IMG/VR virus record: IMGVR_UViG_3300021958_008605
Location: 13,220-77,219 of that record
Origin: a virus
Lineage: Duplodnaviria; Caudoviricetes
Length of the DNA: 64,000 nucleotides
Direction: 5' to 3' (one strand)
In this document: in pieces, positions 1 to 64,000 of the stretch
Position numbering within the stretch: position 1 is the first letter of the stretch
How the letters are laid out: every line of letters begins with the position of its first letter
Program-made: the position numbers and the translations under genes
Notes under the pieces: model-generated
Seen by the model: only the letters and a program-made list of their open reading frames with translations
Database searches by the model: none
What the model was told of the DNA's origin: nothing

Positions 1-431
1 TCATCGATTGGTAGTTTATCTGCTGGTACTCTACCGAATATCTCAGATGAGGCACATACATGAACCACTACATCATCTTCACCATGGTCTCTCAATGCCT
101 CTAATAAATTTGCAGTACCCAAAATGTTTGTTTGTAAGGTTTCAAGTGGTGCACTAAATGAAGTTTTTGGATATGATTGAGCCGCTAAGTGAAAAACATA
201 ATCTGCTTCTGATTGTTCTACTGCTTGAACTACTGATGGTAAGTCATTTAAATCTCCATTGATTAAAAACAACCTATCTTTCTTGTTGATTCTATCAAAG
301 TGATGTTCTAAGTTATCCAATCTATCATTCCATCTGATAAATCCATAGATATTCCAAGTTGTATTCTCAATAAGGTAATCTACCAAATGAGAACCAACCA
401 TTCCTGTTATTCCTGTTATTAATACATTCAT
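1..431 (-). CDS. gmd: GDP-mannose 4,6-dehydratase (5' part only; runs off the window edge)
   Basis: Not in the ORF track; translated by hand from ATG at 431: MNVLITGITGMVGSHLVDYL...DYVFHLAAQSYPKTSF...TNILGTANLLEAL...CASSEIFG. This has the Rossmann GxxGxxG and the Gmd-typical HLAAQS and ASSE motifs. ATGA overlap with the upstream stop. Confidence 0.85.
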   Translation of the reverse strand, partial: MNVLITGITGMVGSHLVDYLIENTTWNIYGFIRWNDRLDNLEHHFDRINKKDRLFLINGDLNDLPSVVQAVEQSEADYVFHLAAQSYPKTSFSAPLETLQTNILGTANLLEALRDHGEDDVVVHVCASSEIFGRVPADKLPID

Positions 432-1384
432 TTGTTTTGTTTAAACCATTCAATTGTTTCTCTAATACCATCTTCAAATGAATAACTTGGTTGAAATCCA
501 AGATTATTTATCTTTTCGGTACTAACCATTCTAAAAGGTATCGTAGTTGGTTTAGAATTATCCCAAACTATTTCTGGTGTAAGACCAGATACTTTTTGAA
601 TCGTGTTTACTATATCTCCAACCGTAATTGGTGCTCCATATCCAACATTATAAGGTTCCATTGGGTTACCATGTTCGATTATTGTTAATGCACCCTTAAT
701 TACATCCTTAACATACAAGAAATCTCTTACAACATCAGGTGAACCCCAAGCAGTGAATGGATTTTCACCACCTAACATACGATTAATGATTGCAGGTATC
801 ACATGACAAGTTTTTACATCAAAATTATCATTAGGTCCAAAGATTGCCGAACCTCTACCCAAGAATATCTTCAAATCAGAGAAGTTTGAGGTGTGTTCCA
901 TCAACTTTTCTCTATATCTTCTCATCCAACCATAACCGAAGTACGCAATGTAGGGTTCTTCTTCCCAAAATTCATCTTCCTTCACAGGATATCGTCTGTC
1001 AGGATAGCCTGTTGATGAATTAAGGTCAAAAAATGAATCTACCTCGTTTGTAACACACGCTTCTAGTACATTTCCAAGTAAAGTAATGTTTCCTAGTGAA
1101 CCTTGTATATCAGTTCGTACTGAACCAGGGTGTAAAACATGACCAGCACAATGGATTACTAAATCCGCTCCACTTGTGAGTTTGATTGCATCATCAAGGT
1201 TATTTAAATCGATGTTTTCTAGTATTGTTATATCTTTTTGTATCTCTTCACTAACTTGTAGTGGTGAATTGTAGGTGTGAGTAGTAATATTCGCACCTAA
1301 CTTGTTTAATTCTGTGATGAAGTGTGTTGCAAGGAAACCTGCACCTCCTGTAACTACAACTTCTTTGTTATTAAAGTAACTCAT
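428..1384 (-). CDS. GDP-L-fucose synthase-like extended SDR epimerase/reductase
   Basis: VTGGAGFLA Rossmann motif, SSTGYP, CHVIPAIINRM, WGSPDVVRDFLYVKD (Fcl-like). The YxxxK position reads YGWMR. Adjacent to gmd. Confidence 0.7.
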   Translation of the reverse strand: MSYFNNKEVVVTGGAGFLATHFITELNKLGANITTHTYNSPLQVSEEIQKDITILENIDLNNLDDAIKLTSGADLVIHCAGHVLHPGSVRTDIQGSLGNITLLGNVLEACVTNEVDSFFDLNSSTGYPDRRYPVKEDEFWEEEPYIAYFGYGWMRRYREKLMEHTSNFSDLKIFLGRGSAIFGPNDNFDVKTCHVIPAIINRMLGGENPFTAWGSPDVVRDFLYVKDVIKGALTIIEHGNPMEPYNVGYGAPITVGDIVNTIQKVSGLTPEIVWDNSKPTTIPFRMVSTEKINNLGFQPSYSFEDGIRETIEWFKQNK

Positions 1385-2102
1385 TTAGTATTTTTTTTAA
1401 TTTATTTGGTTCTATTTTTGGTTGATGTAATCCTAATGGATTTTCATAGTAAATATCTTCAACTGAAAACTTCTTTGCAACATCATAAGGTGCAATATCT
1501 TCATCTTTAAGGTATTTACAAAAATATATATCTTCCATAGTGATTTCTTCATCACTAAATTGGTTTGTAATCTCTAACATTCTTGATTTCTTACGAAAAG
1601 ATAACCCACCATTACCAACAATCTTTCCTTCTCTATATCTAATCCATGGTGCACCTATATAATTGTAAGAAATAAACTCATCTATACCAAATCTTCTTAG
1701 AATTGTATCTGTTTGAAAGATTAAAACATTCTCTGTTGGTATTGTTTCCCAAAATTTAGTGGTTTTAAACATATTATTGTACAAAATACCACTTAAATCA
1801 TCAATTTCTAAGTTTTCTAACTGAATAGTGTTCCAATTTTTAGTAAAATCTTGTACAAACTCTTTATTTTTGTTGCCATGATAGATTTTTAACCCCCATT
1901 TTACATCAGAACCACTTTCGTTTAGATAATACATTACATTTTTACATATAATTTCTAAATCTTCATGTTTTCTAGGTTCTACAATGATTGCAGTGTATTG
2001 GGTATCCTTAAAAATAGATGGGGTGTAATCAGAAAACTTGTTTTTTATGTTTTGTAACCCCTGATTCCAAACATCAATATGTTCTTTTGTCTGTTTTGGC
2101 AT
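1371..2102 (-). CDS. DUF5672-like, GT-A-like putative glycosyltransferase
   Basis: LIFQTDTIL...YNYIGAPW...VGNGGLSFRK...EDIYFC...FSVE pattern. Start moved to 2102 (TAATG overlap with the upstream stop). Confidence 0.65.
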   Translation of the reverse strand: MPKQTKEHIDVWNQGLQNIKNKFSDYTPSIFKDTQYTAIIVEPRKHEDLEIICKNVMYYLNESGSDVKWGLKIYHGNKNKEFVQDFTKNWNTIQLENLEIDDLSGILYNNMFKTTKFWETIPTENVLIFQTDTILRRFGIDEFISYNYIGAPWIRYREGKIVGNGGLSFRKKSRMLEITNQFSDEEITMEDIYFCKYLKDEDIAPYDVAKKFSVEDIYYENPLGLHQPKIEPNKLKKILNELL

Positions 2103-3106
2103 TATTTTTTGTTTTTCCAATAAGAATATATACCTTTTTCAAGTTCATATGATGGCCATACAAATCTTTCTCTCATTGGTTGTTGTTTTGCCCACTCCCA
2201 CATCTTCGTTAATCCTTCTTCTAAATCTGTTTTGTGTTCAAACCCTAATATGTGTACTGATTTTTCCCAAGTTGGTATGGAGTGTTTCACTTCATGTCGT
2301 TCCTCTTCAAAAGAAATTTCTCCACCCCCCATAATCTTGATAAGTGTATTACAAGCTTCTTTTATTGATACTTCTTTAATACCACCTAAGTTTATTATTT
2401 GTTTAGAAGCAAATTCGTTTGTTGCTGAATTCCAAAGTGGTTCTAATGAATCATCAATATAAGAAAATGCTCTTGTTTGCAATCCATCACCAAATATTGT
2501 TAGTTTTTCTCCATTCAAATATTGAAACATCCAAATACCTAAAACATTTCTGTACTTATCCCAAATGTTTTGTTTGATACCATACACATTATGTGGTCTG
2601 ATAATACACCAATCCAATCCATGTTGTTCACCAGCAATTTGGATATCCATTTCACATCCATACTTTGCTACTCCATAAGGGTCTATTGGTTTTGGTACTT
2701 GTGATTCATCAAATAAATTTCCATCTTGATGACCGTACACCGCAAGTGTAGAAGTGAACACTAATCTTTTAACATTGTTCTTAATACATTCATTTACGAT
2801 ACCAGCAGTTGCTCTAAGATTGTTATCGTAATTATAAGTTCTTATAAATGGAGATAATCCTTCAGCGGCATAAGCTGCAAAGTGAAATACATAATCAAAC
2901 TTCTGGTCATCGAATACATCTGATATATAATCACCATCAGTAACTAAATTTATATTTAAAAAGTTAACTTTTGGATTTATATTCTCAAGATAACCACCAC
3001 TTAAATCATCGAATCCCCAAACTTCTACTTCTGATTTGTTTTCGATAATCCAATCTGCCAATCTACTTCCGAGTAAACCTGCAACTCCTGTAATTAGTAC
3101 TTTCAT
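2102..3106 (-). CDS. NAD-dependent sugar epimerase/dehydratase (extended SDR)
   Basis: ITGVAGLLG, HFAAYA, FTSTLAVYG, catalytic YGVAK, RPHNVYG, GDGLQTRAFSYIDD. Confidence 0.9.
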   Translation of the reverse strand: MKVLITGVAGLLGSRLADWIIENKSEVEVWGFDDLSGGYLENINPKVNFLNINLVTDGDYISDVFDDQKFDYVFHFAAYAAEGLSPFIRTYNYDNNLRATAGIVNECIKNNVKRLVFTSTLAVYGHQDGNLFDESQVPKPIDPYGVAKYGCEMDIQIAGEQHGLDWCIIRPHNVYGIKQNIWDKYRNVLGIWMFQYLNGEKLTIFGDGLQTRAFSYIDDSLEPLWNSATNEFASKQIINLGGIKEVSIKEACNTLIKIMGGGEISFEEERHEVKHSIPTWEKSVHILGFEHKTDLEEGLTKMWEWAKQQPMRERFVWPSYELEKGIYSYWKNKK

Positions 3107-3711
3107 ATTAAATTCTTTATCTCTTTATATATGTATTCTCCAATTAATCTATAACCTTCTAAATTTGGATGATAATCTCCTTCATAATAGTTTTCTTCAT
3201 CATTCCAAACCATTTTACTGCCATATTCCCAAACTGATTTCTTATTTACCATTTCTTCAACTTGAAGTTGATAAGATAAAGTTCCTTTTGGATTTATATA
3301 ATATTTTGGAAAGTTAAAATCATCATTTTCTATAAATGGATAAAATCCATTAAAGTAAAACTTTTTATAACCATAAAGAAGTGTTTCAAATTTTTTAAAT
3401 AACTCCTCAGGTGTGTATTCGTTGTACTTTTGGTATCTATGAGGATATGAAAATACAATAACGATTATATCTTCTTTATCTATAAACTTAAGATTTTCTT
3501 CTACCGCTTTATAAATGTATTCATTTCCAAATCCACAAACCCCAAGGTTAATATACGAAATATTTAGCAAATTTCCAAGCCATTTTGGAAAAGAATTTTG
3601 TTCTCTTAGTTTTTCTATGAATTTTGGTGGTGTTGGATTCTCTTTATATTCCTTTTCAGTTTCAACTCCATGTCCTGCTGTCCAACTATCACCGAAGGTA
3701 ATAAGTCTCAT
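3103..3711 (-). CDS. SGNH/GDSL hydrolase-fold protein (putative acyl-esterase or acyltransferase)
   Basis: FGDSWTAG (block I Ser), NLGVCGFGN (block II), DYHPN (block V Asp/His). Confidence 0.7.
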   Translation of the reverse strand: MRLITFGDSWTAGHGVETEKEYKENPTPPKFIEKLREQNSFPKWLGNLLNISYINLGVCGFGNEYIYKAVEENLKFIDKEDIIVIVFSYPHRYQKYNEYTPEELFKKFETLLYGYKKFYFNGFYPFIENDDFNFPKYYINPKGTLSYQLQVEEMVNKKSVWEYGSKMVWNDEENYYEGDYHPNLEGYRLIGEYIYKEIKNLI

Positions 3712-5039
3712 TATAATTTATTTATAAAAAAGTTCATATCAGAATCGTTATTTGGAAGATTCGATATTATTTTTTTATTAGCTTCTAATCTATCTACATT
3801 ATTTTTATAAAACTCGATTATTTTATCTTTGTTTTCTTGTAATCTTTTTATTTCTTTAAGAGTAGCATAGTATCGTTCCTTATCATCTTCTATATCATTA
3901 TATGAATGGTCTATTATATCTCTGTAAAAATCCAAACCAAATTCGTTTTCCATAAACTTAATATGACCTGGTGTAGATACTATAATAGGTAGTTGATAGT
4001 AGAAAAAAGGTCTTGTAGATTTTTCTGTAACATGAATGGTTTCTAGTTCACTATCATAACAAGATTCTGTAACTATATTTACATAAGATTGTGTGTGGTT
4101 TTCATCATTTTCAGGAACCATTACACCACCAGCTTCTCCACCAGCTCCTCCAATCTCAGGATTGTTATCTTTTATAAAATCCCTATCATGCATTTCCATA
4201 TCTAACTCATAATCACTTTTTTTATCTCCTCGATTTATAATAGAATCGATATGCTCCTCAATACCATTATCAATTGAACCAATTATACCACAAAAATCTT
4301 CATATAATTGTTCATCATATCCTTTACCATCTCTATAATCTATCAACATAGACCAATTTACATCTTTTAATATATTTTGAGCCTGTAATCCGAATAATGT
4401 AGCTATTCTATGTATCTTAGCTGATTTATTTAAACATAAAAAGAAAGGGCCTGATTTTTCAAGTACTAATTTGGATGATAGTTCATTCCAAACTGCTGAT
4501 GAAGTAATTTGTAATAAATTAGTTCTATGAAAGTTTATATTTGAGTTAAATTGTTTTTTATAATCTTCTATTTTTGGATTATTAGAAACAATAATAAATC
4601 TATCGTGTGGAATTTTATCTTCATTTAAATAATTTATTAGAGCTTTAAAATCTCTTAATGTTTCTGGTTCATGTTCTCTAATAAATAAAACTTTAATATT
4701 AGTACATTCCTTTAAACACTTTACTAAAGACTTACTAAATTTAACATTTCGTTCATCAAATATATCATATAACCCCAATGAAGTTTTTAATCCATAATAA
4801 AAAGTTTTATTAGGATTTTCATAAACATCTTGTATTCTATTTTTATTTACTTTAAAAGTATTTCTATTATATTTCTCTGGTAGCTGAGAATGGAAAAATC
4901 GTTGGAAAAAATCAAAGAATCCATACTCATCTCTGAAACCTCCGCTTCCTAGAATCTCCCCTAAGTTATGATGTGGAATATCAAGTACCCAACTATCATA
5001 AACAAAATTAAGTGTTTTAATGTTTTCTGGTATTTCCAT
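3711..5039 (-). CDS. Hypothetical protein with a GT10-like (GT-B) C-terminal domain
   Basis: SYVNIVTES...VTEKSTRPFFYYQLPIIVSTPG...DIIDHSYNDIED..R. The same domain occurs at the C-terminus of 6215..8392. VTEK...PII.G resembles the GT10 alpha-1,3-fucosyltransferase motif (inference). Confidence 0.45.
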   Translation of the reverse strand: MEIPENIKTLNFVYDSWVLDIPHHNLGEILGSGGFRDEYGFFDFFQRFFHSQLPEKYNRNTFKVNKNRIQDVYENPNKTFYYGLKTSLGLYDIFDERNVKFSKSLVKCLKECTNIKVLFIREHEPETLRDFKALINYLNEDKIPHDRFIIVSNNPKIEDYKKQFNSNINFHRTNLLQITSSAVWNELSSKLVLEKSGPFFLCLNKSAKIHRIATLFGLQAQNILKDVNWSMLIDYRDGKGYDEQLYEDFCGIIGSIDNGIEEHIDSIINRGDKKSDYELDMEMHDRDFIKDNNPEIGGAGGEAGGVMVPENDENHTQSYVNIVTESCYDSELETIHVTEKSTRPFFYYQLPIIVSTPGHIKFMENEFGLDFYRDIIDHSYNDIEDDKERYYATLKEIKRLQENKDKIIEFYKNNVDRLEANKKIISNLPNNDSDMNFFINKL

Positions 5040-6180
5040 AATGGATTACTTTAACTGTATCTGATTTAAAACTTCTCCATGGGTCAACTACTATTGAATC
5101 TTTAGGAAATTTGTAATCGTGGTGTTTACCCATATGACCTAAAAGGTAAACTGCTTTATAAGGATGTGGTTGGTCATATTCAGGTACAATACCTTCTTCT
5201 TTACAATAATGTCCAACTAAGATTGATGAAGAACCATCTAAGTAATGCACATCTGGTTTGTAAGCCTTTCCTAATATGATAATTGGTAAATCATTTTCTT
5301 TTGCAAGTTTTACAAGTTTAAGTGCCATGTTTTTTGCTTGAACTTCTCTTGCCAACATAATAGCATCAAATAAATCATAACCCAATCCTAAGTTTTCTGC
5401 CATATATCTTAATGCAATATTATCTCTTGGATGACATCCACCACCATCTCCCATTCCAGCCTTCATATAAGCCGGTCCAAGTATTCTGTAAGTACTTCTT
5501 TCAAGTGCACCTGTTACAACATCAACATTCATGTTACCATTTACTTCAGCAACATCTTGTATCATGTTTACCAACGCAACTTTTGTTGAAATAAAAGTAT
5601 TGTAGAAAATTTTGATTCCTTCTGCCTCATCCCAAGTACCAACTTCATATCTTGTACCTGGTTTGATGAATGTTTTATAGAAATCTAAAAGTAATTTAGC
5701 ATCACCTGTCATTGAACCATCTTCTGTACCGATGATTACCATTTCAGGATTAACCATATCCCACTTTACAGTACCCATAGCAATTAGATATGGATTGTAA
5801 ATAAATCTTGTATTGGATAATCTGTCGATAAACTCTCTTCTGATTGTACCAGGTAAAACTGTTGAAATAAGAACTACTAATTGTTCTTTATTTGTGTGTT
5901 TGTTTACTTCATCTAATACATTGTTAACGATTGAGTAATCGAAATCTTTATTTGGTAAATGTGATGTAGGTTCTCTACCATCATAATCAGGATGGTGAGG
6001 TGTAGGAACAGCAATAAAGATTAATTCTCTATCTTTACATACTTCTTCAATAGTAGGAACCATCTCAAAGTTTGCTGGTTGTATTGATACAACATCATAA
6101 CCAATTACATCATGTTTTTCGGCCATGATTTCTGCCGCATCTTTTCCGAGTTTACCAACTCCTATAAAACCTATTTTCAT
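5017..6180 (-). CDS. ugd: UDP-glucose/GDP-mannose 6-dehydrogenase family
   Basis: GFIGVGKLG, FIAVPTP, STVLPGT, catalytic GGGCHPRD, ILGKAYKPD. Confidence 0.88.
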   Translation of the reverse strand: MKIGFIGVGKLGKDAAEIMAEKHDVIGYDVVSIQPANFEMVPTIEEVCKDRELIFIAVPTPHHPDYDGREPTSHLPNKDFDYSIVNNVLDEVNKHTNKEQLVVLISTVLPGTIRREFIDRLSNTRFIYNPYLIAMGTVKWDMVNPEMVIIGTEDGSMTGDAKLLLDFYKTFIKPGTRYEVGTWDEAEGIKIFYNTFISTKVALVNMIQDVAEVNGNMNVDVVTGALERSTYRILGPAYMKAGMGDGGGCHPRDNIALRYMAENLGLGYDLFDAIMLAREVQAKNMALKLVKLAKENDLPIIILGKAYKPDVHYLDGSSSILVGHYCKEEGIVPEYDQPHPYKAVYLLGHMGKHHDYKFPKDSIVVDPWRSFKSDTVKVIHYGNTRKH

Positions 6181-6197
6181 AATCTATTGTATTTGTA

Positions 6198-6206
6198 TAT
6201 AAATAT
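6198..6206 (-). promoter_or_regulatory. ATATTTATA motif, putative late promoter for ugd and downstream genes
   Basis: Exact ATATTTATA on the coding strand about 18 nt upstream of ATG 6180, in one of the few intergenic gaps of the cluster. Confidence 0.6.
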
Positions 6207-6214
6207 ATAATTTT

Positions 6215-8392
6215 TTAAATTAACCCATTTTGTATCTCCGATAATATCTTTATTATTGGTTTTTGTGGATTATGTTCTGTATGTATAAAGTGATATTTTG
6301 ACCTTATCATTTTTTTAAACATAGTTCGATTGTATTCTAATACCTCCACCATTTCTTCTCTAACTTTAGCTAGTTCGTGATGGTCTTTTTCCGATAATGA
6401 TTCTATTATCATTACAATTTTATTAGTTCTTGCATGAACATCTTTAATATCATCATAAGATTCATCCCACCATTTATCAAATGTTTTAAATCCAAGCTTT
6501 TTTAAATATTTCAATGTACCAGGATTTCCAAGTATAATAAAAGGATGGCCCATAAAAATTGGTTTCCAAGTTTTTTCAGATATAAATAAAGTATTTTCAT
6601 GTGCTAGTGTTTCGGTTACAACCGATACAAATGTATTATGAAAATTGTCGTGATTTAAATCATTTGCTAAATTATACTGAAGTGTTGTATCAATTTCAAT
6701 AGGAACCATTTCTTTTAATTTTTTAGAATATGGATATAATTCTGTATCTATATTTTTTTCTTCAAAATCACCAACACTTATTGTTCCTAAATGTAATAAA
6801 TCTTTTTCTAACAATCTACTACAAAATCCAATACGATGAGCCCTGTCCATATTTCTATTATAAGATAAAAAGAACATTCCCTTTTTTGATGGATGAAATG
6901 GTGTAATTTCACTTGGCATATGTAATGGATTTAACCAAATATCAAATGCTGAAAATGGTATTCCTTTAAACTTTAAACCTTTTTTATATAATACTTCTTT
7001 TATTCTTAAATTACCACAAATATAATAAACATTACTTTCTGGTATATTCCATTCATCATTCCATTGTGAAATAATTTCTAAATCTCTATTACCCTCAATA
7101 CCACTATATCCTTCTAATGTTAAGTAAAAAACTATTTTTGCTCTATCCTCTCGAACATCTTTTAGATATCTTTTAGATACACAAGAATATCCTATTTTAA
7201 TATTTTTTTCAAAGAAATTTGGGTCATATATTGATACAAGATATATGTGTTTATTTTTCTTTGTTTTATCTGGTGGTAATATATTAATATATCTTTCTTC
7301 GTTTATAGGAGTAACCATTCCTTCAAATTGTTCTTTTGCGAATAACTTTTTAGTATGTTCATTATAAACATTCCATTCTCCCCATGATTTAGGAAATGAT
7401 ATCGTTCCTTCTTCTTTTAAATACCATGTTTTTGAACACATATGAGGTCTGTGGTAACCAATTATAGAATCATGCTCTTCTACTGAAATATTTGTTTTAC
7501 CAACCCATAGATTATAAATTCCGAGTGAAAACTCTGTTCGTTGGTCGTGAAACCACATATCTTCATATTGTCTCATTTTAGAAAAATCAACTGCATAATC
7601 TCTACTATCCTTTGAATCTACAAAAATTGGATTTAATTTTTTATCTATAATTTTTTCAATTGTATCTACTATTTCTTTTTTAGAAGTATTAAATTCATCG
7701 AAACCTATATTAAGAATCTTTCCATCAAATCCATTACAAATCATTTGAAATAATATCAATGCACAATTATCAACATGAAGATGAGGCCTTTTAGCATCTT
7801 TATCAAATATTTCTAACTGCCTGCCTTCTTTAATATCATCAATTAAATTGTTAATAAGAACATCGTGTCTCATTGGATTAGAATATCCATATAAAGTAGA
7901 TAATCTAAATATCTTATAATTATCACCTGCTTCTTGTACCAACTCTTCTGATTTTATTTTTAATTCAGAATATCGTGTGGTTACTTGTAAACTATCTTCT
8001 TCTGTAAATTTTTCTTTTTTATCTTGTCTACCATAAACACTGCAACTACTTGTAAAGAAAAACTTAAAATTAGGGTCACAATCTTTTTTGCATTTTTCAA
8101 GAACCCATTTTAATCTATTTAGTTCTTTTGTTATGGTATCTTTTTTATCAAGTTCTAATAATCTAGGTGAAGCAAGATAAACAATTCTATCATATTGATT
8201 CCAATTATCAATATAATCTTCTGCATTTAAAACATCATCATCAATAAATGTAAGATACTTACTATCTGGTATCAAATCGTAATGTGTGTAATTCATTGTA
8301 TCAATACAAGTTACCTCTGTTCTTACTTTTAAAAAGTTTTTTGTAAGGGGTAATCCTAAGAACCCCGCACCACCTATCATTAATACTTTCAT
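6215..8392 (-). CDS. Fusion of NAD-dependent epimerase (N-terminal) and GT10-like domain (C-terminal)
   Basis: N-terminal MIGGAGFLG, TSSCSVYG, YSELK, RLSTLYG, RPHLHVDN. C-terminal FVSVVTET...ISEKTWKPIFMGHPFIILGNPGTL..L...GFKTF...DESYD. Start moved to 8392 (ATGA overlap). Confidence 0.7.
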   Translation of the reverse strand: MKVLMIGGAGFLGLPLTKNFLKVRTEVTCIDTMNYTHYDLIPDSKYLTFIDDDVLNAEDYIDNWNQYDRIVYLASPRLLELDKKDTITKELNRLKWVLEKCKKDCDPNFKFFFTSSCSVYGRQDKKEKFTEEDSLQVTTRYSELKIKSEELVQEAGDNYKIFRLSTLYGYSNPMRHDVLINNLIDDIKEGRQLEIFDKDAKRPHLHVDNCALILFQMICNGFDGKILNIGFDEFNTSKKEIVDTIEKIIDKKLNPIFVDSKDSRDYAVDFSKMRQYEDMWFHDQRTEFSLGIYNLWVGKTNISVEEHDSIIGYHRPHMCSKTWYLKEEGTISFPKSWGEWNVYNEHTKKLFAKEQFEGMVTPINEERYINILPPDKTKKNKHIYLVSIYDPNFFEKNIKIGYSCVSKRYLKDVREDRAKIVFYLTLEGYSGIEGNRDLEIISQWNDEWNIPESNVYYICGNLRIKEVLYKKGLKFKGIPFSAFDIWLNPLHMPSEITPFHPSKKGMFFLSYNRNMDRAHRIGFCSRLLEKDLLHLGTISVGDFEEKNIDTELYPYSKKLKEMVPIEIDTTLQYNLANDLNHDNFHNTFVSVVTETLAHENTLFISEKTWKPIFMGHPFIILGNPGTLKYLKKLGFKTFDKWWDESYDDIKDVHARTNKIVMIIESLSEKDHHELAKVREEMVEVLEYNRTMFKKMIRSKYHFIHTEHNPQKPIIKILSEIQNGLI

Positions 8393-9399
8393 TCTCTTAC
8401 TAAATCTGTTGTTACACAATGGAACGAACCACCTAAAGTTCTTGAGTGTCTAATTTGACAATCAAGTGTATCGATTCCATATTTTTTTAATTCTGTTATA
8501 AGTTCTTTTTGTCTATTATCTACAATTACAGTATTTTCATCTACCGATAATAAGTTTACTCCAATCCATAAAGATGCTCTGATTGTTTGGTGGTATCCAA
8601 TATCAACCATTGGTGGACACCAAATTTTATCCCAAGATTTTAGAAACTCTGGCATATTCTTTTCATTCACTCTTTCAGGATTCAACAAACACAATCCTTC
8701 TCTTAAAACTGCAATCGTAGAATCAATATGAATATAAGAATATACATCTTCGATAGTGTGAACTCTATACTCATTCCCTAAGAAGTTTTGCAACCACTTA
8801 GCACCCTTTAAATTACCTGTATTAGATACTAAATATAAAATATCATTATTACATCTAAGAATGTTTGCAGCATCAAATACAGGTTCGTTGTTGTTTAGAG
8901 TGATTTTAGATAAATCTTCTCTTTGATATATTGAATCCAACAATCTTGGTTTTGGTGCAGATACCCAATTTGCACCTTGTTCCATTTTTTCAATGAATAT
9001 ATCTTTGAAACAATCGGTTTCAAATTGTCTTGACCTAAGAGACATTGGTGATTCAATTATATTGTTACCAATTACTGTTGCTGTATCTCTTGGACAAAAA
9101 GTATAATACTGTGAAGTTTCCCAATGTCCATTTGATATTGTTTTAGTAGTATCAATTGGTGTTGGTCTATAAACCTTAACACCAACATCAGTTAAAAGAT
9201 TAGAAAGGTTTTCTAAATCTTCATGTGTTTCATCATATACTTTTTGGTCCCAAAATCCTAATTCGTTTTTTGGTATAGAATCATCAGTAGCATAATTTAT
9301 ACAATGTAAATCTTTACCATGAGTTGGCATATTTGCATTATCTACTGTTCCTACTATAACCTCTTTGAGTTTTCCCCACTCATTGTTTACATTAACCAT
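8389..9399 (-). CDS. Amidinotransferase (glycine / inosamine-phosphate amidinotransferase, StrB1-like)
   Basis: NEWGKLKEVIVG, FCPRD, FDAAN, HIDST, C-terminal GGSFHCVT with catalytic Cys; pentein fold. Confidence 0.88.
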   Translation of the reverse strand: MVNVNNEWGKLKEVIVGTVDNANMPTHGKDLHCINYATDDSIPKNELGFWDQKVYDETHEDLENLSNLLTDVGVKVYRPTPIDTTKTISNGHWETSQYYTFCPRDTATVIGNNIIESPMSLRSRQFETDCFKDIFIEKMEQGANWVSAPKPRLLDSIYQREDLSKITLNNNEPVFDAANILRCNNDILYLVSNTGNLKGAKWLQNFLGNEYRVHTIEDVYSYIHIDSTIAVLREGLCLLNPERVNEKNMPEFLKSWDKIWCPPMVDIGYHQTIRASLWIGVNLLSVDENTVIVDNRQKELITELKKYGIDTLDCQIRHSRTLGGSFHCVTTDLVRE

Positions 9400-10204
9400 T
9401 TTTTATTTTTTTTAAAATTATTTTTTTTACTTTATCGTGGAATTTTATTCCATTGTGTGATAAATCTCGTGCTTTATCATATAAACTTGTAGAATCATCT
9501 TTAATATTTATGATATCAAATGTTTGATAATCTGATTTGAGTTCCTGAATATAATCATTAAAAGTAATGTGAAAAACAGGTACTCCAAGTGATTCCCATA
9601 CATTATTTAAATATAGTGGAAATAATAAATCTTTTAATTTCTTTTCTCCTGAGTTTTTTATATAATACTCATTTATGTACTCATTTGAAGTATAATCATT
9701 TTTATTAACTCCAATTGTTAATACTCCTAAAACAAATTCTTCACCTGGTGAAGTTTTTGATAAACTAACTCTATAATCATGTGGATATTGATAAATTACA
9801 TATTTTGGTAATCTTATATTTGTAAAATTATTATTAAATAAAATTGTATTATAAAATTGTTCCGATATACCAGAACCTCCTATTGCTAAATTTATATTTT
9901 TTAAATTTAACTCATTGGCTAATTTATAAGAATATGTATCTTCATAAAATAAACCAACACCATAACTATAAGAACATCCAAATGTTAGAATATAATCATT
10001 ATCATTAATATCAGATAAGTTATCTGAGCGATAGCCGTACTCATTGTGTTTATAGTATATTTTTTTATTATTGTAATACCAACTATCCTTATTTATATGT
10101 TTTATTAATTTATTAAATGTTGGATTGTTAAAGTTAATATCTGAATCATATTCATCTCCAACAGGTATTTCCAATAATTTACTACTATTTTTTAAAATTG
10201 CCAT
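9392..10204 (-). CDS. SGNH-like hypothetical protein
   Basis: YGYRSD...FGCSYSYGVGL, NLAIGGSG, DLSHNG. Confidence 0.55.
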   Translation of the reverse strand: MAILKNSSKLLEIPVGDEYDSDINFNNPTFNKLIKHINKDSWYYNNKKIYYKHNEYGYRSDNLSDINDNDYILTFGCSYSYGVGLFYEDTYSYKLANELNLKNINLAIGGSGISEQFYNTILFNNNFTNIRLPKYVIYQYPHDYRVSLSKTSPGEEFVLGVLTIGVNKNDYTSNEYINEYYIKNSGEKKLKDLLFPLYLNNVWESLGVPVFHITFNDYIQELKSDYQTFDIINIKDDSTSLYDKARDLSHNGIKFHDKVKKIILKKIKNG

Positions 10205-10205
10205 A

Positions 10206-12107
10206 TTATGATTTATATGAACATCTCCAATATCTATTTTTTCTCTGATAGTGATATGCTCTATGATAAAATTCTAAAGGTTCTAATTCTTCCTTATCGT
10301 AGTGGTCTAAAGTTATTGTTTCTGAATCTAATAAACCTAAAGTATTTTGTAGTGTATCTTGTTTATATGTTTTTTGAATTGGATAAATATTAGTATAATC
10401 TCTACACATATCCAAATTAAATCTTACAACATCTGATAAATCTTCTTTAAATTTATGTTTACAAAATTCTGTTAGTTCTTCTTGTAACCTATCTCTATTT
10501 TGTGAAAATACAATTGATGTTGCTCCTTTGTATTCCCAAAAAATATCATCATCTCCCAATACTTGTCTACCCCAAAATTTTTGTCTTTCAAAAACTCCTC
10601 TTAGTGAATCTTCACTTTCTCTAATCTCTTGTCCAATTATACTATTTTCTTTATTTTCAAAATATGAATACATTTCTTCAATAATATCAATATGCTTTAC
10701 TCCATATTTGTTAAAGATATATTCTAAAAGATAGTGACCCCACCCATAATAATAAAATACTATTAGTAAGTGGGAAAACATATTTCCTTTAACAACAATA
10801 TCTCTTGTTGTAGTGTTCGTCCCAACCACCGCTAAAGTTCTCTCCACTATATAATCTTCTAATTCTTCTACACTTAAGTAAAATGTATCTAAAGGTACAT
10901 CAACCATCTCCAATCCATACTTTTTAATATACCAAGGCTGACCCATCGTTGCATTGTAAGTAATAACAAGTGGATGTACCATCAAGAAATCTTTTTGACC
11001 TAACTCAATCAATCTTTGAATACCATTTTTTAAAGTATCATAAGTTTCATTTGGCATCGGCCAAATTAATTCTGAATAAGTTGGTATATCAACTTCTTGA
11101 TATTTGTGTAAGTATGTAAGTGCTTCTTCTGTTTTAAGATTTAATCTTTTTGAAGCATCCAATGTATCTTGATTTAAAGATTGCATTGCAAAAGTAACAC
11201 CTTTAAATAATCTTGTACCTGCTTCTTTATCCATCATTGCTATCTGATAAATTCTATCAGAGTTTGCCTTTGCCCAAGTAACATCCCAAAACTTTGGAAA
11301 TCCCTTTTCTTGTTTTGTTTTAATTACATATTCTGTAATATCAACATCTCTTGGCATCAATCCCCAATTGGAATCACAAACTGCAACATACTCAATCTTT
11401 CTATCAGCCATCCAATCAATCTCTGCTTTGACTCTCTCCATGTCAAACATTTTGATTTTCTGCCAATAATCATCTCCAATATCACAAAATGTACATTTGT
11501 AAGGACAACCTCTAAGAGTTTCATAAGTTACCTGCCACATTTGAGGACCATGTTCCTTTTCTACTCTTTCTATAATCTCATCATAAAAACCTGTAAGAAT
11601 TGGTGATGGAATTATATTTAAATCTTGTACTCTTGTTGGTAAAGCACAAAGTTCTCCACCTTTTGGAAATACATGAGGAATATCATTGTAGTTTTCTCCT
11701 TTGAGATATCTTTTTAAAAGTTCTCTTGATGCATTTTCACCCTCACCCATTACCGCAATATCAAACATAGGATATTTTTCAAAGAACTCTTTATCTCTTT
11801 TATCAACATGAGGACCACCTGTAATTGTTAAACAATTTGGGTACTTTTCTTTTGTTCTTTTTGCTAATTCTTTATTGTACTCAAAATTCCAAACATAAGA
11901 AGATAACATCATCACATGGGGTTCGTGTTCCATATCTTCAACATATTGTTTTGGTGATTTCTTTTCAATCAAAACATCTGGTACTTGAAAATTTTCTTTT
12001 ACTAACTTACTTGTACTCGCATACATCCATTGGTAACTTATCGCTATGGGTAAGAAACTGTTTGGGCCATATTTATCGGCTACTTGTATGAGGTATAAGT
12101 TTTTCAT
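10206..12107 (-). CDS. Cobalamin-binding (class B) radical SAM protein
   Basis: N-terminal B12-domain motifs SYVWN, TGGPH, GEGE; CxxxCxxC as RGCPYKCTFC; DSNWG. Confidence 0.85.
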   Translation of the reverse strand: MKNLYLIQVADKYGPNSFLPIAISYQWMYASTSKLVKENFQVPDVLIEKKSPKQYVEDMEHEPHVMMLSSYVWNFEYNKELAKRTKEKYPNCLTITGGPHVDKRDKEFFEKYPMFDIAVMGEGENASRELLKRYLKGENYNDIPHVFPKGGELCALPTRVQDLNIIPSPILTGFYDEIIERVEKEHGPQMWQVTYETLRGCPYKCTFCDIGDDYWQKIKMFDMERVKAEIDWMADRKIEYVAVCDSNWGLMPRDVDITEYVIKTKQEKGFPKFWDVTWAKANSDRIYQIAMMDKEAGTRLFKGVTFAMQSLNQDTLDASKRLNLKTEEALTYLHKYQEVDIPTYSELIWPMPNETYDTLKNGIQRLIELGQKDFLMVHPLVITYNATMGQPWYIKKYGLEMVDVPLDTFYLSVEELEDYIVERTLAVVGTNTTTRDIVVKGNMFSHLLIVFYYYGWGHYLLEYIFNKYGVKHIDIIEEMYSYFENKENSIIGQEIRESEDSLRGVFERQKFWGRQVLGDDDIFWEYKGATSIVFSQNRDRLQEELTEFCKHKFKEDLSDVVRFNLDMCRDYTNIYPIQKTYKQDTLQNTLGLLDSETITLDHYDKEELEPLEFYHRAYHYQRKNRYWRCSYKS

Positions 12108-12802
12108 TCAATAGTAAATAGTTCGTTCTCTCTCAAATCCTTATAAGATTCCCAAGTATGAGTATCTTCGTGTTCTGTATTTAGTTGGTTAAAGAGGATT
12201 AAACCTCTTGCCGCATCTTCTGGTGTCATATACATATGATAACCAAAGATTTCAATGTTATCTTCTGTTTGTGGTTTGTTTAAATCTCTACCATCGTATC
12301 TTGCTTTTACTAACCAATCGTATGCTTCCTTATCATCAGTTAAAATCATACCACCTCTACCAATTGGTAATCTTTTTTTAATTTGAAAAGAAAGAGTTTG
12401 AAAATTATTACCACCAATATACATTCCTTTTGTAAATCTACCTGCAGAATCCCAAACATTTAAAGGTTTAATTTGATATAATCCTTCCCAATGTTCTTCA
12501 TCTAAACTTAATCTTTTATATCCAGCAGTTACTACAACATTTGGAACTGATATATAAGTGTGAGTTGGAATTGAAATTATTTCTTTGTATTGTTTAAGAT
12601 ATTTTAAACATAAGAATATTGCATTGGTATCACAATCAACTGCTACCGCATATTTTGAACCAGCATATTCTGCTATTTCTTTTTCAAACATTTCCACAAT
12701 TTCGTGTGGTTTATTCCAATTATAACCAAGTTCTCTAATTTGGTCTGGTTCTGGTCTTTGAAATTCTTTTGGTATTTTTCCGAGTGGCCATTTACTGTGC
12801 AT
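12104..12802 (-). CDS. DegT/DnrJ/EryC1/StrS PLP aminotransferase, short form
   Basis: FEKEIAEYAGSKYAVAV, WDSAG (PLP Asp), LSFQIKK (PLP Lys), GRGGMILTDD. Only 232 aa; the C-terminal small domain is absent. Confidence 0.8.
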   Translation of the reverse strand: MHSKWPLGKIPKEFQRPEPDQIRELGYNWNKPHEIVEMFEKEIAEYAGSKYAVAVDCDTNAIFLCLKYLKQYKEIISIPTHTYISVPNVVVTAGYKRLSLDEEHWEGLYQIKPLNVWDSAGRFTKGMYIGGNNFQTLSFQIKKRLPIGRGGMILTDDKEAYDWLVKARYDGRDLNKPQTEDNIEIFGYHMYMTPEDAARGLILFNQLNTEHEDTHTWESYKDLRENELFTIE

Positions 12803-13959
12803 TATACTAAATTATGTTTTTCTGGTATCTTTATAACTGTATTGTTTTTGTAATTATCAACAATATGTTCAACTGACCAATCAATTGGCATTACAGGTTT
12901 ACCACCTGAAGAATTGTTGTAGTATTGAGCAAACTCACTCCAAGTAGAATCTCTATTTGGTATTAACATAGGACAATATGAAAGTGCGAATAAATCAATA
13001 ATATTATTAATAGCATTTCCATTTCTTCTAAATTCTTCTAAGTTAAAACCACAAGATTGTAAATAAGCATTTACAGGTAATGTAAAAAATCTTCTATCTA
13101 TAATTCTATCACCAAATCGTTGAATGTATGCTTCTAAAAATACATCAGGTAAATCATGTGATATGTAAAATTTTTGATTTGGATTTATTTTTAAAATTTT
13201 TTCTATTATTTCAAAGTATTTATCATCACTCCAAAAAGTATAATTTTCTTTAACAAGTTTGTTTTTAGAAATTTCTTTATATACTTTTTCCATTTTTTTA
13301 TCTCTGAAAGTTTTTAAATCATCATTAGTTGCAGTAACACCATTAAACCTTCTCATGTGAATACCAATAGTATCATGAGTACCTTCTGAAATTAAATCTT
13401 TTATGTATGTATGTCTTAATTCAATTTTAGTCAAAGGTCTTTGAAATATATTATCATTATATTCACAAAACAATCCTTCGTTATCATGTAACATAGAATT
13501 AAGGGTTGTATATCCAAAATCTGAGTAGTAGTGGTTTTCTACTAATGCTTGATTATCTGATTTAACAACTTCTTTCAAAGCACCCATATCTAACCTATCA
13601 GCAAAATAAACAGATTGACTATCAGGGTCTATTACAGTTTTAAATCTAAGTTTTTCATATTTTGTATTATAAACTGCATCTTCTAAATTTCCCAAACGGT
13701 GGTCTGTAAATGTATTTGGTAAATGAATTAACTTTAATTCTGGCCACTCATTGGCTTCTAACCATATTTTAAAAACATTGTTATTTTTTGTGTTCAAATA
13801 TTCAGCGATTTCCCAATGCATGATTCTATTACAAAATCCAGTATCAGGATTTGCTATATTAACTGTAAAATGGTCGTGTTTAATATTTAATTTATTCCAA
13901 CCCCCAAATGGCTCATACCATCTTAAGGTTTTTTTTGTAGTAAAACTATCTAAATACAT
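12802..13959 (-). CDS. Putative fucosyltransferase-clan glycosyltransferase (GT11/GT23/GT68-like)
   Basis: GFCNRI, IGIHMRRFNG (cf. VGVHVRRGD), FYISHD, DLFALSYC...STWSEFA (cf. D..LLS.C...STFS). Confidence 0.6.
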   Translation of the reverse strand: MYLDSFTTKKTLRWYEPFGGWNKLNIKHDHFTVNIANPDTGFCNRIMHWEIAEYLNTKNNNVFKIWLEANEWPELKLIHLPNTFTDHRLGNLEDAVYNTKYEKLRFKTVIDPDSQSVYFADRLDMGALKEVVKSDNQALVENHYYSDFGYTTLNSMLHDNEGLFCEYNDNIFQRPLTKIELRHTYIKDLISEGTHDTIGIHMRRFNGVTATNDDLKTFRDKKMEKVYKEISKNKLVKENYTFWSDDKYFEIIEKILKINPNQKFYISHDLPDVFLEAYIQRFGDRIIDRRFFTLPVNAYLQSCGFNLEEFRRNGNAINNIIDLFALSYCPMLIPNRDSTWSEFAQYYNNSSGGKPVMPIDWSVEHIVDNYKNNTVIKIPEKHNLV

Positions 13960-13966
13960 TTATTTT

Positions 13967-15424
13967 TTAATTTGGGTTATATTCACCATCTTCGAAGTGT
14001 GTAATTTCACCTGATTTCATTTCAACATCAGGTATTGTTTGGTCAACCTCTATCTGATTGTACCACACTGCAAGTTCTGGAAAGGTTTTGCAAAAATCCT
14101 TACCCCTTCGTTTATCGTATTGTTCGTAAAATGATTTAAAATCGTGAAAGTGAGTATCATTTTCTCCTTCAGTAGTAACATGACCTGTTTGTACAACTTC
14201 AATGTAATCTACCAATCTTTCTATCTGTGCGATTTCTCCCTCACTAAACAATTGGTAAAAATCTTCATCTTGTTTTCTTGTTTCAAACCAAGTTTTTAAT
14301 TTTTTGTGTAAGAATTCTTTAACATCATTTGGTAATGCTAATGGAGACATAAATGCTGGCCATCTTAAAATATTGAAATCTACATTAGGTCTATTCGGTC
14401 CATATTTTCTTTTTAAAACAATCATATCATCTAAAAACTCATCGATTGAAAATAAACATAGTGAGTTGATTGTCATCATTACTGTTAAAGAACGGAATAT
14501 ATCTTTATTTACTCCTTCGATGAAAGCAACCATATGACTTCTCCACTCATCATAAATTAAACCATCTCTAATGTAATCGGCATGAGGCCCATAAGCTTCA
14601 TTAGATGTATATAAATCAAATTCTTTAATTGGTAATTCATAAGAAGCATCAATTAATCTTTGAATTCTTTTAAAGTTACCACCTAAGTTTGAATTTACTG
14701 CCAATCTAAGTTTATCAGATGGATATCCTTTCATTTTATCTAAGAAACTCCAAAAGTTTGGAGATGCACAAGGTTCACCACCTGTAATTCTTATTTCTTC
14801 TAATCCACCTTCAATCAAATCAGGCCACCATTTAAGGAAAGCCTCTACATAAGGATTTTGTTCGTTATATTTACCATTTGCATCTGCCCAAGAACCATTG
14901 TTTTGATATGCACCAGCTGAAACTGATTTAAATTTTTGATAAGGTCCGAACTTATCTATATCTTTACCCCAAGTAGTGGAGTATCCAGCATTACAATAAG
15001 AACAAGCAAAATTACAAGTTCTATCAAACGAGGCTTCAATGGTTTTTGGAATGATATCAACATCAGCTCCTAATTCTTTAATCTTAGCAATATCCTCTTC
15101 TTTATAAATTTTAGATTTATAAACTCTATCACCAATATTATCTCTACCAATATCTTCAATCTTCCAACAATAAGAACATTCTGCTGGTCTTTTACCCTCT
15201 AACATCATCTTTCTCTGTCTTTTTGAGAAATCTGTATTGTGAAGTTCTTGAGGTCTCTCTTTTAACTTCTCAGGGTCAATTGGGTGAGGTAATGGTAAAT
15301 GACATGAGTTTTTAAAACCATGCCCTAAGTGTAACGATACATTGTACCATTTTGCTGCACAAAAACTTGGTGATATACTATTGAGATTTTTATCTCTCCA
15401 TTTTCTAAGATTATCTGTTGACAT
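13967..15424 (-). CDS. Radical SAM protein with N-terminal SPASM/twitch-like Cys domain, paralog 1
   Basis: FCAAKW...SCH...ECSYCW precedes CNFACSYC; ITGGEP. Confidence 0.85.
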   Translation of the reverse strand: MSTDNLRKWRDKNLNSISPSFCAAKWYNVSLHLGHGFKNSCHLPLPHPIDPEKLKERPQELHNTDFSKRQRKMMLEGKRPAECSYCWKIEDIGRDNIGDRVYKSKIYKEEDIAKIKELGADVDIIPKTIEASFDRTCNFACSYCNAGYSTTWGKDIDKFGPYQKFKSVSAGAYQNNGSWADANGKYNEQNPYVEAFLKWWPDLIEGGLEEIRITGGEPCASPNFWSFLDKMKGYPSDKLRLAVNSNLGGNFKRIQRLIDASYELPIKEFDLYTSNEAYGPHADYIRDGLIYDEWRSHMVAFIEGVNKDIFRSLTVMMTINSLCLFSIDEFLDDMIVLKRKYGPNRPNVDFNILRWPAFMSPLALPNDVKEFLHKKLKTWFETRKQDEDFYQLFSEGEIAQIERLVDYIEVVQTGHVTTEGENDTHFHDFKSFYEQYDKRRGKDFCKTFPELAVWYNQIEVDQTIPDVEMKSGEITHFEDGEYNPN

Positions 15425-15430
15425 ATACTT

Positions 15431-16177
15431 TTATTTTATAAACTCCTTTGGTATTCTTTCAACGAAAAAGTTGTTTTTAGAATTATCAAAAATTATACCT
15501 TGATTATTAATTGTATCGAAACTATACTTAAATATAATATTTTCATATTCTTCTAATTTATTTAGATTTGAATCTTTTGTTTTTCCAATTTTCTGTACAA
15601 CTTCAATATCTACACATTCTTCTACAAAATACATTGTATCAATATCTACTGAACCATGGTATCTATGCTCTGGTACTTCAGTACCTGGATTACCTGTTCC
15701 TATTAATAATCCTTCTCCTCTATAATCATCAATCAAATTTTTATCAAAATCAATTTCACCTATTTTATTAAAATTATGATAAATGAAAAACTCATCACCA
15801 TCTCTTGTTATTGTTATATCAGTATATTCTTGTAATTGTTCATACTTTACTCCATAGAATGGTAAGTAATGAAATTCATCACCAGCAACTTTAGTAGTTC
15901 CCTCTGTCCAAAATTCTAAAGCGAGTGTATCGGCTTCTTCATTGTAAGTTAAACCAAAGTTTTTACCTGGTTTACCAAAGATACAAAAAATTTTATCATT
16001 TTCCAAATTTTTATCCAATTTAAATCTCACATTTAATGAATACTTTTCTTGATGAAAAAGATTTGCTATTTTTTCTGATTCTTTTTTATTAAAATTTGTT
16101 ACATATTGGTCATCTTTATGGTCTGATAAATCCCACTCATATTTTACCCAATATGGTTCTTTATATTTTACTATCAT
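15431..16177 (-). CDS. Stand-alone concanavalin A/LamG-like domain protein
   Basis: YSLNVRFK...IFGKPGKNFGLTYN...ITITRDGDEFFIYHN...LLIGTG...YHGSVD. Similar to the inserts in the neighbouring GT7 proteins. Confidence 0.5.
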   Translation of the reverse strand: MIVKYKEPYWVKYEWDLSDHKDDQYVTNFNKKESEKIANLFHQEKYSLNVRFKLDKNLENDKIFCIFGKPGKNFGLTYNEEADTLALEFWTEGTTKVAGDEFHYLPFYGVKYEQLQEYTDITITRDGDEFFIYHNFNKIGEIDFDKNLIDDYRGEGLLIGTGNPGTEVPEHRYHGSVDIDTMYFVEECVDIEVVQKIGKTKDSNLNKLEEYENIIFKYSFDTINNQGIIFDNSKNNFFVERIPKEFIK

Positions 16178-17592
16178 TTTATATCATTTATAAATTTTCT
16201 TAGTTCAGGATAAGTTTCATAACAATCTGCATTTCTTCTTTTCTTGTAATCAGCTATATAGTGTTTAAACTTCTTTTTACCAATACCAAAATTAACATCA
16301 GATTTTGAATCTTCAATAAATATATCTTTTATCCTTGAAATTTTTTCTATTTCTTTTAGTGAAAATCCACTATCGGTTGGTTCTTGTAACTGATATGAAT
16401 TTAAGCTTCTATATGATGAAAAGAATTTCATATATTTTTCTAATTTTTCAAAGTATGATAAATCCAAATATCCTTTTAGTAATCTAAAACTTAAAAAATC
16501 AGGATATCTTAAATAAGATGTATCTAAAATTAGAGGTGAGTTCCAATATCTATTTGTATTGAAATGTTTTACTTTATAATCATAAATTTTTCTTACTAAC
16601 TTTTCATAATTGAATGGTGAAAAAATATTAAAAGTAGACATTACAACAATTGTAATTTGTGGTATCTCTGTTAAAATTCTATCGATATTATTAAAGAGTT
16701 GATTATAATCTAAACCATATCTAATAAATTCTGCCTGTTTACCATCAGTGTCAACTGAAGTGTATAAGATAAATTCTTTTACTCGTTCTTCGGTTATGAT
16801 AACTTTAGCCTTTTCAATAAATTTATCAATCAATTTATCTTCAACACATAAATTACTATTGATAGAAAGTTTTAATTCTTTATTTGGTTTATCTGTTTTT
16901 ATTATTTTATCTAACACTTTAAATGTATCTTTAGATAATAAAGGCTCTCCACCTGTTACTCTAAATGTATCCATACTTTTATAAAGCTCTGGCCACCATT
17001 CCCAAAATGCCTCTACATAAGGATTATGTTCTCTTTGTGGGATTGGTAACATATCATCCTTTTTAAGTTGTTCTAATGAATTAAATCCATCACCAGTAGA
17101 AAACTCACCATGTTTTTTCATTTCTTGTACCCATTGTGATGAATATGATGGGCCACAATATCCACATTTAAAATTACAAGTATTTGAGAAAGATACTTCC
17201 ACATATTTTGGTAAGTAATCTTCTCTCCAATCTAAATCTTTAATTTCTTTAAAGTGAGGTTTAGACCATTGTTCTTCTGATTTAAAAACTCTATCTGAAA
17301 ATGAATCCGAATTATCCTCGACCTTCCAACAATATCCACATTCACTTGGTCTACCACCATTCAACATTTCCTTTCTAGCCTTTTTCTTTTGAGTACTATT
17401 ATGAAGTGCAGTTGGGTTTCTTTTCAATTCTCGTAACCCAACCTTATGTGGTGCAGGGTGATGACAAGAGTGAGTAGTACCATCGTGTAGGTGCATAGTT
17501 ACTTGAGTCCATTTTGCTAAACAAAACCCACACCCAACAGAATCTAACTTCTGTTTCATTTCGGTAAAGTTATTACCTATTACTTTACTCAT
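16174..17592 (-). CDS. Radical SAM protein with N-terminal SPASM/twitch-like Cys domain, paralog 2
   Basis: FCLAKW...SCHH...ECGYCW precedes CNFKCGYC; VTGGEP; collinear with 13967..15424. Confidence 0.85.
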   Translation of the reverse strand: MSKVIGNNFTEMKQKLDSVGCGFCLAKWTQVTMHLHDGTTHSCHHPAPHKVGLRELKRNPTALHNSTQKKKARKEMLNGGRPSECGYCWKVEDNSDSFSDRVFKSEEQWSKPHFKEIKDLDWREDYLPKYVEVSFSNTCNFKCGYCGPSYSSQWVQEMKKHGEFSTGDGFNSLEQLKKDDMLPIPQREHNPYVEAFWEWWPELYKSMDTFRVTGGEPLLSKDTFKVLDKIIKTDKPNKELKLSINSNLCVEDKLIDKFIEKAKVIITEERVKEFILYTSVDTDGKQAEFIRYGLDYNQLFNNIDRILTEIPQITIVVMSTFNIFSPFNYEKLVRKIYDYKVKHFNTNRYWNSPLILDTSYLRYPDFLSFRLLKGYLDLSYFEKLEKYMKFFSSYRSLNSYQLQEPTDSGFSLKEIEKISRIKDIFIEDSKSDVNFGIGKKKFKHYIADYKKRRNADCYETYPELRKFINDIK

Positions 17593-19037
17593 AATTTTAT
17601 ATTAATATATTTTGCTTTTGGTGTGATTTCTTCTATACTCACTAACTCATATTTTAAGTTACTCATACCATCAGATTTATAATCCCATTTACCTTGTTGC
17701 ATTTGGTGTACAAATCTTTTTTCGTTTCTTGCCGTTGTTTCACCTTTTGCCCAAACTTGTTTACCATCTTGATTTGTTACTAACCCCTCATCTTTGTGTG
17801 GTAAACAAAACATTTTACCTGGTACTCTATGAGGTACTGTTGTATGAGGGATTTCTATTTTTTCTGTATTAATTTTACAGTTATGAGAAATCCCATCATT
17901 ATCGTATTCACTCCTATCCTCTACCGAACCACCCTCGAAATCGTAATGAAGAACCAACCCGTCGTTTGTAGGATTTATTGATAGTTCTTCTACTTCATCT
18001 GATGTTAATGCACGATTCCACATCTTAACATCTGCTATATCTCCTTTGAACCACTTTGAAGGGTCATCATCTGCAACAGATGTTGTGGTTCCTAAGTAAT
18101 AATCTACATTACCATATCTTTTCAACATTCCTTCAAAGTGTTGTGGTGATGCAGTACCGGTTCCCCACCTTGCATCGGATTCTTTTCCATTCATATATAA
18201 ATGAATATCATTACCATCTACAACCATCGTTACCCAACTCCATCTATCTTCATAGTTCTTCATCCATTGATAAAGATGTTCTCTTTGGTTGTTCCAAAGT
18301 TGTGCTGTATAAGCTCTTGAGTTGTTGTAAGAAAATCCATAATCATATCCTGGTCTACGAAGAATAGGATATTCACAAAATCTTCTATCCATATCTCCTA
18401 CCAACCAAATAGGAACTTTTTCTTCTTGTTGATGTGCTCGTACCAATACTGAAATTGTATGTGAACGAGAAGTTAGATTTCTTAGTTTTCGTGTACATGG
18501 AATTTGTACATAAGAATCTTTACCATTAAATGTTAAAAAGGATGTTGGATTAAAACTAAAATCTAACATATCAGTTTTTGTGTAACCTTCTAATACACAT
18601 CTCCAAAATAGGTCATCATCTTCCATACCCCAATCCCAATAATCATTTGAATAACCATTGGTTCTTTCAACTTGTTCTTTGGTGAATAAAACTGCTCCAC
18701 CAAAATATTCTTCATATTTTAATTCGTAGTTCATTTGTGATATCTGAGTAGCGATATGTCTTGGATTATCTTTAGGGTAAGAATAATCACAACCACCACC
18801 TTCTTCAGGTATCATATCGATATCGTGATATACTACATAATCACAACCATCTTCAAATGCGTGTTTTGCTGCTATGTTTTTTGTTGCTCCTCTGTTGAAT
18901 AATTTATCATCTACTTGATGGCCGAAATAAATACAATAATCAATACCTTGTCCATCAAGGTATTTACCAATCTTTGGTATAAACTCTTTTAGATGAGCTT
19001 CTCTATTTCTATATGGAACACAAACTCCTAATTTCAT
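17589..19037 (-). CDS. GT7 (beta-1,4-galactosyltransferase-like) with inserted LamG domain, copy 1
   Basis: VPYRNR, FNRG, HDID (DxD), FGG, NGYSNDYWDWGMEDDDL; about 230-aa LamG insert (WSWVTMVVDG..LYMNG...FKGDIADVKMWNRALT..E); then CLPH and DGMSNLKY. Confidence 0.85.
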   Translation of the reverse strand: MKLGVCVPYRNREAHLKEFIPKIGKYLDGQGIDYCIYFGHQVDDKLFNRGATKNIAAKHAFEDGCDYVVYHDIDMIPEEGGGCDYSYPKDNPRHIATQISQMNYELKYEEYFGGAVLFTKEQVERTNGYSNDYWDWGMEDDDLFWRCVLEGYTKTDMLDFSFNPTSFLTFNGKDSYVQIPCTRKLRNLTSRSHTISVLVRAHQQEEKVPIWLVGDMDRRFCEYPILRRPGYDYGFSYNNSRAYTAQLWNNQREHLYQWMKNYEDRWSWVTMVVDGNDIHLYMNGKESDARWGTGTASPQHFEGMLKRYGNVDYYLGTTTSVADDDPSKWFKGDIADVKMWNRALTSDEVEELSINPTNDGLVLHYDFEGGSVEDRSEYDNDGISHNCKINTEKIEIPHTTVPHRVPGKMFCLPHKDEGLVTNQDGKQVWAKGETTARNEKRFVHQMQQGKWDYKSDGMSNLKYELVSIEEITPKAKYINIKL

Positions 19038-19444
19038 AGTGTATCTGCAATTAGTTTTTTAAACTTGGTTGTTGACCAACCATGGTCTCTATTTAAATAG
19101 TGAATTGGTATATCTAATTCGAAACCTGTATATGTTTTACCTCTATAATCATCTCCTAAAAATCTGATATCTGGTTCTATTCCTTTCAACAACTCTACCA
19201 ACTCTTTTTCATAAGTATAATAAGCAATGGAATCTATCCATTTTATTGAAGTTAGAACTTCTGTTCTTTCTTCTTTTGATAAAATGGGTTTTAATTTTTC
19301 TGGTCTTTCTATTGATGGGTCTACATGAAGAAGTATTACAAATTGTTGACAATATGATTTACACTCCTTAAACATTTTTATGTAACCAGGATGAATAACA
19401 TCAAAATTTCCTGCAATTACTCCTGTTTTGTACATTGGCATCAT
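19034..19444 (-). CDS. Cytidylyltransferase (TagD/RfaE-like; glycerol-3-phosphate or sugar nucleotidyltransferase)
   Basis: GNFDVIHPGY (HxGH-like), ER..VL, GDDY, RDHGWSTT. Confidence 0.8.
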   Translation of the reverse strand: MMPMYKTGVIAGNFDVIHPGYIKMFKECKSYCQQFVILLHVDPSIERPEKLKPILSKEERTEVLTSIKWIDSIAYYTYEKELVELLKGIEPDIRFLGDDYRGKTYTGFELDIPIHYLNRDHGWSTTKFKKLIADTL

Positions 19445-20907
19445 AGTTCTACTGAAATTTTAGTAACCAAATCATTTTCAATTTTAATAACTTCTTTAAA
19501 TCTAAGAGTATTTAATCCATCAATTCTAAAGTTATCTAATTCTTCTCTAACTTCATTATAATATTTTAATTGATTTTTTCTGGTTTCTCTATGAACCCAT
19601 TTATTACCGATAGATGAATTAGTTTTATGTTTTAATGATTTAAATCTTGAATCTCTTCTACAAGGTTTTGGTAAAAAAGTTTTGTATGAATGGTTATCTT
19701 TATATAAATATATATTATTTAACTTTACCGAATATCTTTGAGCTAAATCTATTGATAGAGTTGATGATGATAACTCTGGTAATATTTGTGTATATAAAAA
19801 TTGAGATGATTTAAAATCTCCAAAGTTTCGTATCTTGGGTTTTTTTGGATTTTTATAAATTTCCAATATTTCTTCATCTCCCAATGCCACATCATATATT
19901 TCTAAGTTAGAAATTAATCCATAAAAGAAATCGTTGTTAGTTAATTTATCATTAGCAGTTCCAACAAATATTTCATTTGATGATAATTCCATTATATCAC
20001 ATCCCATTTCTACTGAATCTAAAAACTCTCCATTAATATATAAACTTACTCTCCAATTGTTAGAACCCTTTATCATACCAGGTGTTTCATACTTCATTGT
20101 AAGATGAACCCATCGTTCTCCTAATATATCTGTTGTTATTGAGTAAGGTTTTTTATCAGCATCATAAACTTGACAGAAAAATCTTCTAAATGAATTATAG
20201 AACAATCCTATATTATATCCTGGTATTGATATGATAGGAAATTCATCGTAATCTTTATTTTCATTTAATTTAATCTCTGATGGTTTTACTAACATTGATA
20301 TTGTAAACTCATCTTCTAATAAATGTGTTTTTTCTGCTGTTAATTTTATATAAGAACCATCGCCATTAAATTGAAAATTTTCATAAGTATCAATCTCACT
20401 ACCATTTGTAATTTCATTATCTAATTGTAAGTTAGATTCAATACATCTAATTAATAAATCATCATCTTCAAATCCCCATCCCCAATATTCATTAGAGAAT
20501 CCATTGATAGTTTTGAAATCTTCTTTAGTAAACATAGTTACTCCACCAAAGTAATCAAAAAATGTTGTTTCGTAATCGTGTTCTTGTAAGTGAGTTGCTA
20601 AATGTAGAGGTTTATCTGAATATGAGTAATCTACATCTTCAGGCAACATATCAACATCATGAAATACAAAATAATCACACCCTTTATCAACGGCATACTT
20701 ATATCCTGCATTCAGAAGTTTACCTCTGTTAAAAGGTTTGTCATCTGCCTGTTCAACGATGAAGATTTCGTAATCAATATCCTTGATATATTCTTTCATA
20801 TGAGATAAGAACCTTTTTAATTGTTGTTCTCTATCTCTATATGGAACAATTATACCAAGTTTATGAGTTATCTTCTTATTCTTCAGATTTCTCTTGGATT
20901 CTTTCAC
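19441..20907 (-). CDS. GT7 with inserted LamG domain, copy 2
   Basis: VPYRDR, FNRGKLLN, HDVD, YFGG, NGFSNEYWGWGFEDDDL; LamG insert (FTISMLVKP...WVHLTM...LYING...FYGLISNLEIYD.AL); then SLKH and DGLNTLRF. Confidence 0.85.
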   Translation of the reverse strand: MKESKRNLKNKKITHKLGIIVPYRDREQQLKRFLSHMKEYIKDIDYEIFIVEQADDKPFNRGKLLNAGYKYAVDKGCDYFVFHDVDMLPEDVDYSYSDKPLHLATHLQEHDYETTFFDYFGGVTMFTKEDFKTINGFSNEYWGWGFEDDDLLIRCIESNLQLDNEITNGSEIDTYENFQFNGDGSYIKLTAEKTHLLEDEFTISMLVKPSEIKLNENKDYDEFPIISIPGYNIGLFYNSFRRFFCQVYDADKKPYSITTDILGERWVHLTMKYETPGMIKGSNNWRVSLYINGEFLDSVEMGCDIMELSSNEIFVGTANDKLTNNDFFYGLISNLEIYDVALGDEEILEIYKNPKKPKIRNFGDFKSSQFLYTQILPELSSSTLSIDLAQRYSVKLNNIYLYKDNHSYKTFLPKPCRRDSRFKSLKHKTNSSIGNKWVHRETRKNQLKYYNEVREELDNFRIDGLNTLRFKEVIKIENDLVTKISVEL

Positions 20908-21121
20908 TACCTCTTTCTGGTCTATTTGTTGTTCCTACTGTTTTTGATTTAGCGATTTGGTAGAACTCATTCAAGTACCACTCTAATCTTTCTTGCCACA
21001 TATCAGCATCTAAATCATACAACCAATCGTTTATATCTCCAATTGAACCAGCTATGGATTCAAGAGCCTTTACACCTCTTTCTTCAAGAGATTTATGCTT
21101 CGTTGTCTCGTTCTTTGCCAT
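20876..21121 (-). CDS. Hypothetical protein
   Basis: 81-aa ORF overlapping both neighbours on the gene-dense strand. Confidence 0.55.
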   Translation of the reverse strand: MAKNETTKHKSLEERGVKALESIAGSIGDINDWLYDLDADMWQERLEWYLNEFYQIAKSKTVGTTNRPERGSERIQEKSEE

Positions 21122-21650
21122 AATTGTAATTTAGTTTTTTGTTATAAATTAATTCTTCTTTGAGTTTTTCAAATATCAAACCTTCAAGACCTTCTTTATC
21201 GATTGGGAAGGATGCCTCATCAATCCAATCTTCTAATCTTTTAGGCTCCCATTTCAAGTTCTCCAACTCATCATCTATTTTTTGAGGCTCCCATTGTTTA
21301 GTATCTATTTCTGCGTTTATTTCTTCTAATCTATATTCTAATTTTTCCTTTTCAACTTGTAAATCATCTAAACGAAATTTTATATCATCTCGTTTTACAG
21401 TTTTCATTTTAATATCTTCATTGATATCATCAATATCTGTTTGTTTATCATAGTATCTTGAAAAGAATCTACCGATATTTGCTGTTCTTGAGTTTTTGTT
21501 CTGTAAAAACAATGTTTCAACTATTAATATAACTTTTAAAAATATAGATTTATCATCAGAACTTGGTTCTGTTAAATCTTTCAAGTCATTATCAATCTTT
21601 TCAAGAGTTTTAACAACTTTTTCGTTATGTAACAATTCTAATAAGTTCAT
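21093..21650 (-). CDS. Hypothetical coiled-coil protein
   Basis: Acidic heptad-like stretch with a short KQWEPQKI/KWEPKRL repeat. The start may be the internal Met (MKTVKR). Confidence 0.55.
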   Translation of the reverse strand: MNLLELLHNEKVVKTLEKIDNDLKDLTEPSSDDKSIFLKVILIVETLFLQNKNSRTANIGRFFSRYYDKQTDIDDINEDIKMKTVKRDDIKFRLDDLQVEKEKLEYRLEEINAEIDTKQWEPQKIDDELENLKWEPKRLEDWIDEASFPIDKEGLEGLIFEKLKEELIYNKKLNYNYGKERDNEA

Positions 21651-23085
21651 AATTTTTTTTATTTTGTATATCTAATATACTGTAATTTAATGTACTCAAT
21701 CCTATGGATTTATAATCTAATTTATTTGGAATCACATCGTGAAAAAATATATCAGAATTTTCTGTAATATCCGGGTCGTATTTGTAATATCTTTTTATTA
21801 TATCTGTATCATTTTCGTGAACCAAAGATTTGTATTCAGAATCTAATCTTATTGGCAGATACAATTCATTTGGTGTGTATCCTAATTTATCTGATTGTAA
21901 ACTTCCATAAAACTTTAAATGATTTTTATAAGAACCACTATCTAATAAAATCGATTGTTTATATAAAGAATTATATTTTAAGTTTATTACAGGTGATAAT
22001 CCAAATTTATTATGGATATCATCTAAAGATAAATTACCTCTATTGTATAATATGTTTATAACTTCATCACTTAAATAAGAATCAAACGCCAAAATATTTG
22101 ATATCATTATAGATGTTGAATCATCTGATATTTTTATATTATTTTTAGAGTAATCATATATCTCAAAATTATCTTTTAATTTTATTTCTTTTGTTTTATC
22201 ATTTATGGATAACTTTAAAATATTTTCTTTACTATCATATGAATATACACAATGATTCCATCTGTTCCTTGAGTAAGATAATATAATTTCTTCGTGATTA
22301 TTTTTATTATCCCAAATTTGTGCTATTATTTCATTTCCTCTACTCAAAAACAATCCACTATCACATCCTTCAAATACAAATAAGTTTTTCTTCATTTTAC
22401 GCTCAAAATCATCATTGAACCAAAACGAAATACTAAATGAATCTTTAATCATTTTTTTAGTAAGTGGATTTAGTAATCCATATATGTAGTCAGTTTCAGA
22501 AAATGTATTATATTCTATTTGTTGAATTCGTTTCTCATTACAAACATTTACATTTTCAATTCTATATGGCAGAACATCTAACTCATCATAATTAGAATAT
22601 ACATTATTTAAATCGTATTTCTTTTCTAAGTAAGCACCACTTCTTTGTAATCTATAAAGTAAATCTAAATCTTCAAACCCATAACCCCAATATTCATTTG
22701 AATATCCATTTGCATTTTCAAAATCTTCTCTACTGATTAAAACAACTCCACCGAAGTATTGTGGGTAAGGTAATTTATTATCGTGTGCTTCTACATTTGT
22801 AGCAAGATGAGTTGGTGAATCAGGATATCCATAATCACACTCATCATTCATAGGTAACATATCAATATCATGAAAAGCAAAGTAAGTGTATTCTTTTCCC
22901 ACTTCTTTAGAAACTACATTACAGAGTTTACCATAGTTAAATGGTCTTTCATCTGTTTGTTCTGCGATAAAAATAGTGTAATCGATTCCTTTATCCTTTA
23001 GGAATTCGTGCATATGAGGAACAAAAACATCTAAGTGGTCTTGTCTATCTCTATACGGAACTATTATTGCTAACTTATCTTTCAT
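21625..23085 (-). CDS. GT7 with inserted LamG domain, copy 3
   Basis: VPYRDR, FNYGKLCN, HDID, YFGG, NGYSNEYWGYGFEDLDL; LamG insert (FSISFWF...WNHCVYSY...LSIN); then SLVH and IGLSTLNY. Confidence 0.82.
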   Translation of the reverse strand: MKDKLAIIVPYRDRQDHLDVFVPHMHEFLKDKGIDYTIFIAEQTDERPFNYGKLCNVVSKEVGKEYTYFAFHDIDMLPMNDECDYGYPDSPTHLATNVEAHDNKLPYPQYFGGVVLISREDFENANGYSNEYWGYGFEDLDLLYRLQRSGAYLEKKYDLNNVYSNYDELDVLPYRIENVNVCNEKRIQQIEYNTFSETDYIYGLLNPLTKKMIKDSFSISFWFNDDFERKMKKNLFVFEGCDSGLFLSRGNEIIAQIWDNKNNHEEIILSYSRNRWNHCVYSYDSKENILKLSINDKTKEIKLKDNFEIYDYSKNNIKISDDSTSIMISNILAFDSYLSDEVINILYNRGNLSLDDIHNKFGLSPVINLKYNSLYKQSILLDSGSYKNHLKFYGSLQSDKLGYTPNELYLPIRLDSEYKSLVHENDTDIIKRYYKYDPDITENSDIFFHDVIPNKLDYKSIGLSTLNYSILDIQNKKNYELIRIVT

Positions 23086-23928
23086 TTAGATTTTTACTAT
23101 AACTTCTTTAAGAGTATTCCAATGGTTATAACAAATATACGAATTTTTTTTGACATTTACAAATAAAAACTCATCTTTTTTTACATCAATCTTCCAATCA
23201 TTGAGTTGGATAGCTCGATACATCTTTTTATATTCTTTCCAATACGAATAATCTTCTTTTGTTTCTGATACTTCTTTTAATCTTTCTAAAACTGTTGAAT
23301 CCCATTTAAAATGATGTACTTGTACAAATCCTTTTTCTATTGGATATCGTTTAGGATGATTCCATCCTCTTTCTCTCCAAGTATCAGTATCACCAATCAT
23401 AGCAAAGTGTTGACCTGGTGTTACATCTACCGAACCTTTCATCACACAACATTTATTTGGCATCGCTCCACTCATAGGATATCTAAAAAATCCTGCAAGT
23501 GGAAACGATTTCCAAATATTTGTTTCTTTTGTTACCAAAGGAAACTCACCATCCTCTCCTATCCTATCGAGGAAACCTCCTGTTATAAACTCCCATCCAT
23601 TTTCTTCACATTCTTGAATCATTTCTCGAATATCTTTTGGATATACATGGAGTTCATCATCATCCGAAACCACCCACCATTCGTTTGGTTTGGTTTGTTT
23701 TACTTCGTTGTATAATTCAGTTACTCTTTCCCAATTAAATTTTGGTTCTGTAACTACTTTATATGGTTTTATACCTAAATTTACTACTTGCTCTAAAATA
23801 CCATCTAAATTGTGTTGTCTATAAACTACAACAAAAATTTCATCTACAATATCTTTGTAGTGATTAATCATATGTGGTAGAAGTGTTGTGTTGTGACCAA
23901 CAACTGTAACTAAATTTAGTTTTTGCAT
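23086..23928 (-). CDS. GT2-like (GT-A fold) glycosyltransferase
   Basis: MINHYKDIVDEIFV, WWVVSDDDEL (DxD), HHFKW. Confidence 0.7.
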   Translation of the reverse strand: MQKLNLVTVVGHNTTLLPHMINHYKDIVDEIFVVVYRQHNLDGILEQVVNLGIKPYKVVTEPKFNWERVTELYNEVKQTKPNEWWVVSDDDELHVYPKDIREMIQECEENGWEFITGGFLDRIGEDGEFPLVTKETNIWKSFPLAGFFRYPMSGAMPNKCCVMKGSVDVTPGQHFAMIGDTDTWRERGWNHPKRYPIEKGFVQVHHFKWDSTVLERLKEVSETKEDYSYWKEYKKMYRAIQLNDWKIDVKKDEFLFVNVKKNSYICYNHWNTLKEVIVKI

Positions 23929-24695
23929 CTTTGAAGAATTGTTAGACCTGTTGATGCTGGTTTAGTTTTAAATATACCATTATTAAAAAAGTTGAAAATT
24001 TCCCATTCTTTATTTTCTTTTAACTCTTTTACCAACTTAGAAGGTCCATTTGTAATTTCTTGATGGTCATTTGTTTTAATATCATCTGTAACAATATATT
24101 CTTTTTCAAATGATTCATCTGTATCGTGTATTGAAACGATACCATTTGGTGAAAGTAATTTTGTATATAATTCAAAATCTTTTTTTACATCTTCATAAGA
24201 ATGACCTGCATCAATATGAAGATAATCTATCTTAATATCTTCTTTTACGAAAAAATTATAATATGCATTTTCAGTAGTATCTAAAATAACTCTTGGATGA
24301 AAGTTTTCTCTAAGAAAACTTTTTTCATCAACCCAATCAGTATTACCACCAATACCATTAGAAGCATCTACAAGATATGTTACTCCAATATCACCCCAAT
24401 TATAATCTCTATTTCCTTCAAAGATTTGTGAATCATATAAATCAACTCTTGATTGTGTCATGATTCGTGGAATGAATCCACCACCACTTCCCAAACAAAC
24501 ACAATTTTTTGCTCTCATATAATGAATAATAGAATAAACCAATAATCCATCACCAAGTGTTAAATCAGTTGCTCCATGTGTCCATCTATAAGGAACTTTT
24601 TTTAACTCTACAAAATCATTACCATTAGAATCTTTTTGGTTTGATTGATTGTGAGTAAAAAAATCTTTTATGAAATCAAGGTTAAAGAGTGTCAT
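23916..24695 (-). CDS. Class I SAM-dependent methyltransferase (Methyltransf_24-like)
   Basis: CLGSGGG motif I; IDYLHIDAGHSYEDVKKDF; LLSPNGIVSIHD. Confidence 0.8.
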   Translation of the reverse strand: MTLFNLDFIKDFFTHNQSNQKDSNGNDFVELKKVPYRWTHGATDLTLGDGLLVYSIIHYMRAKNCVCLGSGGGFIPRIMTQSRVDLYDSQIFEGNRDYNWGDIGVTYLVDASNGIGGNTDWVDEKSFLRENFHPRVILDTTENAYYNFFVKEDIKIDYLHIDAGHSYEDVKKDFELYTKLLSPNGIVSIHDTDESFEKEYIVTDDIKTNDHQEITNGPSKLVKELKENKEWEIFNFFNNGIFKTKPASTGLTILQRCKN

Positions 24696-24707
24696 ACCTT
24701 TTGTATA

Positions 24708-24716
24708 TATAAATAT
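24708..24716 (-). promoter_or_regulatory. ATATTTATA motif, putative late promoter
   Basis: Exact motif 13 nt upstream of ATG 24695. Confidence 0.55.
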
Positions 24717-24723
24717 ATGAAAT

Positions 24724-25923
24724 TTATCTTTGTAATAAATCTTTTATTATTTTTGACCAGTTATCTTTATAATCATATTTTTTCATATATGATTTTATTT
24801 TATTAAATTCTTCTAATCTAACTTCATGAGAATCAAATTGAATTCTTTTTACTGCTTTATCAAATTCGTTTTTAGAACCCGCTCTATATCTGTAATCTAA
24901 TTCTTTTGCCCAATCTGTGTGTATAATTGGAAGTTTACCATAATCTACTGCTTGAAATATTGAGTATCCAAATGGTTCTTTAAAGTAAGCTCCATGAAAA
25001 ATTCCAAAATCTTTTTTCATAAATGTATGGTGTATTGTTGGATTCCATTGGAAAAACTTTGTATTAGGAAAGGTATAAGTAGTACTATCTTTTAAATTTT
25101 GAAAATCATATTTACCAGTTAAAACATAACCTTCATACCCATGCATCCAATGAATACATTTTCTCGATTCACATCTTGAAGCAAATCCTAACTTACTATT
25201 ATCGATTAAATCATTTTGTAATTCAAAGTTGTATTTGAACTCATAGTAGTTTGGAACTTTATAAGTGTAGTTTGGAAAATCTTTGATAACAGCTGATGAG
25301 TTATTTCCTATCCAAACTCGTTCTTTAAATGTTGCAATATAATCATTACAAAATGGTTCATCAACTAAAGTATTAAATTGTAATCTTTTTAATTCAGGTA
25401 TTGCATCTACAACTTGTTTCATTTCTTTTGGATACGCATGAATAAAAATCATTTCAAACTTATCTTCATAATGCCAGATATGTTCTCTTTTATAATAATG
25501 AGAATGAAGTGAATAGATACCACTACATTTTTCTAACCATTCTTTTGTTTTACTTGGGTCATCTCCATGAAAGTGATAATCCAATCCTTTTGGTAAAGAA
25601 GAGGGTTTAAAGTTTGTAGGTCGTTTTGAATCTATAAGTAATTTCCAATTTGTTCTTTTTTGTAAATTAGGCCAAACTGTTTCTAAAAAATTATTTACCC
25701 AAATATCAGCACCACCTTGTATTGTGTTACCTGCACCAGTACAAATCATAACTTTTGTACTTTGTGGTTTAGCTTGATTAAAGTAAGTTAAATGTTTATC
25801 TTTTGGTAACTCTCTGTTAATAGTAGAAATTATTTCATCTACATCAAAAGTATCTCCCATATCGGTAAGATAAGTAAATAACCTTTTTTTAATATTTTTT
25901 GCTGGAACTCCTTTTATTATCAT
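24724..25923 (-). CDS. GT-B fold (GT4-like) glycosyltransferase
   Basis: GGADIWVNNF N-terminal motif; GFASRCESRK; EPFGYSIFQAVDYGKLPII (cf. E.FG...EA...G.PVI). Confidence 0.7.
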   Translation of the reverse strand: MIIKGVPAKNIKKRLFTYLTDMGDTFDVDEIISTINRELPKDKHLTYFNQAKPQSTKVMICTGAGNTIQGGADIWVNNFLETVWPNLQKRTNWKLLIDSKRPTNFKPSSLPKGLDYHFHGDDPSKTKEWLEKCSGIYSLHSHYYKREHIWHYEDKFEMIFIHAYPKEMKQVVDAIPELKRLQFNTLVDEPFCNDYIATFKERVWIGNNSSAVIKDFPNYTYKVPNYYEFKYNFELQNDLIDNSKLGFASRCESRKCIHWMHGYEGYVLTGKYDFQNLKDSTTYTFPNTKFFQWNPTIHHTFMKKDFGIFHGAYFKEPFGYSIFQAVDYGKLPIIHTDWAKELDYRYRAGSKNEFDKAVKRIQFDSHEVRLEEFNKIKSYMKKYDYKDNWSKIIKDLLQR

Positions 25924-25932
25924 TTTATTTTT

Positions 25933-26211
25933 TTATTTCCAATAATTCCAATTTGTTGGTATATCTATGATACTACTTGGCCATAATGCTCTAAGTTCTT
26001 CTATTGTTTCAAACGAATCTAATGTAATAGTACTTGGATAATCTCTTAAAGTATTTTTAGTTGATGTTATAGAATTTTTTTCAGATGTATTATCTGTTTC
26101 TAATGCTTTCATAAAATCAACATCTAATTCTTTAAATTTTAAATCTCTTTCGTATCTAAATTTAAGTAGATAAAATTTTAATGCCTCTTCTTTATTTATT
26201 CTAAATCCCAT
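25933..26211 (-). CDS. Phage tail-fibre assembly chaperone-like protein
   Basis: R.ERDLKFKELDVDFMKALET...KNTLRDYP...IEELRALWP pattern, directly downstream of the tail-fibre-like gene. Start moved to MGFRI at 26211. Confidence 0.7.
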   Translation of the reverse strand: MGFRINKEEALKFYLLKFRYERDLKFKELDVDFMKALETDNTSEKNSITSTKNTLRDYPSTITLDSFETIEELRALWPSSIIDIPTNWNYWK

Positions 26212-26213
26212 AA

Positions 26214-26504
26214 TTAATATCCTTCCATCCAATCGTTATATGATTGTGTAAAATCTGAACCTGTTGCATATCCATCAGGTGAAGAAAAATCATATTCTAA
26301 TCCATAAAATCCACCAGAAGGAATTTCAGAACCACTCAAAAAATTATATCTTTTACCTTGCGGTAACCGTCTTTTTGCCCAATGATGTAAATGTCTATCT
26401 AATGTACTACCTGATAGATTATTTAGATTCGATACATGAGAAATTGTAAAAAGACTCCCACTTTCTTCTGATATTATAAAAATTTCGTTACTTATATCTT
26501 GCAT
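26214..26504 (-). CDS. Small tail-fibre-associated protein
   Basis: LPQGKRYNFLSGSEIPS...EYDFSSPDGY resembles the small protein usually paired with the tail assembly chaperone. Four [ST]GS motifs in 96 aa. Confidence 0.55.
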   Translation of the reverse strand: MQDISNEIFIISEESGSLFTISHVSNLNNLSGSTLDRHLHHWAKRRLPQGKRYNFLSGSEIPSGGFYGLEYDFSSPDGYATGSDFTQSYNDWMEGY

Positions 26505-26521
26505 AATATTTTTTTTATTTT

Positions 26522-29500
26522 TTATCCTAAAGCTACAAAGTTTAATTCTTCTGGTACTCTTACACCATTACCATCATTATCTCTGATAGTAATATCACAA
26601 TAAGTAGTAGCTCCTGTACCACTTATTCGTGCTGCATGGTTGTTTACACTTTCTTCAGCTGCAAGACCATCCGCATCATTTCCAGATGAATGATTTGTTC
26701 TACCATAAGACATTACAAGTGGTGTCCACTTATATGAATTATGACCTGTAATAAAATTAATTCTTAAATTTTGACTATAATTACTATTAATGTTGGTAAA
26801 AGAAATTCCATCAACATTAACACAGGCGTAAAGAGTACCAGCCCCATTTTGTAATGTTGCAACACTTGTACTTTCATTAAATGTTACTGTACATTGTGCT
26901 CTACCTGCTGCATATGAATAAGTTCCTAAATCTAATTTTGCTCTCGTATAACCACTATTATCATAAGATGCATCTATTGCAGTACTTGTATCCATAGGTA
27001 AATATATACCATGTACTAAACCATCTATTGTTAAATTACCAATTAGTGTTGCAAAGGGGTCATAATCATTAGCGTTAGTATCTAACCTAAATACTTTTTC
27101 ATCATTAGAGTTTACTTGAAAACCCCCTGCATTTGTAGTCATACCAGCGGATACTGAATTAACGCTGAATGTTCCATCGTGGTTGAATGTTAAAGAAGCT
27201 TCTCTAAATGCATCATTACTACCAAAACCAGTTGTAACAAGGTCATAACTTGCTTCTATTCTTGGATAATAAGTAGTAGAATTTGCAAGGCTTACTGTTG
27301 TTGTCCTTGTTTGTGGTTGGGTCATTATGGTGGTTTGATTATTTGGAAAACTATCTCCAATAGGGTTATGTGATACTATTCCATTAGAAACATAGTTTTC
27401 ATATTTTGGAATTCTAAAAGTAAATACTTCTTCTTCAGTTTCAATTAACTCTACTTTTGCTACTAATTGTAAACTTATATCATTATTATCTTTAATATAA
27501 ATTTTACTTTGACCTTCTACAAGTTCAGTAGCAAATATTTGTTCATTATTATCTAACCAAAAACCATGAGTATCTGAAACTTCAACTATCAATCCATTAC
27601 TTAATGTTACTTTATATATTTCATTTACAATCCTCTTGTGAATCGATTTGATTTTAGATTCTACATATTGATTGGTTCTATAATCCCATACTTTTAATTT
27701 ATCATTTTTAGTAATATCTTTAGCTTTTTTAATAAAACCATTTGACAATAAAATTTTAGTATTTCCAATTACAGAAGAATATCCACCTTCAGTATCATTT
27801 CCATATGCACTAATACTCCATGTACCAATAGTAGCTATCAATGTATTAGAAGCATAAGTGTTAGAACTATAAATTTTTACACGAATGGTCATTGTCGCAG
27901 AACTCATAGCACCTGTTGCAGATACTTGGTTTCCGTTATTTTCATCATAGGTAAAGGTTAAAGAATGATTTCCAGCTACATTAGTCGAAAAAGATGTTAA
28001 AGCGTGTGTTAATGTACCACTATCTGAATCAGTATTACCTAAACCGGTTGGGGGCCCTACATCTCTTGTTTGAGTAGACATAGTAACGGTTTGACTTACA
28101 CTTGTTCCACTTGCATCTGGTGTTGGTAAAGAGGTATCAGTTGATAATGTTGCTCTTGGTACACCATTTGAATCATTTACCTGTATATATTCATCAGTTG
28201 CGTTTAATATTACATTACCTTCATTAGAAGTAATTGCATTTTCATCAACTATCCATCCTCCAAGTTCTGCATCTGATGTTATAATTCTACCACCAATACT
28301 AGCGTTTGATGCAGATAAGAATCCTTCACTATCTACAAAAAAGTCTCCACCACCAATTGTAATCGTACCACCTTGGATTGTAGAACCACTTACAATTCCC
28401 TCAAAGAATGCATCACCAGAAGATGATATAAATGTTTTCCAATCAGTACCATCATGATAACCTAAATATTGTTGTCCAAGATATAAACCTGCCGTATTAG
28501 TTGGTGCATCTGGTACATTATCTAACGCAAATGTTGCAGATGGTCCAAAGTCATATGATGTAGGATTTTCTAACCCACCTGTTGTAGCATTAATAGCATC
28601 AACACCATCTTGTGCACCATTTATATCATTTTGTAATGATTGTGTTGCTGAGTTTAATGAACTTACACTATTATCAAGTGATTCTGTTGCCGAGTTTAAT
28701 GAACTTAAAGAACTTGCTGCTGGTCCACCTGTTATTGTGATTGAACCTTCTATGTTTAAGTTACTACCATTCCATTGTAAAGCACCACCAGTACCGCCAA
28801 GATAAAATCTACCACTACTATCCATGTAAGTTTTCCAACCACTATTGTAGTAACCCATTTTATCATCACCCAAATGTAAACCATTTTGACCTGGTGTACC
28901 AATAGAATCTAAGTTGTTAGGATTAAAAGTATAAGAAGTCGGATTTTCTAAAGATGATGTAACACTTTCTAATTGAGATACTGCACCATCTAAAGAACTT
29001 ACATCATCTTGTAATGATTGTGTTGTAGAGTTAATTGAGTTTAAAGCACTTTGTGCCGAACCACCTGTTATTGTGATTGAACCTTTAATATCTAAATTAG
29101 AACCATCCCACTTTAAATGTCTTGTTCCACCTGAGTTTACAAGTGATGCTTTTGCAGTACCACTATCGTATCCTAAAAATATTCCTGCTCCTTCGTAAGT
29201 TGCAGCACCAATTGCAATTGATGGATTAGCATTAGAATTACCATGGTCTGAATTTAGTGCAATTACAGGATTAGAACCATCCGAACCAATATTTATTGTT
29301 CGGTTAGCATATACATCTTGAGCAAATAAAATATCAGTAGCTACTGAACTAAATTCTGCACCAAATTCTTCCCAATCTGTTGAAGAACCAGGAGTTCCCC
29401 AATTTGATGTTCCACTATCTGATGGATTTGATGCAAGATAATAAGTACTACTATATTCAACTATATCTCTTCTTGTTTCAGTATAATAATATGTTGTTCC

Positions 29501-38502: not shown

Positions 38503-39443
38503 AAACCTTTTAATTTTTGTGATATAATATCACCGAAACCAGTTTCTTCTGTTTCTTTTAATTTTGAATTTATTTGTGAAAATCCCATATCAGATGCATC
38601 TTTATCTGATGGTACAATGTTTTTTGTTTGAATACCTTGATTGGTATATTGCATAGTATATCGTAACGCTTCTTGTTGTGCATCTTCATCTAATAAGATG
38701 TTAACACTCTTTACTCCATTTTTAAATATAGCATCATTTAATTTTTTAGGAACGAACTTACCCAATATTGGTATAGCATTCCTTTTTACCGCCATTGCAT
38801 CAAATACACCTTCTACTAATGTTATTGGTTCTTTCCAATTTATTTGGTTTTCGAACATGATAACATTTTTCGAAACTGGTGGATTTTTGTATTTAAATTT
38901 TTCCTCAGTAAATACAGACCTCGCGATGAAGTAATTGAGTCTGTTATCTCTATCATAAGAAGGAATAATAATCCTATTGGCATAATGACCAGAATCACAA
39001 TAACCGATATTATATCTTCTAATATCTTCTCTAGTGATACCCCTTTCTTCTGCATATTTCAATGCCTTTCTGTACACAGGATTTATCTTTCCTTTTGGTA
39101 CTTTTAAAAGTGACTGAAACTCATTAGGTAACCTTAACTCTACCTTTTCTTCTTCGGTATCCTTACTATAAACAATATAATCATCACCATAGATTTCATA
39201 TAATTTCTTTAATTTATGAGAATCTACATGAAGTCTTTTAAGTAATCTTTGTATCTTTCTTCCTTTTGCATCACAAACCCAACAATGCCAATATTGAGTT
39301 TTTAAGTTAATTTGTAACTTTTTCTTATGGTGATGGCAAAATGGACAGTAGTGAGCTTGTTCATCATTTTTCATAGATGTACCCACTCCCAATACACCAT
39401 TTAATATGTTTATAACTTCTTGTTTCTCGTGATGTGAAAGCAT
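38499..39443 (-). CDS. DnaG-type DNA primase (T4 gp61-like)
   Basis: Zn finger CPFC...HCWVC, RIIIP, YFIAR, KYKNP, TOPRIM EGVFD and DED, KDASD. Confidence 0.88.
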   Translation of the reverse strand: MLSHHEKQEVINILNGVLGVGTSMKNDEQAHYCPFCHHHKKKLQINLKTQYWHCWVCDAKGRKIQRLLKRLHVDSHKLKKLYEIYGDDYIVYSKDTEEEKVELRLPNEFQSLLKVPKGKINPVYRKALKYAEERGITREDIRRYNIGYCDSGHYANRIIIPSYDRDNRLNYFIARSVFTEEKFKYKNPPVSKNVIMFENQINWKEPITLVEGVFDAMAVKRNAIPILGKFVPKKLNDAIFKNGVKSVNILLDEDAQQEALRYTMQYTNQGIQTKNIVPSDKDASDMGFSQINSKLKETEETGFGDIISQKLKGL

Positions 39444-39463
39444 ACTTTACCTTTAAAACTATA

Positions 39464-39495
39464 CAAATATACGAAAAATAATTTAAATATCCAAA
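39464..39495 (-). promoter_or_regulatory. Bacteroidota-type housekeeping promoter (-33 TTTG / -7 TATATTTG, 20-nt spacer) for primase and sbcCD
   Basis: Minus strand TTTGgatatttaaattatttttcgTATATTTG, 21 nt upstream of ATG 39443; matches the TTTG / TAnnTTTG consensus. Confidence 0.75.
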
Positions 39496-39929
39496 TCTTT
39501 TCTAAAAAATTTGCCTAATATATTATCATTTAACGATAATTCATCCTCTAAAACCTTATTTTGAAACAATTCTTCTACTTCATAATAGGTTAATGATTTT
39601 GGTGTTTTACAAAATCTAAGGATTTTTAACTCCAAACTATCATTTATTTTATCTTGATTACCAGTTTCTTTTCCAGCTTCGTGTTCATGGAACCACAGTT
39701 GAACTGCAGTATTTGAAGAACGATAATCTACCCATTTAGATTCTTTGATTACTTTTCTTTTTCTTTTGTACCCCTTTAGTGGTGGTAATGTTCTTTTTGC
39801 ATATAAGGATTTTTTCCCTATATAGTATTCACCTGTTTGGTGGTTTATTATTTTGTATATAAATCCGATAGTCCCCTCAGGCATATCTGATATTTCTGTT
39901 ATTGGTCTACCTTGGTAACTCCATCCCAT
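39483..39929 (-). CDS. GIY-YIG-like endonuclease of the T4-like phage type
   Basis: GFIYKI-N9-YYIGKK, conserved W..Y.SS, EE.FQ..VL, LNDNI. Start likely MGWSY at 39929. Confidence 0.65.
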   Translation of the reverse strand: MGWSYQGRPITEISDMPEGTIGFIYKIINHQTGEYYIGKKSLYAKRTLPPLKGYKRKRKVIKESKWVDYRSSNTAVQLWFHEHEAGKETGNQDKINDSLELKILRFCKTPKSLTYYEVEELFQNKVLEDELSLNDNILGKFFRKDLDI

Positions 39930-40488
39930 AGTTAAAAATTTTAAAGTCATTTTCATACCTTTCTTTTACCCAATCTATCATCCAATCTTCGCTATAAAAG
40001 GTTTTATAATAACCCTCTTGTTTTAGATTTGGATGTCTATCATATATTGGATTTCGGTTCAAATGAGGTAACTTATAATTATTAACACCTATTGTGTTAA
40101 AAATATGTTTTATATCTTCTTTTAAGTTTTCATACTTTCCTATAAAAGAAATCTTTTTTTGTTTATTACTTCCAGCTTTTGTAAAAAAATACTGAGGCAT
40201 TAACCATATATCACTTTTACTTTCTTTTGTTAATAAATCTGAGAATGTTGATTTATAGATACCTTTTCTTATACCATGTTCATATACAGAAGCTAATCGT
40301 GTATATGGATTTCTTACAAATGTAAAAATAAAAAAATCATCTACATCCTCAAATGCTCTAATAGAATCATGTGATTGTAAAATTTTAGTACCAGGTATTT
40401 TTGATAATACATTTGTAATTGATGTACCACCTGTTTTAGGTATGTGAATAAATGCCCATTTCTGAGCTTGGTTAATGAGTAAACTCAA
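39907..40488 (-). CDS. Sulfotransferase family 2 protein (PAPS-dependent carbohydrate sulfotransferase-like)
   Basis: FIHIPKTGGTSI (5'-PSB loop), FVRNPYTRLASVY (3'-PB), FIGKYENL, LPHLN, DFKIFNY. Confidence 0.85.
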   Translation of the reverse strand: MSLLINQAQKWAFIHIPKTGGTSITNVLSKIPGTKILQSHDSIRAFEDVDDFFIFTFVRNPYTRLASVYEHGIRKGIYKSTFSDLLTKESKSDIWLMPQYFFTKAGSNKQKKISFIGKYENLKEDIKHIFNTIGVNNYKLPHLNRNPIYDRHPNLKQEGYYKTFYSEDWMIDWVKERYENDFKIFNYGMELPR

Positions 40489-40498
40489 AATGAAAGTT

Positions 40499-40681
40499 TT
40501 AGCGTGAAACAGAATCAGAATATTTTTTCTGATTTAATTTTCCTCCTCTTGCATTTGCAAGAGCTTTATCATCTTTGTGAAGTTTGTTTGTAGAATCAGC
40601 TGATATAGGAGTTTTATCTTTACCCTTATCTGCTAATTTAGAAAATTCTGATTTGTTGTATAAGTCTTGTATTGATGCCAT
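40499..40681 (-). CDS. Small Lys-rich hypothetical protein (60 aa)
   Basis: Start MASIQ at 40681 has AAGGAG SD and an ATATTTATA motif upstream. Confidence 0.65.
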   Translation of the reverse strand: MASIQDLYNKSEFSKLADKGKDKTPISADSTNKLHKDDKALANARGGKLNQKKYSDSVSR

Positions 40682-40703
40682 AATTAGTATCTCCTTTGTA
40701 TTA

Positions 40704-40712
40704 TATAAATAT
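40704..40712 (-). promoter_or_regulatory. ATATTTATA motif, putative late promoter
   Basis: Exact motif 23 nt upstream of ATG 40681. Confidence 0.6.
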
Positions 40713-40715
40713 AGT

Positions 40716-41846
40716 TTATGTATCGAAACGAACAATAAAGTTCACATCGTAATCTGGTAGGTTCTTTATTGGTGTTGGTAATTTAGCAACTGCAACCATA
40801 TCCCCATCATTATCATACAACCCAATAGTTGATATATAAGTTGTTAAATATGAGCCTGTTGGGTCTGTTGATGCATTAGTAAAATAATCATTCCAAGTAC
40901 CAGTTGTAGAACCATATGAACCTGTATAAGATGATTTTTGTGATATATCTCTTACTTCTTTTATTTTTTTAGTTTGTGCAGAACTTACATTTGTAACAGC
41001 AGTTGTTGTGAAATCATATGAACCACTTAAAGTTACATCAACTGCTGATGGGTTTTGTGAATAATTAAATTCACCAGCTTTACTTGAAATTAAAACCTCG
41101 GTTTCGTGTATTGTTTTTGTACTTTTAAATGTACAACTATATTCACTAAGTTCTGATAATCCAGTAAATACTAACAATCCATCGGAGTAAAATATATTAC
41201 CATATTGTGTTTGGTCAATATTCAATCCTTCAAACTCTAATGGAGATGCCGTCTCAAGAGTATTATTTTGAAAATCAAGCCTAACAACTGTAACAGTATT
41301 GGTATCACTTCCAAATGTTAGTACAGCTACTCCTGTTTGAAAGTCCATACTTGTAATTGTTCCTGTAAACAAATCTCCATCAGCATCTTGTATAACAATA
41401 CTACTATCTTGTAAATCAACTGATACTACAACATATATAGGTGTGTTTGCTGTTACATTTCCTTGAGAATCATCTACATAAACAACACCATCATTATCAG
41501 TAAACTGTAAACTACCTGGTTTAATTCTTTCACCATACTTATTCTGTGGAATTGGAATAACATAAATAGTATCACTTATATTTCTTTTAGTAGTAGCATC
41601 CGATGGGTCTTCAAGGCTTCCGAATAAGTTAAATATATTATCTTGATTTTGAAAATATTTTGATTTTATTGAAGAATATAAAGAAGAAGTAACAAAACCA
41701 CTTTGAGTAACAGAGTTATCTATATCATAATATCCCTCACCAAGAGATGCAGATATGACAGAATAATTAGAGTGTGTTACTGTCCAATTCTTATGAACCT
41801 TAAAACTCCTACGATTGACACTCGATTTTGGTATTGTTTTTAACAT
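40716..41846 (-). CDS. Virion structural protein, tail-collar-like C-terminus (paralog of 41935..43140)
   Basis: GERIKPGS, YGNIFYSDG, EFNYSQNPS, YISTIGLYDNDGDMVAVAKLPTPIK. Confidence 0.6.
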   Translation of the reverse strand: MLKTIPKSSVNRRSFKVHKNWTVTHSNYSVISASLGEGYYDIDNSVTQSGFVTSSLYSSIKSKYFQNQDNIFNLFGSLEDPSDATTKRNISDTIYVIPIPQNKYGERIKPGSLQFTDNDGVVYVDDSQGNVTANTPIYVVVSVDLQDSSIVIQDADGDLFTGTITSMDFQTGVAVLTFGSDTNTVTVVRLDFQNNTLETASPLEFEGLNIDQTQYGNIFYSDGLLVFTGLSELSEYSCTFKSTKTIHETEVLISSKAGEFNYSQNPSAVDVTLSGSYDFTTTAVTNVSSAQTKKIKEVRDISQKSSYTGSYGSTTGTWNDYFTNASTDPTGSYLTTYISTIGLYDNDGDMVAVAKLPTPIKNLPDYDVNFIVRFDT

Positions 41847-41864
41847 AGTGATATTACTCCTCTA

Positions 41865-41873
41865 TATAAATAT
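41865..41873 (-). promoter_or_regulatory. ATATTTATA motif, putative late promoter
   Basis: Exact motif 19 nt upstream of ATG 41846, just downstream of a terminator; GAGGAG SD follows. Confidence 0.6.
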
Positions 41874-41881
41874 GTAGAAAT

Positions 41882-41907
41882 AAAAAACCCCATTCACGAT
41901 GGGGTTT
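41882..41907 (-). terminator. Intrinsic terminator after 41935..43140
   Basis: Minus strand AAACCCCAT-cgtga-ATGGGGTTT followed by TTTATT. Confidence 0.85.
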
Positions 41908-41934
41908 GTTATGTTTGAAATGTGTACCTACGGT

Positions 41935-43140
41935 TTAGAAATCAAGTTTTACTTTGATTAATACTTCTTTATCAAATGATTTAGCAATTGGTTGTGATGT
42001 TTTAGATACTGCAATCATTTCGTTTGCATCATTATATAATCCAACAGTTGTAATAAATGTATTTGGATTTTTTTCAAATGTTGATTCTGCGAATGTTCCA
42101 TCTGAACCTGTTACAAATGTTGGGTTGTTAGAGAAGTTAAATTCTCTGTTAGTTGCTCTTACAAAGTAATGTGAAGTAGAAACATTTTCTGTTCTTCTTG
42201 CTTCAAAATCAGCACCTAACTGAATTGATTCAACTAATCTTAAATGGTTTTTAGCACTTGCATTTGTTGCTAAACTTCCTTTTAAATCTCTACCATGAAC
42301 ACTTCCAAGTGAACTTGAAACTGCTGTTGGGTTAAGTACTATTAATCCTTGGTCAGGGTAGAACAGTCCAAATCCTTCTCCATTTACACCATAGTTTGTA
42401 TTGATTGTTGCTGAGTTCTCTGTACCTAAGTTAAGTGAACCACTTACAACATTAAATACTCTACCTGCTTTTCCAACTGTATCATCAAATTTCTTTCCAC
42501 TATCATCTATTAATGTAGTTGTACCCAATGAACCACTTAAAGTAAGTGACCAGTTTCCTGCATCCATTTTTTCTTTATATCTTGCTCTTGCAACATTGAT
42601 TACATAGATGGCATCTGAATCGTGTGTTCCTGCAGCTGATGAAGATACAAATGTAAATTTAGAATCATCTTGGTCTAAAAGGATTGAACGATACTGATTG
42701 TAAGTTGCTTTAGTTTCTAAAGTTGAGTTATCATCTCCAGATAATGCTGGGGAACCTTTACCCAATCTATTCCCATACGCAACTGCAAACTGTACTGATG
42801 ATGTTGCTGCTGTATCGTAAACATTATAGTAATATTTACCACTTGCTGCTGATACTTGAGCAGATGAGGTATAGAAAGATGTTAAACTTCCAGTATCACC
42901 ACTCCAAAGACCAGTTGTAACAACTTCAACCTTACCATTAATTTGGTCAAATTCGTTAAATCGTTTATAAATTCCCGTAGTAATTGTACCACCTTGTCCT
43001 GCTAACTTATCACCACCAACTAAATATTGGTTAATGATAGTGGCAAGTTGTTCAGAGGTAAGATTACCTTGTTGAGCAGATAAGTAATTTGCTAACTCTT
43101 GGGTTAAGTTTGCTCCTGCTTGTCCTGTTATTTGTGCCAT
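41935..43140 (-). CDS. Virion structural protein, tail-collar-like C-terminus
   Basis: KEKMDAGNW, FGLFYPDQG, EFNFSNNPTF, FITTVGLYNDANEMIAVSKTSQPIAK. Confidence 0.6.
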   Translation of the reverse strand: MAQITGQAGANLTQELANYLSAQQGNLTSEQLATIINQYLVGGDKLAGQGGTITTGIYKRFNEFDQINGKVEVVTTGLWSGDTGSLTSFYTSSAQVSAASGKYYYNVYDTAATSSVQFAVAYGNRLGKGSPALSGDDNSTLETKATYNQYRSILLDQDDSKFTFVSSSAAGTHDSDAIYVINVARARYKEKMDAGNWSLTLSGSLGTTTLIDDSGKKFDDTVGKAGRVFNVVSGSLNLGTENSATINTNYGVNGEGFGLFYPDQGLIVLNPTAVSSSLGSVHGRDLKGSLATNASAKNHLRLVESIQLGADFEARRTENVSTSHYFVRATNREFNFSNNPTFVTGSDGTFAESTFEKNPNTFITTVGLYNDANEMIAVSKTSQPIAKSFDKEVLIKVKLDF

Positions 43141-43158
43141 TTTATTTTTTCCTCTTTA

Positions 43159-43782
43159 TTAACTTGGTTGTACATATGTTATTGTTACTGGAATCGATTG
43201 TGAACCACCAGTCTCATTTCCATAAACAGTAATAGTTGTTTTAACTGTTGCTGTTATGTTAGGATTAGGAATGAAAGTAAATTCAAGTCCTGTTTCAACT
43301 GCGGCTGTTGCAGTTAATTCATCCCCTAAGAATGTTGGTGTTGTTCCATTTTCTATACCACTACCTACGATAGAACCTGCGTTTTTATTAGCAAGTATTA
43401 CTGTATATCCACTTTGTGTGTTTCCACTTGGTGAAGTTGTTGGTGATAAGTTCACCTGTCCACCATTTTGAGTTGTAGAAATTGAAGGGACTCCAAACTC
43501 AACTTTAGGAATCTTAGTTGTACCTTTTGGTAAAGTAACTAACTTGTATCTTAATACTTGAGTTTCATCTGGTGAAGCTTCAGTTACAGGTATTGCTCTA
43601 ATAGCTGCATCATAATAAGCACTTCCTTTTGGATGTGCTGGTTCGTAAAGGGTATAATCTATTTCATCATCACCCAAAGCGAACTTTGTGATGTTTAAAC
43701 CTTGTCCAGCTGCTAACTTCTCTCTACCCTTCTTAGTAAGAATTGCATCTACTGTGATTTCGGTGTTATCTAAATAAGCCAT
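43159..43782 (-). CDS. Virion structural protein, tail-collar-like N-terminus
   Basis: AILTKKGREKLAAGQGLNITKFALGDDE resembles the N-terminus of P2 gpH-type tail-collar domains. Confidence 0.55.
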   Translation of the reverse strand: MAYLDNTEITVDAILTKKGREKLAAGQGLNITKFALGDDEIDYTLYEPAHPKGSAYYDAAIRAIPVTEASPDETQVLRYKLVTLPKGTTKIPKVEFGVPSISTTQNGGQVNLSPTTSPSGNTQSGYTVILANKNAGSIVGSGIENGTTPTFLGDELTATAAVETGLEFTFIPNPNITATVKTTITVYGNETGGSQSIPVTITYVQPS

Positions 43783-43813
43783 AATTTAAATTCCTTGTTA
43801 ATGTTATTCAATA

Positions 43814-43822
43814 TATAAATAT
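43814..43822 (-). promoter_or_regulatory. ATATTTATA motif, putative late promoter
   Basis: Exact motif 32 nt upstream of ATG 43782. Confidence 0.55.
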
Positions 43823-43841
43823 AACTATTTTATAAAATCAT

Positions 43842-46800
43842 TTAATCTACCTCTAATATTGGTTCTCCACTACCTCTACCACTCTTGTTTACTCTTAATG
43901 TATTCGGGTTTGTAGTAAATGTTTGTACAGGTGAACCACCATCTAAAGTAGTTGCCTGTGTTTGTTTTGAACCATTAAAGAATGAGTTTTCTAAACCAGT
44001 TGTTAAATCCCCAACATTTCTATAATGAGATGGGAAATATCCATTTAATGGAGTTACAGAAACAATATCACCTCCACTTGGAGTTGATGTTTCTAATCCA
44101 TTAGAACCAGTAAATGGTAAAATGGTTACTTTGTTTCTATATTTTGTTTGTGTTACAAATTGTGTACCTTGAGATGCATCATCTGATATATTTTCTGGTA
44201 CATCTTCTGTATAAGATTGTTTTACTAAAAATACTTTTACTCTTTCTTTTATTCTATTTCCAGATACATCTATGTAATTTCTTATAGAATGAGAACCACT
44301 TCCATATAATCCAAATCCTAATCTTGATATTCCATCAGGATCCATTCCTATTTGTTCATATGCAGTTGAATCATATTGACCTTGTACTGAACCTGTGATT
44401 TTAGCATCGATATTAAATACAATACCACCCATGGTTGAATCTTTATCTCTTGTAATACTACCAACTAAGTTAATATCGGATTCTGCAGATATGGTTGTAG
44501 AATAATCAGGATTTGTTCCAGTTAAAGTTACATCACTTTCTGCATCTACAACTCCACTATATTGTGGGTTTGTTCCTTGTAAATTTATATCAGTTTCTGC
44601 ATCTACAACTGCGTTATATTGTGGATTTTCACCATTTAGATTTACATCTTCTTCAACATCAATAGTAGTACTCCAATTTCTTTTTACAGAAGTTGGTTTA
44701 TTCCATTTTGTTTTACTTCTTTCTAAAATATGTGGTTCAATTAATAATCCACTTGATGTAATTGCTCTATGTGGTACAAGTGATTCTAAAGTTTCAAATA
44801 AAGATTTATCTATATATCTTACTAATTGAATATATTCTTGGAAATTAAGAGAGTATCTATCAAAGTAATAATTTCTTAATTGTTTTAATTCGCTGTACTC
44901 ATCCGAGTATTCATCTGCTGGATTACCAATATAATCATCTATACTAAACTCACCCAATCCTTTTAGAATATCTAAATTAATTTCTTTAATTGGTGAAAAG
45001 AATAACCCTAATCTATTTGAATCAACAGGTGATTGGTCAAATGATTTTTTGGTTGCTCTTGTTCTATAATTTAAATCTAATATTTTAGTTTGTGATTCAA
45101 ATCTTATTTTATTACCAAAACTAAATCCTGTTGATGGAACATTTGCAGTTACATCTCTATCATATGGTGTATATTGGTATGGATAACTACTTTCGTTTGT
45201 AAATCCACTAGCAACAGATGAAGTACAATAACTTGTTATTATTGCAACATTTTTAATATCAACATCACCACTTGTATGCCTATTCTTTGGATATTCAAAA
45301 TCATTTCTAAATATTAAATCATGAGTTGAAGCTGATATATGATTTCCATCAACTGCATCTGGAAATAATGTGTGATTATCAACTCTTGATTCTGATAGTG
45401 GTGTTCTCCACAATCGTATTTCATCAACAGAAGCAGTAAGTGTACTACCTCCTACTTTTATCTCACTACCACTAGTCCATCCACTTACTCCACTTATAGT
45501 TAAACTACCACTTACATTAGTTCTAATTCTTTCTTGAAATCCTTCTTTTGCGTAGAATGTAAATACATCATTTCCACTTGTTGTTTCTTTAGTTACAACA
45601 ATTTGAGTATATCCATCATTAAATAATGGAGCAGTTTCAGTTGATTCACTAACCAAAGTACTTCCACTCATTACTCTAAGTTCTACTTTTCCAAGAGAAC
45701 CTGTATCTTTTAATAAATGTAGAGACCAATCTGAACCGCTTAATATTTCTTGGTCTTGTCTTTGTTCTGTATTTAATCTTAATTCAACAGAGTTTGGATA
45801 ATCTGTACTTAATGTATTACTAAATGGTTTCCAAGGTATTGTTATTGCTGATGAACCACTTATGTTAATAGATGCTGTTCTATCTTCAAATGTAAATTTA
45901 GTTGTACCACTTTGTGTTGTATCTTTTGGTCCACCAAATTCCATTACAGTTAATAAAGAATTAGGAATACCATAACAACTCATAGCCGCATGAAGTGCTC
46001 TCTTAGTTCCTTTGTGTTTGTAAAGATATGGTAAGTTATTTAAAATTCTTCTCCAAATTTCTTGTTGTCTATCTTTACCACTCATTTCAGTTACAACAGT
46101 ACCATCGGTATGTTTACCAAAAGCATATTCCCAAAGGAATTGAGATTGTGCTCCCATATCAGCATCAAATCCAAGTGATTCTAACATATGATAAACTAAA
46201 TCATTTGTTATTCCATTTTCATATTTATGTTCTAATTTTTTTGAATTAGAAATACCCTTTATATGTGTCCATAAAATATCAAAGTGTTGTCCAACCATAT
46301 CAAAGAATAAAACAAACTCTTGTCCTTTATCATCTTCTTGAATGTGTTGTGGTAAGTTATAAGTAAACCTTGATGTATTGGTATTATCATAATTAGTTGC
46401 AGAATCAATAGCACCATTATACCAATCAACAGCAGATGAACTTAGTGGATGTATAATACTACCTGTACTATTTGTTTTTGGATATGTAAAAGTATCAGCC
46501 GAAGAAGATTCATATAAGAATTTTTCAAAAGAATCAAATCCTTTTTTAATATTGTTTATTTTTGTAAGTTGTGAGTTAGCCTCATTTGTTACTGAAACAG
46601 ACCCCGTCCAATCGGTACCTGTTGTTAATAAATTATATCGTGTATCATACGAGTTTATTAGTTTTACTTTATAGTAAAAATTTTCTACTCTTTCTACTGC
46701 TGAAGAATACTTTACAAAATCTTTCCAATTGTAATCTTTATTTCCTTTAACTAAAACACTATCTACAAAAGAAGTAGATGCTGAAACATAATTTATATTT

Positions 46801-49313
46801 AAGTTATCTTCTGAGAAGTTACTTGATGATACAAATTCATTTACAAGTTCAGTTGAAGATGTAGAACCACTTGCTATTAAATCATCAAGTATTTGATAAC
46901 CAATAGAATCACCGACTTCCAATTCAAAGTTTGGTGTTAATGGTGTACATTTAGAAGATACATCATCTATAATTGTTATCTGGTCTATTAATGGTATTGA
47001 TTGTACCTTAGAAAGCCAAACTCTATCATTTGATTGTATTTCTCTTGGCAGTGGTTCATATAGTTTTAATACTATTGATTTTTCTACATTTCTATATTTT
47101 ACTTCATTAGTTTCTTCATCTCTATATTCTTCAGAAAATGTAGTTTCATCAACACCCCATGTTGAAATTAATTTATTATCACCATTTCCAATATGTAAGT
47201 AATGAGTTAATAAAGGAGATATATAATCACTAAAATCAAAATCATTAAAGTTTTTTATAAATGATTCCTTTAAATCATTAACAACCTTTCCTCTTCTTAA
47301 TCTTAAATCACCCTTATCAAATGTAATTTTTACTTCTTCAGTTTTACCTGCAGTTAATTCATTCCCTTCTTCGTTGTAAGGAATAAATAAAAGTTTAAAA
47401 ACAGTAACATCTTTATCGATATCTAATGTTTCACCTGCCAATTTAAGTATTTCTGCTACATTTAACTTTTGTTTTCCAGCCTTAGATACTTTTGTTAATA
47501 ATGTATTATCTGATTCTTTACCAACAAATATTTTTATGTAGTTAGTATTAATTGATTGCCAAGAAATATCAAAGTCAACATCAAATTCTTTAAAATCAGC
47601 TCCTACAATATTTTGTGGATAATTAATATGTGTAATATCAGGTCCAGGTAAATAAGCTTTACTTAATACATTTATTAATACTTTTTTATTTTCTCCACTA
47701 CCAGATTTTGATGATACTGGTTGTAAGTAAAGTGTATATTTACCAACACCATTTGTAAAATCAGAATTTTTAAGAACAATAGAACCACCTCTTCCAATTT
47801 CTCTAACAACATCACCTAAAACATAAATAACCTTATCAGCATATTTTGTTTCATAATCAACTGTAACTGTATCTGAACTTGCTATGTTAAATACAAGGTT
47901 TGTGTTCTTAACATTTATAGTTGGTTTTGTTTCACTAGAAGTTATATTTTTGTTTCCTGTTATTTTAATTTCATTTAATCCAGGCTTTAATTCAAAATAT
48001 GAATCTATTGCTGATATGTCTTTTCTCTGATTAGTACTATATACAATAGAATATTCTACTTTATGAGTGTAATCACTAATATTAACTCCTTCAAACTTAA
48101 TATAACAATTATTTCGTTTAACATTAAGACCAGCCTTAGTTACTCGTAGTTTAAGTTGTTTACCAGAAACAATACCTTGTTGTCCATCACTTGTAGTATA
48201 TTTAATAAACTGATTTTTAGTTGTAAAAGATATATCAGAATCAATGTTAATATCAAATTGATAAACTTTTGGGTCTATTGGTATTTGTTCAAATGTAAAA
48301 AATAATGGATAGTTAGTATATACTTGAGCACCAACAATTCCTGAATTCGTATTTAGTTTTGGAACAGGAACAGGTATTCGTTCTCCTTTTACTACCTTTG
48401 TAACCTGTAATTCATAATAAGTGAAATTTACATTTCCAAATGTTAGTGATGGTTTTTTAAAAGTAGTTGGAGGAAGATACTTATCATATCCAAATGTAAT
48501 ACCAGTTGATGGCCTATCATAATCAATAGCAGGTACAGGTTGGTTTCCAAACCCACCCAAAGAAAATAATGTTGGATTATTTCGTTGAGCATTTATATTA
48601 AACTCAAATGATGGTTTAAAATCAATATCCTTTTCAAACTTTATCCTATCTTGAAAATCTGCAATAACAAAATCATTATCTAAATCTAAATCTAAAACTG
48701 GTTTTATTGGTTTTAAAAGTTGTCGTTGAACTGTCTTTACAAAATAAGTTTCATTAGAAGTAATACTTGTATTAGAAATAACTTGGATTTTCTTTTCCTG
48801 TAATAATTCTTTTTCTTTAAATTTTAATCCTAATTTAATATCAGTACTATCAACTCCATCTACAACAACTTTACCAACTTTGCCATCTGCCTTAATATTA
48901 AACGATATTTCTTTGTTTAAATTACTTGATAACGGTGGTGGGTTGTAAAAACAACTACCATCATCTCTTGTTGCGTTTGGATTATAATTTTTAGCATTGG
49001 GGTCTGTACATCCTCCTATTAAAGTTGAACCCGGTCCACCATTTACAATTAAATCATTTGGGTCAAATCTATTTGTACCATCTCCAAGTTCTTCGTCTAA
49101 TCTTCTAAAATTTTCAAGATTGTTTTGAGTTTGTAGATTTCCATCAATTCCAAGTGTAACAGTTCCATCAGAGTTATAGACAGCGGATGATGCTACCACA
49201 GTATCACCAGGTAACATCGGTGGTGGTGGTGAACCAGGATTTGAATCTATGATAACTCTAGGAGTCCCAGATACATAATCATCAAACATGTCTTTTTCTC
49301 TTAATTTATCCAT
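43842..49313 (-). CDS. Large baseplate wedge-like protein (P2 gpI / T4 gp7-like core) with Ig-like and LamG-like segments
   Basis: NNLPYLYKHKGTKRALHAAMSCYG (gpI-like KGT motif); LamG-like SVDEIRLWRTPLS; directly downstream of gp25 and gp6 homologs. Confidence 0.6.
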   Translation of the reverse strand: MDKLREKDMFDDYVSGTPRVIIDSNPGSPPPPMLPGDTVVASSAVYNSDGTVTLGIDGNLQTQNNLENFRRLDEELGDGTNRFDPNDLIVNGGPGSTLIGGCTDPNAKNYNPNATRDDGSCFYNPPPLSSNLNKEISFNIKADGKVGKVVVDGVDSTDIKLGLKFKEKELLQEKKIQVISNTSITSNETYFVKTVQRQLLKPIKPVLDLDLDNDFVIADFQDRIKFEKDIDFKPSFEFNINAQRNNPTLFSLGGFGNQPVPAIDYDRPSTGITFGYDKYLPPTTFKKPSLTFGNVNFTYYELQVTKVVKGERIPVPVPKLNTNSGIVGAQVYTNYPLFFTFEQIPIDPKVYQFDINIDSDISFTTKNQFIKYTTSDGQQGIVSGKQLKLRVTKAGLNVKRNNCYIKFEGVNISDYTHKVEYSIVYSTNQRKDISAIDSYFELKPGLNEIKITGNKNITSSETKPTINVKNTNLVFNIASSDTVTVDYETKYADKVIYVLGDVVREIGRGGSIVLKNSDFTNGVGKYTLYLQPVSSKSGSGENKKVLINVLSKAYLPGPDITHINYPQNIVGADFKEFDVDFDISWQSINTNYIKIFVGKESDNTLLTKVSKAGKQKLNVAEILKLAGETLDIDKDVTVFKLLFIPYNEEGNELTAGKTEEVKITFDKGDLRLRRGKVVNDLKESFIKNFNDFDFSDYISPLLTHYLHIGNGDNKLISTWGVDETTFSEEYRDEETNEVKYRNVEKSIVLKLYEPLPREIQSNDRVWLSKVQSIPLIDQITIIDDVSSKCTPLTPNFELEVGDSIGYQILDDLIASGSTSSTELVNEFVSSSNFSEDNLNINYVSASTSFVDSVLVKGNKDYNWKDFVKYSSAVERVENFYYKVKLINSYDTRYNLLTTGTDWTGSVSVTNEANSQLTKINNIKKGFDSFEKFLYESSSADTFTYPKTNSTGSIIHPLSSSAVDWYNGAIDSATNYDNTNTSRFTYNLPQHIQEDDKGQEFVLFFDMVGQHFDILWTHIKGISNSKKLEHKYENGITNDLVYHMLESLGFDADMGAQSQFLWEYAFGKHTDGTVVTEMSGKDRQQEIWRRILNNLPYLYKHKGTKRALHAAMSCYGIPNSLLTVMEFGGPKDTTQSGTTKFTFEDRTASINISGSSAITIPWKPFSNTLSTDYPNSVELRLNTEQRQDQEILSGSDWSLHLLKDTGSLGKVELRVMSGSTLVSESTETAPLFNDGYTQIVVTKETTSGNDVFTFYAKEGFQERIRTNVSGSLTISGVSGWTSGSEIKVGGSTLTASVDEIRLWRTPLSESRVDNHTLFPDAVDGNHISASTHDLIFRNDFEYPKNRHTSGDVDIKNVAIITSYCTSSVASGFTNESSYPYQYTPYDRDVTANVPSTGFSFGNKIRFESQTKILDLNYRTRATKKSFDQSPVDSNRLGLFFSPIKEINLDILKGLGEFSIDDYIGNPADEYSDEYSELKQLRNYYFDRYSLNFQEYIQLVRYIDKSLFETLESLVPHRAITSSGLLIEPHILERSKTKWNKPTSVKRNWSTTIDVEEDVNLNGENPQYNAVVDAETDINLQGTNPQYSGVVDAESDVTLTGTNPDYSTTISAESDINLVGSITRDKDSTMGGIVFNIDAKITGSVQGQYDSTAYEQIGMDPDGISRLGFGLYGSGSHSIRNYIDVSGNRIKERVKVFLVKQSYTEDVPENISDDASQGTQFVTQTKYRNKVTILPFTGSNGLETSTPSGGDIVSVTPLNGYFPSHYRNVGDLTTGLENSFFNGSKQTQATTLDGGSPVQTFTTNPNTLRVNKSGRGSGEPILEVD
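44461..44660 (-). repeat. 57-bp (19-aa) tandem repeat, about 3.5 copies
   Basis: VDAETDINLQGTNPQYSGV / VDAESDVTLTGTNPDYSTT / ISAESDINL; tgcatctacaact recurs at 44541 and 44598. Confidence 0.85.
48952..49013 (-). repeat. GCTDPxAxNYNPxAxxDDGSC Cys-pair repeat (one copy here, two in 49313..51208)
   Basis: GCTDPNAKNYNPNATRDDGSC. Confidence 0.85.
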
Positions 49314-51208
49314 TACTTAATATTCCTTATATTCACTGGTCTATCTACGAAATCACCAGGATTAGTATATGGGTTTATTGGGTCTCTTCCACCATCATCA
49401 AATAATACTTCATCTCTAAATGAACCACCTCCTCCACCAGAGCCTCCACTTGAACCTCCTGATGGAAGTCCTGCTCCAATTACAATTACATTATTATTTT
49501 CTTCAATTCCACATTTTTCTAATTTAATAAATTTCATTCCAGGTGGTAATATTAAACTGTTTTCTTGAGCACACACCAAGTATTCAGAACCAGGTGGTAC
49601 ACCTTCACTTGTGAGTATATTACCAACTGCATCTTTATATTTAAAACTCAAAGTCTGACCTTTACTTATAGATATTGTTCCTCCATCAATTTCATCAAAT
49701 GGATATGGTCTACCAATATAATCATCTGCATAACCACCACCCAACCAATCACCAGCAGGACGTTTTCCATTCCACCCATCATACACAATTGGTTTACCTG
49801 TAAATCTTTTTATTTCTGTTTGATTTATAACCCTATATGTAAATAATTTATTGGCAATGGGTTTTAGTTTTGGAGTTGTTCTAACATCTCCACTAAATTT
49901 AATACTACCATCATCATCATATGTTATCTCAAACATATCAAATTCAATACCTGAAAGAAGATTAGCTGTACCATTTAGTTTATATTTAATACTACCCTTT
50001 TCTGACCAAACATAGAATTTTTGAGTTTTTGTTGGTGTAGTATTATCATATTTACAACTACCATCATCCTTCGTTGCTTTAGGGTTATAGTTTAAAGCAC
50101 TAGAATCAGTACAACCTTCAATATCAATAGGGTCATCATTGTAGATACAACTTCCATCGTTTTCCTGAGCAGATGGATTATAGTTTTTTGCATTAGGGTC
50201 TGTACATCCTCGTACTGTTGTATCACTTGGCTCTGTTGAATCGTACAATGTATTTGATACTGACGATTTTAATATTTGTTTAACTTCATCAAAAGTTATT
50301 TGTTCTTCTGGTGTTAGTATATTATCATCTTGAATATCTCTTTTAGGTAAGTACTTTGAAATTATATTAGTAATAGATTGTTCCATTACTTGTTTAATTG
50401 TATCAATAGAAAGTTCAATTACATCTAACTTATTTTTTGGTTTACCATAATTGATGTTACTAATATCCCACTCTCTATCATCAATAAAATAATTGACAGA
50501 TTCTATAAATTTATCTCTTAAAATTTTTATAAAAATTTCAATATTTTCTATTTTAAATTCTTTTTTAATCAAAGATTGATATGTTTTATTATCTTTTTGC
50601 TTTCCTTTAATCAAACTAAAAGTTTTTAAAACTTTTTCTGTTGTTACATTTTCTATAAATTGTTTAGCAAAATAAATTGTATCATCTCTAAACTGACCTT
50701 TCTTTGTTAAAACATCATATCTTTTTTCTAAATCTTTGTTTGGTAGTTTTTCTTTTTTAATTGGAACAACTCGTATCTCTGTTCTTGATGGAGATATTTC
50801 ATGTATCCAAAGTTTATCAATATCATTTACTTCCGAACCTGCTCTTCTATTTAATAATGTTACCTGTGTTTTAAAAATACCATTTTCATATCCAGCTTCT
50901 CTTACTAACTTTTCTATATCAACAATAAACTCAGAAGCATCGTTTTTCTTTTTTGTAAAGTTATTATTAGATATTAAAAAATAATCTCTAATATTTTTAT
51001 CATTTAGGTGGATATATCTTACAAGTTTTCCATCATCTCCTTGTGGTAATTGATTATCATTAGAATCTAATAAAATAAATTCAATCATATCAGCATTACC
51101 AAGACCAAAGAATGACTTACCAATTTCCCTCTCAAAGATTTGTCTATCTTCAGATTCTACCTTATATCCTCGTCTTTCAACTATATCTTTAAATCCTTCT
51201 ATAGCCAT
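49313..51208 (-). CDS. Virion structural protein with two GCTD...DGSC repeats
   Basis: Inside the baseplate module; LWIHEISPSRTEIRV; Gly-rich C-terminus. Confidence 0.55.
   Translation of the reverse strand: MAIEGFKDIVERRGYKVESEDRQIFEREIGKSFFGLGNADMIEFILLDSNDNQLPQGDDGKLVRYIHLNDKNIRDYFLISNNNFTKKKNDASEFIVDIEKLVREAGYENGIFKTQVTLLNRRAGSEVNDIDKLWIHEISPSRTEIRVVPIKKEKLPNKDLEKRYDVLTKKGQFRDDTIYFAKQFIENVTTEKVLKTFSLIKGKQKDNKTYQSLIKKEFKIENIEIFIKILRDKFIESVNYFIDDREWDISNINYGKPKNKLDVIELSIDTIKQVMEQSITNIISKYLPKRDIQDDNILTPEEQITFDEVKQILKSSVSNTLYDSTEPSDTTVRGCTDPNAKNYNPSAQENDGSCIYNDDPIDIEGCTDSSALNYNPKATKDDGSCKYDNTTPTKTQKFYVWSEKGSIKYKLNGTANLLSGIEFDMFEITYDDDGSIKFSGDVRTTPKLKPIANKLFTYRVINQTEIKRFTGKPIVYDGWNGKRPAGDWLGGGYADDYIGRPYPFDEIDGGTISISKGQTLSFKYKDAVGNILTSEGVPPGSEYLVCAQENSLILPPGMKFIKLEKCGIEENNNVIVIGAGLPSGGSSGGSGGGGGSFRDEVLFDDGGRDPINPYTNPGDFVDRPVNIRNIK
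50053..50209 (-). repeat. Two GCTD...DGSC repeats
   Basis: GCTDPNAKNYNPSAQENDGSC and GCTDSSALNYNPKATKDDGSC. Confidence 0.85.
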
Positions 51209-52404
51209 GATAATTTTTTAAGTTGATTTGGAAATAGTTTATAAATTAAAATAGAAAACTTTTCTCCAAATTTATGTAATTTTCTTCCTCTACGATTTTC
51301 TGTTGGTAATACTCCCATTTCATATGCCATATACTCTGACCAATCTTTTACAAAATAGTTGTAAACAAATTTAGCAAATGTTTTGTTTCTCTTTAATCCA
51401 TTTACGATTGGTGTTGCCCAAATCCAATAACCATACATTACTTCTGGTTTATGTTCTAGTACAATATCACCAAACTTATCATCCATTTCATAAATAAACT
51501 GTGGCATGAAACCTTGTTCATATAATTCAGTACAAATAATTTTTTTCTTTTTAGAGTTAGCACTTGCACTTGCTGTTGCTTGAGCCGCTTCTACTTGTTG
51601 ATTGGCAGCTTCAATTTGTTGAGTAGCAATTTGTGCTTGGTTTTTCATTTGTTGATTAAGAGTTTTAATATTCTCTGTAAGGTTTTTTACAATATCTTTT
51701 TGTGTTGTTAATTGTGATGCTAGTGTTTCTTTTTGTGCACCCAATCCTCTTACTTGAGCAGTTAATGAAACTCTTTCTATACCCTCTTTAGTTCCTTTTA
51801 AAACAGAACTTTGGAAATCACTAAGTAACACTTGATATCTTGCTTGAAGTTCTCTAAACTCTCTATCTCTTTGTAATACTTCTTCTGTTTTAGCAGCAAC
51901 ATCCGCAATCAATTGGTCTATTTGTGTTTGTAATGTTGATATTTGATTTAATGCCGCATCTCTTTCTTGTGTTAAATCTTTTATTTGTTGTGATAAATTC
52001 TGATTTATTTCTTTCTGTTCAATCAATTTATCTAATCTAACAAACTGACCTCGTGATTCTCTTGGTTTATTTATTAATTCATCAACCTTTATATCAAGTG
52101 CTTTTTCTAATTCTGATTCTGTATAATAAGGTCTTTCTAATGATGAAGCTGTTTCTCCACTAAAAGAAGTTTGTTCTACATTTTGTTCTTCTTGTGGTTC
52201 TAGTAAATCTGTTTTTATTTTTGGATTTTTTTGTTTACCTCGAATTGGTTCTTCTCCAAATGGTTTTTCTATTTTTTTGGAGGTTGGGTTAACTTCCTTT
52301 CCATCCTTTTTACGCACAACAATACCATCAGAGTAATCTCTCTTTATAGCCTTTGAACCTTTTTTTAAAAGTTCATCAATTCTAAATCTATCGTTTAACG
52401 CCAT
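51199..52404 (-). CDS. Coiled-coil protein with a C-terminal IICTEL domain
   Basis: About 190 aa of heptad coiled coil, an A/Q/S linker, then KKKKIICTELYEQG...D..FG...P....GYWIWA.P. Confidence 0.6.
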   Translation of the reverse strand: MALNDRFRIDELLKKGSKAIKRDYSDGIVVRKKDGKEVNPTSKKIEKPFGEEPIRGKQKNPKIKTDLLEPQEEQNVEQTSFSGETASSLERPYYTESELEKALDIKVDELINKPRESRGQFVRLDKLIEQKEINQNLSQQIKDLTQERDAALNQISTLQTQIDQLIADVAAKTEEVLQRDREFRELQARYQVLLSDFQSSVLKGTKEGIERVSLTAQVRGLGAQKETLASQLTTQKDIVKNLTENIKTLNQQMKNQAQIATQQIEAANQQVEAAQATASASANSKKKKIICTELYEQGFMPQFIYEMDDKFGDIVLEHKPEVMYGYWIWATPIVNGLKRNKTFAKFVYNYFVKDWSEYMAYEMGVLPTENRRGRKLHKFGEKFSILIYKLFPNQLKKLSWL

Positions 52405-52405
52405 T

Positions 52406-53467
52406 TTATTTCTCTACGGTGAAAGTTAACTCTTTATCAGTAAAGTATTCAATCACACCACTTCTATTTACTTTTATTTCTATATAGTAATCTCTGTTAT
52501 ATTCAAAGTTACTTAAATTTAATTTAAAATAATTACCATTGGAATCACAACTAACTTTTGTATAGTTATCATTAAATGGAACCACAACTTCATTTGTTAC
52601 CGCATCTTTAATTTGGTAATAAGTAGTTGATGGTAAATAATATACATCTGTATAAGCATATTGATTGGTGTAATTTTTAAGAGGATATTTTTCTCTCCCA
52701 AAAACTCTGATTGTAGGTTTACTTCCTCGTTTATATCTTACTTTTAATCTCTTAAATGTGATATGAATATCATCGGCAGTTAATGCACTAAGAGAACCAG
52801 TAGAGAAAGAAGAATCATCCCAACCAATTCTTAACTTCGGTTGGTATATAGTATTTGTTTCTTTTGAAAAAAACTTTAATTGTCCATAATCTTCGGTATC
52901 ATTTTCTTTTGCTGAAGAATGTTTTATAATCCAACCCTCATTTGGTATTGAACTACTTATCCAAGAGTTAAGTGGAGTTAGAACATCCATCTCTATATCA
53001 GTTGACTCATATGAAAAAGATTGTGAAGCGGCTGAACCTGTGTACCATGTTCCACCCTTACCATTAAATGAACCAGTTGTTCCACTTGCAAAATCAGTTC
53101 CTAACCAAGTTAATGAGGTTGTTCTCTTTTCCCAAGAACACCCATCAGTACTTATGTTATCAAACCTTGTTCCTATACCCATATCCCAAGATTGAGAAAC
53201 AGGATAAGCATAAATTGTATAATCAGTTGGTATTTCATTTGATTCACATTCTTTTAAAATAAGTTCAGCAGAACTCATTGTTATCTCACCACTTACTATT
53301 GATTGTGATATTGGAGCAGTATCAAACTTAATTAATGTTCTTGCGTTATCTTTTAAGTTTCCATAATAAGTTTTGGAAACTTCTAATATTTCATCAAACC
53401 CAGTATTTTGTGTGGGTTGTTGTAAATATATTGTTGTATCTTTAGATGCTGTTACGAAATAGTACAT
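52406..53467 (-). CDS. Virion protein with a DNRLRE/CBM96-like beta-sandwich and a C-terminal Ig-like domain
   Basis: KDTTIY...NTGFDEILEV...RTLIKFD...SAELIL...AYPVSQSWD..G.G...CSW. Confidence 0.5.
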   Translation of the reverse strand: MYYFVTASKDTTIYLQQPTQNTGFDEILEVSKTYYGNLKDNARTLIKFDTAPISQSIVSGEITMSSAELILKECESNEIPTDYTIYAYPVSQSWDMGIGTRFDNISTDGCSWEKRTTSLTWLGTDFASGTTGSFNGKGGTWYTGSAASQSFSYESTDIEMDVLTPLNSWISSSIPNEGWIIKHSSAKENDTEDYGQLKFFSKETNTIYQPKLRIGWDDSSFSTGSLSALTADDIHITFKRLKVRYKRGSKPTIRVFGREKYPLKNYTNQYAYTDVYYLPSTTYYQIKDAVTNEVVVPFNDNYTKVSCDSNGNYFKLNLSNFEYNRDYYIEIKVNRSGVIEYFTDKELTFTVEK

Positions 53468-55488
53468 TATACAACCCTCCCTCTTATATCTTTGTTTGGA
53501 AACTTCACTTCAAATACAGATGGGTCTAAAGATGGATAAACCATTTTGTTTTTAGTTGCATCTAATATATTATAAGAATGTGATGAATAGTTTCCTAAAC
53601 ACTTGTTAGTAATTTCACACTTCGGTACTGATTGTACTCCTTCTACTCCTGCAATTAATAATTCAATTTCAGAAATGTTGATGGCCATATTGAATGTCCA
53701 ATTATCAATATTGAAATATTCTTTTAGTTCGTTTATACACTTAGAAAGAACTTCTCTTTTATTATATCCACCATAAACTCTGATTTCAAAATCAACACCT
53801 ATGTTGATTACATAACCATCTATAATATTAACACCATCAGTTAACATTCTATATTCTCCCAAATATGTTTTTAGGTTTTCTTTAACTGCTCTATTAATAG
53901 TTTGTAAATATTTACTTGAATTATATCCAAGGACATATAAGTTTATAGCAAAAGGATTATTTTTTTCATTTACATTATTCTTTTTACTACTTAAAAACTT
54001 CTTTACTTCTTCTTTAATTTCTTGTTCAGTAACTTTAGTATCTTTTAGTGATTGTACTAAACCTGCAAATTCATCTAATGAATCAGGATTATTTAATATA
54101 GAACTAGGTGAGTTGTTATCTAACTCTCCATCTGGTGCACAATATGCTTTTGCAATTCCACCAAACTTAGGAGGTAACGATAATGCTCTTACTTGATAAT
54201 CCTTTCGTGTTACTGCTCTATTTTGTGAACCGAAGTTTGCTAATGAATTTTCTCTGATTTCATCTATTGTTTCTTCACCCCTACCACCTGTTGCTGGTGA
54301 ATCGTTTTCAACAGCTACCGATGCTTTCATTCTGTTGTATAATGAAAGTTGAGATGCTGTAAATACACTCGTATCTTCATCATAACTAATAGAAGTTATT
54401 CTTTTTATTTCTTTAGAAGCTACATTTGATTCAACACCACCACCCACTAAATAAGATACTGTAAGTGTTGTGTTTGAAGGAGCTTGTCCATAAGATGTTG
54501 TTTTTAAAAAGTTAGATGGGTCAAATGAAGAACCTAATCTATCTACTGAGTTTCTTAACCCTAATCCTACATTTTTAAAGTTAGGAATTAATGTTTCATC
54601 TGATGAAGTTGAGTTTCCACCTCCAAATACAAGTGAAGTTGTATTATTTGAATTAATTCTTTTTGTAAATCTTCTTGAAGTTTTAATTAACTTTAATACA
54701 CTTGGTACAGATTCTTTAAATTGACTTAAATCTTTATCAGTTTGTTCTGATGTTGGATAATCAACATAAACCATTTCTTGTGCAAGATATGGAACTTCAT
54801 ACCACTTGTTTCCATTAGAATCTCTAACATCATAGATATCAATTACATCTGCATCACCAATAGTTATATCAGAAAATTGTTTTGGTGAACTTCCAAAATT
54901 AACTTGTATTGTTTTTATTTCAGCTGAAATAGCTTGTACATATTTCTTTACTAGATATTGTGTAGGTTCGTTTGAGCTATTATCACGAGTATAAACAGTT
55001 ATCTCTCTATCATCATTATCATTGAAATCTAATAATTCAGTTGTTCTAAATGAAGTACCATTTGTAGATTCACAAACCATTCCTTCTTTTATTCTAAGAT
55101 AATAATCTGAATCAGGTCTTACATCACTACCTGTTCCTGTTGCAGGTACTAATTGATATACACTAAGCTGTACAATAGATGGAGAGGTTACTTTGGGTTT
55201 ATACCCTAAGTAAGTTGCAAGTGCCATAACATTCTCAGAATCTTCAGCATATAACATTAAAGATTCTTTAAGTGAATCATCTGTATAGTATGAAAGAACA
55301 TCTCCTACATAAGATGCCATTTCAATAAACATCATACCTGGTGATGACTCATTAAAATCAGAATAACTTTTTGGAAAGTAAGTTTTAGCGTAATCAATCA
55401 GGTTTTTTCTAAACTGACTAAAATCCTTGTTAAGATACTTTATATCTCTTCCCTTATTACTTTTATTTGTTGAACTATTTAACGCCAT
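53467..55488 (-). CDS. Baseplate wedge subunit (T4 gp6 / baseplate J-like)
   Basis: YLNKDFSQFR..L..YAKTYFP..YSDFNESSPGMMFIEM.SYVGDVLSYY.D; GGRGEETIDEIR; QNRAVTRKDY. Confidence 0.85.
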   Translation of the reverse strand: MALNSSTNKSNKGRDIKYLNKDFSQFRKNLIDYAKTYFPKSYSDFNESSPGMMFIEMASYVGDVLSYYTDDSLKESLMLYAEDSENVMALATYLGYKPKVTSPSIVQLSVYQLVPATGTGSDVRPDSDYYLRIKEGMVCESTNGTSFRTTELLDFNDNDDREITVYTRDNSSNEPTQYLVKKYVQAISAEIKTIQVNFGSSPKQFSDITIGDADVIDIYDVRDSNGNKWYEVPYLAQEMVYVDYPTSEQTDKDLSQFKESVPSVLKLIKTSRRFTKRINSNNTTSLVFGGGNSTSSDETLIPNFKNVGLGLRNSVDRLGSSFDPSNFLKTTSYGQAPSNTTLTVSYLVGGGVESNVASKEIKRITSISYDEDTSVFTASQLSLYNRMKASVAVENDSPATGGRGEETIDEIRENSLANFGSQNRAVTRKDYQVRALSLPPKFGGIAKAYCAPDGELDNNSPSSILNNPDSLDEFAGLVQSLKDTKVTEQEIKEEVKKFLSSKKNNVNEKNNPFAINLYVLGYNSSKYLQTINRAVKENLKTYLGEYRMLTDGVNIIDGYVINIGVDFEIRVYGGYNKREVLSKCINELKEYFNIDNWTFNMAINISEIELLIAGVEGVQSVPKCEITNKCLGNYSSHSYNILDATKNKMVYPSLDPSVFEVKFPNKDIRGRVV

Positions 55489-55491
55489 CGA

Positions 55492-55923
55492 TTACCCCTG
55501 AATTGTAAATGTTATTTCTTGTAATTCTATTTGATTACCAATTGTAAACTGTATATTCATATCTGCTCTATTCCTATCTTTCATCTCATCGGTCATCTTT
55601 ACATCTATTTCTTCTATGTTTATATATGGTAACCAATAACTAACACTCTTAGTTATGGTTTCTGTTAACTTATTTTCAAAATCATCTGTCATTTGTTCAA
55701 ACAAAAGAGAATGTAATCCAGTACCAAAGTTTGGTTGCATTACTCTTTCACCTTGTTTTGTTAACAGAAGATTTTTAAGATTTGATTTTGCTTGTTCAAA
55801 TGATGAAAAAGATTGTTCAAAGAAACCAGTGTTACCTCGTTTCACAGGCAAAGTAATACCATAAGCATAATCATTAAATGCTTTGGTATCTTTTACTACT
55901 TTTTTATCAAGAACATACGCCAT
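55492..55923 (-). CDS. Baseplate gp25-like (GPW/gp25) protein
   Basis: KSNLKNLLLTKQGERVMQPNFGTGLHSLLFE...WLPYINI. Confidence 0.9.
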   Translation of the reverse strand: MAYVLDKKVVKDTKAFNDYAYGITLPVKRGNTGFFEQSFSSFEQAKSNLKNLLLTKQGERVMQPNFGTGLHSLLFEQMTDDFENKLTETITKSVSYWLPYINIEEIDVKMTDEMKDRNRADMNIQFTIGNQIELQEITFTIQG

Positions 55924-55933
55924 CTATAAATTC

Positions 55934-56509
55934 CTATCTTTTAAACTTTTTTACAAGTGCAGAATTATCTCTATTTAGAATTCTATCTAAACCAGGTAAT
56001 CCTGTTTGAACTCCAAGACCTGTTTTACTTGGTCCTTTTTTTAAATCACCATAACCCATTTTTTGTGCCATCTGAGCTCTCATCATATCAGTACCACCTT
56101 GTGCACCTTGAGAGTTAAATGTCACTGTCTTATCCATACTTTCATTTACAGGTTGTTGAAAATTATCCAATACCGATTTAGTAGTTGGTGTACCTTTTCT
56201 TTGTTCTGCTGAAAATGGTTTTGTATTATTTAGTACCTCGTTTAACTTTTCATTTTTAGTGAATTGTCTTTTAGGTTGTGTTCTTTCTTCTTGTAAAGCA
56301 ATTTCTGCTTGTTCGAATGGGTCTACCACATCATCTTCTACTAATTGCGTAGAGGACGGCACAATACCCCCCTTCACCTCTTTTAATCTTTTATTAACTT
56401 CTTCCTCTAATATTTTAGGAAAAGTTTTTGTTAGAAACTTCTCGTGGTTTTTAGCCACTTCAGCTTCTACTATTGTTTTAATTACTTTGACTAGTTGTTT
56501 TGTTTCCAT
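55934..56509 (-). CDS. Hypothetical protein
   Basis: 191-aa ORF with an ATATTTATA motif and AAGGA upstream. Confidence 0.65.
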   Translation of the reverse strand: METKQLVKVIKTIVEAEVAKNHEKFLTKTFPKILEEEVNKRLKEVKGGIVPSSTQLVEDDVVDPFEQAEIALQEERTQPKRQFTKNEKLNEVLNNTKPFSAEQRKGTPTTKSVLDNFQQPVNESMDKTVTFNSQGAQGGTDMMRAQMAQKMGYGDLKKGPSKTGLGVQTGLPGLDRILNRDNSALVKKFKR

Positions 56510-56532
56510 AATCTTTTATTTTCCTTGTCTAA

Positions 56533-56541
56533 TATAAATAT
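56533..56541 (-). promoter_or_regulatory. ATATTTATA motif, putative late promoter for the baseplate operon
   Basis: Exact motif 24 nt upstream of ATG 56509. Confidence 0.6.
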
Positions 56542-56569
56542 ATCTTTATTCATTTTATGGTTTTTAAAA

Positions 56570-57136
56570 TTATTGTGGTATAGTAAATCCAGTAAATGTT
56601 CTTATACCAGGGGCAGGTGGTATGAGTGGAAATCCAGGATACATAGAAAGTGTTATATACATTCCTTGTATTGTTGTTATGTGTTGTTGCATTGCCTGAA
56701 TTAATCTATCTAAAAATACAGATGAATCATCGGTTGGAATAAGTAATCCTACTTTTGGGAATGTGCCTGGATTAGTAACAAAGGCTGAAAATGAAGTTAG
56801 ATTTTGTACGGCACCAGTTGCTGGTATAATTGGAGGTATTCCTGTTACTAATGTTGCTCCAGTCCAATATCCAACTACTCCCTTGCCTATATCGTCTATA
56901 AAATTATGTTTACCTTCTGTTTTTGTTAGTGAAGTTGCACATGCTAACTTAACCATCGATTCCATTAGTTTTTTATTATCTTTAGCTAAGGGAATATTAT
57001 TTATGGTTTGAAATCCACTACGAACTGCCATATCATATTCTGTTGTAAGTTTAGTTGCAAAATCATTATAAGAATCTATACTTCCTTGATTTTGCATATA
57101 ACTCAACATATTTTGTTTGAATATAGCAAATGACAT
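56570..57136 (-). CDS. Hypothetical protein next to the spike gene (possible spike-tip or hub accessory)
   Basis: Pro/Gly-rich turns; directly follows the spike-like gene. Confidence 0.5.
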   Translation of the reverse strand: MSFAIFKQNMLSYMQNQGSIDSYNDFATKLTTEYDMAVRSGFQTINNIPLAKDNKKLMESMVKLACATSLTKTEGKHNFIDDIGKGVVGYWTGATLVTGIPPIIPATGAVQNLTSFSAFVTNPGTFPKVGLLIPTDDSSVFLDRLIQAMQQHITTIQGMYITLSMYPGFPLIPPAPGIRTFTGFTIPQ

Positions 57137-57139
57137 TTT

Positions 57140-58411
57140 TTATTCTGTAAAATTATACTCGGAAAGGAATTCGGATAATCTTCCTTTGAGTTGATTAAAA
57201 TCTGCATTATTATTTGGTCCTACTTTAGTTGGACCAGCTGGTGTTGAAAATACTTGTTTATTAATTAAATCTATAAGTTCTTCTAATAATCCTTTTAAAG
57301 TTTCTCCTCGTGCTAATGGTTCTCTCTGTCCTGTTGATGGAGATTCTCCTTCTGAAGTAGTATTTAATCTTATTTCTCCACTACCAGTATTTACCCAAAC
57401 ATTTGAAGAATTTTTATCAGTAGTTATAGTAACATCATCTCCAAAATCTAAACTAGCTCCACCAATTAAATTATCTATTGTTAAATCTCCCTCTGATACA
57501 AATGAATAATTTCCTTTAGAAAAAAACAACAGTTCATCTGTTTTTGATGATATTATAACTCTACCACTATTAACAAGTATTTGGTCTCCATCTAATTTCT
57601 CTGGTTTGTTATAATAAATCGTTTCACCTAAATCAAGTGGTGATTCTTCATTACCAGGTATAAATGGTAATTCATATTTTTCACTTGATAATGAAATGAT
57701 AGAACCATCTTCAATAACATTTTCTTCAATTAAATCTCCACTTAACTTATCTTTGTTTACAGTATCATTCTGTCTGTTTCTTATTATTATAGTAGGTGAA
57801 AATTCTTTTTCTTCATTATTATAAGCACTAAAACGAATTGATTGGCCAAATCTTGATTGAATTACTCTATCACCCTCATATAACTTTAATTTATTTATAT
57901 TGGTATTAGTAAAGTACTCTCCAAATTTATATTCTACTTCTGAACCAGTACTTGATTGTGGTGTTCCTGTTTGAGATGTTGTTGAGTATCCAGCAGATTT
58001 ATTTGGTTTAAATTTTTCAGGATATAATGAACTTATACTTTGAGGAGATGCATCTCCATCGTTTATAAAACGAGATGACATTCTCTGATAATACTTAATA
58101 TTACCCTTTTTAACTAAATAAACTTCTTCACCAATAACTGGTATATCAACATCATTTGTTTCTGGCATGTATATTGGTAGTTTTTCAAGAGGAGTTATTT
58201 TATCATCTAGTGTTCTAATAACAACACCACCTACTCTAAATCCACCACCAACACCATCAGTAAATATATCTTTATTTATATCACTATATGTTGTTACTCT
58301 TGGATGTGATTCATCAAGAATAACATCTAAAACAACACCAGTAGGAATTGAAGTAGTTCTGATTGATTTATTTGTGGATGATGCACTTAATGATTTACTT
58401 AATCTACTCAT
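57140..58411 (-). CDS. Baseplate central spike/hub-like protein (gp5/gpV-like)
   Basis: N-terminal OB-like GVVLDVI...P..GE.V.L; beta-repeat segment DQILVNSGRVIISSK; C-terminal LARGETL..LLEELID...TPAGPT. Confidence 0.55.
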   Translation of the reverse strand: MSRLSKSLSASSTNKSIRTTSIPTGVVLDVILDESHPRVTTYSDINKDIFTDGVGGGFRVGGVVIRTLDDKITPLEKLPIYMPETNDVDIPVIGEEVYLVKKGNIKYYQRMSSRFINDGDASPQSISSLYPEKFKPNKSAGYSTTSQTGTPQSSTGSEVEYKFGEYFTNTNINKLKLYEGDRVIQSRFGQSIRFSAYNNEEKEFSPTIIIRNRQNDTVNKDKLSGDLIEENVIEDGSIISLSSEKYELPFIPGNEESPLDLGETIYYNKPEKLDGDQILVNSGRVIISSKTDELLFFSKGNYSFVSEGDLTIDNLIGGASLDFGDDVTITTDKNSSNVWVNTGSGEIRLNTTSEGESPSTGQREPLARGETLKGLLEELIDLINKQVFSTPAGPTKVGPNNNADFNQLKGRLSEFLSEYNFTE

Positions 58412-58814
58412 TACTTACCTTTTGTTTTAATTCTTCAACTTCGTTAGTTAAATCATCAACCTTCGTTTTTTCAGTTTCTACTTCGTAAACCGTATCTTCT
58501 AATTGTTGTAGTAATTGTTCTTTTTCTTTATCGGAAAGGAAACCAGTATCTCCTTCGGATTTATCTTTCGAGGCAATCATTCTTTGTGCAATTGCTGCCA
58601 TCTTGATTAGTGATTCATCGTTTCTTACTGAAGTATCAACTAAATCTTTTATGATTGGCCCAATCACTGCCATATCACCAGAATGTCTAATTACTTTTTT
58701 CATTTCAGCAATTAGTTCTGATATCCTTTGTTTCTTGTTTTGTTGGTTATCATAGATATCCTCAAACAACCCACTTAGGTTTTTGCCAGGAAATAATTCA
58801 AAATTCGTACTCAT
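58404..58814 (-). CDS. Hypothetical helical protein
   Basis: 136-aa ORF with an upstream ATATTTATA motif. Confidence 0.65.
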   Translation of the reverse strand: MSTNFELFPGKNLSGLFEDIYDNQQNKKQRISELIAEMKKVIRHSGDMAVIGPIIKDLVDTSVRNDESLIKMAAIAQRMIASKDKSEGDTGFLSDKEKEQLLQQLEDTVYEVETEKTKVDDLTNEVEELKQKVSNE

Positions 58815-58836
58815 GATTATACCATATTATGTTGTA

Positions 58837-58845
58837 TATAAATAT
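58837..58845 (-). promoter_or_regulatory. ATATTTATA motif, putative late promoter
   Basis: Exact motif 23 nt upstream of ATG 58814, just after a terminator. Confidence 0.6.
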
Positions 58846-58853
58846 GGTAAAAT

Positions 58854-58879
58854 AAAAAACCTCTCCGAAGAGAGGTTTT
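58854..58879 (-). terminator. Intrinsic terminator with a C(UUCG)G tetraloop
   Basis: Minus strand AAAACCTCTC-TTCG-GAGAGGTTTT then TTATT. Confidence 0.9.
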
Positions 58880-58915
58880 AAATTGTTAACGCGTTATGGA
58901 ATCAATTAGTAATTA

Positions 58916-59146
58916 TTACTTCTTGATTATATGGTAAAGTACGAAAGCACCAACTAGTCCTAATAGACCTTCAGCACTCAAACTTCCTAAAATGCCCATA
59001 ATGTTATCAACTACTGATACTTCTGGCCAGAATGGAATGTTTGCACCTTTGAATAATACTTCAAGTACAACTCCCAAGGCAACGATACTAATACCGATTT
59101 TTGTTAGTTCATCAGCCCAAGAGCCGATTTTTTTTAAAAAATCCAT
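58916..59146 (-). CDS. Small membrane protein (76 aa, two hydrophobic helices)
   Basis: IGISIVALGVVLEVLF and LLGLVGAFVLYHII; AAAGGAGA SD; terminators on both sides. Confidence 0.8.
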   Translation of the reverse strand: MDFLKKIGSWADELTKIGISIVALGVVLEVLFKGANIPFWPEVSVVDNIMGILGSLSAEGLLGLVGAFVLYHIIKK

Positions 59147-59293
59147 ATTGTTTCTCCTTTGTTTTAATTAAGAATAATAACTTTTTCATATTCCAAAACA
59201 ACGGACTTGTCCACAAATAACTATTGTATATATGAAATAAAAAGTTAAGTTTTGATTTTAACACCTAATGAGTAAACAATATTGGGTGTCAAT

Positions 59294-59319
59294 AAAAAAA
59301 CCCCACTAATTGTGGGGTT
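59294..59319 (-). terminator. Intrinsic terminator after 59349..59723
   Basis: Minus strand AACCCCAC-aatta-GTGGGGTT then TTTTT. Confidence 0.85.
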
Positions 59320-59348
59320 AAAACTTTACTAATCACTTTGAATTACGA

Positions 59349-59723
59349 TTAGGGCCTAATTGCCAGTTTATTTTCTAAGTCTCTAATACGAGCCTTCATT
59401 TGTTCGTACTCTATCTCTTTATAAGTATAACGAGGTTGTCCCTTTGGTTTAATCCAAACTAACTTTCCTTTGTTATAGAGAGCCTTAGTACCTACATCAT
59501 CACTCCAATAAGAATGGACTAATAGTTTGCCATCTTTTGTTCCGATGTATTTTCCTTTTTGGTGTATAGAACCATCTTCGTTGTAAGCTCTATACTGGTA
59601 AAGATTGTCATCTATCTGTGTAATAACTTTGGAAGTTTGTCCAAAGAGCGGAATGGTACACAGAGAAAATAATAGGATTGCTATTATTTGAACAATCTTT
59701 ACTTTGAATAATTGTTCATTCAT
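59349..59723 (-). CDS. Secreted/periplasmic protein with an SPI signal peptide and MORN-like beta hairpins
   Basis: Hydrophobic N-terminus ending PLFG|Q; YNEDGSIHQKGKY; C-terminal short coiled coil; AAGGAGG SD. Confidence 0.7.
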   Translation of the reverse strand: MNEQLFKVKIVQIIAILLFSLCTIPLFGQTSKVITQIDDNLYQYRAYNEDGSIHQKGKYIGTKDGKLLVHSYWSDDVGTKALYNKGKLVWIKPKGQPRYTYKEIEYEQMKARIRDLENKLAIRP

Positions 59724-59737
59724 AATTCCTCCTTTAG

Positions 59738-59746
59738 TATAAATAT
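59738..59746 (-). promoter_or_regulatory. ATATTTATA motif, putative late promoter
   Basis: Exact motif 15 nt upstream of ATG 59723. Confidence 0.6.
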
Positions 59747-59786
59747 ACCTATGTTAAGAAATTGTTATCAAAATATTATGGAAAGG

Positions 59787-61505
59787 TTAAAGGATTTTCT
59801 TTTTTACAACATAAGAACCAAGAATCAAAATATCCATTTCACAATTTAGAAATGTTCTGATTGCATCTTCTGGTGTTAAAACCATTGTTTGGTCTTTTAA
59901 GTTGAATGAGGTATTAATTACAATTGGAAATCCATTTATTTTATTCAATTGTTTTAATAAAGATTCTATATATCTATTTGGAAATCCATTTATAGTTTGA
60001 ACTCTAGCTGAACCGTCTACATGAGTTATAGAAGGTAGTTGTTTTCTAAATCTTTCTTTTACTTTTACAACTTGATTCATATAAGGAATTTCAGAATCAT
60101 AATCAAAATATGTTGTTAATGAATTTAATAAACATATTGGTGCAAACGGTCTAAACCCTTCTCTCTTTTTAATCATCATATTTAAACGAGATTTCATCTG
60201 AGGGTCTCTTGGGTTTGCTAATATTGAACGATTACCTAATGCTCTTGCACCAAATTCTATTCTACCTTGAAATAATCCCAATATATTATTTTCACTTATT
60301 TCATGTGCTATATATGGAATCATTTCATCTTGTGGTTTCCATTCATAGTAAACATCATTACCAAAATCATTTAAAGCTCTTAAAATATATTCTTTAGAAT
60401 AGTGAGGGCCTAAGAATGGATTAGTGTTATCTACTCTTGGTATTTTATTATTCACATAATGTTTAGATAAAGTAGCACCAATACAAGAACCTGCATCAGA
60501 TGGTGCTGGTGGAATCCAAACATTTTGAAATTTAGTTTTTTCTTTTATCTTTCCATTAGCAGTTCCATTGTATGCACAACCACCAGCTAAACATAAGTTC
60601 GGTGATTCTGTAATTTTGTATAATCTATCTAATAATTTAAAAAAGAATTTTTCATATTGAAATTGTACAGATGCTGCCAAATCTTTATAATCTTGAGTTA
60701 GAGGTTCATCTGGTAATCTATTTGGTATTCCCAATTGTTCACCTAAATTTTCATTAAACATATGAGTATCAGAATATTCATATGTAAAATATTTCATATT
60801 TAATTTATATTCATCTCTTTCAGATTCTTGAAGTATATCTTCAAACTTTGAATTAAATTTAGTTGGATTGCCATAGGGAGCTAATCCCATTACTTTATAT
60901 TCACCTTCGTTTGGTTTAAATCCAAGAAATGCTGTCATACTAGAATAAAACATTCCTAATGAATGAGGAAAGTTTATACTTTGAAGTTCTTTTATTTTAT
61001 TACCTTTACCAATTCCAAGTGCAGTTGTTTTCCATTCACCAACACCATCTACTGAAAGTATAGCTGATGATTCGAATGGTGATGTATAATATGAATATGC
61101 TAAATGAGAGGAATGGTGGTCTGTGAAGGATACTTTAGTTTGTTTACCCTTTATAGTTTCAATATCTTTTAGTAAAATATCATATCCTTCTTGGTTTCTT
61201 TCTATTATATTATTTTTCTTTGAAAAGAAATTGTACCACCTTTTTGGTTTTTTGTTAGTACTTTCTTTTATTCTATCTAACTTTAAAGTAGGATTTTCAT
61301 AGAAACATATTTCAGAAATATCATCTTTTGTAATTGAGTTACTTTCGAATATCCATTTAATCGTATTATATGGAAAAGATGAATCGTGTTTTATACCTGT
61401 GAATCTTTCTTCTTCACAAGCAGATACTACCTTACCATTTTTTAATAAACAAGCGGCACTATCATGGTAACCACAACTTATTCCTAAAACATATTTAATT
61501 TTCAT
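59787..61505 (-). CDS. Carbamoyltransferase (NodU/CmcH/TobZ family)
   Basis: HDSAA, EEERF, HHSSH, DGVGE, EYKVMGLAPYG, LAGGCAYN, SDAG, EFGARALGNRSILA, REGFRPFAP, HVDGSARVQT, NTSFN. Confidence 0.93.
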   Translation of the reverse strand: MKIKYVLGISCGYHDSAACLLKNGKVVSACEEERFTGIKHDSSFPYNTIKWIFESNSITKDDISEICFYENPTLKLDRIKESTNKKPKRWYNFFSKKNNIIERNQEGYDILLKDIETIKGKQTKVSFTDHHSSHLAYSYYTSPFESSAILSVDGVGEWKTTALGIGKGNKIKELQSINFPHSLGMFYSSMTAFLGFKPNEGEYKVMGLAPYGNPTKFNSKFEDILQESERDEYKLNMKYFTYEYSDTHMFNENLGEQLGIPNRLPDEPLTQDYKDLAASVQFQYEKFFFKLLDRLYKITESPNLCLAGGCAYNGTANGKIKEKTKFQNVWIPPAPSDAGSCIGATLSKHYVNNKIPRVDNTNPFLGPHYSKEYILRALNDFGNDVYYEWKPQDEMIPYIAHEISENNILGLFQGRIEFGARALGNRSILANPRDPQMKSRLNMMIKKREGFRPFAPICLLNSLTTYFDYDSEIPYMNQVVKVKERFRKQLPSITHVDGSARVQTINGFPNRYIESLLKQLNKINGFPIVINTSFNLKDQTMVLTPEDAIRTFLNCEMDILILGSYVVKKKIL

Positions 61506-61507
61506 AA

Positions 61508-62260
61508 CTATAAATAATCAGTATCTATAAATCTACTATCTCCCTCGTAAAACGAATTCGAATTACTTTTTTTAACTTCACCATGTTCTAAATAATCATT
61601 TAACATTTTTTTCTGATGTTGTTTCATTACATTTACAACTTTGGTAATGTAGTGAGTTTTACAATCAGTCATCTCTCTAATAAGAAGATATAAATGTTTC
61701 TTATTAAAGTTTTCTATATGTTCACTTCTTCTAAATAATTCTAATACTGCATCTGCTATTTGTAAATCTCGTTTTTTTGTAAATACAAAATTTAAGTTTT
61801 CATCCCAATACTCCAACATCATTCTTTTAAATTCCCTAAACTCATTATTCTCCTCAACTTGAAAATGGTCATTATGTGGATTCCAAGTTTCAGGCATTTG
61901 AGATAATAATGCATTTTGTTTCCATCTTTTGTAGTTACCATTGTTTTTTAGAATCAAATGGTTCTTTGCAATAATAGTAAAGTAAGAAAAAGCTCTACCT
62001 TTACCTTCTTGAAACATATGCATTTTTTCTACCATTGTAGAAACTACTTCCATTTGAACATCTATCTTTGGTACATCAAAATAAGTAAACTTAAATGTGT
62101 TCAAAACATTCTCTGCCAATTTTTCGAAAGGATATTTAATTCTTTCTTCATAAATTTTAGACCTCTCTACCGGGTCTTTACATTTGTTGTACTCTATGAT
62201 TGCTTCTTGAGCAGGTGTACCAAAATATATTTTGGATTTTTTTCTTCTTTTCTTTGGCAT
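61508..62260 (-). CDS. Phage sigma factor, T4 gp55-like region 2 plus a C-terminal helical (region 4-like) extension
   Basis: YFGTPAQEAIIEY / LAENVLNTFKF / FQEGKGRAFSYFTIIAKN align by eye with gp55 YVNNKELLQAIIDW / IAEGLSKRFNF / FDETKYKNPHAYITQACFN. Confidence 0.65.
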   Translation of the reverse strand: MPKKRRKKSKIYFGTPAQEAIIEYNKCKDPVERSKIYEERIKYPFEKLAENVLNTFKFTYFDVPKIDVQMEVVSTMVEKMHMFQEGKGRAFSYFTIIAKNHLILKNNGNYKRWKQNALLSQMPETWNPHNDHFQVEENNEFREFKRMMLEYWDENLNFVFTKKRDLQIADAVLELFRRSEHIENFNKKHLYLLIREMTDCKTHYITKVVNVMKQHQKKMLNDYLEHGEVKKSNSNSFYEGDSRFIDTDYL

Positions 62261-62261
62261 A

Positions 62262-62537
62262 TTAAAATTGGTTATTTAAATCTTGAACTATCTTTTTCAT
62301 TTCATCAAAAGTAACACCCACTTCATCATCTTTTTCGAAAACTTGTTTGTTATCTAATCTTCTCATGTTTTCAAGTGCATCTGATACTCTTGTTCGTATA
62401 GTCTGTACGGTTCCAACTAATCTATCTTCAAGTTGTTCGTTCTGTCTTAAAAGGTTTCTAATACCCACCAATAAGACAATGTTCAGTATTACTGAAACTC
62501 CTATAATGATATTATAGGTTGTAAATATTTCTAACAT
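62262..62537 (-). CDS. Membrane-anchored coiled-coil protein (i-spanin-like architecture)
   Basis: N-terminal transmembrane helix followed by heptads; adjacent to the lysozyme-like gene. Confidence 0.45.
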   Translation of the reverse strand: MLEIFTTYNIIIGVSVILNIVLLVGIRNLLRQNEQLEDRLVGTVQTIRTRVSDALENMRRLDNKQVFEKDDEVGVTFDEMKKIVQDLNNQF

Positions 62538-62538
62538 A

Positions 62539-63126
62539 TTATTCTAAGTTTAATTTGTATCCACTAAATTGTGTAAGGTAGGAAGTTAATTTTGTACCGT
62601 TACCATCTCTGAATTCTTTTCCTTTTTTTAAGAATCTTTTAACATTACCTGGTCCTGCTAAGTGTGCAGCTGCAAGAATACCACTTTCGGTAATCTCTCT
62701 ACCATGTATGGATTTACCTTCCCATTTATCAATATACTTCTGAAGTATTTTTTTATTATGTAAAAGTAAATCTAACATTGCTTTTTCTTGTAAGTAAGGT
62801 GAATTAAGAAATTGTTCTTTTGATACATCGTATCCTAATGATTTGAGAGTTCGTTTACCGAATTGGTATTTTCCCATATAACCCCAACCATTTACAATAT
62901 CGTATCTGTTTGAGGATTCTCTCATTCCTATTGCTTCAAGAAACATATCGTGTTGATTTATTTCTATCTTAATAGGTTCTATTTCTATTTCTACAAGTTC
63001 AACTGGTTTGGGTTCTAATACCTCTGCTACTGGTTGAACTTTTGGTAATATAATGTTGGCTGTAAATCCAACTAATCCCAATGTTACAAACATTGAAATT
63101 ACTACTGTTAATATTTGTTTTTTCAT
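62539..63126 (-). CDS. Lysozyme-fold peptidoglycan hydrolase with an N-terminal membrane anchor
   Basis: AIGMRESS (catalytic Glu), GYMGKYQF, QEKAM, ITESGILAAAHLAGPG; hydrophobic N-terminus. Confidence 0.78.
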   Translation of the reverse strand: MKKQILTVVISMFVTLGLVGFTANIILPKVQPVAEVLEPKPVELVEIEIEPIKIEINQHDMFLEAIGMRESSNRYDIVNGWGYMGKYQFGKRTLKSLGYDVSKEQFLNSPYLQEKAMLDLLLHNKKILQKYIDKWEGKSIHGREITESGILAAAHLAGPGNVKRFLKKGKEFRDGNGTKLTSYLTQFSGYKLNLE

Positions 63127-63153
63127 AGGGATTGCTCCTTTTGATTTACTATG

Positions 63154-63185
63154 TAAATATACGAAAAATTTTCGATATATCCAAA
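63154..63185 (-). promoter_or_regulatory. Bacteroidota-type promoter (-33 TTTG / -7 TATATTTA, 20-nt spacer) for the lysozyme-sigma-carbamoyltransferase operon
   Basis: Minus strand TTTGgatatatcgaaaatttttcgTATATTTA; near-twin of 39464..39495. Confidence 0.7.
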
Positions 63186-63201
63186 TTTTTAGGGAGTTTT
63201 T

Positions 63202-63480
63202 TTAACACTCACCTATCGGCCCATAGTATAAACCTTCTGTAACTTCATCTTCTTCATCTGGTATTCTTTCTAATACCTCATTTGTCATTTTAAGAAGTTT
63301 TTTATTTTCCTTTACTAAATCTTCCCATAACTCCATATTGAAATCTATTTTATTTAGTATTTCTTCTTTTGTAAAAACTTTCTTTTCTATAAGCAAATCC
63401 ATAATACTCTGAGTAGCTAAACTTTGAGTAAGTAATTTACTTTGTAATTTTTTTAGTATTGTCTTTGATGTTAAGCTCAT
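63202..63480 (-). CDS. Hypothetical protein
   Basis: 92-aa ORF with an acidic tail on the coding strand. Confidence 0.6.
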   Translation of the reverse strand: MSLTSKTILKKLQSKLLTQSLATQSIMDLLIEKKVFTKEEILNKIDFNMELWEDLVKENKKLLKMTNEVLERIPDEEDEVTEGLYYGPIGEC

Positions 63481-63706
63481 CTAATAAATCTTTTAATTCA
63501 TTTTTATCTTCATTTCCAAAAACCAAATCACCAAATGATTTATTGATTGATTTATTACCATAACCTAATGCAGATGCCAACCTAACACAAACAACTTTGT
63601 ATTCATTGATGTCCATATCATCTGGTACATCGAATTCAATTTTGTTAGCCTCTCTATTTGATTCTATAAAGTCTTTATCAGTATAGCTAAATATAAGTTT
63701 TCCCAT
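63437..63706 (-). CDS. Hypothetical protein
   Basis: Start likely MGKLIF at 63706, just after the def stop. Confidence 0.6.
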   Translation of the reverse strand: MGKLIFSYTDKDFIESNREANKIEFDVPDDMDINEYKVVCVRLASALGYGNKSINKSFGDLVFGNEDKNELKDLLDELNIKDNTKKITK

Positions 63707-63719
63707 GTTTTCGTTTCTT

Positions 63720-64000
63720 TTATAAGATTTCAGCACCTTGTGAAAGTAAAGGTTGTGCTTTTTTATATTTCATAAATTCAGTAGTTCCATCTGATAGTTT
63801 AACCATCACTCTTTCATTTCTACCATATTTTTTTCCTCGTGTGATTGTTTGTGTATATCTTCTATCTGTTATCAACCTACCTTCAAGGTGGTCAATCTCG
63901 TGTTGTGCTACAACACACTCTAACATACCTTCATCATTATAGAATTCTTCAGATGTTTTCCATTCTTCTTTTGAATCAGGTGAAAATATTACTGTTCCTA
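63720..64000 (-). CDS. def: Peptide deformylase (3' part only; 5' end outside the window)
   Basis: The frame stays open to the window edge (GTVIFSPDSKEEW...); motif 3 QHEIDHLEG (HExxH). Confidence 0.85.
   Translation of the reverse strand, partial: GTVIFSPDSKEEWKTSEEFYNDEGMLECVVAQHEIDHLEGRLITDRRYTQTITRGKKYGRNERVMVKLSDGTTEFMKYKKAQPLLSQGAEIL

What the first reader, a model, noticed from the sequence alone, without database searches (positions are those of the whole stretch)
17589..23085. Three GT7 (beta-1,4-GalT-like) paralogs, each with a LamG/ConA lectin domain inserted inside the catalytic domain
Seen in sequence: all three keep the GT7 N-half (VPYR.R, FN.G, HD.D, FGG, NG.SN.YW.WG.ED.DL). 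About 220-250 aa of LamG-like sequence follows before the GT7 C-terminal elements resume (the metal-binding His in CLPH/SLKH/SLVH and the DG(L/M)..L.Y tail). In human B4GALT1 those two parts are only about 20 residues apart. The insertion point is the same in all three, so it predates the triplication. The acceptor/donor loop differs (WDWGMEDDD, WGWGFEDDD, WGYGFEDLD), suggesting different specificities. GT7 is known mainly from animals. An intradomain lectin insert next to the flexible catalytic loop is an architecture I do not recognise; it could target the enzyme to a growing glycan or give processivity.
Basis: partly seen in the sequence, partly recalled or inferred. Interest (0 to 1): 0.8.

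Follow-up and report, generated by a model that had tools for sequence, protein, structure and literature searches.

The report
Phage galactosyltransferase-like enzymes split by LamG
An uncultured marine jumbo phage encodes three sugar-adding enzymes of the animal beta-1,4-galactosyltransferase type, each with a whole lectin-like LamG domain spliced into its catalytic fold; the design is real, common in uncultured phages, rare in bacteria, and unstudied.

Summary
Genes 17589-19037, 19441-20907 and 21625-23085 (all minus strand) each encode a GT7 (B4GalT-like) GT-A enzyme interrupted by about 250 aa of LamG/ConA-like beta-sandwich. The insert lies between the helix carrying the catalytic EDDD motif and the strand carrying the metal-binding His. 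AlphaFold models (pLDDT 93-96) align to bovine B4GalT1 across both halves (Z 28-29, about 214 residues). The inserts align to LamG and pentraxin domains (Z 17-22).

The insert has a single origin. It sits at the same site in all forms, inserts from the three clades recognise each other (E down to 1e-42), no intermediate lengths exist, and the best tree puts all insert-bearing forms in one clade.

More than 500 IMG/VR loci carry the architecture, usually inside a conserved cassette: methyltransferase, GT2, two GT7-LamG genes and twitch radical-SAM genes. It also occurs on a true Spirochaetaceae chromosome, in a polysaccharide gene cluster. None of 50,697 GenBank phage records has it, and I found no paper on it.

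Related LamG modules also stand alone (window 15431-16177) or are fused to the radical-SAM enzymes. This points to substrate recognition, but neither the acceptor nor the donor is known.

This scan has already reported the same architecture on at least four other phage genomes. It is a new variant of a known kind.

The parts
17589..19037 (-). GT7-LamG paralog 1 (P0001, 482 aa), clade 1, small loop WDWGMEDDD
   Evidence: Pfam GT7N + GT7C(1-61/78) + Laminin_G_3. AF2 pLDDT 95.7, pTM 0.91. B4GalT1 1tvy_A Z 27.9, rmsd 2.0 A, 214 residues aligned over model 1..482.
18594..19037 (-). P0001 GT7 N-half, aa 1-148: PYRNR, FNRG, HDID, YFGG, WDWGMEDDD and the alphaF helix
   Evidence: N-half HMM E 9e-65. 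Conservation in A2: D72 100%, D74 96%, E139 93%, D140 97%.
17841..18593 (-). P0001 nested LamG/ConA-like beta-sandwich plus two linkers, aa 149-399
   Evidence: Laminin_G_3 171-349, E 8.5e-15. Model residues 163-~400 against the PAPP-A LamG-like domain Z 22.4, 4dqa Z 20.8, pentraxins Z 18-19.
17592..17840 (-). P0001 GT7 C-terminal part, aa 400-482: strand with C-His (H414), lid loop, DGMSNLKY tail
   Evidence: C-tail HMM E 1.5e-23. The same HMM hits the C-termini of uninterrupted GT7 at E down to 8e-15. The C-tail profile hits only B4GalT1 in the PDB, E 0.017.
19441..20907 (-). GT7-LamG paralog 2 (P0002, 488 aa, GTG start), clade 2, WGWGFEDDD. N-half aa 1-157 = 20437-20907; insert aa 158-412 = 19672-20436; C part aa 413-488 = 19444-19671.
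   Evidence: Pfam. Human B4GalT1 E 1e-33 over residues 14-161, with a collinear weak match of 441-487. Boundaries.
21625..23085 (-). GT7-LamG paralog 3 (P0003, 486 aa), clade 3, WGYGFEDLD, Arg228-equivalent replaced by Tyr. N-half aa 1-148 = 22642-23085; insert aa 149-408 = 21862-22641; C part aa 409-486 = 21628-21861.
   Evidence: Pfam. AF2 pLDDT 92.8, pTM 0.84. 1tvy_A Z 28.9, 213 residues aligned over 1..486; insert 188-406 against PAPP-A Z 20.7.
19034..19444 (-). 136-aa cytidylyl/adenylyltransferase-like gene between paralogs 2 and 1. Its start and stop codons overlap both neighbours by 4 nt.
   Evidence: CTP_transf_like E 3e-11. RfaE domain II-like and TagD-like, below the equivalog cut-offs. 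Present at this spot in only 7 of 80 related loci.
23086..23928 (-). GT2-like glycosyltransferase (Glyco_tranf_2_4), a cassette member directly upstream of paralog 3
   Evidence: Pfam. A homolog occurs in 71 of 80 viral loci just upstream of the GT7-LamG genes.
23916..24695 (-). Methyltransf_24 methyltransferase, a cassette member
   Evidence: Pfam. Found in 68 of 80 viral loci.
16174..17592 (-). Twitch-domain radical SAM enzyme directly downstream of paralog 1 (4-nt overlap), a cassette member
   Evidence: NF033640 N_Twi_rSAM E 1e-93. The family occurs in 76 of 80 loci, 172 ORFs.
15431..16177 (-). 248-aa stand-alone LamG-like protein related to the GT7 inserts
   Evidence: No Pfam hit, but the clade-2 insert HMM gives E 1.3e-11. 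The equivalent ~245-aa ORFs in other loci carry Laminin_G_3.
13967..15424 (-). Second twitch-domain radical SAM enzyme
   Evidence: NF033640 E 2e-83.

Best explanation
Shown: each gene encodes a soluble protein (no transmembrane segment) with a complete B4GalT-type GT-A catalytic domain. The domain is cut once, in the connection between the alphaF helix (which begins with the catalytic E-D-D-D) and the beta-strand that ends in the metal-binding C-terminal His. A LamG/ConA-like beta-sandwich of about 250 aa is nested at that point and is modelled in a confident, fixed orientation. The catalytic set is kept in all three window copies and across the family: PYRxR and FNRG for UDP binding, HDxD plus the C-His for the metal, the Tyr289-equivalent, the WGxG small loop, and the Asp catalytic base. 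The insert arose once, before the three paralog clades split. Inferred: these are active, metal-dependent, inverting UDP-sugar transferases that make beta-linkages. The three clades differ in active-site signature (WDWG[M/Q]EDDD; WGWG[F/Y]ED[D/N]D; WGYG.EDLD with Arg228-equivalent changed to Tyr), so they probably add different sugars or act on different acceptors. Their fixed gene order in a translationally coupled cassette suggests successive steps on one growing glycan. The nested LamG most likely holds or selects the acceptor, as a built-in substrate-recognition module. It evolves about twice as fast as the catalytic half, and the same kind of LamG is also supplied to the neighbouring radical-SAM enzymes, either as a separate protein or as a fusion. 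The final product is probably a phage-specified glycan on the virion or on the infected cell surface; which of the two is not known.
For: Fold and split: (Z 27.9/28.9 to B4GalT1 over both halves; inserts Z 17-22 to LamG/pentraxin; pTM 0.91/0.84). Sequence. Catalytic residues conserved in 73 full-length representatives. The C-tail of long forms is homologous to the C-terminus of uninterrupted forms, and the gap is bimodal (median 4 aa against 250 aa, no intermediates). Insert HMMs cross-hit between clades at E 1e-17 to 1e-42. The tree with all insert-bearing forms as one clade is 67 lnL units better than the free tree, p-AU 0.84. Clade-specific active-site signatures. Fixed order clade 2 then clade 1 in 67 loci, and clade 3, clade 2, clade 1 in 12. 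Cassette conservation. Insert evolves faster (identity N-half/insert 0.66/0.36, 0.57/0.28, 0.54/0.26). Stand-alone and radical-SAM-fused LamG related to the inserts. A bacterial copy lies inside an ABC-transporter-type glycan cluster on a true chromosome. Microbial uninterrupted GT7 domains are fused to GT2, GT47, GT61, GT17 and sulfotransferase domains, as in polysaccharide builders. No hydrophobic segment (maximum KD19 below 1).
Against: No activity, donor, acceptor or product is known for any member. No sugar-binding or Ca-binding residues were identified in the insert, and faster evolution could simply mean weaker constraint. By GT-A topology, the alphaF-to-strand turn lies at the end of alphaF away from the active site. 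A sub-group of clade 3 (not the window copy) has lost the Glu/Asp base, part of DxD and the C-His, so not every member need be an enzyme.
Confidence: 0.6

Rival explanations
1. The LamG is a protein-protein module rather than a glycan binder. It would dock the enzymes onto a protein substrate such as a virion protein, or assemble the cassette enzymes (GT7s, radical SAMs, free LamG) into one complex.
For: The closest structural matches include the PAPP-A LamG-like domain and pentraxins, which bind proteins as well as sugars. Related LamG modules are fused to, or sit beside, the twitch radical-SAM enzymes, a class that includes peptide-modifying enzymes (established knowledge). Two paralogs are almost always adjacent. 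The cassette abuts tail-fibre genes.
Against: The bacterial copy sits in an ordinary polysaccharide cluster with GT4, GT2 and an ABC transporter. No candidate protein substrate or complex was tested. LamG_3 domains are also common carbohydrate binders.
Confidence: 0.22
2. The insert is a passive structural addition (stability, solubility or oligomerisation, taking the place of the animal stem region) with no role in substrate choice.
For: Its sequence is the least conserved part of the protein. The residues conserved across clades are the Gly and hydrophobic positions typical of the sandwich core.
Against: It has been retained without loss or shortening in hundreds of diverged sequences (gap 196-307 aa, no intermediates). 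Its orientation is confidently fixed (pTM 0.84-0.91). The same module is independently attached to other enzymes of the cassette.
Confidence: 0.1
3. The enzymes glycosylate phage DNA (hypermodified bases) rather than a glycan or a protein.
For: Phage-encoded GT-A and GT-B enzymes that decorate 5hmC with varied sugars are known from marine metaviromes (10.1101/2023.12.21.572611).
Against: Those GT-A enzymes are JGT-like, not GT7. No C5-methyltransferase, 5mYOX or dCMP hydroxymethylase lies in the cassette. The bacterial homolog sits in a surface polysaccharide cluster. The cluster makes many different activated sugars.
Confidence: 0.04

Closest known systems
Animal beta-1,4-galactosyltransferases B4GalT1 and B4GalT7 (CAZy GT7; PDB 1TVY, 1NF5, 2AE7, 4IRQ, 3LW6)
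   Same: Same GT-A fold and order of elements (Z 26-29, rmsd about 2 A, 30-35% identity over about 210 residues). Same UDP-binding, DxD, YFGG, WGxG, EDDD, C-His and DGL..L.Y motifs.
   Different: The window proteins have no membrane anchor or stem and start at about bovine residue 178-180. About 250 aa of LamG sandwich stands where B4GalT1 has about 18 residues. They are phage-encoded and cytoplasmic. Paralog 3 has Tyr for Arg228, Tyr for Trp314 and Leu for Asp319 (bovine numbering from the literature, mapped through).
Uninterrupted microbial and giant-virus GT7-like domains (~220 aa; e.g. P0262, P0268, Parachlamydiaceae L019, Megaviridae A0A5J6VLB6)
   Same: These are the nearest sequence relatives of the catalytic halves (35-55% identity in the N-half). 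Their C-termini are hit by the long-form C-tail HMM at E down to 8e-15.
   Different: They have no insert (gap median 4 aa). They are often fused in series to other GT, methyltransferase or sulfotransferase domains.
GT-A enzymes with appended lectin domains: polypeptide GalNAc-transferases (GT27, C-terminal ricin-type lectin; PMC4432651) and MGAT4A (GT54, C-terminal lectin; PMC9296478)
   Same: A GT-A catalytic domain is combined with a sugar-binding beta-rich domain that steers substrate choice or activity. GT27 is placed in the same GT-A clade as GT7 (PMC7185993).
   Different: In those enzymes the lectin is attached at the C-terminus by a linker and has another fold. Here a LamG sandwich is nested inside the catalytic domain, and lectin activity is unproven.
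GT-A folds split by insertions: PGAP4/GT109 (tandem transmembrane helices; PMC5785973) and Legionella Lgt1/GT88 (multi-helix insertions; PMC8476585)
   Same: These are precedents showing that a GT-A domain tolerates a large insertion, and that the insertion can serve substrate access.
   Different: Those inserts are helices, not an autonomous globular domain. The families and insertion sites are different.
Phage-encoded glycan systems: mycobacteriophage virion glycosylation (Freeman et al. 2023, PMC10527164, cited through) and the cell-wall synthesis/modification gene sets of cyanomyoviruses S-SCSM2R, S-SCSM1 and P-SSM2 (PMC12801897)
   Same: Large phages that carry many glycosyltransferase and sugar-nucleotide genes (GT2, GT10, GT11, TagD-like, RmlC, amidinotransferase), much like this window's cluster.
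   Different: None of those sets lists a GT7 enzyme. tblastn of P0001 and P0002 finds nothing in 50,697 GenBank phage records.

Membership tests
CAZy GT7 / B4GalT-like GT-A glycosyltransferases | Pfam Glyco_transf_7N and Glyco_transf_7C above gathering score | tested here: met
   60-83 bits (cut-off 27) and 66-74 bits (cut-off 23) in all three. The 7C match is truncated at profile position 61-63 of 78 by the insert.
CAZy GT7 / B4GalT-like GT-A glycosyltransferases | B4GalT-type GT-A fold, including the C-terminal strand, lid and tail | tested here: met
   1tvy_A Z 27.9 (P0001) and 28.9 (P0003), rmsd 1.8-2.0 A, 213-214 residues aligned, model 1..482/486 to chain 178/180..398. P0002 was not modelled.
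CAZy GT7 / B4GalT-like GT-A glycosyltransferases | DxD metal/donor motif | tested here: met
   HDID, HDVD and HDID in the window copies. D72 is 100% and D74 96% conserved in 73 representatives.
CAZy GT7 / B4GalT-like GT-A glycosyltransferases | xED(D) motif with the catalytic Asp at the start of alphaF | tested here: met
   EDDD, EDDD and EDLD. E139 93%, D140 97%. Lost only in a clade-3 sub-group that does not include the window copy.
CAZy GT7 / B4GalT-like GT-A glycosyltransferases | C-terminal His as a metal ligand, followed by the flexible lid | tested here: met
   CLPH (H414), SLKH and SLVH. His is invariant in the 32-sequence C-tail alignment A5 and 81% in A2. Lid dynamics cannot be tested here.
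CAZy GT7 / B4GalT-like GT-A glycosyltransferases | Small flexible loop WGWG with the Trp314-equivalent | tested here: met
   Trp in P0001 and P0002; P0003 has Tyr (WGYG). Clades 1 and 2 have 100% Trp; clade 3 is variable.
CAZy GT7 / B4GalT-like GT-A glycosyltransferases | Inverting transfer of Gal/GalNAc from a UDP-sugar to make a beta-1,4 linkage | not testable with these tools
   Needs enzyme assays. Retention of the Tyr289-equivalent (81% Tyr) is only a hint about the donor.
CAZy GT7 / B4GalT-like GT-A glycosyltransferases | Type II membrane topology with a stem region (animal members only; not a CAZy criterion) | tested here: not met
   The proteins begin at the first Rossmann strand. Maximum 19-residue Kyte-Doolittle hydropathy is 0.36-0.94.
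LamG / ConA-like lectin-glucanase superfamily (Pfam Laminin_G_3) | Two-sheet jelly-roll beta-sandwich of LamG/pentraxin type | tested here: met
   P0001 insert: PAPP-A Z 22.4 (194 aligned), 4dqa Z 20.8, PTX3/SAP/CRP Z 18-19. P0003 insert: PAPP-A Z 20.7, 4dqa Z 20.2, neurexin LNS Z 16.8. P0002 rests on sequence only.
LamG / ConA-like lectin-glucanase superfamily (Pfam Laminin_G_3) | Pfam Laminin_G_3 above gathering score (27.6 bits) | tested here: met
   P0001 55.6 bits and P0002 52.8 bits. P0003 scores only 21.3 bits, but its insert is hit by the clade-1 and clade-2 insert HMMs and folds as LamG.
LamG / ConA-like lectin-glucanase superfamily (Pfam Laminin_G_3) | Carbohydrate or Ca2+ binding site, i.e. 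true lectin function | not tested
The fold alone does not show lectin activity.

The most novel reading that the evidence does not exclude
The LamG of this lineage is a portable substrate-recognition module shared by all enzymes of a conserved phage cassette. It is nested in the GT7 transferases, fused to the twitch radical-SAM enzymes in some phages, and free-standing beside them in others. This would work like the recognition elements that recruit different tailoring enzymes to one precursor in peptide natural-product pathways. The cassette would then modify one common macromolecule, for example a virion protein or a defined glycan primer, and would be a new kind of phage-encoded modification system.
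Probability: 0.25. Interest if true: 0.8.

Novelty: new variant of a known kind. Interest (0 to 1): 0.6.

Why it matters
GT7 is one of the best-understood glycosyltransferase families, yet all studied members are animal Golgi enzymes with an uninterrupted catalytic domain. This study shows a large, diverse and abundant viral branch (hundreds of uncultured aquatic phage contigs, plus rare bacterial copies). In it, a whole globular beta-sandwich is nested one secondary-structure element away from both the catalytic base and the metal-binding His.

If the insert selects the acceptor, it is a natural example of specificity engineering inside a GT-A fold. It would also be a handle for finding out what large marine phages glycosylate. 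The conserved cassette (methyltransferase, GT2, two GT7-LamG genes, radical SAMs, free LamG) gives a defined, clonable unit for that experiment.

Tried and rejected
1. Cultured relatives. tblastn of P0001 and P0002 against 50,697 GenBank phage records gave no match.

2. BFVD. No viral UniProt model has the combined architecture; only separate GT7 or LamG proteins appear.

3. Literature. Searches on Glyco_transf_7C/7N, Laminin_G_3 with glycosyltransferase and phage, GT7 with bacteriophage and lectin domain, galactosyltransferase with marine, jumbo, pelagi- or cyanophage, and GT-A domain insertion found no description of this architecture.

4. Direct MAFFT alignment of short and long forms (A3) misplaced the C-His strand of the short forms ahead of the insert. 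I replaced it with separate N-half and C-tail HMMs.

5. I considered that the insert is a circularly permuted LamG, because a 'YDF...D.S...N.G' motif lies at its end. I rejected this: the whole insert aligns in sequence order to complete pentraxin and LamG domains.

6. I tested whether the radical SAMs next to the bacterial copies are the same family as the phage twitch radical SAMs. They show only generic similarity (E 0.008-0.03), so no shared module was demonstrated.

7. The free maximum-likelihood tree of the N-half needed five changes of insert state. The AU test showed the free search had missed a better tree in which all long forms form one clade.

8. DNA glycosylation was considered and judged unlikely.

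9. I could not measure the distance from the LamG to the active site, because model coordinates are not exposed.

Full report
WHAT IS THERE

The window is part of a 77-kb linear IMG/VR virus record, estimated about 23% complete. GC content is about 30% and every gene is on the minus strand. It carries baseplate-wedge and SbcC-like genes. The nearest deposited relatives are a 484-kb uncultured phage and Microcystis phage Mel-JY01, at only 37-38% identity for the SbcC-like protein. It is therefore an uncultured marine jumbo myovirus with no close cultured relative.

- 17589-19037: P0001, 482 aa
- 19441-20907: P0002, 488 aa, GTG start
- 21625-23085: P0003, 486 aa

They are 29-32% identical to each other. 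They sit in a run of tightly packed, often 4-nt-overlapping genes for sugar activation and tailoring.

THE SPLIT ARCHITECTURE IS REAL

Pfam evidence:
- Each protein has Glyco_transf_7N and Glyco_transf_7C well above threshold.
- The 7C match stops at profile position 61-63 of 78, and Laminin_G_3 follows.
- Uninterrupted microbial GT7 domains match 7C to position 77-78.

Sequence evidence:
- P0002 residues 14-161 match human B4GalT1 at E 1e-33.
- HMMER also places residues 441-487 collinearly on the last 50 residues of the enzyme. That second stretch is not significant on its own.

Structural evidence:
- AlphaFold models built on 73-77 diverse homologs are very confident: P0001 pLDDT 95.7, pTM 0.91; P0003 pLDDT 92.8, pTM 0.84.
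- VIA-align superposes them on bovine B4GalT1 (1tvy_A) with Z 27.9 and 28.9, rmsd 2.0 and 1.8 A, over 214 and 213 residues. The alignment spans model residues 1..482 and 1..486 against chain 180/178..398, so it covers both sides of the insert.
- The intervening residues (P0001 163-~400, P0003 188-406) align to the LamG-like domain of PAPP-A (Z 22.4 and 20.7), the Bacteroides protein 4dqa (Z 20.8 and 20.2) and pentraxins (Z 17-19).

Independent sequence checks on the C-terminal piece:
- A profile of the C-terminal pieces alone (A5, 76 positions) finds only B4GalT1 in the whole PDB, at its C-terminus, E 0.017.
- An HMM of the same piece hits the C-termini of uninterrupted microbial GT7 proteins at E down to 8e-15.

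Boundaries:
- By HMM, the insert is aa 149-399 (P0001), 158-412 (P0002) and 149-408 (P0003).
- By secondary structure, it lies between the alphaF helix (P0001 139-149, beginning with E139-D140-D141-D142) and the strand that ends in the C-terminal His (408-411, H414).
- In B4GalT1 about 18 residues occupy this position.

CATALYTIC COMPETENCE

In the 73-sequence alignment the functional set is conserved:
- D72 100% and D74 96% (DxD motif)
- E139 93%, D140 97%, D142 96%
- The two Gly of YFGG 99-100%
- The Tyr289-equivalent 81%
- The C-His 81% in A2, and invariant in the cleaner C-tail alignment

None of the three proteins has a hydrophobic segment. They are soluble cytoplasmic enzymes, unlike the animal Golgi forms.

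The three clades carry distinct active-site signatures:
- Clade 1: WDWG[M/Q]EDDD
- Clade 2: WGWG[F/Y]ED[D/N]D, with Phe at the Tyr286-equivalent
- Clade 3: Tyr at the Arg228-equivalent in 75%, Leu/Ile at the Asp319-equivalent, and a variable Trp314-equivalent

Residue numbers are bovine B4GalT1 numbers from the literature, mapped through the alignment. Their known roles in donor and acceptor binding are established knowledge, not tested here.

ONE INSERTION, THEN DUPLICATION

- Among 344 sequences with a complete N-half, the gap between the N-half and the C-tail is bimodal. In 81 short forms the median is 4 aa (range -11 to 36). In 247 long forms the median is 250 aa (range 196-307). Nothing lies in between.
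- Insert HMMs built from each clade hit the inserts of the other two at medians of 1e-17 to 5e-29, and as low as 1e-42. This is far better than their match to generic Laminin_G_3.
- A tree built from the N-half alone, with the insert columns excluded, recovers the three long-form clades: support 99 for clade 1, 95 for clade 3 and 92 for clade 2.
- The free search scattered a few short forms among them. The tree constrained to hold all long forms together is 67 log-likelihood units better, with p-AU 0.84.

DISTRIBUTION

- The word-indexed search found 2,401 relatives, all unnamed and largely from marine metagenomes.
- The exhaustive search with the three-paralog profile found 15,170 representatives at E <= 1e-3. 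About 70 of the top 150 are full-length insert-bearing clusters.
- IMG/VR holds at least 531 loci, on contigs up to 335 kb.
- The ESM Atlas has at least 28 clusters of 50 or more members with this architecture, all viral.
- No GenBank phage record has a match, and no BFVD model has the combined architecture.

Among one genome for each of 185,579 prokaryote species, about 14 loci carry full-length forms, all in metagenome-assembled genomes (MAGs). Some of these are mis-binned phage; one example is a 248-kb 'Flavobacteriaceae' contig with tail-fibre and virion genes.

One locus is truly cellular. On a 196-kb Spirochaetaceae contig the gene sits among GT4, GT2, FkbM methyltransferase, radical SAM and ABC-transporter genes. 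Within 20 kb it is flanked by CTP synthase, RpoN, a two-component system, glutamine synthetase and a P-type ATPase. These bacterial copies fall in clade 1 with P0001.

Uninterrupted GT7 domains are widespread in bacteria and giant viruses. They are often fused to other glycan-building domains.

THE CASSETTE

In 80 related viral loci the gene order is strikingly constant:
- A clade-2 gene lies immediately upstream of a clade-1 gene in 67 loci.
- A clade-3 gene lies further upstream in 12 loci.

Homologs of the window's neighbouring genes are also conserved:
- Methyltransferase (23916-24695): 68 of 80 loci
- GT2-like gene (23086-23928): 71 of 80 loci
- Twitch radical-SAM genes (16174-17592 and 13967-15424): 76 of 80 loci, about two copies per locus

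The rest of the window's sugar cluster is variable. The small cytidylyltransferase between paralogs 2 and 1 is present in only 7 of 80 loci.

Thirty loci also encode a free LamG protein of about 245 aa next to the radical SAMs. The GT7-insert HMMs hit these proteins at E 1e-11 to 5e-21. That includes the window's own ORF 15431-16177 (E 1.3e-11), which Pfam leaves blank. In some phages this LamG is fused to the radical-SAM enzyme: L130:6602-8722 (706 aa) and L127:9409-12231 (940 aa).

HOW IT PROBABLY WORKS

Shown: complete GT7 catalytic machinery; a rigidly modelled nested LamG; a single origin; clade-specific active sites; fixed gene order; and a LamG module that recurs on other enzymes of the cassette.

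Inferred: the three enzymes are metal-dependent inverting UDP-sugar transferases that act in series on one glycan, and the LamG recognises the acceptor. Within clades the insert is only 26-36% identical where the N-half is 54-66% identical. That pattern fits a specificity module on a conserved catalytic engine, but it also fits weaker constraint.

I could not determine whether the sandwich reaches the acceptor cleft. By GT-A topology (PMC7185993) the alphaF-to-strand turn lies at the far end of alphaF from the catalytic base, and I had no coordinates to check this.

The target is unknown. It could be the virion, the cell envelope or something else. The bacterial context favours a polysaccharide or glycoconjugate. 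DNA modification is unlikely, because known DNA-modifying GT-A enzymes are JGT-like and the required base-modification genes are absent from the cassette.

COMPARISON WITH WHAT IS KNOWN, AND NOVELTY

- By sequence, fold and motifs these proteins are members of the GT7/B4GalT-like family. Activity is untested.
- Lectin domains attached to GT-A enzymes are known in GT27 and GT54, but there they are C-terminal appendages (PMC4432651, PMC9296478).
- Splits of a GT-A fold are known in PGAP4 and Lgt1, but those inserts are helices (PMC5785973, PMC8476585).
- I found no precedent for a whole globular beta-sandwich nested in a GT-A domain.
- Large glycosyltransferase sets in marine cyanomyoviruses, and virion glycosylation in mycobacteriophages, are the nearest biological parallels, and they lack GT7 (PMC12801897).
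- Earlier follow-ups in this scan reached the same reading on at least four other phage genomes, so the finding is not new to the scan.
- I class it as a new variant of a known kind, of moderate to high interest.

Noticed in passing
window 15431-16177 (-): This 248-aa ORF lies between the two twitch radical-SAM genes. Pfam finds nothing in it, but the HMM of the GT7 clade-2 inserts hits it at E 1.3e-11. It is a free-standing LamG-like protein of the same lineage as the inserts. Equivalent ~245-aa ORFs occur in 30 of 80 related loci.
   Followed up: partly
L130:6602-8722 and L127:9409-12231: In some related phages the LamG module is fused to the N-terminus of the twitch radical-SAM enzyme (706-aa and 940-aa proteins). 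The same accessory domain therefore serves two unrelated enzyme classes of the cassette.
   Followed up: partly
window 13967-24695 (-) and loci L058-L137: A conserved cassette comprises a methyltransferase, a GT2-like gene, two GT7-LamG genes and about two twitch radical-SAM genes. It is present in 68-80 of 80 viral loci, while the surrounding sugar-nucleotide genes vary.
   Followed up: yes
L069:4748-6205, L087:4777-6249, L109:4782-6236: A sub-group of clade-3 GT7-LamG proteins has lost the Glu/Asp of the catalytic motif, part of DxD and the C-terminal His (ILEN instead of SLxH). These may be non-catalytic relatives. The window's clade-3 copy keeps all of these residues.
   Followed up: partly
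P0162, P0183, P0207, P0200, P0248, P0274, P0298: Uninterrupted microbial GT7 domains occur as tandem GT7-GT7 proteins. They are also fused to GT2, GT47, GT61, GT17, FkbM methyltransferase or sulfotransferase domains, including a 1,686-aa multi-enzyme.
   Followed up: partly
L006 / L140-L141 (CBFHJJ010000001.1, 248 kb) and L004 (VHCC01000006.1): Contigs deposited inside Flavobacteriaceae and Pelagibacterales MAGs carry the phage cassette together with tail-fibre and virion genes. They look like mis-binned phage contigs.
   Followed up: partly
window 21093-21650 (-): This 185-aa ORF lies between paralogs 3 and 2 and overlaps the end of paralog 3 by 26 nt. It has no family match apart from weak coiled-coil-like SMC/Rad50 hits, and has a homolog in only 1 of 80 related loci.
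   Followed up: no
window 19034-19444 (-): This 136-aa nucleotidyltransferase resembles RfaE domain II and TagD but scores below both equivalog cut-offs. It is wedged between paralogs 2 and 1 in only 7 of 80 loci, so it looks like a recent addition to the cassette.
   Followed up: partly

What the first reader, a model, noticed from the sequence alone, without database searches (positions are those of the whole stretch)
26214..53467. [S/T]-G-S motif strongly over-represented in virion proteins: candidate O-glycosylation sequon
Counted by eye: 25 [S/T]GS in the first ~1520 aa of the giant protein (e.g. NDTGSF, WSGSY, TSGSF, LSGSV, LTGSL, DSGSL twice, ITGSV) but only 1 in the remaining ~1340 aa, which looks just as S/T/G-rich. 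With eyeballed composition (S ~11%, T ~9%, G ~8%) about 3 would be expected in 1520 aa. Other counts: about 12 in the 1823-aa wedge protein, 4 in 41935..43140, 3 in 40716..41846, 3 in 52406..53467 and 4 in the 96-aa protein 26214..26504. Related S/T-[A/Q/S]-S variants (TASL, SQSF, SASL) are also frequent. The motif is rare in the enzymes and replication proteins. It differs from the Bacteroidota host sequon D-[S/T]-[A/I/L/V/M/T]. Inference: it is a recognition sequon for the adjacent phage glycosyltransferases (or another modification), spread over many unrelated folds.
Basis: partly seen in the sequence, partly recalled or inferred. Interest (0 to 1): 0.85.

Follow-up and report, generated by a model that had tools for sequence, protein, structure and literature searches.

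The report
Ser/Thr-Gly-Ser tag on phage tails
The outward-facing tail fibre and baseplate proteins of this uncultured marine T4-like phage carry the tripeptide Ser/Thr-Gly-Ser about four to seven times more often than chance, and the way the motif evolves fits a sugar-attachment signal read by phage-encoded enzymes, although no chemistry has yet shown the sugar.

Summary
SGS and TGS are the two most over-represented of all 8000 tripeptides in the 15 virion proteins (56 vs 14.5 expected). The fibre's first 1530 aa hold 25 (shuffles give 3.4±1.8) and its last 1333 aa hold 1.

The excess is not a composition artefact (TGS:SGT 25:10; SGS 31 vs SSG 9, GSS 9), not a DNA-level signal and not a sequence repeat.

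- The motif is conserved in >100 fibre homologs.
- Between distant orthologs its positions turn over completely while its density is kept.
- In tandem Ig-like domains it sits at strand/loop edges, at non-equivalent positions.
- In a complete relative it marks fibres, outer baseplate, sheath and neck, but not capsid, portal, tube or tape measure.

Four related genomes show it (2.4-2.6x genome-wide). T4, P-SSM2, Sf-FR1, PA5oct and S-CBS4 do not (0.6-1.6x).

An unbiased gene-profile screen found only two enzymes specific to motif-positive phages, a GT4 and a GT2 of one GT4-GT4-GT2 module. That module lies outside this contig, about 130 kb from the fibre in the relative.

A glycosylation sequon is the best reading (about 0.5) and is unproven. 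All positive genomes form one broad clade. This scan has already noted the same motif in at least 71 other genomes.

The parts
26522..35113 (-). Giant tail-fibre protein (2863 aa). 26 [ST]GS motifs, 25 of them in residues 218-1522.
   Evidence: More than 383 homologs, many with a C-terminal Peptidase_S74 domain, which marks a tail fibre or spike. All 120 listed homologs are enriched 2-5x.
30548..34462 (-). Motif-rich proximal shaft of the fibre (residues 218-1522). Residues 640-1240 fold as tandem Ig/cadherin-like beta-sandwich domains.
   Evidence: AF2 model m296e987adff3, pLDDT 75. Foldseek top hits are protocadherins, the RTX adhesin extender 6xi1 and the SbsB S-layer protein. Motifs lie at strand/loop boundaries at non-equivalent positions. 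Sites 772, 793, 851, 942, 985 and 1097 are kept in 87-100% of 119 homologs.
26522..30523 (-). Distal half of the fibre (residues 1531-2863). It has similar S/T/G content but 1 motif vs 3.9 expected, and contains a Hint-like domain.
   Evidence: Family-wide, enrichment is 5-9x in the first 750 aa and 0.6-1.4x in the distal 250-1000 aa.
43842..49313 (-). 1823-aa baseplate or wedge-associated protein with 13 motifs (expected 2.2).
   Evidence: Orthologs in Mel-JY01, immuto and LR756508 (23-31% identity) carry 11, 5 and 2 motifs at different positions. Shared sites equal random expectation.
41935..43140 (-). 401-aa virion protein with 4 motifs (expected 0.83).
   Evidence: Its G001 homolog (61225-62451, 7 motifs) is one of six genes specific to motif-positive phages.
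40716..41846 (-). 376-aa virion protein with 3 motifs (expected 0.71).
   Evidence: No Pfam or PHROG family.
52406..53467 (-). 353-aa baseplate protein next to the gp6-like gene, with 3 motifs (expected 0.49).
   Evidence: In alignment A4 (30 sequences) there are 18 motif columns; site 223 is kept in 28/30 and the other two read TAS. The AF2 model is weak (pLDDT 62); site 223 lies in a confident loop.
26214..26504 (-). 96-aa protein downstream of the fibre gene with 4 motifs (expected 0.30).
   Evidence: No family match. Its virion membership was not shown.
57140..58411 (-). 423-aa protein with 2 motifs (expected 0.78); a marginal case.
53467..55923 (-). Inner baseplate proteins for contrast: gp6/J-like (1 motif vs 0.75) and gp25-like (0).
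1..25923 (-). Window part of the roughly 39-kb soluble glycan-synthesis cluster directly downstream of the fibre gene. It includes three GT7-LamG fusions (17589-19037, 19441-20907, 21625-23085), a GT2 (23086-23928), a methyltransferase (23916-24695), radical-SAM enzymes, UDP-Glc dehydrogenase, epimerases and DUF5672. It is a candidate glycan builder or decorator, not the conserved correlate of the motif.
   Evidence: Pfam. Synteny is kept in relatives L001 and L003. No polytopic membrane proteins. The cluster is absent from immuto, Mel-JY01 and RM378.
39907..40488 (-). Sulfotransferase (Sulfotransfer_2), conserved at this place in relatives; a possible glycan-tailoring enzyme.

Best explanation
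[S/T]-G-S, with weaker [S/T]-A-S and [S/T]-Q-S forms, is a short linear recognition tag displayed on solvent-exposed strand/loop edges of the outward-facing tail proteins: the fibre shaft, the outer baseplate and, in relatives, the sheath and neck. Selection acts on how many copies a protein carries as well as on some individual sites.

The most likely reader is a soluble, phage-encoded glycosyltransferase module (GT4-GT4-small ORF-GT2) that O-glycosylates a Ser/Thr of the tag in the cytoplasm, on folded or folding virion proteins. This phage's lineage-specific 39-kb cluster next to the fibre gene would then supply unusual sugars and extend or decorate the glycan (GT7-lectin fusions, sulfo-, carbamoyl- and methyl-transferases, radical-SAM enzymes). 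The receptor-binding distal half of the fibre is left untagged.

Shown here: the statistics, conservation, turnover, protein distribution, fold context and gene co-occurrence. Inferred: that the tag is modified at all, that the modification is a glycan, which residue is the acceptor, and which enzyme reads the tag.
For: 1. A real, directional excess at protein level. 56 vs 14.5; SGS and TGS rank 1 and 2 of all tripeptides. Mirror controls hold. 23 distinct 9-mers encode the 56 motifs, and the codon skew is explained by GATC avoidance and generic Ser-Gly context.

2. Selection. Core sites are kept in 87-100% of 119 homologs against 56-75% local identity. S and T interchange at position 1 (59 SGS vs 53 TGS at site 851), while position 3 stays Ser. 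Position-3 Ser is more conserved than other Ser residues (0.77 vs 0.57, p=0.017).

3. Density without position.
- 42 motif columns among 30 fibre sequences, only 11 at the query's sites.
- A ~230-aa insert unique to this fibre holds 5 further motifs.
- Wedge orthologs at 23-31% identity hold 13, 11 and 5 motifs with shared sites at random expectation.

4. No single fold position. There are no sequence repeats, and the motifs sit at non-equivalent strand/loop edges of tandem Ig-like domains.

5. Outward-facing proteins only. In the complete relative G001 the motif is on fibres, outer baseplate, sheath (5 vs 1.26, all in the variable middle region) and the neck protein. It is absent from the major capsid protein (0 vs 0.88), portal, tube, protease, terminase and the tape-measure-like protein.

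6. Distribution across phages.
- Structural modules of positives: 3.9x here, 4.3x immuto, 6.5x Mel-JY01; RM378 is 2.6x genome-wide.
- Structural modules of negatives: T4 0.65x, PA5oct 0.89x, P-SSM2 0.88x, Sf-FR1 about 1.4x, S-CBS4 1.25x.
- Genome-wide: 2.4-2.6x vs 0.64-1.6x.

7. Unbiased profile screen. Of 238 G001 ORFs, six occur in all positives and in no negative. Four are virion proteins. The only enzymes are a GT4 (pair member 1) and the downstream GT2.
- Member 2 is found in immuto and Mel-JY01, and remotely in RM378.
- The two GT4 genes are adjacent in 22 of 22 loci.
- Both keep the E-x7-E signature.

8. The closest solved relative of member 1 is chlorovirus glycosyltransferase B736L (3oy2, E=3e-12). 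By background knowledge, chloroviruses glycosylate their own capsid protein with virus-encoded enzymes.

9. The adjacent cluster has no membrane or export proteins, so its acceptor is cytoplasmic.
Against: - No chemical evidence exists for any modification of any of these proteins.
- All motif-positive genomes belong to one broad clade (gp6 38-43% identical; RM378 capsid 40% identical to G001's). The motif and the GT module could both simply be inherited together. No phylogenetically independent gain or loss was found.
- LR756508 has a 31%-identical homolog of member 1 but only a weak excess (13 vs 8.0, p=0.06).
- The GT module sits among DNA-metabolism genes (nuclease, RNR), as DNA glucosyltransferases would, and G001 has a second, divergent ThyA-family ORF.
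- The module is not on this contig, so its presence in this very phage is inferred from a relative whose fibre is 70% identical.
- Cyanophages lacking the module show a mild genome-wide excess (1.3-1.6x).
- Solvent exposure could not be computed, because model coordinates are not exposed.
Confidence: 0.5

Rival explanations
1. A clade-specific structural motif. [ST]-G-S is a favoured turn, bulge or strand-capping element of the beta-rich folds used by this phage clade. It is kept for folding or stability and has nothing to do with modification. The link with the GT module is shared ancestry.
For: The motif lies at strand/loop boundaries, with hydrophobic residues enriched at -1 and +3 (50% and 48% vs 31%). 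Some sites are near-invariant. Gly in the motif is no more conserved than other Gly residues. All positive genomes are one clade.
Against: Positions are not conserved between orthologs of the same fold, while density is. Positions in successive Ig-like domains are non-equivalent. The motif recurs in a lineage-specific insert and in unrelated proteins. Homologous fold types in T4, P-SSM2, Sf-FR1 and PA5oct lack it. The distal half of the same fibre lacks it despite equal composition. Strict directionality (TGS over SGT) and Ser-only at position 3 are not expected of a generic turn.
Confidence: 0.15
2. A recognition tag for something other than glycosylation: another modification (phosphorylation, acylation, a radical-SAM-type change) or a docking site for an assembly chaperone or decoration protein.
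For: The same tag-like evolution as in the main explanation. Nothing tested here identifies the chemistry. The cluster contains radical-SAM, methyl-, sulfo- and carbamoyl-transferases.
Against: The profile screen found no kinase, acyltransferase or other non-GT enzyme specific to motif-positive genomes; the only enzymes were a GT4 and a GT2. The radical-SAM, sulfo- and carbamoyl-transferase genes are not shared with immuto, Mel-JY01 or RM378. The screen saw only ORFs of 100 aa or more that tblastn can detect.
Confidence: 0.2
3. No function. The excess is a neutral by-product of clade history, or of low-complexity S/G-rich surface loops. The GT4-GT4-GT2 module glycosylates DNA or a small molecule instead.
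For: The module neighbours nuclease, RNR and polymerase-like genes. Phage GTs are known to hypermodify DNA (bioRxiv 10.1101/2023.12.21.572611; PMC13326640). Cyanophages lacking the module show a mild excess of 1.3-1.6x.
Against: The directional asymmetry and the top-2 rank among 8000 tripeptides are not neutral composition effects. Individual sites are under purifying selection. A hydroxymethylase does not travel with the module: Mel-JY01 and RM378 have no ThyA-family gene and immuto has only a canonical ThyA. Near-total GATC avoidance (1 vs about 169 expected per strand) suggests the DNA is exposed to restriction rather than bulk-hypermodified; this last point is inference.
Confidence: 0.1

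Closest known systems
Mycobacteriophage virion glycosylation by phage-encoded glycosyltransferases (Freeman et al. 2023, Cell Host Microbe; known here only through citations in PMC12619734 and PMC12801897, because the paper is not held)
   Same: Phage-encoded soluble GTs decorate the phage's own virion proteins in the host cytoplasm. The glycan coat faces outward.
   Different: In that system the glycans sit at the C-termini of the capsid and tail-tube subunits (PMC12619734), whereas here the capsid and tube lack the motif. I know of no defined tripeptide sequon for it. The hosts are actinobacteria and the phages are siphoviruses. Homology between the enzymes was not tested.
Chlorovirus capsid glycosylation machinery; glycosyltransferase B736L (PDB 3oy2/3oy7)
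   Same: It is the closest solved relative of GT4 pair member 1 by sequence (E=3e-12 over the C-terminal Rossmann domain). It is a virus-encoded, cytoplasmic GT-B enzyme from a virus that glycosylates its own capsid independently of host machinery (background knowledge).
   Different: It comes from a eukaryotic algal virus. The chlorovirus glycans are N-linked to Asn at atypical sequons on the major capsid protein (background knowledge). The similarity is limited to the nucleotide-sugar-binding domain.
GtfA/GtfB priming of serine-rich-repeat adhesins in Gram-positive bacteria
   Same: Two adjacent GT-B (GT4-like) genes. The modification is cytoplasmic O-glycosylation of Ser in short S-x-S type repeats of a surface fibre (background knowledge).
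   Different: GtfB is non-catalytic, whereas both phage members keep an invariant E-x7-E signature, except perhaps RM378's member 2. No GtfA or GtfB chain appears in sequence or profile searches of the PDB. The acceptor here is a dispersed tripeptide on folded Ig-like domains, not a long disordered repeat.
General protein O-glycosylation of Bacteroidota, sequon D-[S/T]-[A/I/L/V/M/T]
   Same: It is a short three-residue O-glycosylation sequon used on many unrelated proteins. The probable host phylum of this phage's cultured relative immuto is Bacteroidota.
   Different: The sequon differs. That system is periplasmic and uses a lipid-linked glycan (background knowledge), whereas virions assemble in the cytoplasm and the phage cluster has no membrane proteins. 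The motif also occurs in phages of cyanobacteria and Rhodothermus.

Membership tests
Phage-encoded virion glycosylation system | Glycan covalently attached to virion proteins | not testable with these tools
   Needs mass spectrometry or glycan staining of virions.
Phage-encoded virion glycosylation system | Phage-encoded soluble glycosyltransferases with no export or lipid-carrier machinery | tested here: met
   GT7 x3, GT2 and DUF5672 in the window. No polytopic membrane ORF in the 39-kb cluster. A GT4-GT4-GT2 module is present in the complete relative G001.
Phage-encoded virion glycosylation system | Candidate acceptor sites confined to surface-exposed virion proteins | tested here: met
   In G001 the fibres, outer baseplate, sheath variable region and neck carry the motif; capsid, portal, tube, tape measure and enzymes do not. 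Exposure of individual residues could not be computed.
Phage-encoded virion glycosylation system | Motif excess co-occurs with the GT genes across phages | tested here: inconclusive
   Four positive genomes carry the GT4/GT2 module and five negative genomes lack it. All positives are one clade, however, and LR756508 is a weak exception.
   Immuto has only one sub-threshold GT7C match. Mel-JY01 and RM378 have other GTs or none nearby, yet all three show the excess. The cluster is syntenic only in close relatives.
GtfA/GtfB-type two-protein O-glycosyltransferase | One catalytic GT-B plus one non-catalytic GT-B-like partner forming a complex | tested here: not met
   Both members keep an invariant E-x7-E signature. 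No sequence match to GtfA or GtfB.
Repeat-fold structural motif | Motif occupies the same position of a repeated domain and is positionally conserved among homologs | tested here: not met
   No internal sequence repeats. Positions in the Ig-like domains are non-equivalent. Site overlap between deep orthologs is at random expectation.
Bacteroidota general O-glycosylation sequon | D-[S/T]-[A/I/L/V/M/T] on exported proteins | tested here: not met
   The motif is [S/T]-G-S, with no Asp preference at -1. The carrier proteins are cytoplasmically assembled virion proteins.

The most novel reading that the evidence does not exclude
A very abundant clade of aquatic T4-like phages (more than 600 matching stretches in IMG/VR), with hosts in Bacteroidota, Cyanobacteria and Rhodothermota, coats the outside of its tail with phage-made O-glycans attached at a defined sequon, [S/T]-(G>A,Q)-S. 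The sequon is read by a conserved cytoplasmic GT4-GT4-GT2 module. Sequon density on each protein evolves like a viral glycan shield, and the receptor-binding fibre tip is kept bare. In this lineage a 39-kb cluster (GT7-lectin fusions, UDP-Glc dehydrogenase, sulfo- and carbamoyl-transferases, radical-SAM enzymes) would turn the primer into a complex, possibly sulfated, glycan.
Probability: 0.45. Interest if true: 0.85.

Novelty: new variant of a known kind. Interest (0 to 1): 0.72.

Why it matters
Virion glycosylation by phage enzymes has been shown experimentally only in mycobacteriophages, where no simple sequon is known. If this reading is right, a three-residue sequon would make phage glycoproteins predictable from sequence. 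It would also assign a function to the large and puzzling glycan gene clusters of marine phages, which are usually read as host-surface or DNA modification (PMC12801897). It would bear on how abundant aquatic phages avoid sticking, grazing, proteolysis or recognition. Finally, it would offer a compact soluble O-glycosylation system with a portable tag for glyco-engineering. Three cultured phages (immuto, Mel-JY01, RM378) make the idea directly testable.

Tried and rejected
- Internal repeats: self-blastp of the fibre found none.
- DNA-level signal: the GGT and AGT codon skew inside motifs looked suggestive. It is explained by near-total GATC avoidance and by generic Ser-Gly codon context.
- Within-clade loss of the GT module: the 80 best gp6 relatives in viral contigs were all close relatives on short contigs, so no loss could be assessed. 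Records G002-G004 lack the pair but are only 63-67% complete.
- LR756508: it carries a homolog of member 1 but only a weak excess. This was not resolved.
- S-CBS4 as an independent lineage: its GT4 is only 22% identical, it has no pair and it shows no excess.
- Second AF2 model (353-aa baseplate protein): mean pLDDT 62, usable only around site 223.
- Solvent accessibility: model coordinates are not exposed to scripts.
- Tet_JBP search: it found nothing, but it had no positive control and is therefore uninformative.
- Literature: no paper on the motif or on virion glycans of RM378, Mel-JY01 or immuto was found. The Freeman et al. paper is not held.
- Proteoglycan analogy: the resemblance between the Ser-Gly attachment site of eukaryotic proteoglycans and the cluster's GT7, UDP-Glc dehydrogenase and sulfotransferase enzymes was considered, but nothing here tests it.

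Full report
WHAT THE WINDOW IS. All real genes lie on the minus strand and GC is about 30%. The window holds three blocks:
- A T4-type baseplate block, with a gp25-like gene at 55492-55923 and a gp6/J-like gene at 53467-55488.
- Several large proteins with no family match, and a 2863-aa protein.
- Downstream of the 2863-aa gene, a long run of sugar-nucleotide, glycosyltransferase and tailoring genes.

The contig is a 77-kb fragment that CheckV rates 23% complete. The nearest deposited relatives are Flavobacterium phage immuto, Microcystis phage Mel-JY01 and the uncultured phage LR756508, with gp6 38-43% identical. The 2863-aa protein belongs to a family of more than 383 metagenomic proteins. 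Many carry a C-terminal Peptidase_S74 chaperone domain, so it is a tail fibre.

THE OBSERVATION. The fibre has 25 [ST]GS in residues 218-1522 against 3.3 expected. Shuffles give 3.4±1.8 with a maximum of 11 in 5000 (z=12). The remaining ~1340 aa hold 1 against 3.9 expected. In the 15 virion proteins, SGS and TGS are the first and second most over-represented of all tripeptides. The excess is directional: TGS:SGT is 25:10, and SGS occurs 31 times against 9 each for SSG and GSS. Composition and low complexity therefore cannot explain it.

It is not a DNA signal either. 23 different 9-mers encode the 56 motifs. The GGT and AGT codon skew follows from near-total GATC avoidance and from generic Ser-Gly codon context. 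Enzymes hold 2 motifs against about 3.7 expected. [ST]-A-S (2.4x) and [ST]-Q-S (2.3x) are weaker variants. In alignments they replace [ST]-G-S at the same columns.

IS IT ONE REPEATED FOLD ELEMENT? No.
- Self-comparison of the fibre finds no sequence repeats.
- An AlphaFold model of residues 640-1240 (30-sequence alignment, pLDDT 75) is a string of Ig/cadherin-like beta-sandwiches. It resembles protocadherin ectodomains, RTX adhesin extenders and an S-layer protein.
- The 11 motifs in this stretch lie at strand/loop boundaries, but at different places in different domains.

HOW IT EVOLVES.
- In the conserved core of the fibre, six sites are kept in 87-100% of 119 homologs, above the local identity of 56-75%.
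- Ser and Thr swap freely at position 1, while position 3 stays Ser. Position-3 Ser is more conserved than other Ser residues.
- Sites also turn over: 30 fibre sequences use 42 different motif columns, and a ~230-aa insert unique to this fibre carries five more motifs.
- The sharpest test used orthologs of the 1823-aa wedge protein at 23-31% identity. They carry 13, 11 and 5 motifs against 1.3-2.2 expected. Yet they share no more sites than random placement would give, even with a tolerance of ±5 columns.

A fold-dictated element would keep its place. A tag selected for number would behave as observed here.

WHERE IT IS AND IS NOT. Across 120 fibre homologs the excess is 5-9x in the first 750 aa. 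It fades to about 1x by residue 1500-2250 and is 0.6-1.4x in the distal region. The shaft is tagged and the receptor-binding end is not.

In the complete 276-kb relative G001 (fibre 70% identical) the motif is on:
- the fibres;
- the outer baseplate proteins;
- the tail sheath (5 vs 1.26, all in the variable middle region and none in the parts that align to T4 gp18's conserved core);
- the gp13-like neck protein.

The major capsid protein, portal, tube, prohead protease, terminase, tape-measure-like protein and DNA polymerase lack it.

WHICH PHAGES HAVE IT.
- Structural modules of positives: this window 3.9x, immuto 4.3x (p=2e-20), Mel-JY01 6.5x (p=7e-24). RM378 is 2.6x genome-wide (p=2e-8).
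- Negatives: T4 0.65x, PA5oct 0.89x, cyanophage Sf-FR1 about 1.4x, cyanophage P-SSM2 0.88x despite its large GT cluster, and siphovirus S-CBS4 1.25x despite GTs in its head module.
- Complete genomes: positives 2.4-2.6x, negatives 0.64-1.6x.

WHICH ENZYMES GO WITH IT. Earlier notes of this scan on other genomes claimed that the excess travels with a conserved pair of glycosyltransferase genes. I tested that claim.

Immuto and Mel-JY01 share a syntenic block: nuclease, two adjacent GT4-type genes, a GT-A/GT2 and a methyltransferase. RM378 has the first gene plus an adjacent remote homolog of the second. T4, P-SSM2, Sf-FR1 and PA5oct lack it. My contig lacks it too. G001 has it at 204.7-208.8 kb, about 130 kb from the fibre.

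I then ran an unbiased screen. Of 238 G001 ORFs, only six have homologs in all three other positive genomes and in none of four negative genomes. Four are virion proteins. The only enzymes are the first GT4 and the GT2.

The two GT4 genes are adjacent in 22 of 22 viral loci. They are distant paralogs, and both keep the E-x7-E signature. The closest solved relative of the first is chlorovirus GT B736L.

By contrast, the GT7-LamG cluster next to the fibre is conserved only in close relatives and is absent from the other positive phages. It has no membrane proteins, so it acts on a cytoplasmic acceptor. It could extend or decorate the glycan in this lineage.

RIVALS.
- Structural motif: disfavoured by the turnover, the non-equivalent positions and the negative controls.
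- DNA glycosylation by the module: still possible, because the module sits among DNA-metabolism genes. However, a hydroxymethylase does not travel with it, and extreme GATC avoidance suggests DNA that is not bulk-modified (inference).
- Another kind of tag reader cannot be excluded.

The main weakness is phylogenetic. All positive genomes form one broad clade, so the co-occurrence is not independent evidence. LR756508 is also a weak exception. No chemistry exists.

VERDICT. The same motif has already been noted by this scan in at least 71 other genomes. This window adds the deep-ortholog turnover test, the unbiased gene-profile screen, the Ig-domain mapping, the exclusion of a DNA-level signal through codon analysis, and the P-SSM2 and S-CBS4 controls.

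Noticed in passing
window 1-64000: GATC is almost absent: 1 occurrence vs about 169 expected per strand. CTAG is also low (32), while GTAC (200) is normal. This is strong restriction-site avoidance. It forces Gly-Ser(TCN) to be encoded GGT-TCN everywhere.
   Followed up: partly
window 27365-27739 (fibre residues 2459-2583): A Hint/intein-splicing-like domain (PF14890, just under the Pfam cut-off) sits in the fibre C-terminal region, where most relatives carry a Peptidase_S74 self-cleaving chaperone. It may be an alternative self-cleavage module.
   Followed up: no
window 33224-33916 (fibre residues ~400-630): A ~230-aa insert with no counterpart in 119 aligned homologs. It nonetheless carries 5 [ST]GS motifs.
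   Followed up: partly
window 17589-19037, 19441-20907, 21625-23085: Three paralogous GT7 (beta-1,4-galactosyltransferase-like) enzymes, each fused to a Laminin_G_3/ConA-like lectin domain. Two or three copies are conserved in relatives.
   Followed up: partly
window 1-25923 plus 13 kb upstream on the contig: A roughly 39-kb run of soluble sugar-nucleotide, GT and tailoring genes, including B12-radical-SAM and other radical-SAM enzymes. No flippase, polymerase, ABC exporter or initiating transferase is present.
   Followed up: partly
window 35344-38502: A single 1052-aa ORF combines a Metallophos (SbcD/gp47-like) N-terminus with an SbcC/Rad50-like ATPase, a fusion of two subunits that are usually separate. 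The same 1052-aa ORF is present in relatives.
   Followed up: no
fibre homologs P0001-P0120, last 250 residues: The C-terminal 250 aa of the family (mostly the Peptidase_S74 domain) again shows a 3.6x [ST]GS excess (185 vs 52), unlike the 750 aa before it. This is unexplained; it may be a conserved family motif.
   Followed up: no
G001:C1:186869-187219: A second, divergent ThyA-family ORF (26.8 bits, 233 aa) besides a canonical ThyA. It could be a nucleotide hydroxymethylase. It is not present in immuto, Mel-JY01 or RM378.
   Followed up: partly
Mel-JY01 (PP395634) whole genome: Genome-wide SGT (96) exceeds TGS (46), although in the baseplate and fibre module TGS:SGT is 20:2. Some other proteins must be rich in SGT. 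They were not located.
   Followed up: no
LR756508.1 95001-145000 and 305435-306736: This 484-kb uncultured phage has a 31%-identical homolog of GT4 member 1 but only a weak motif excess (13 vs 8.0) in its baseplate region. It is a partial exception to the co-occurrence.
   Followed up: partly
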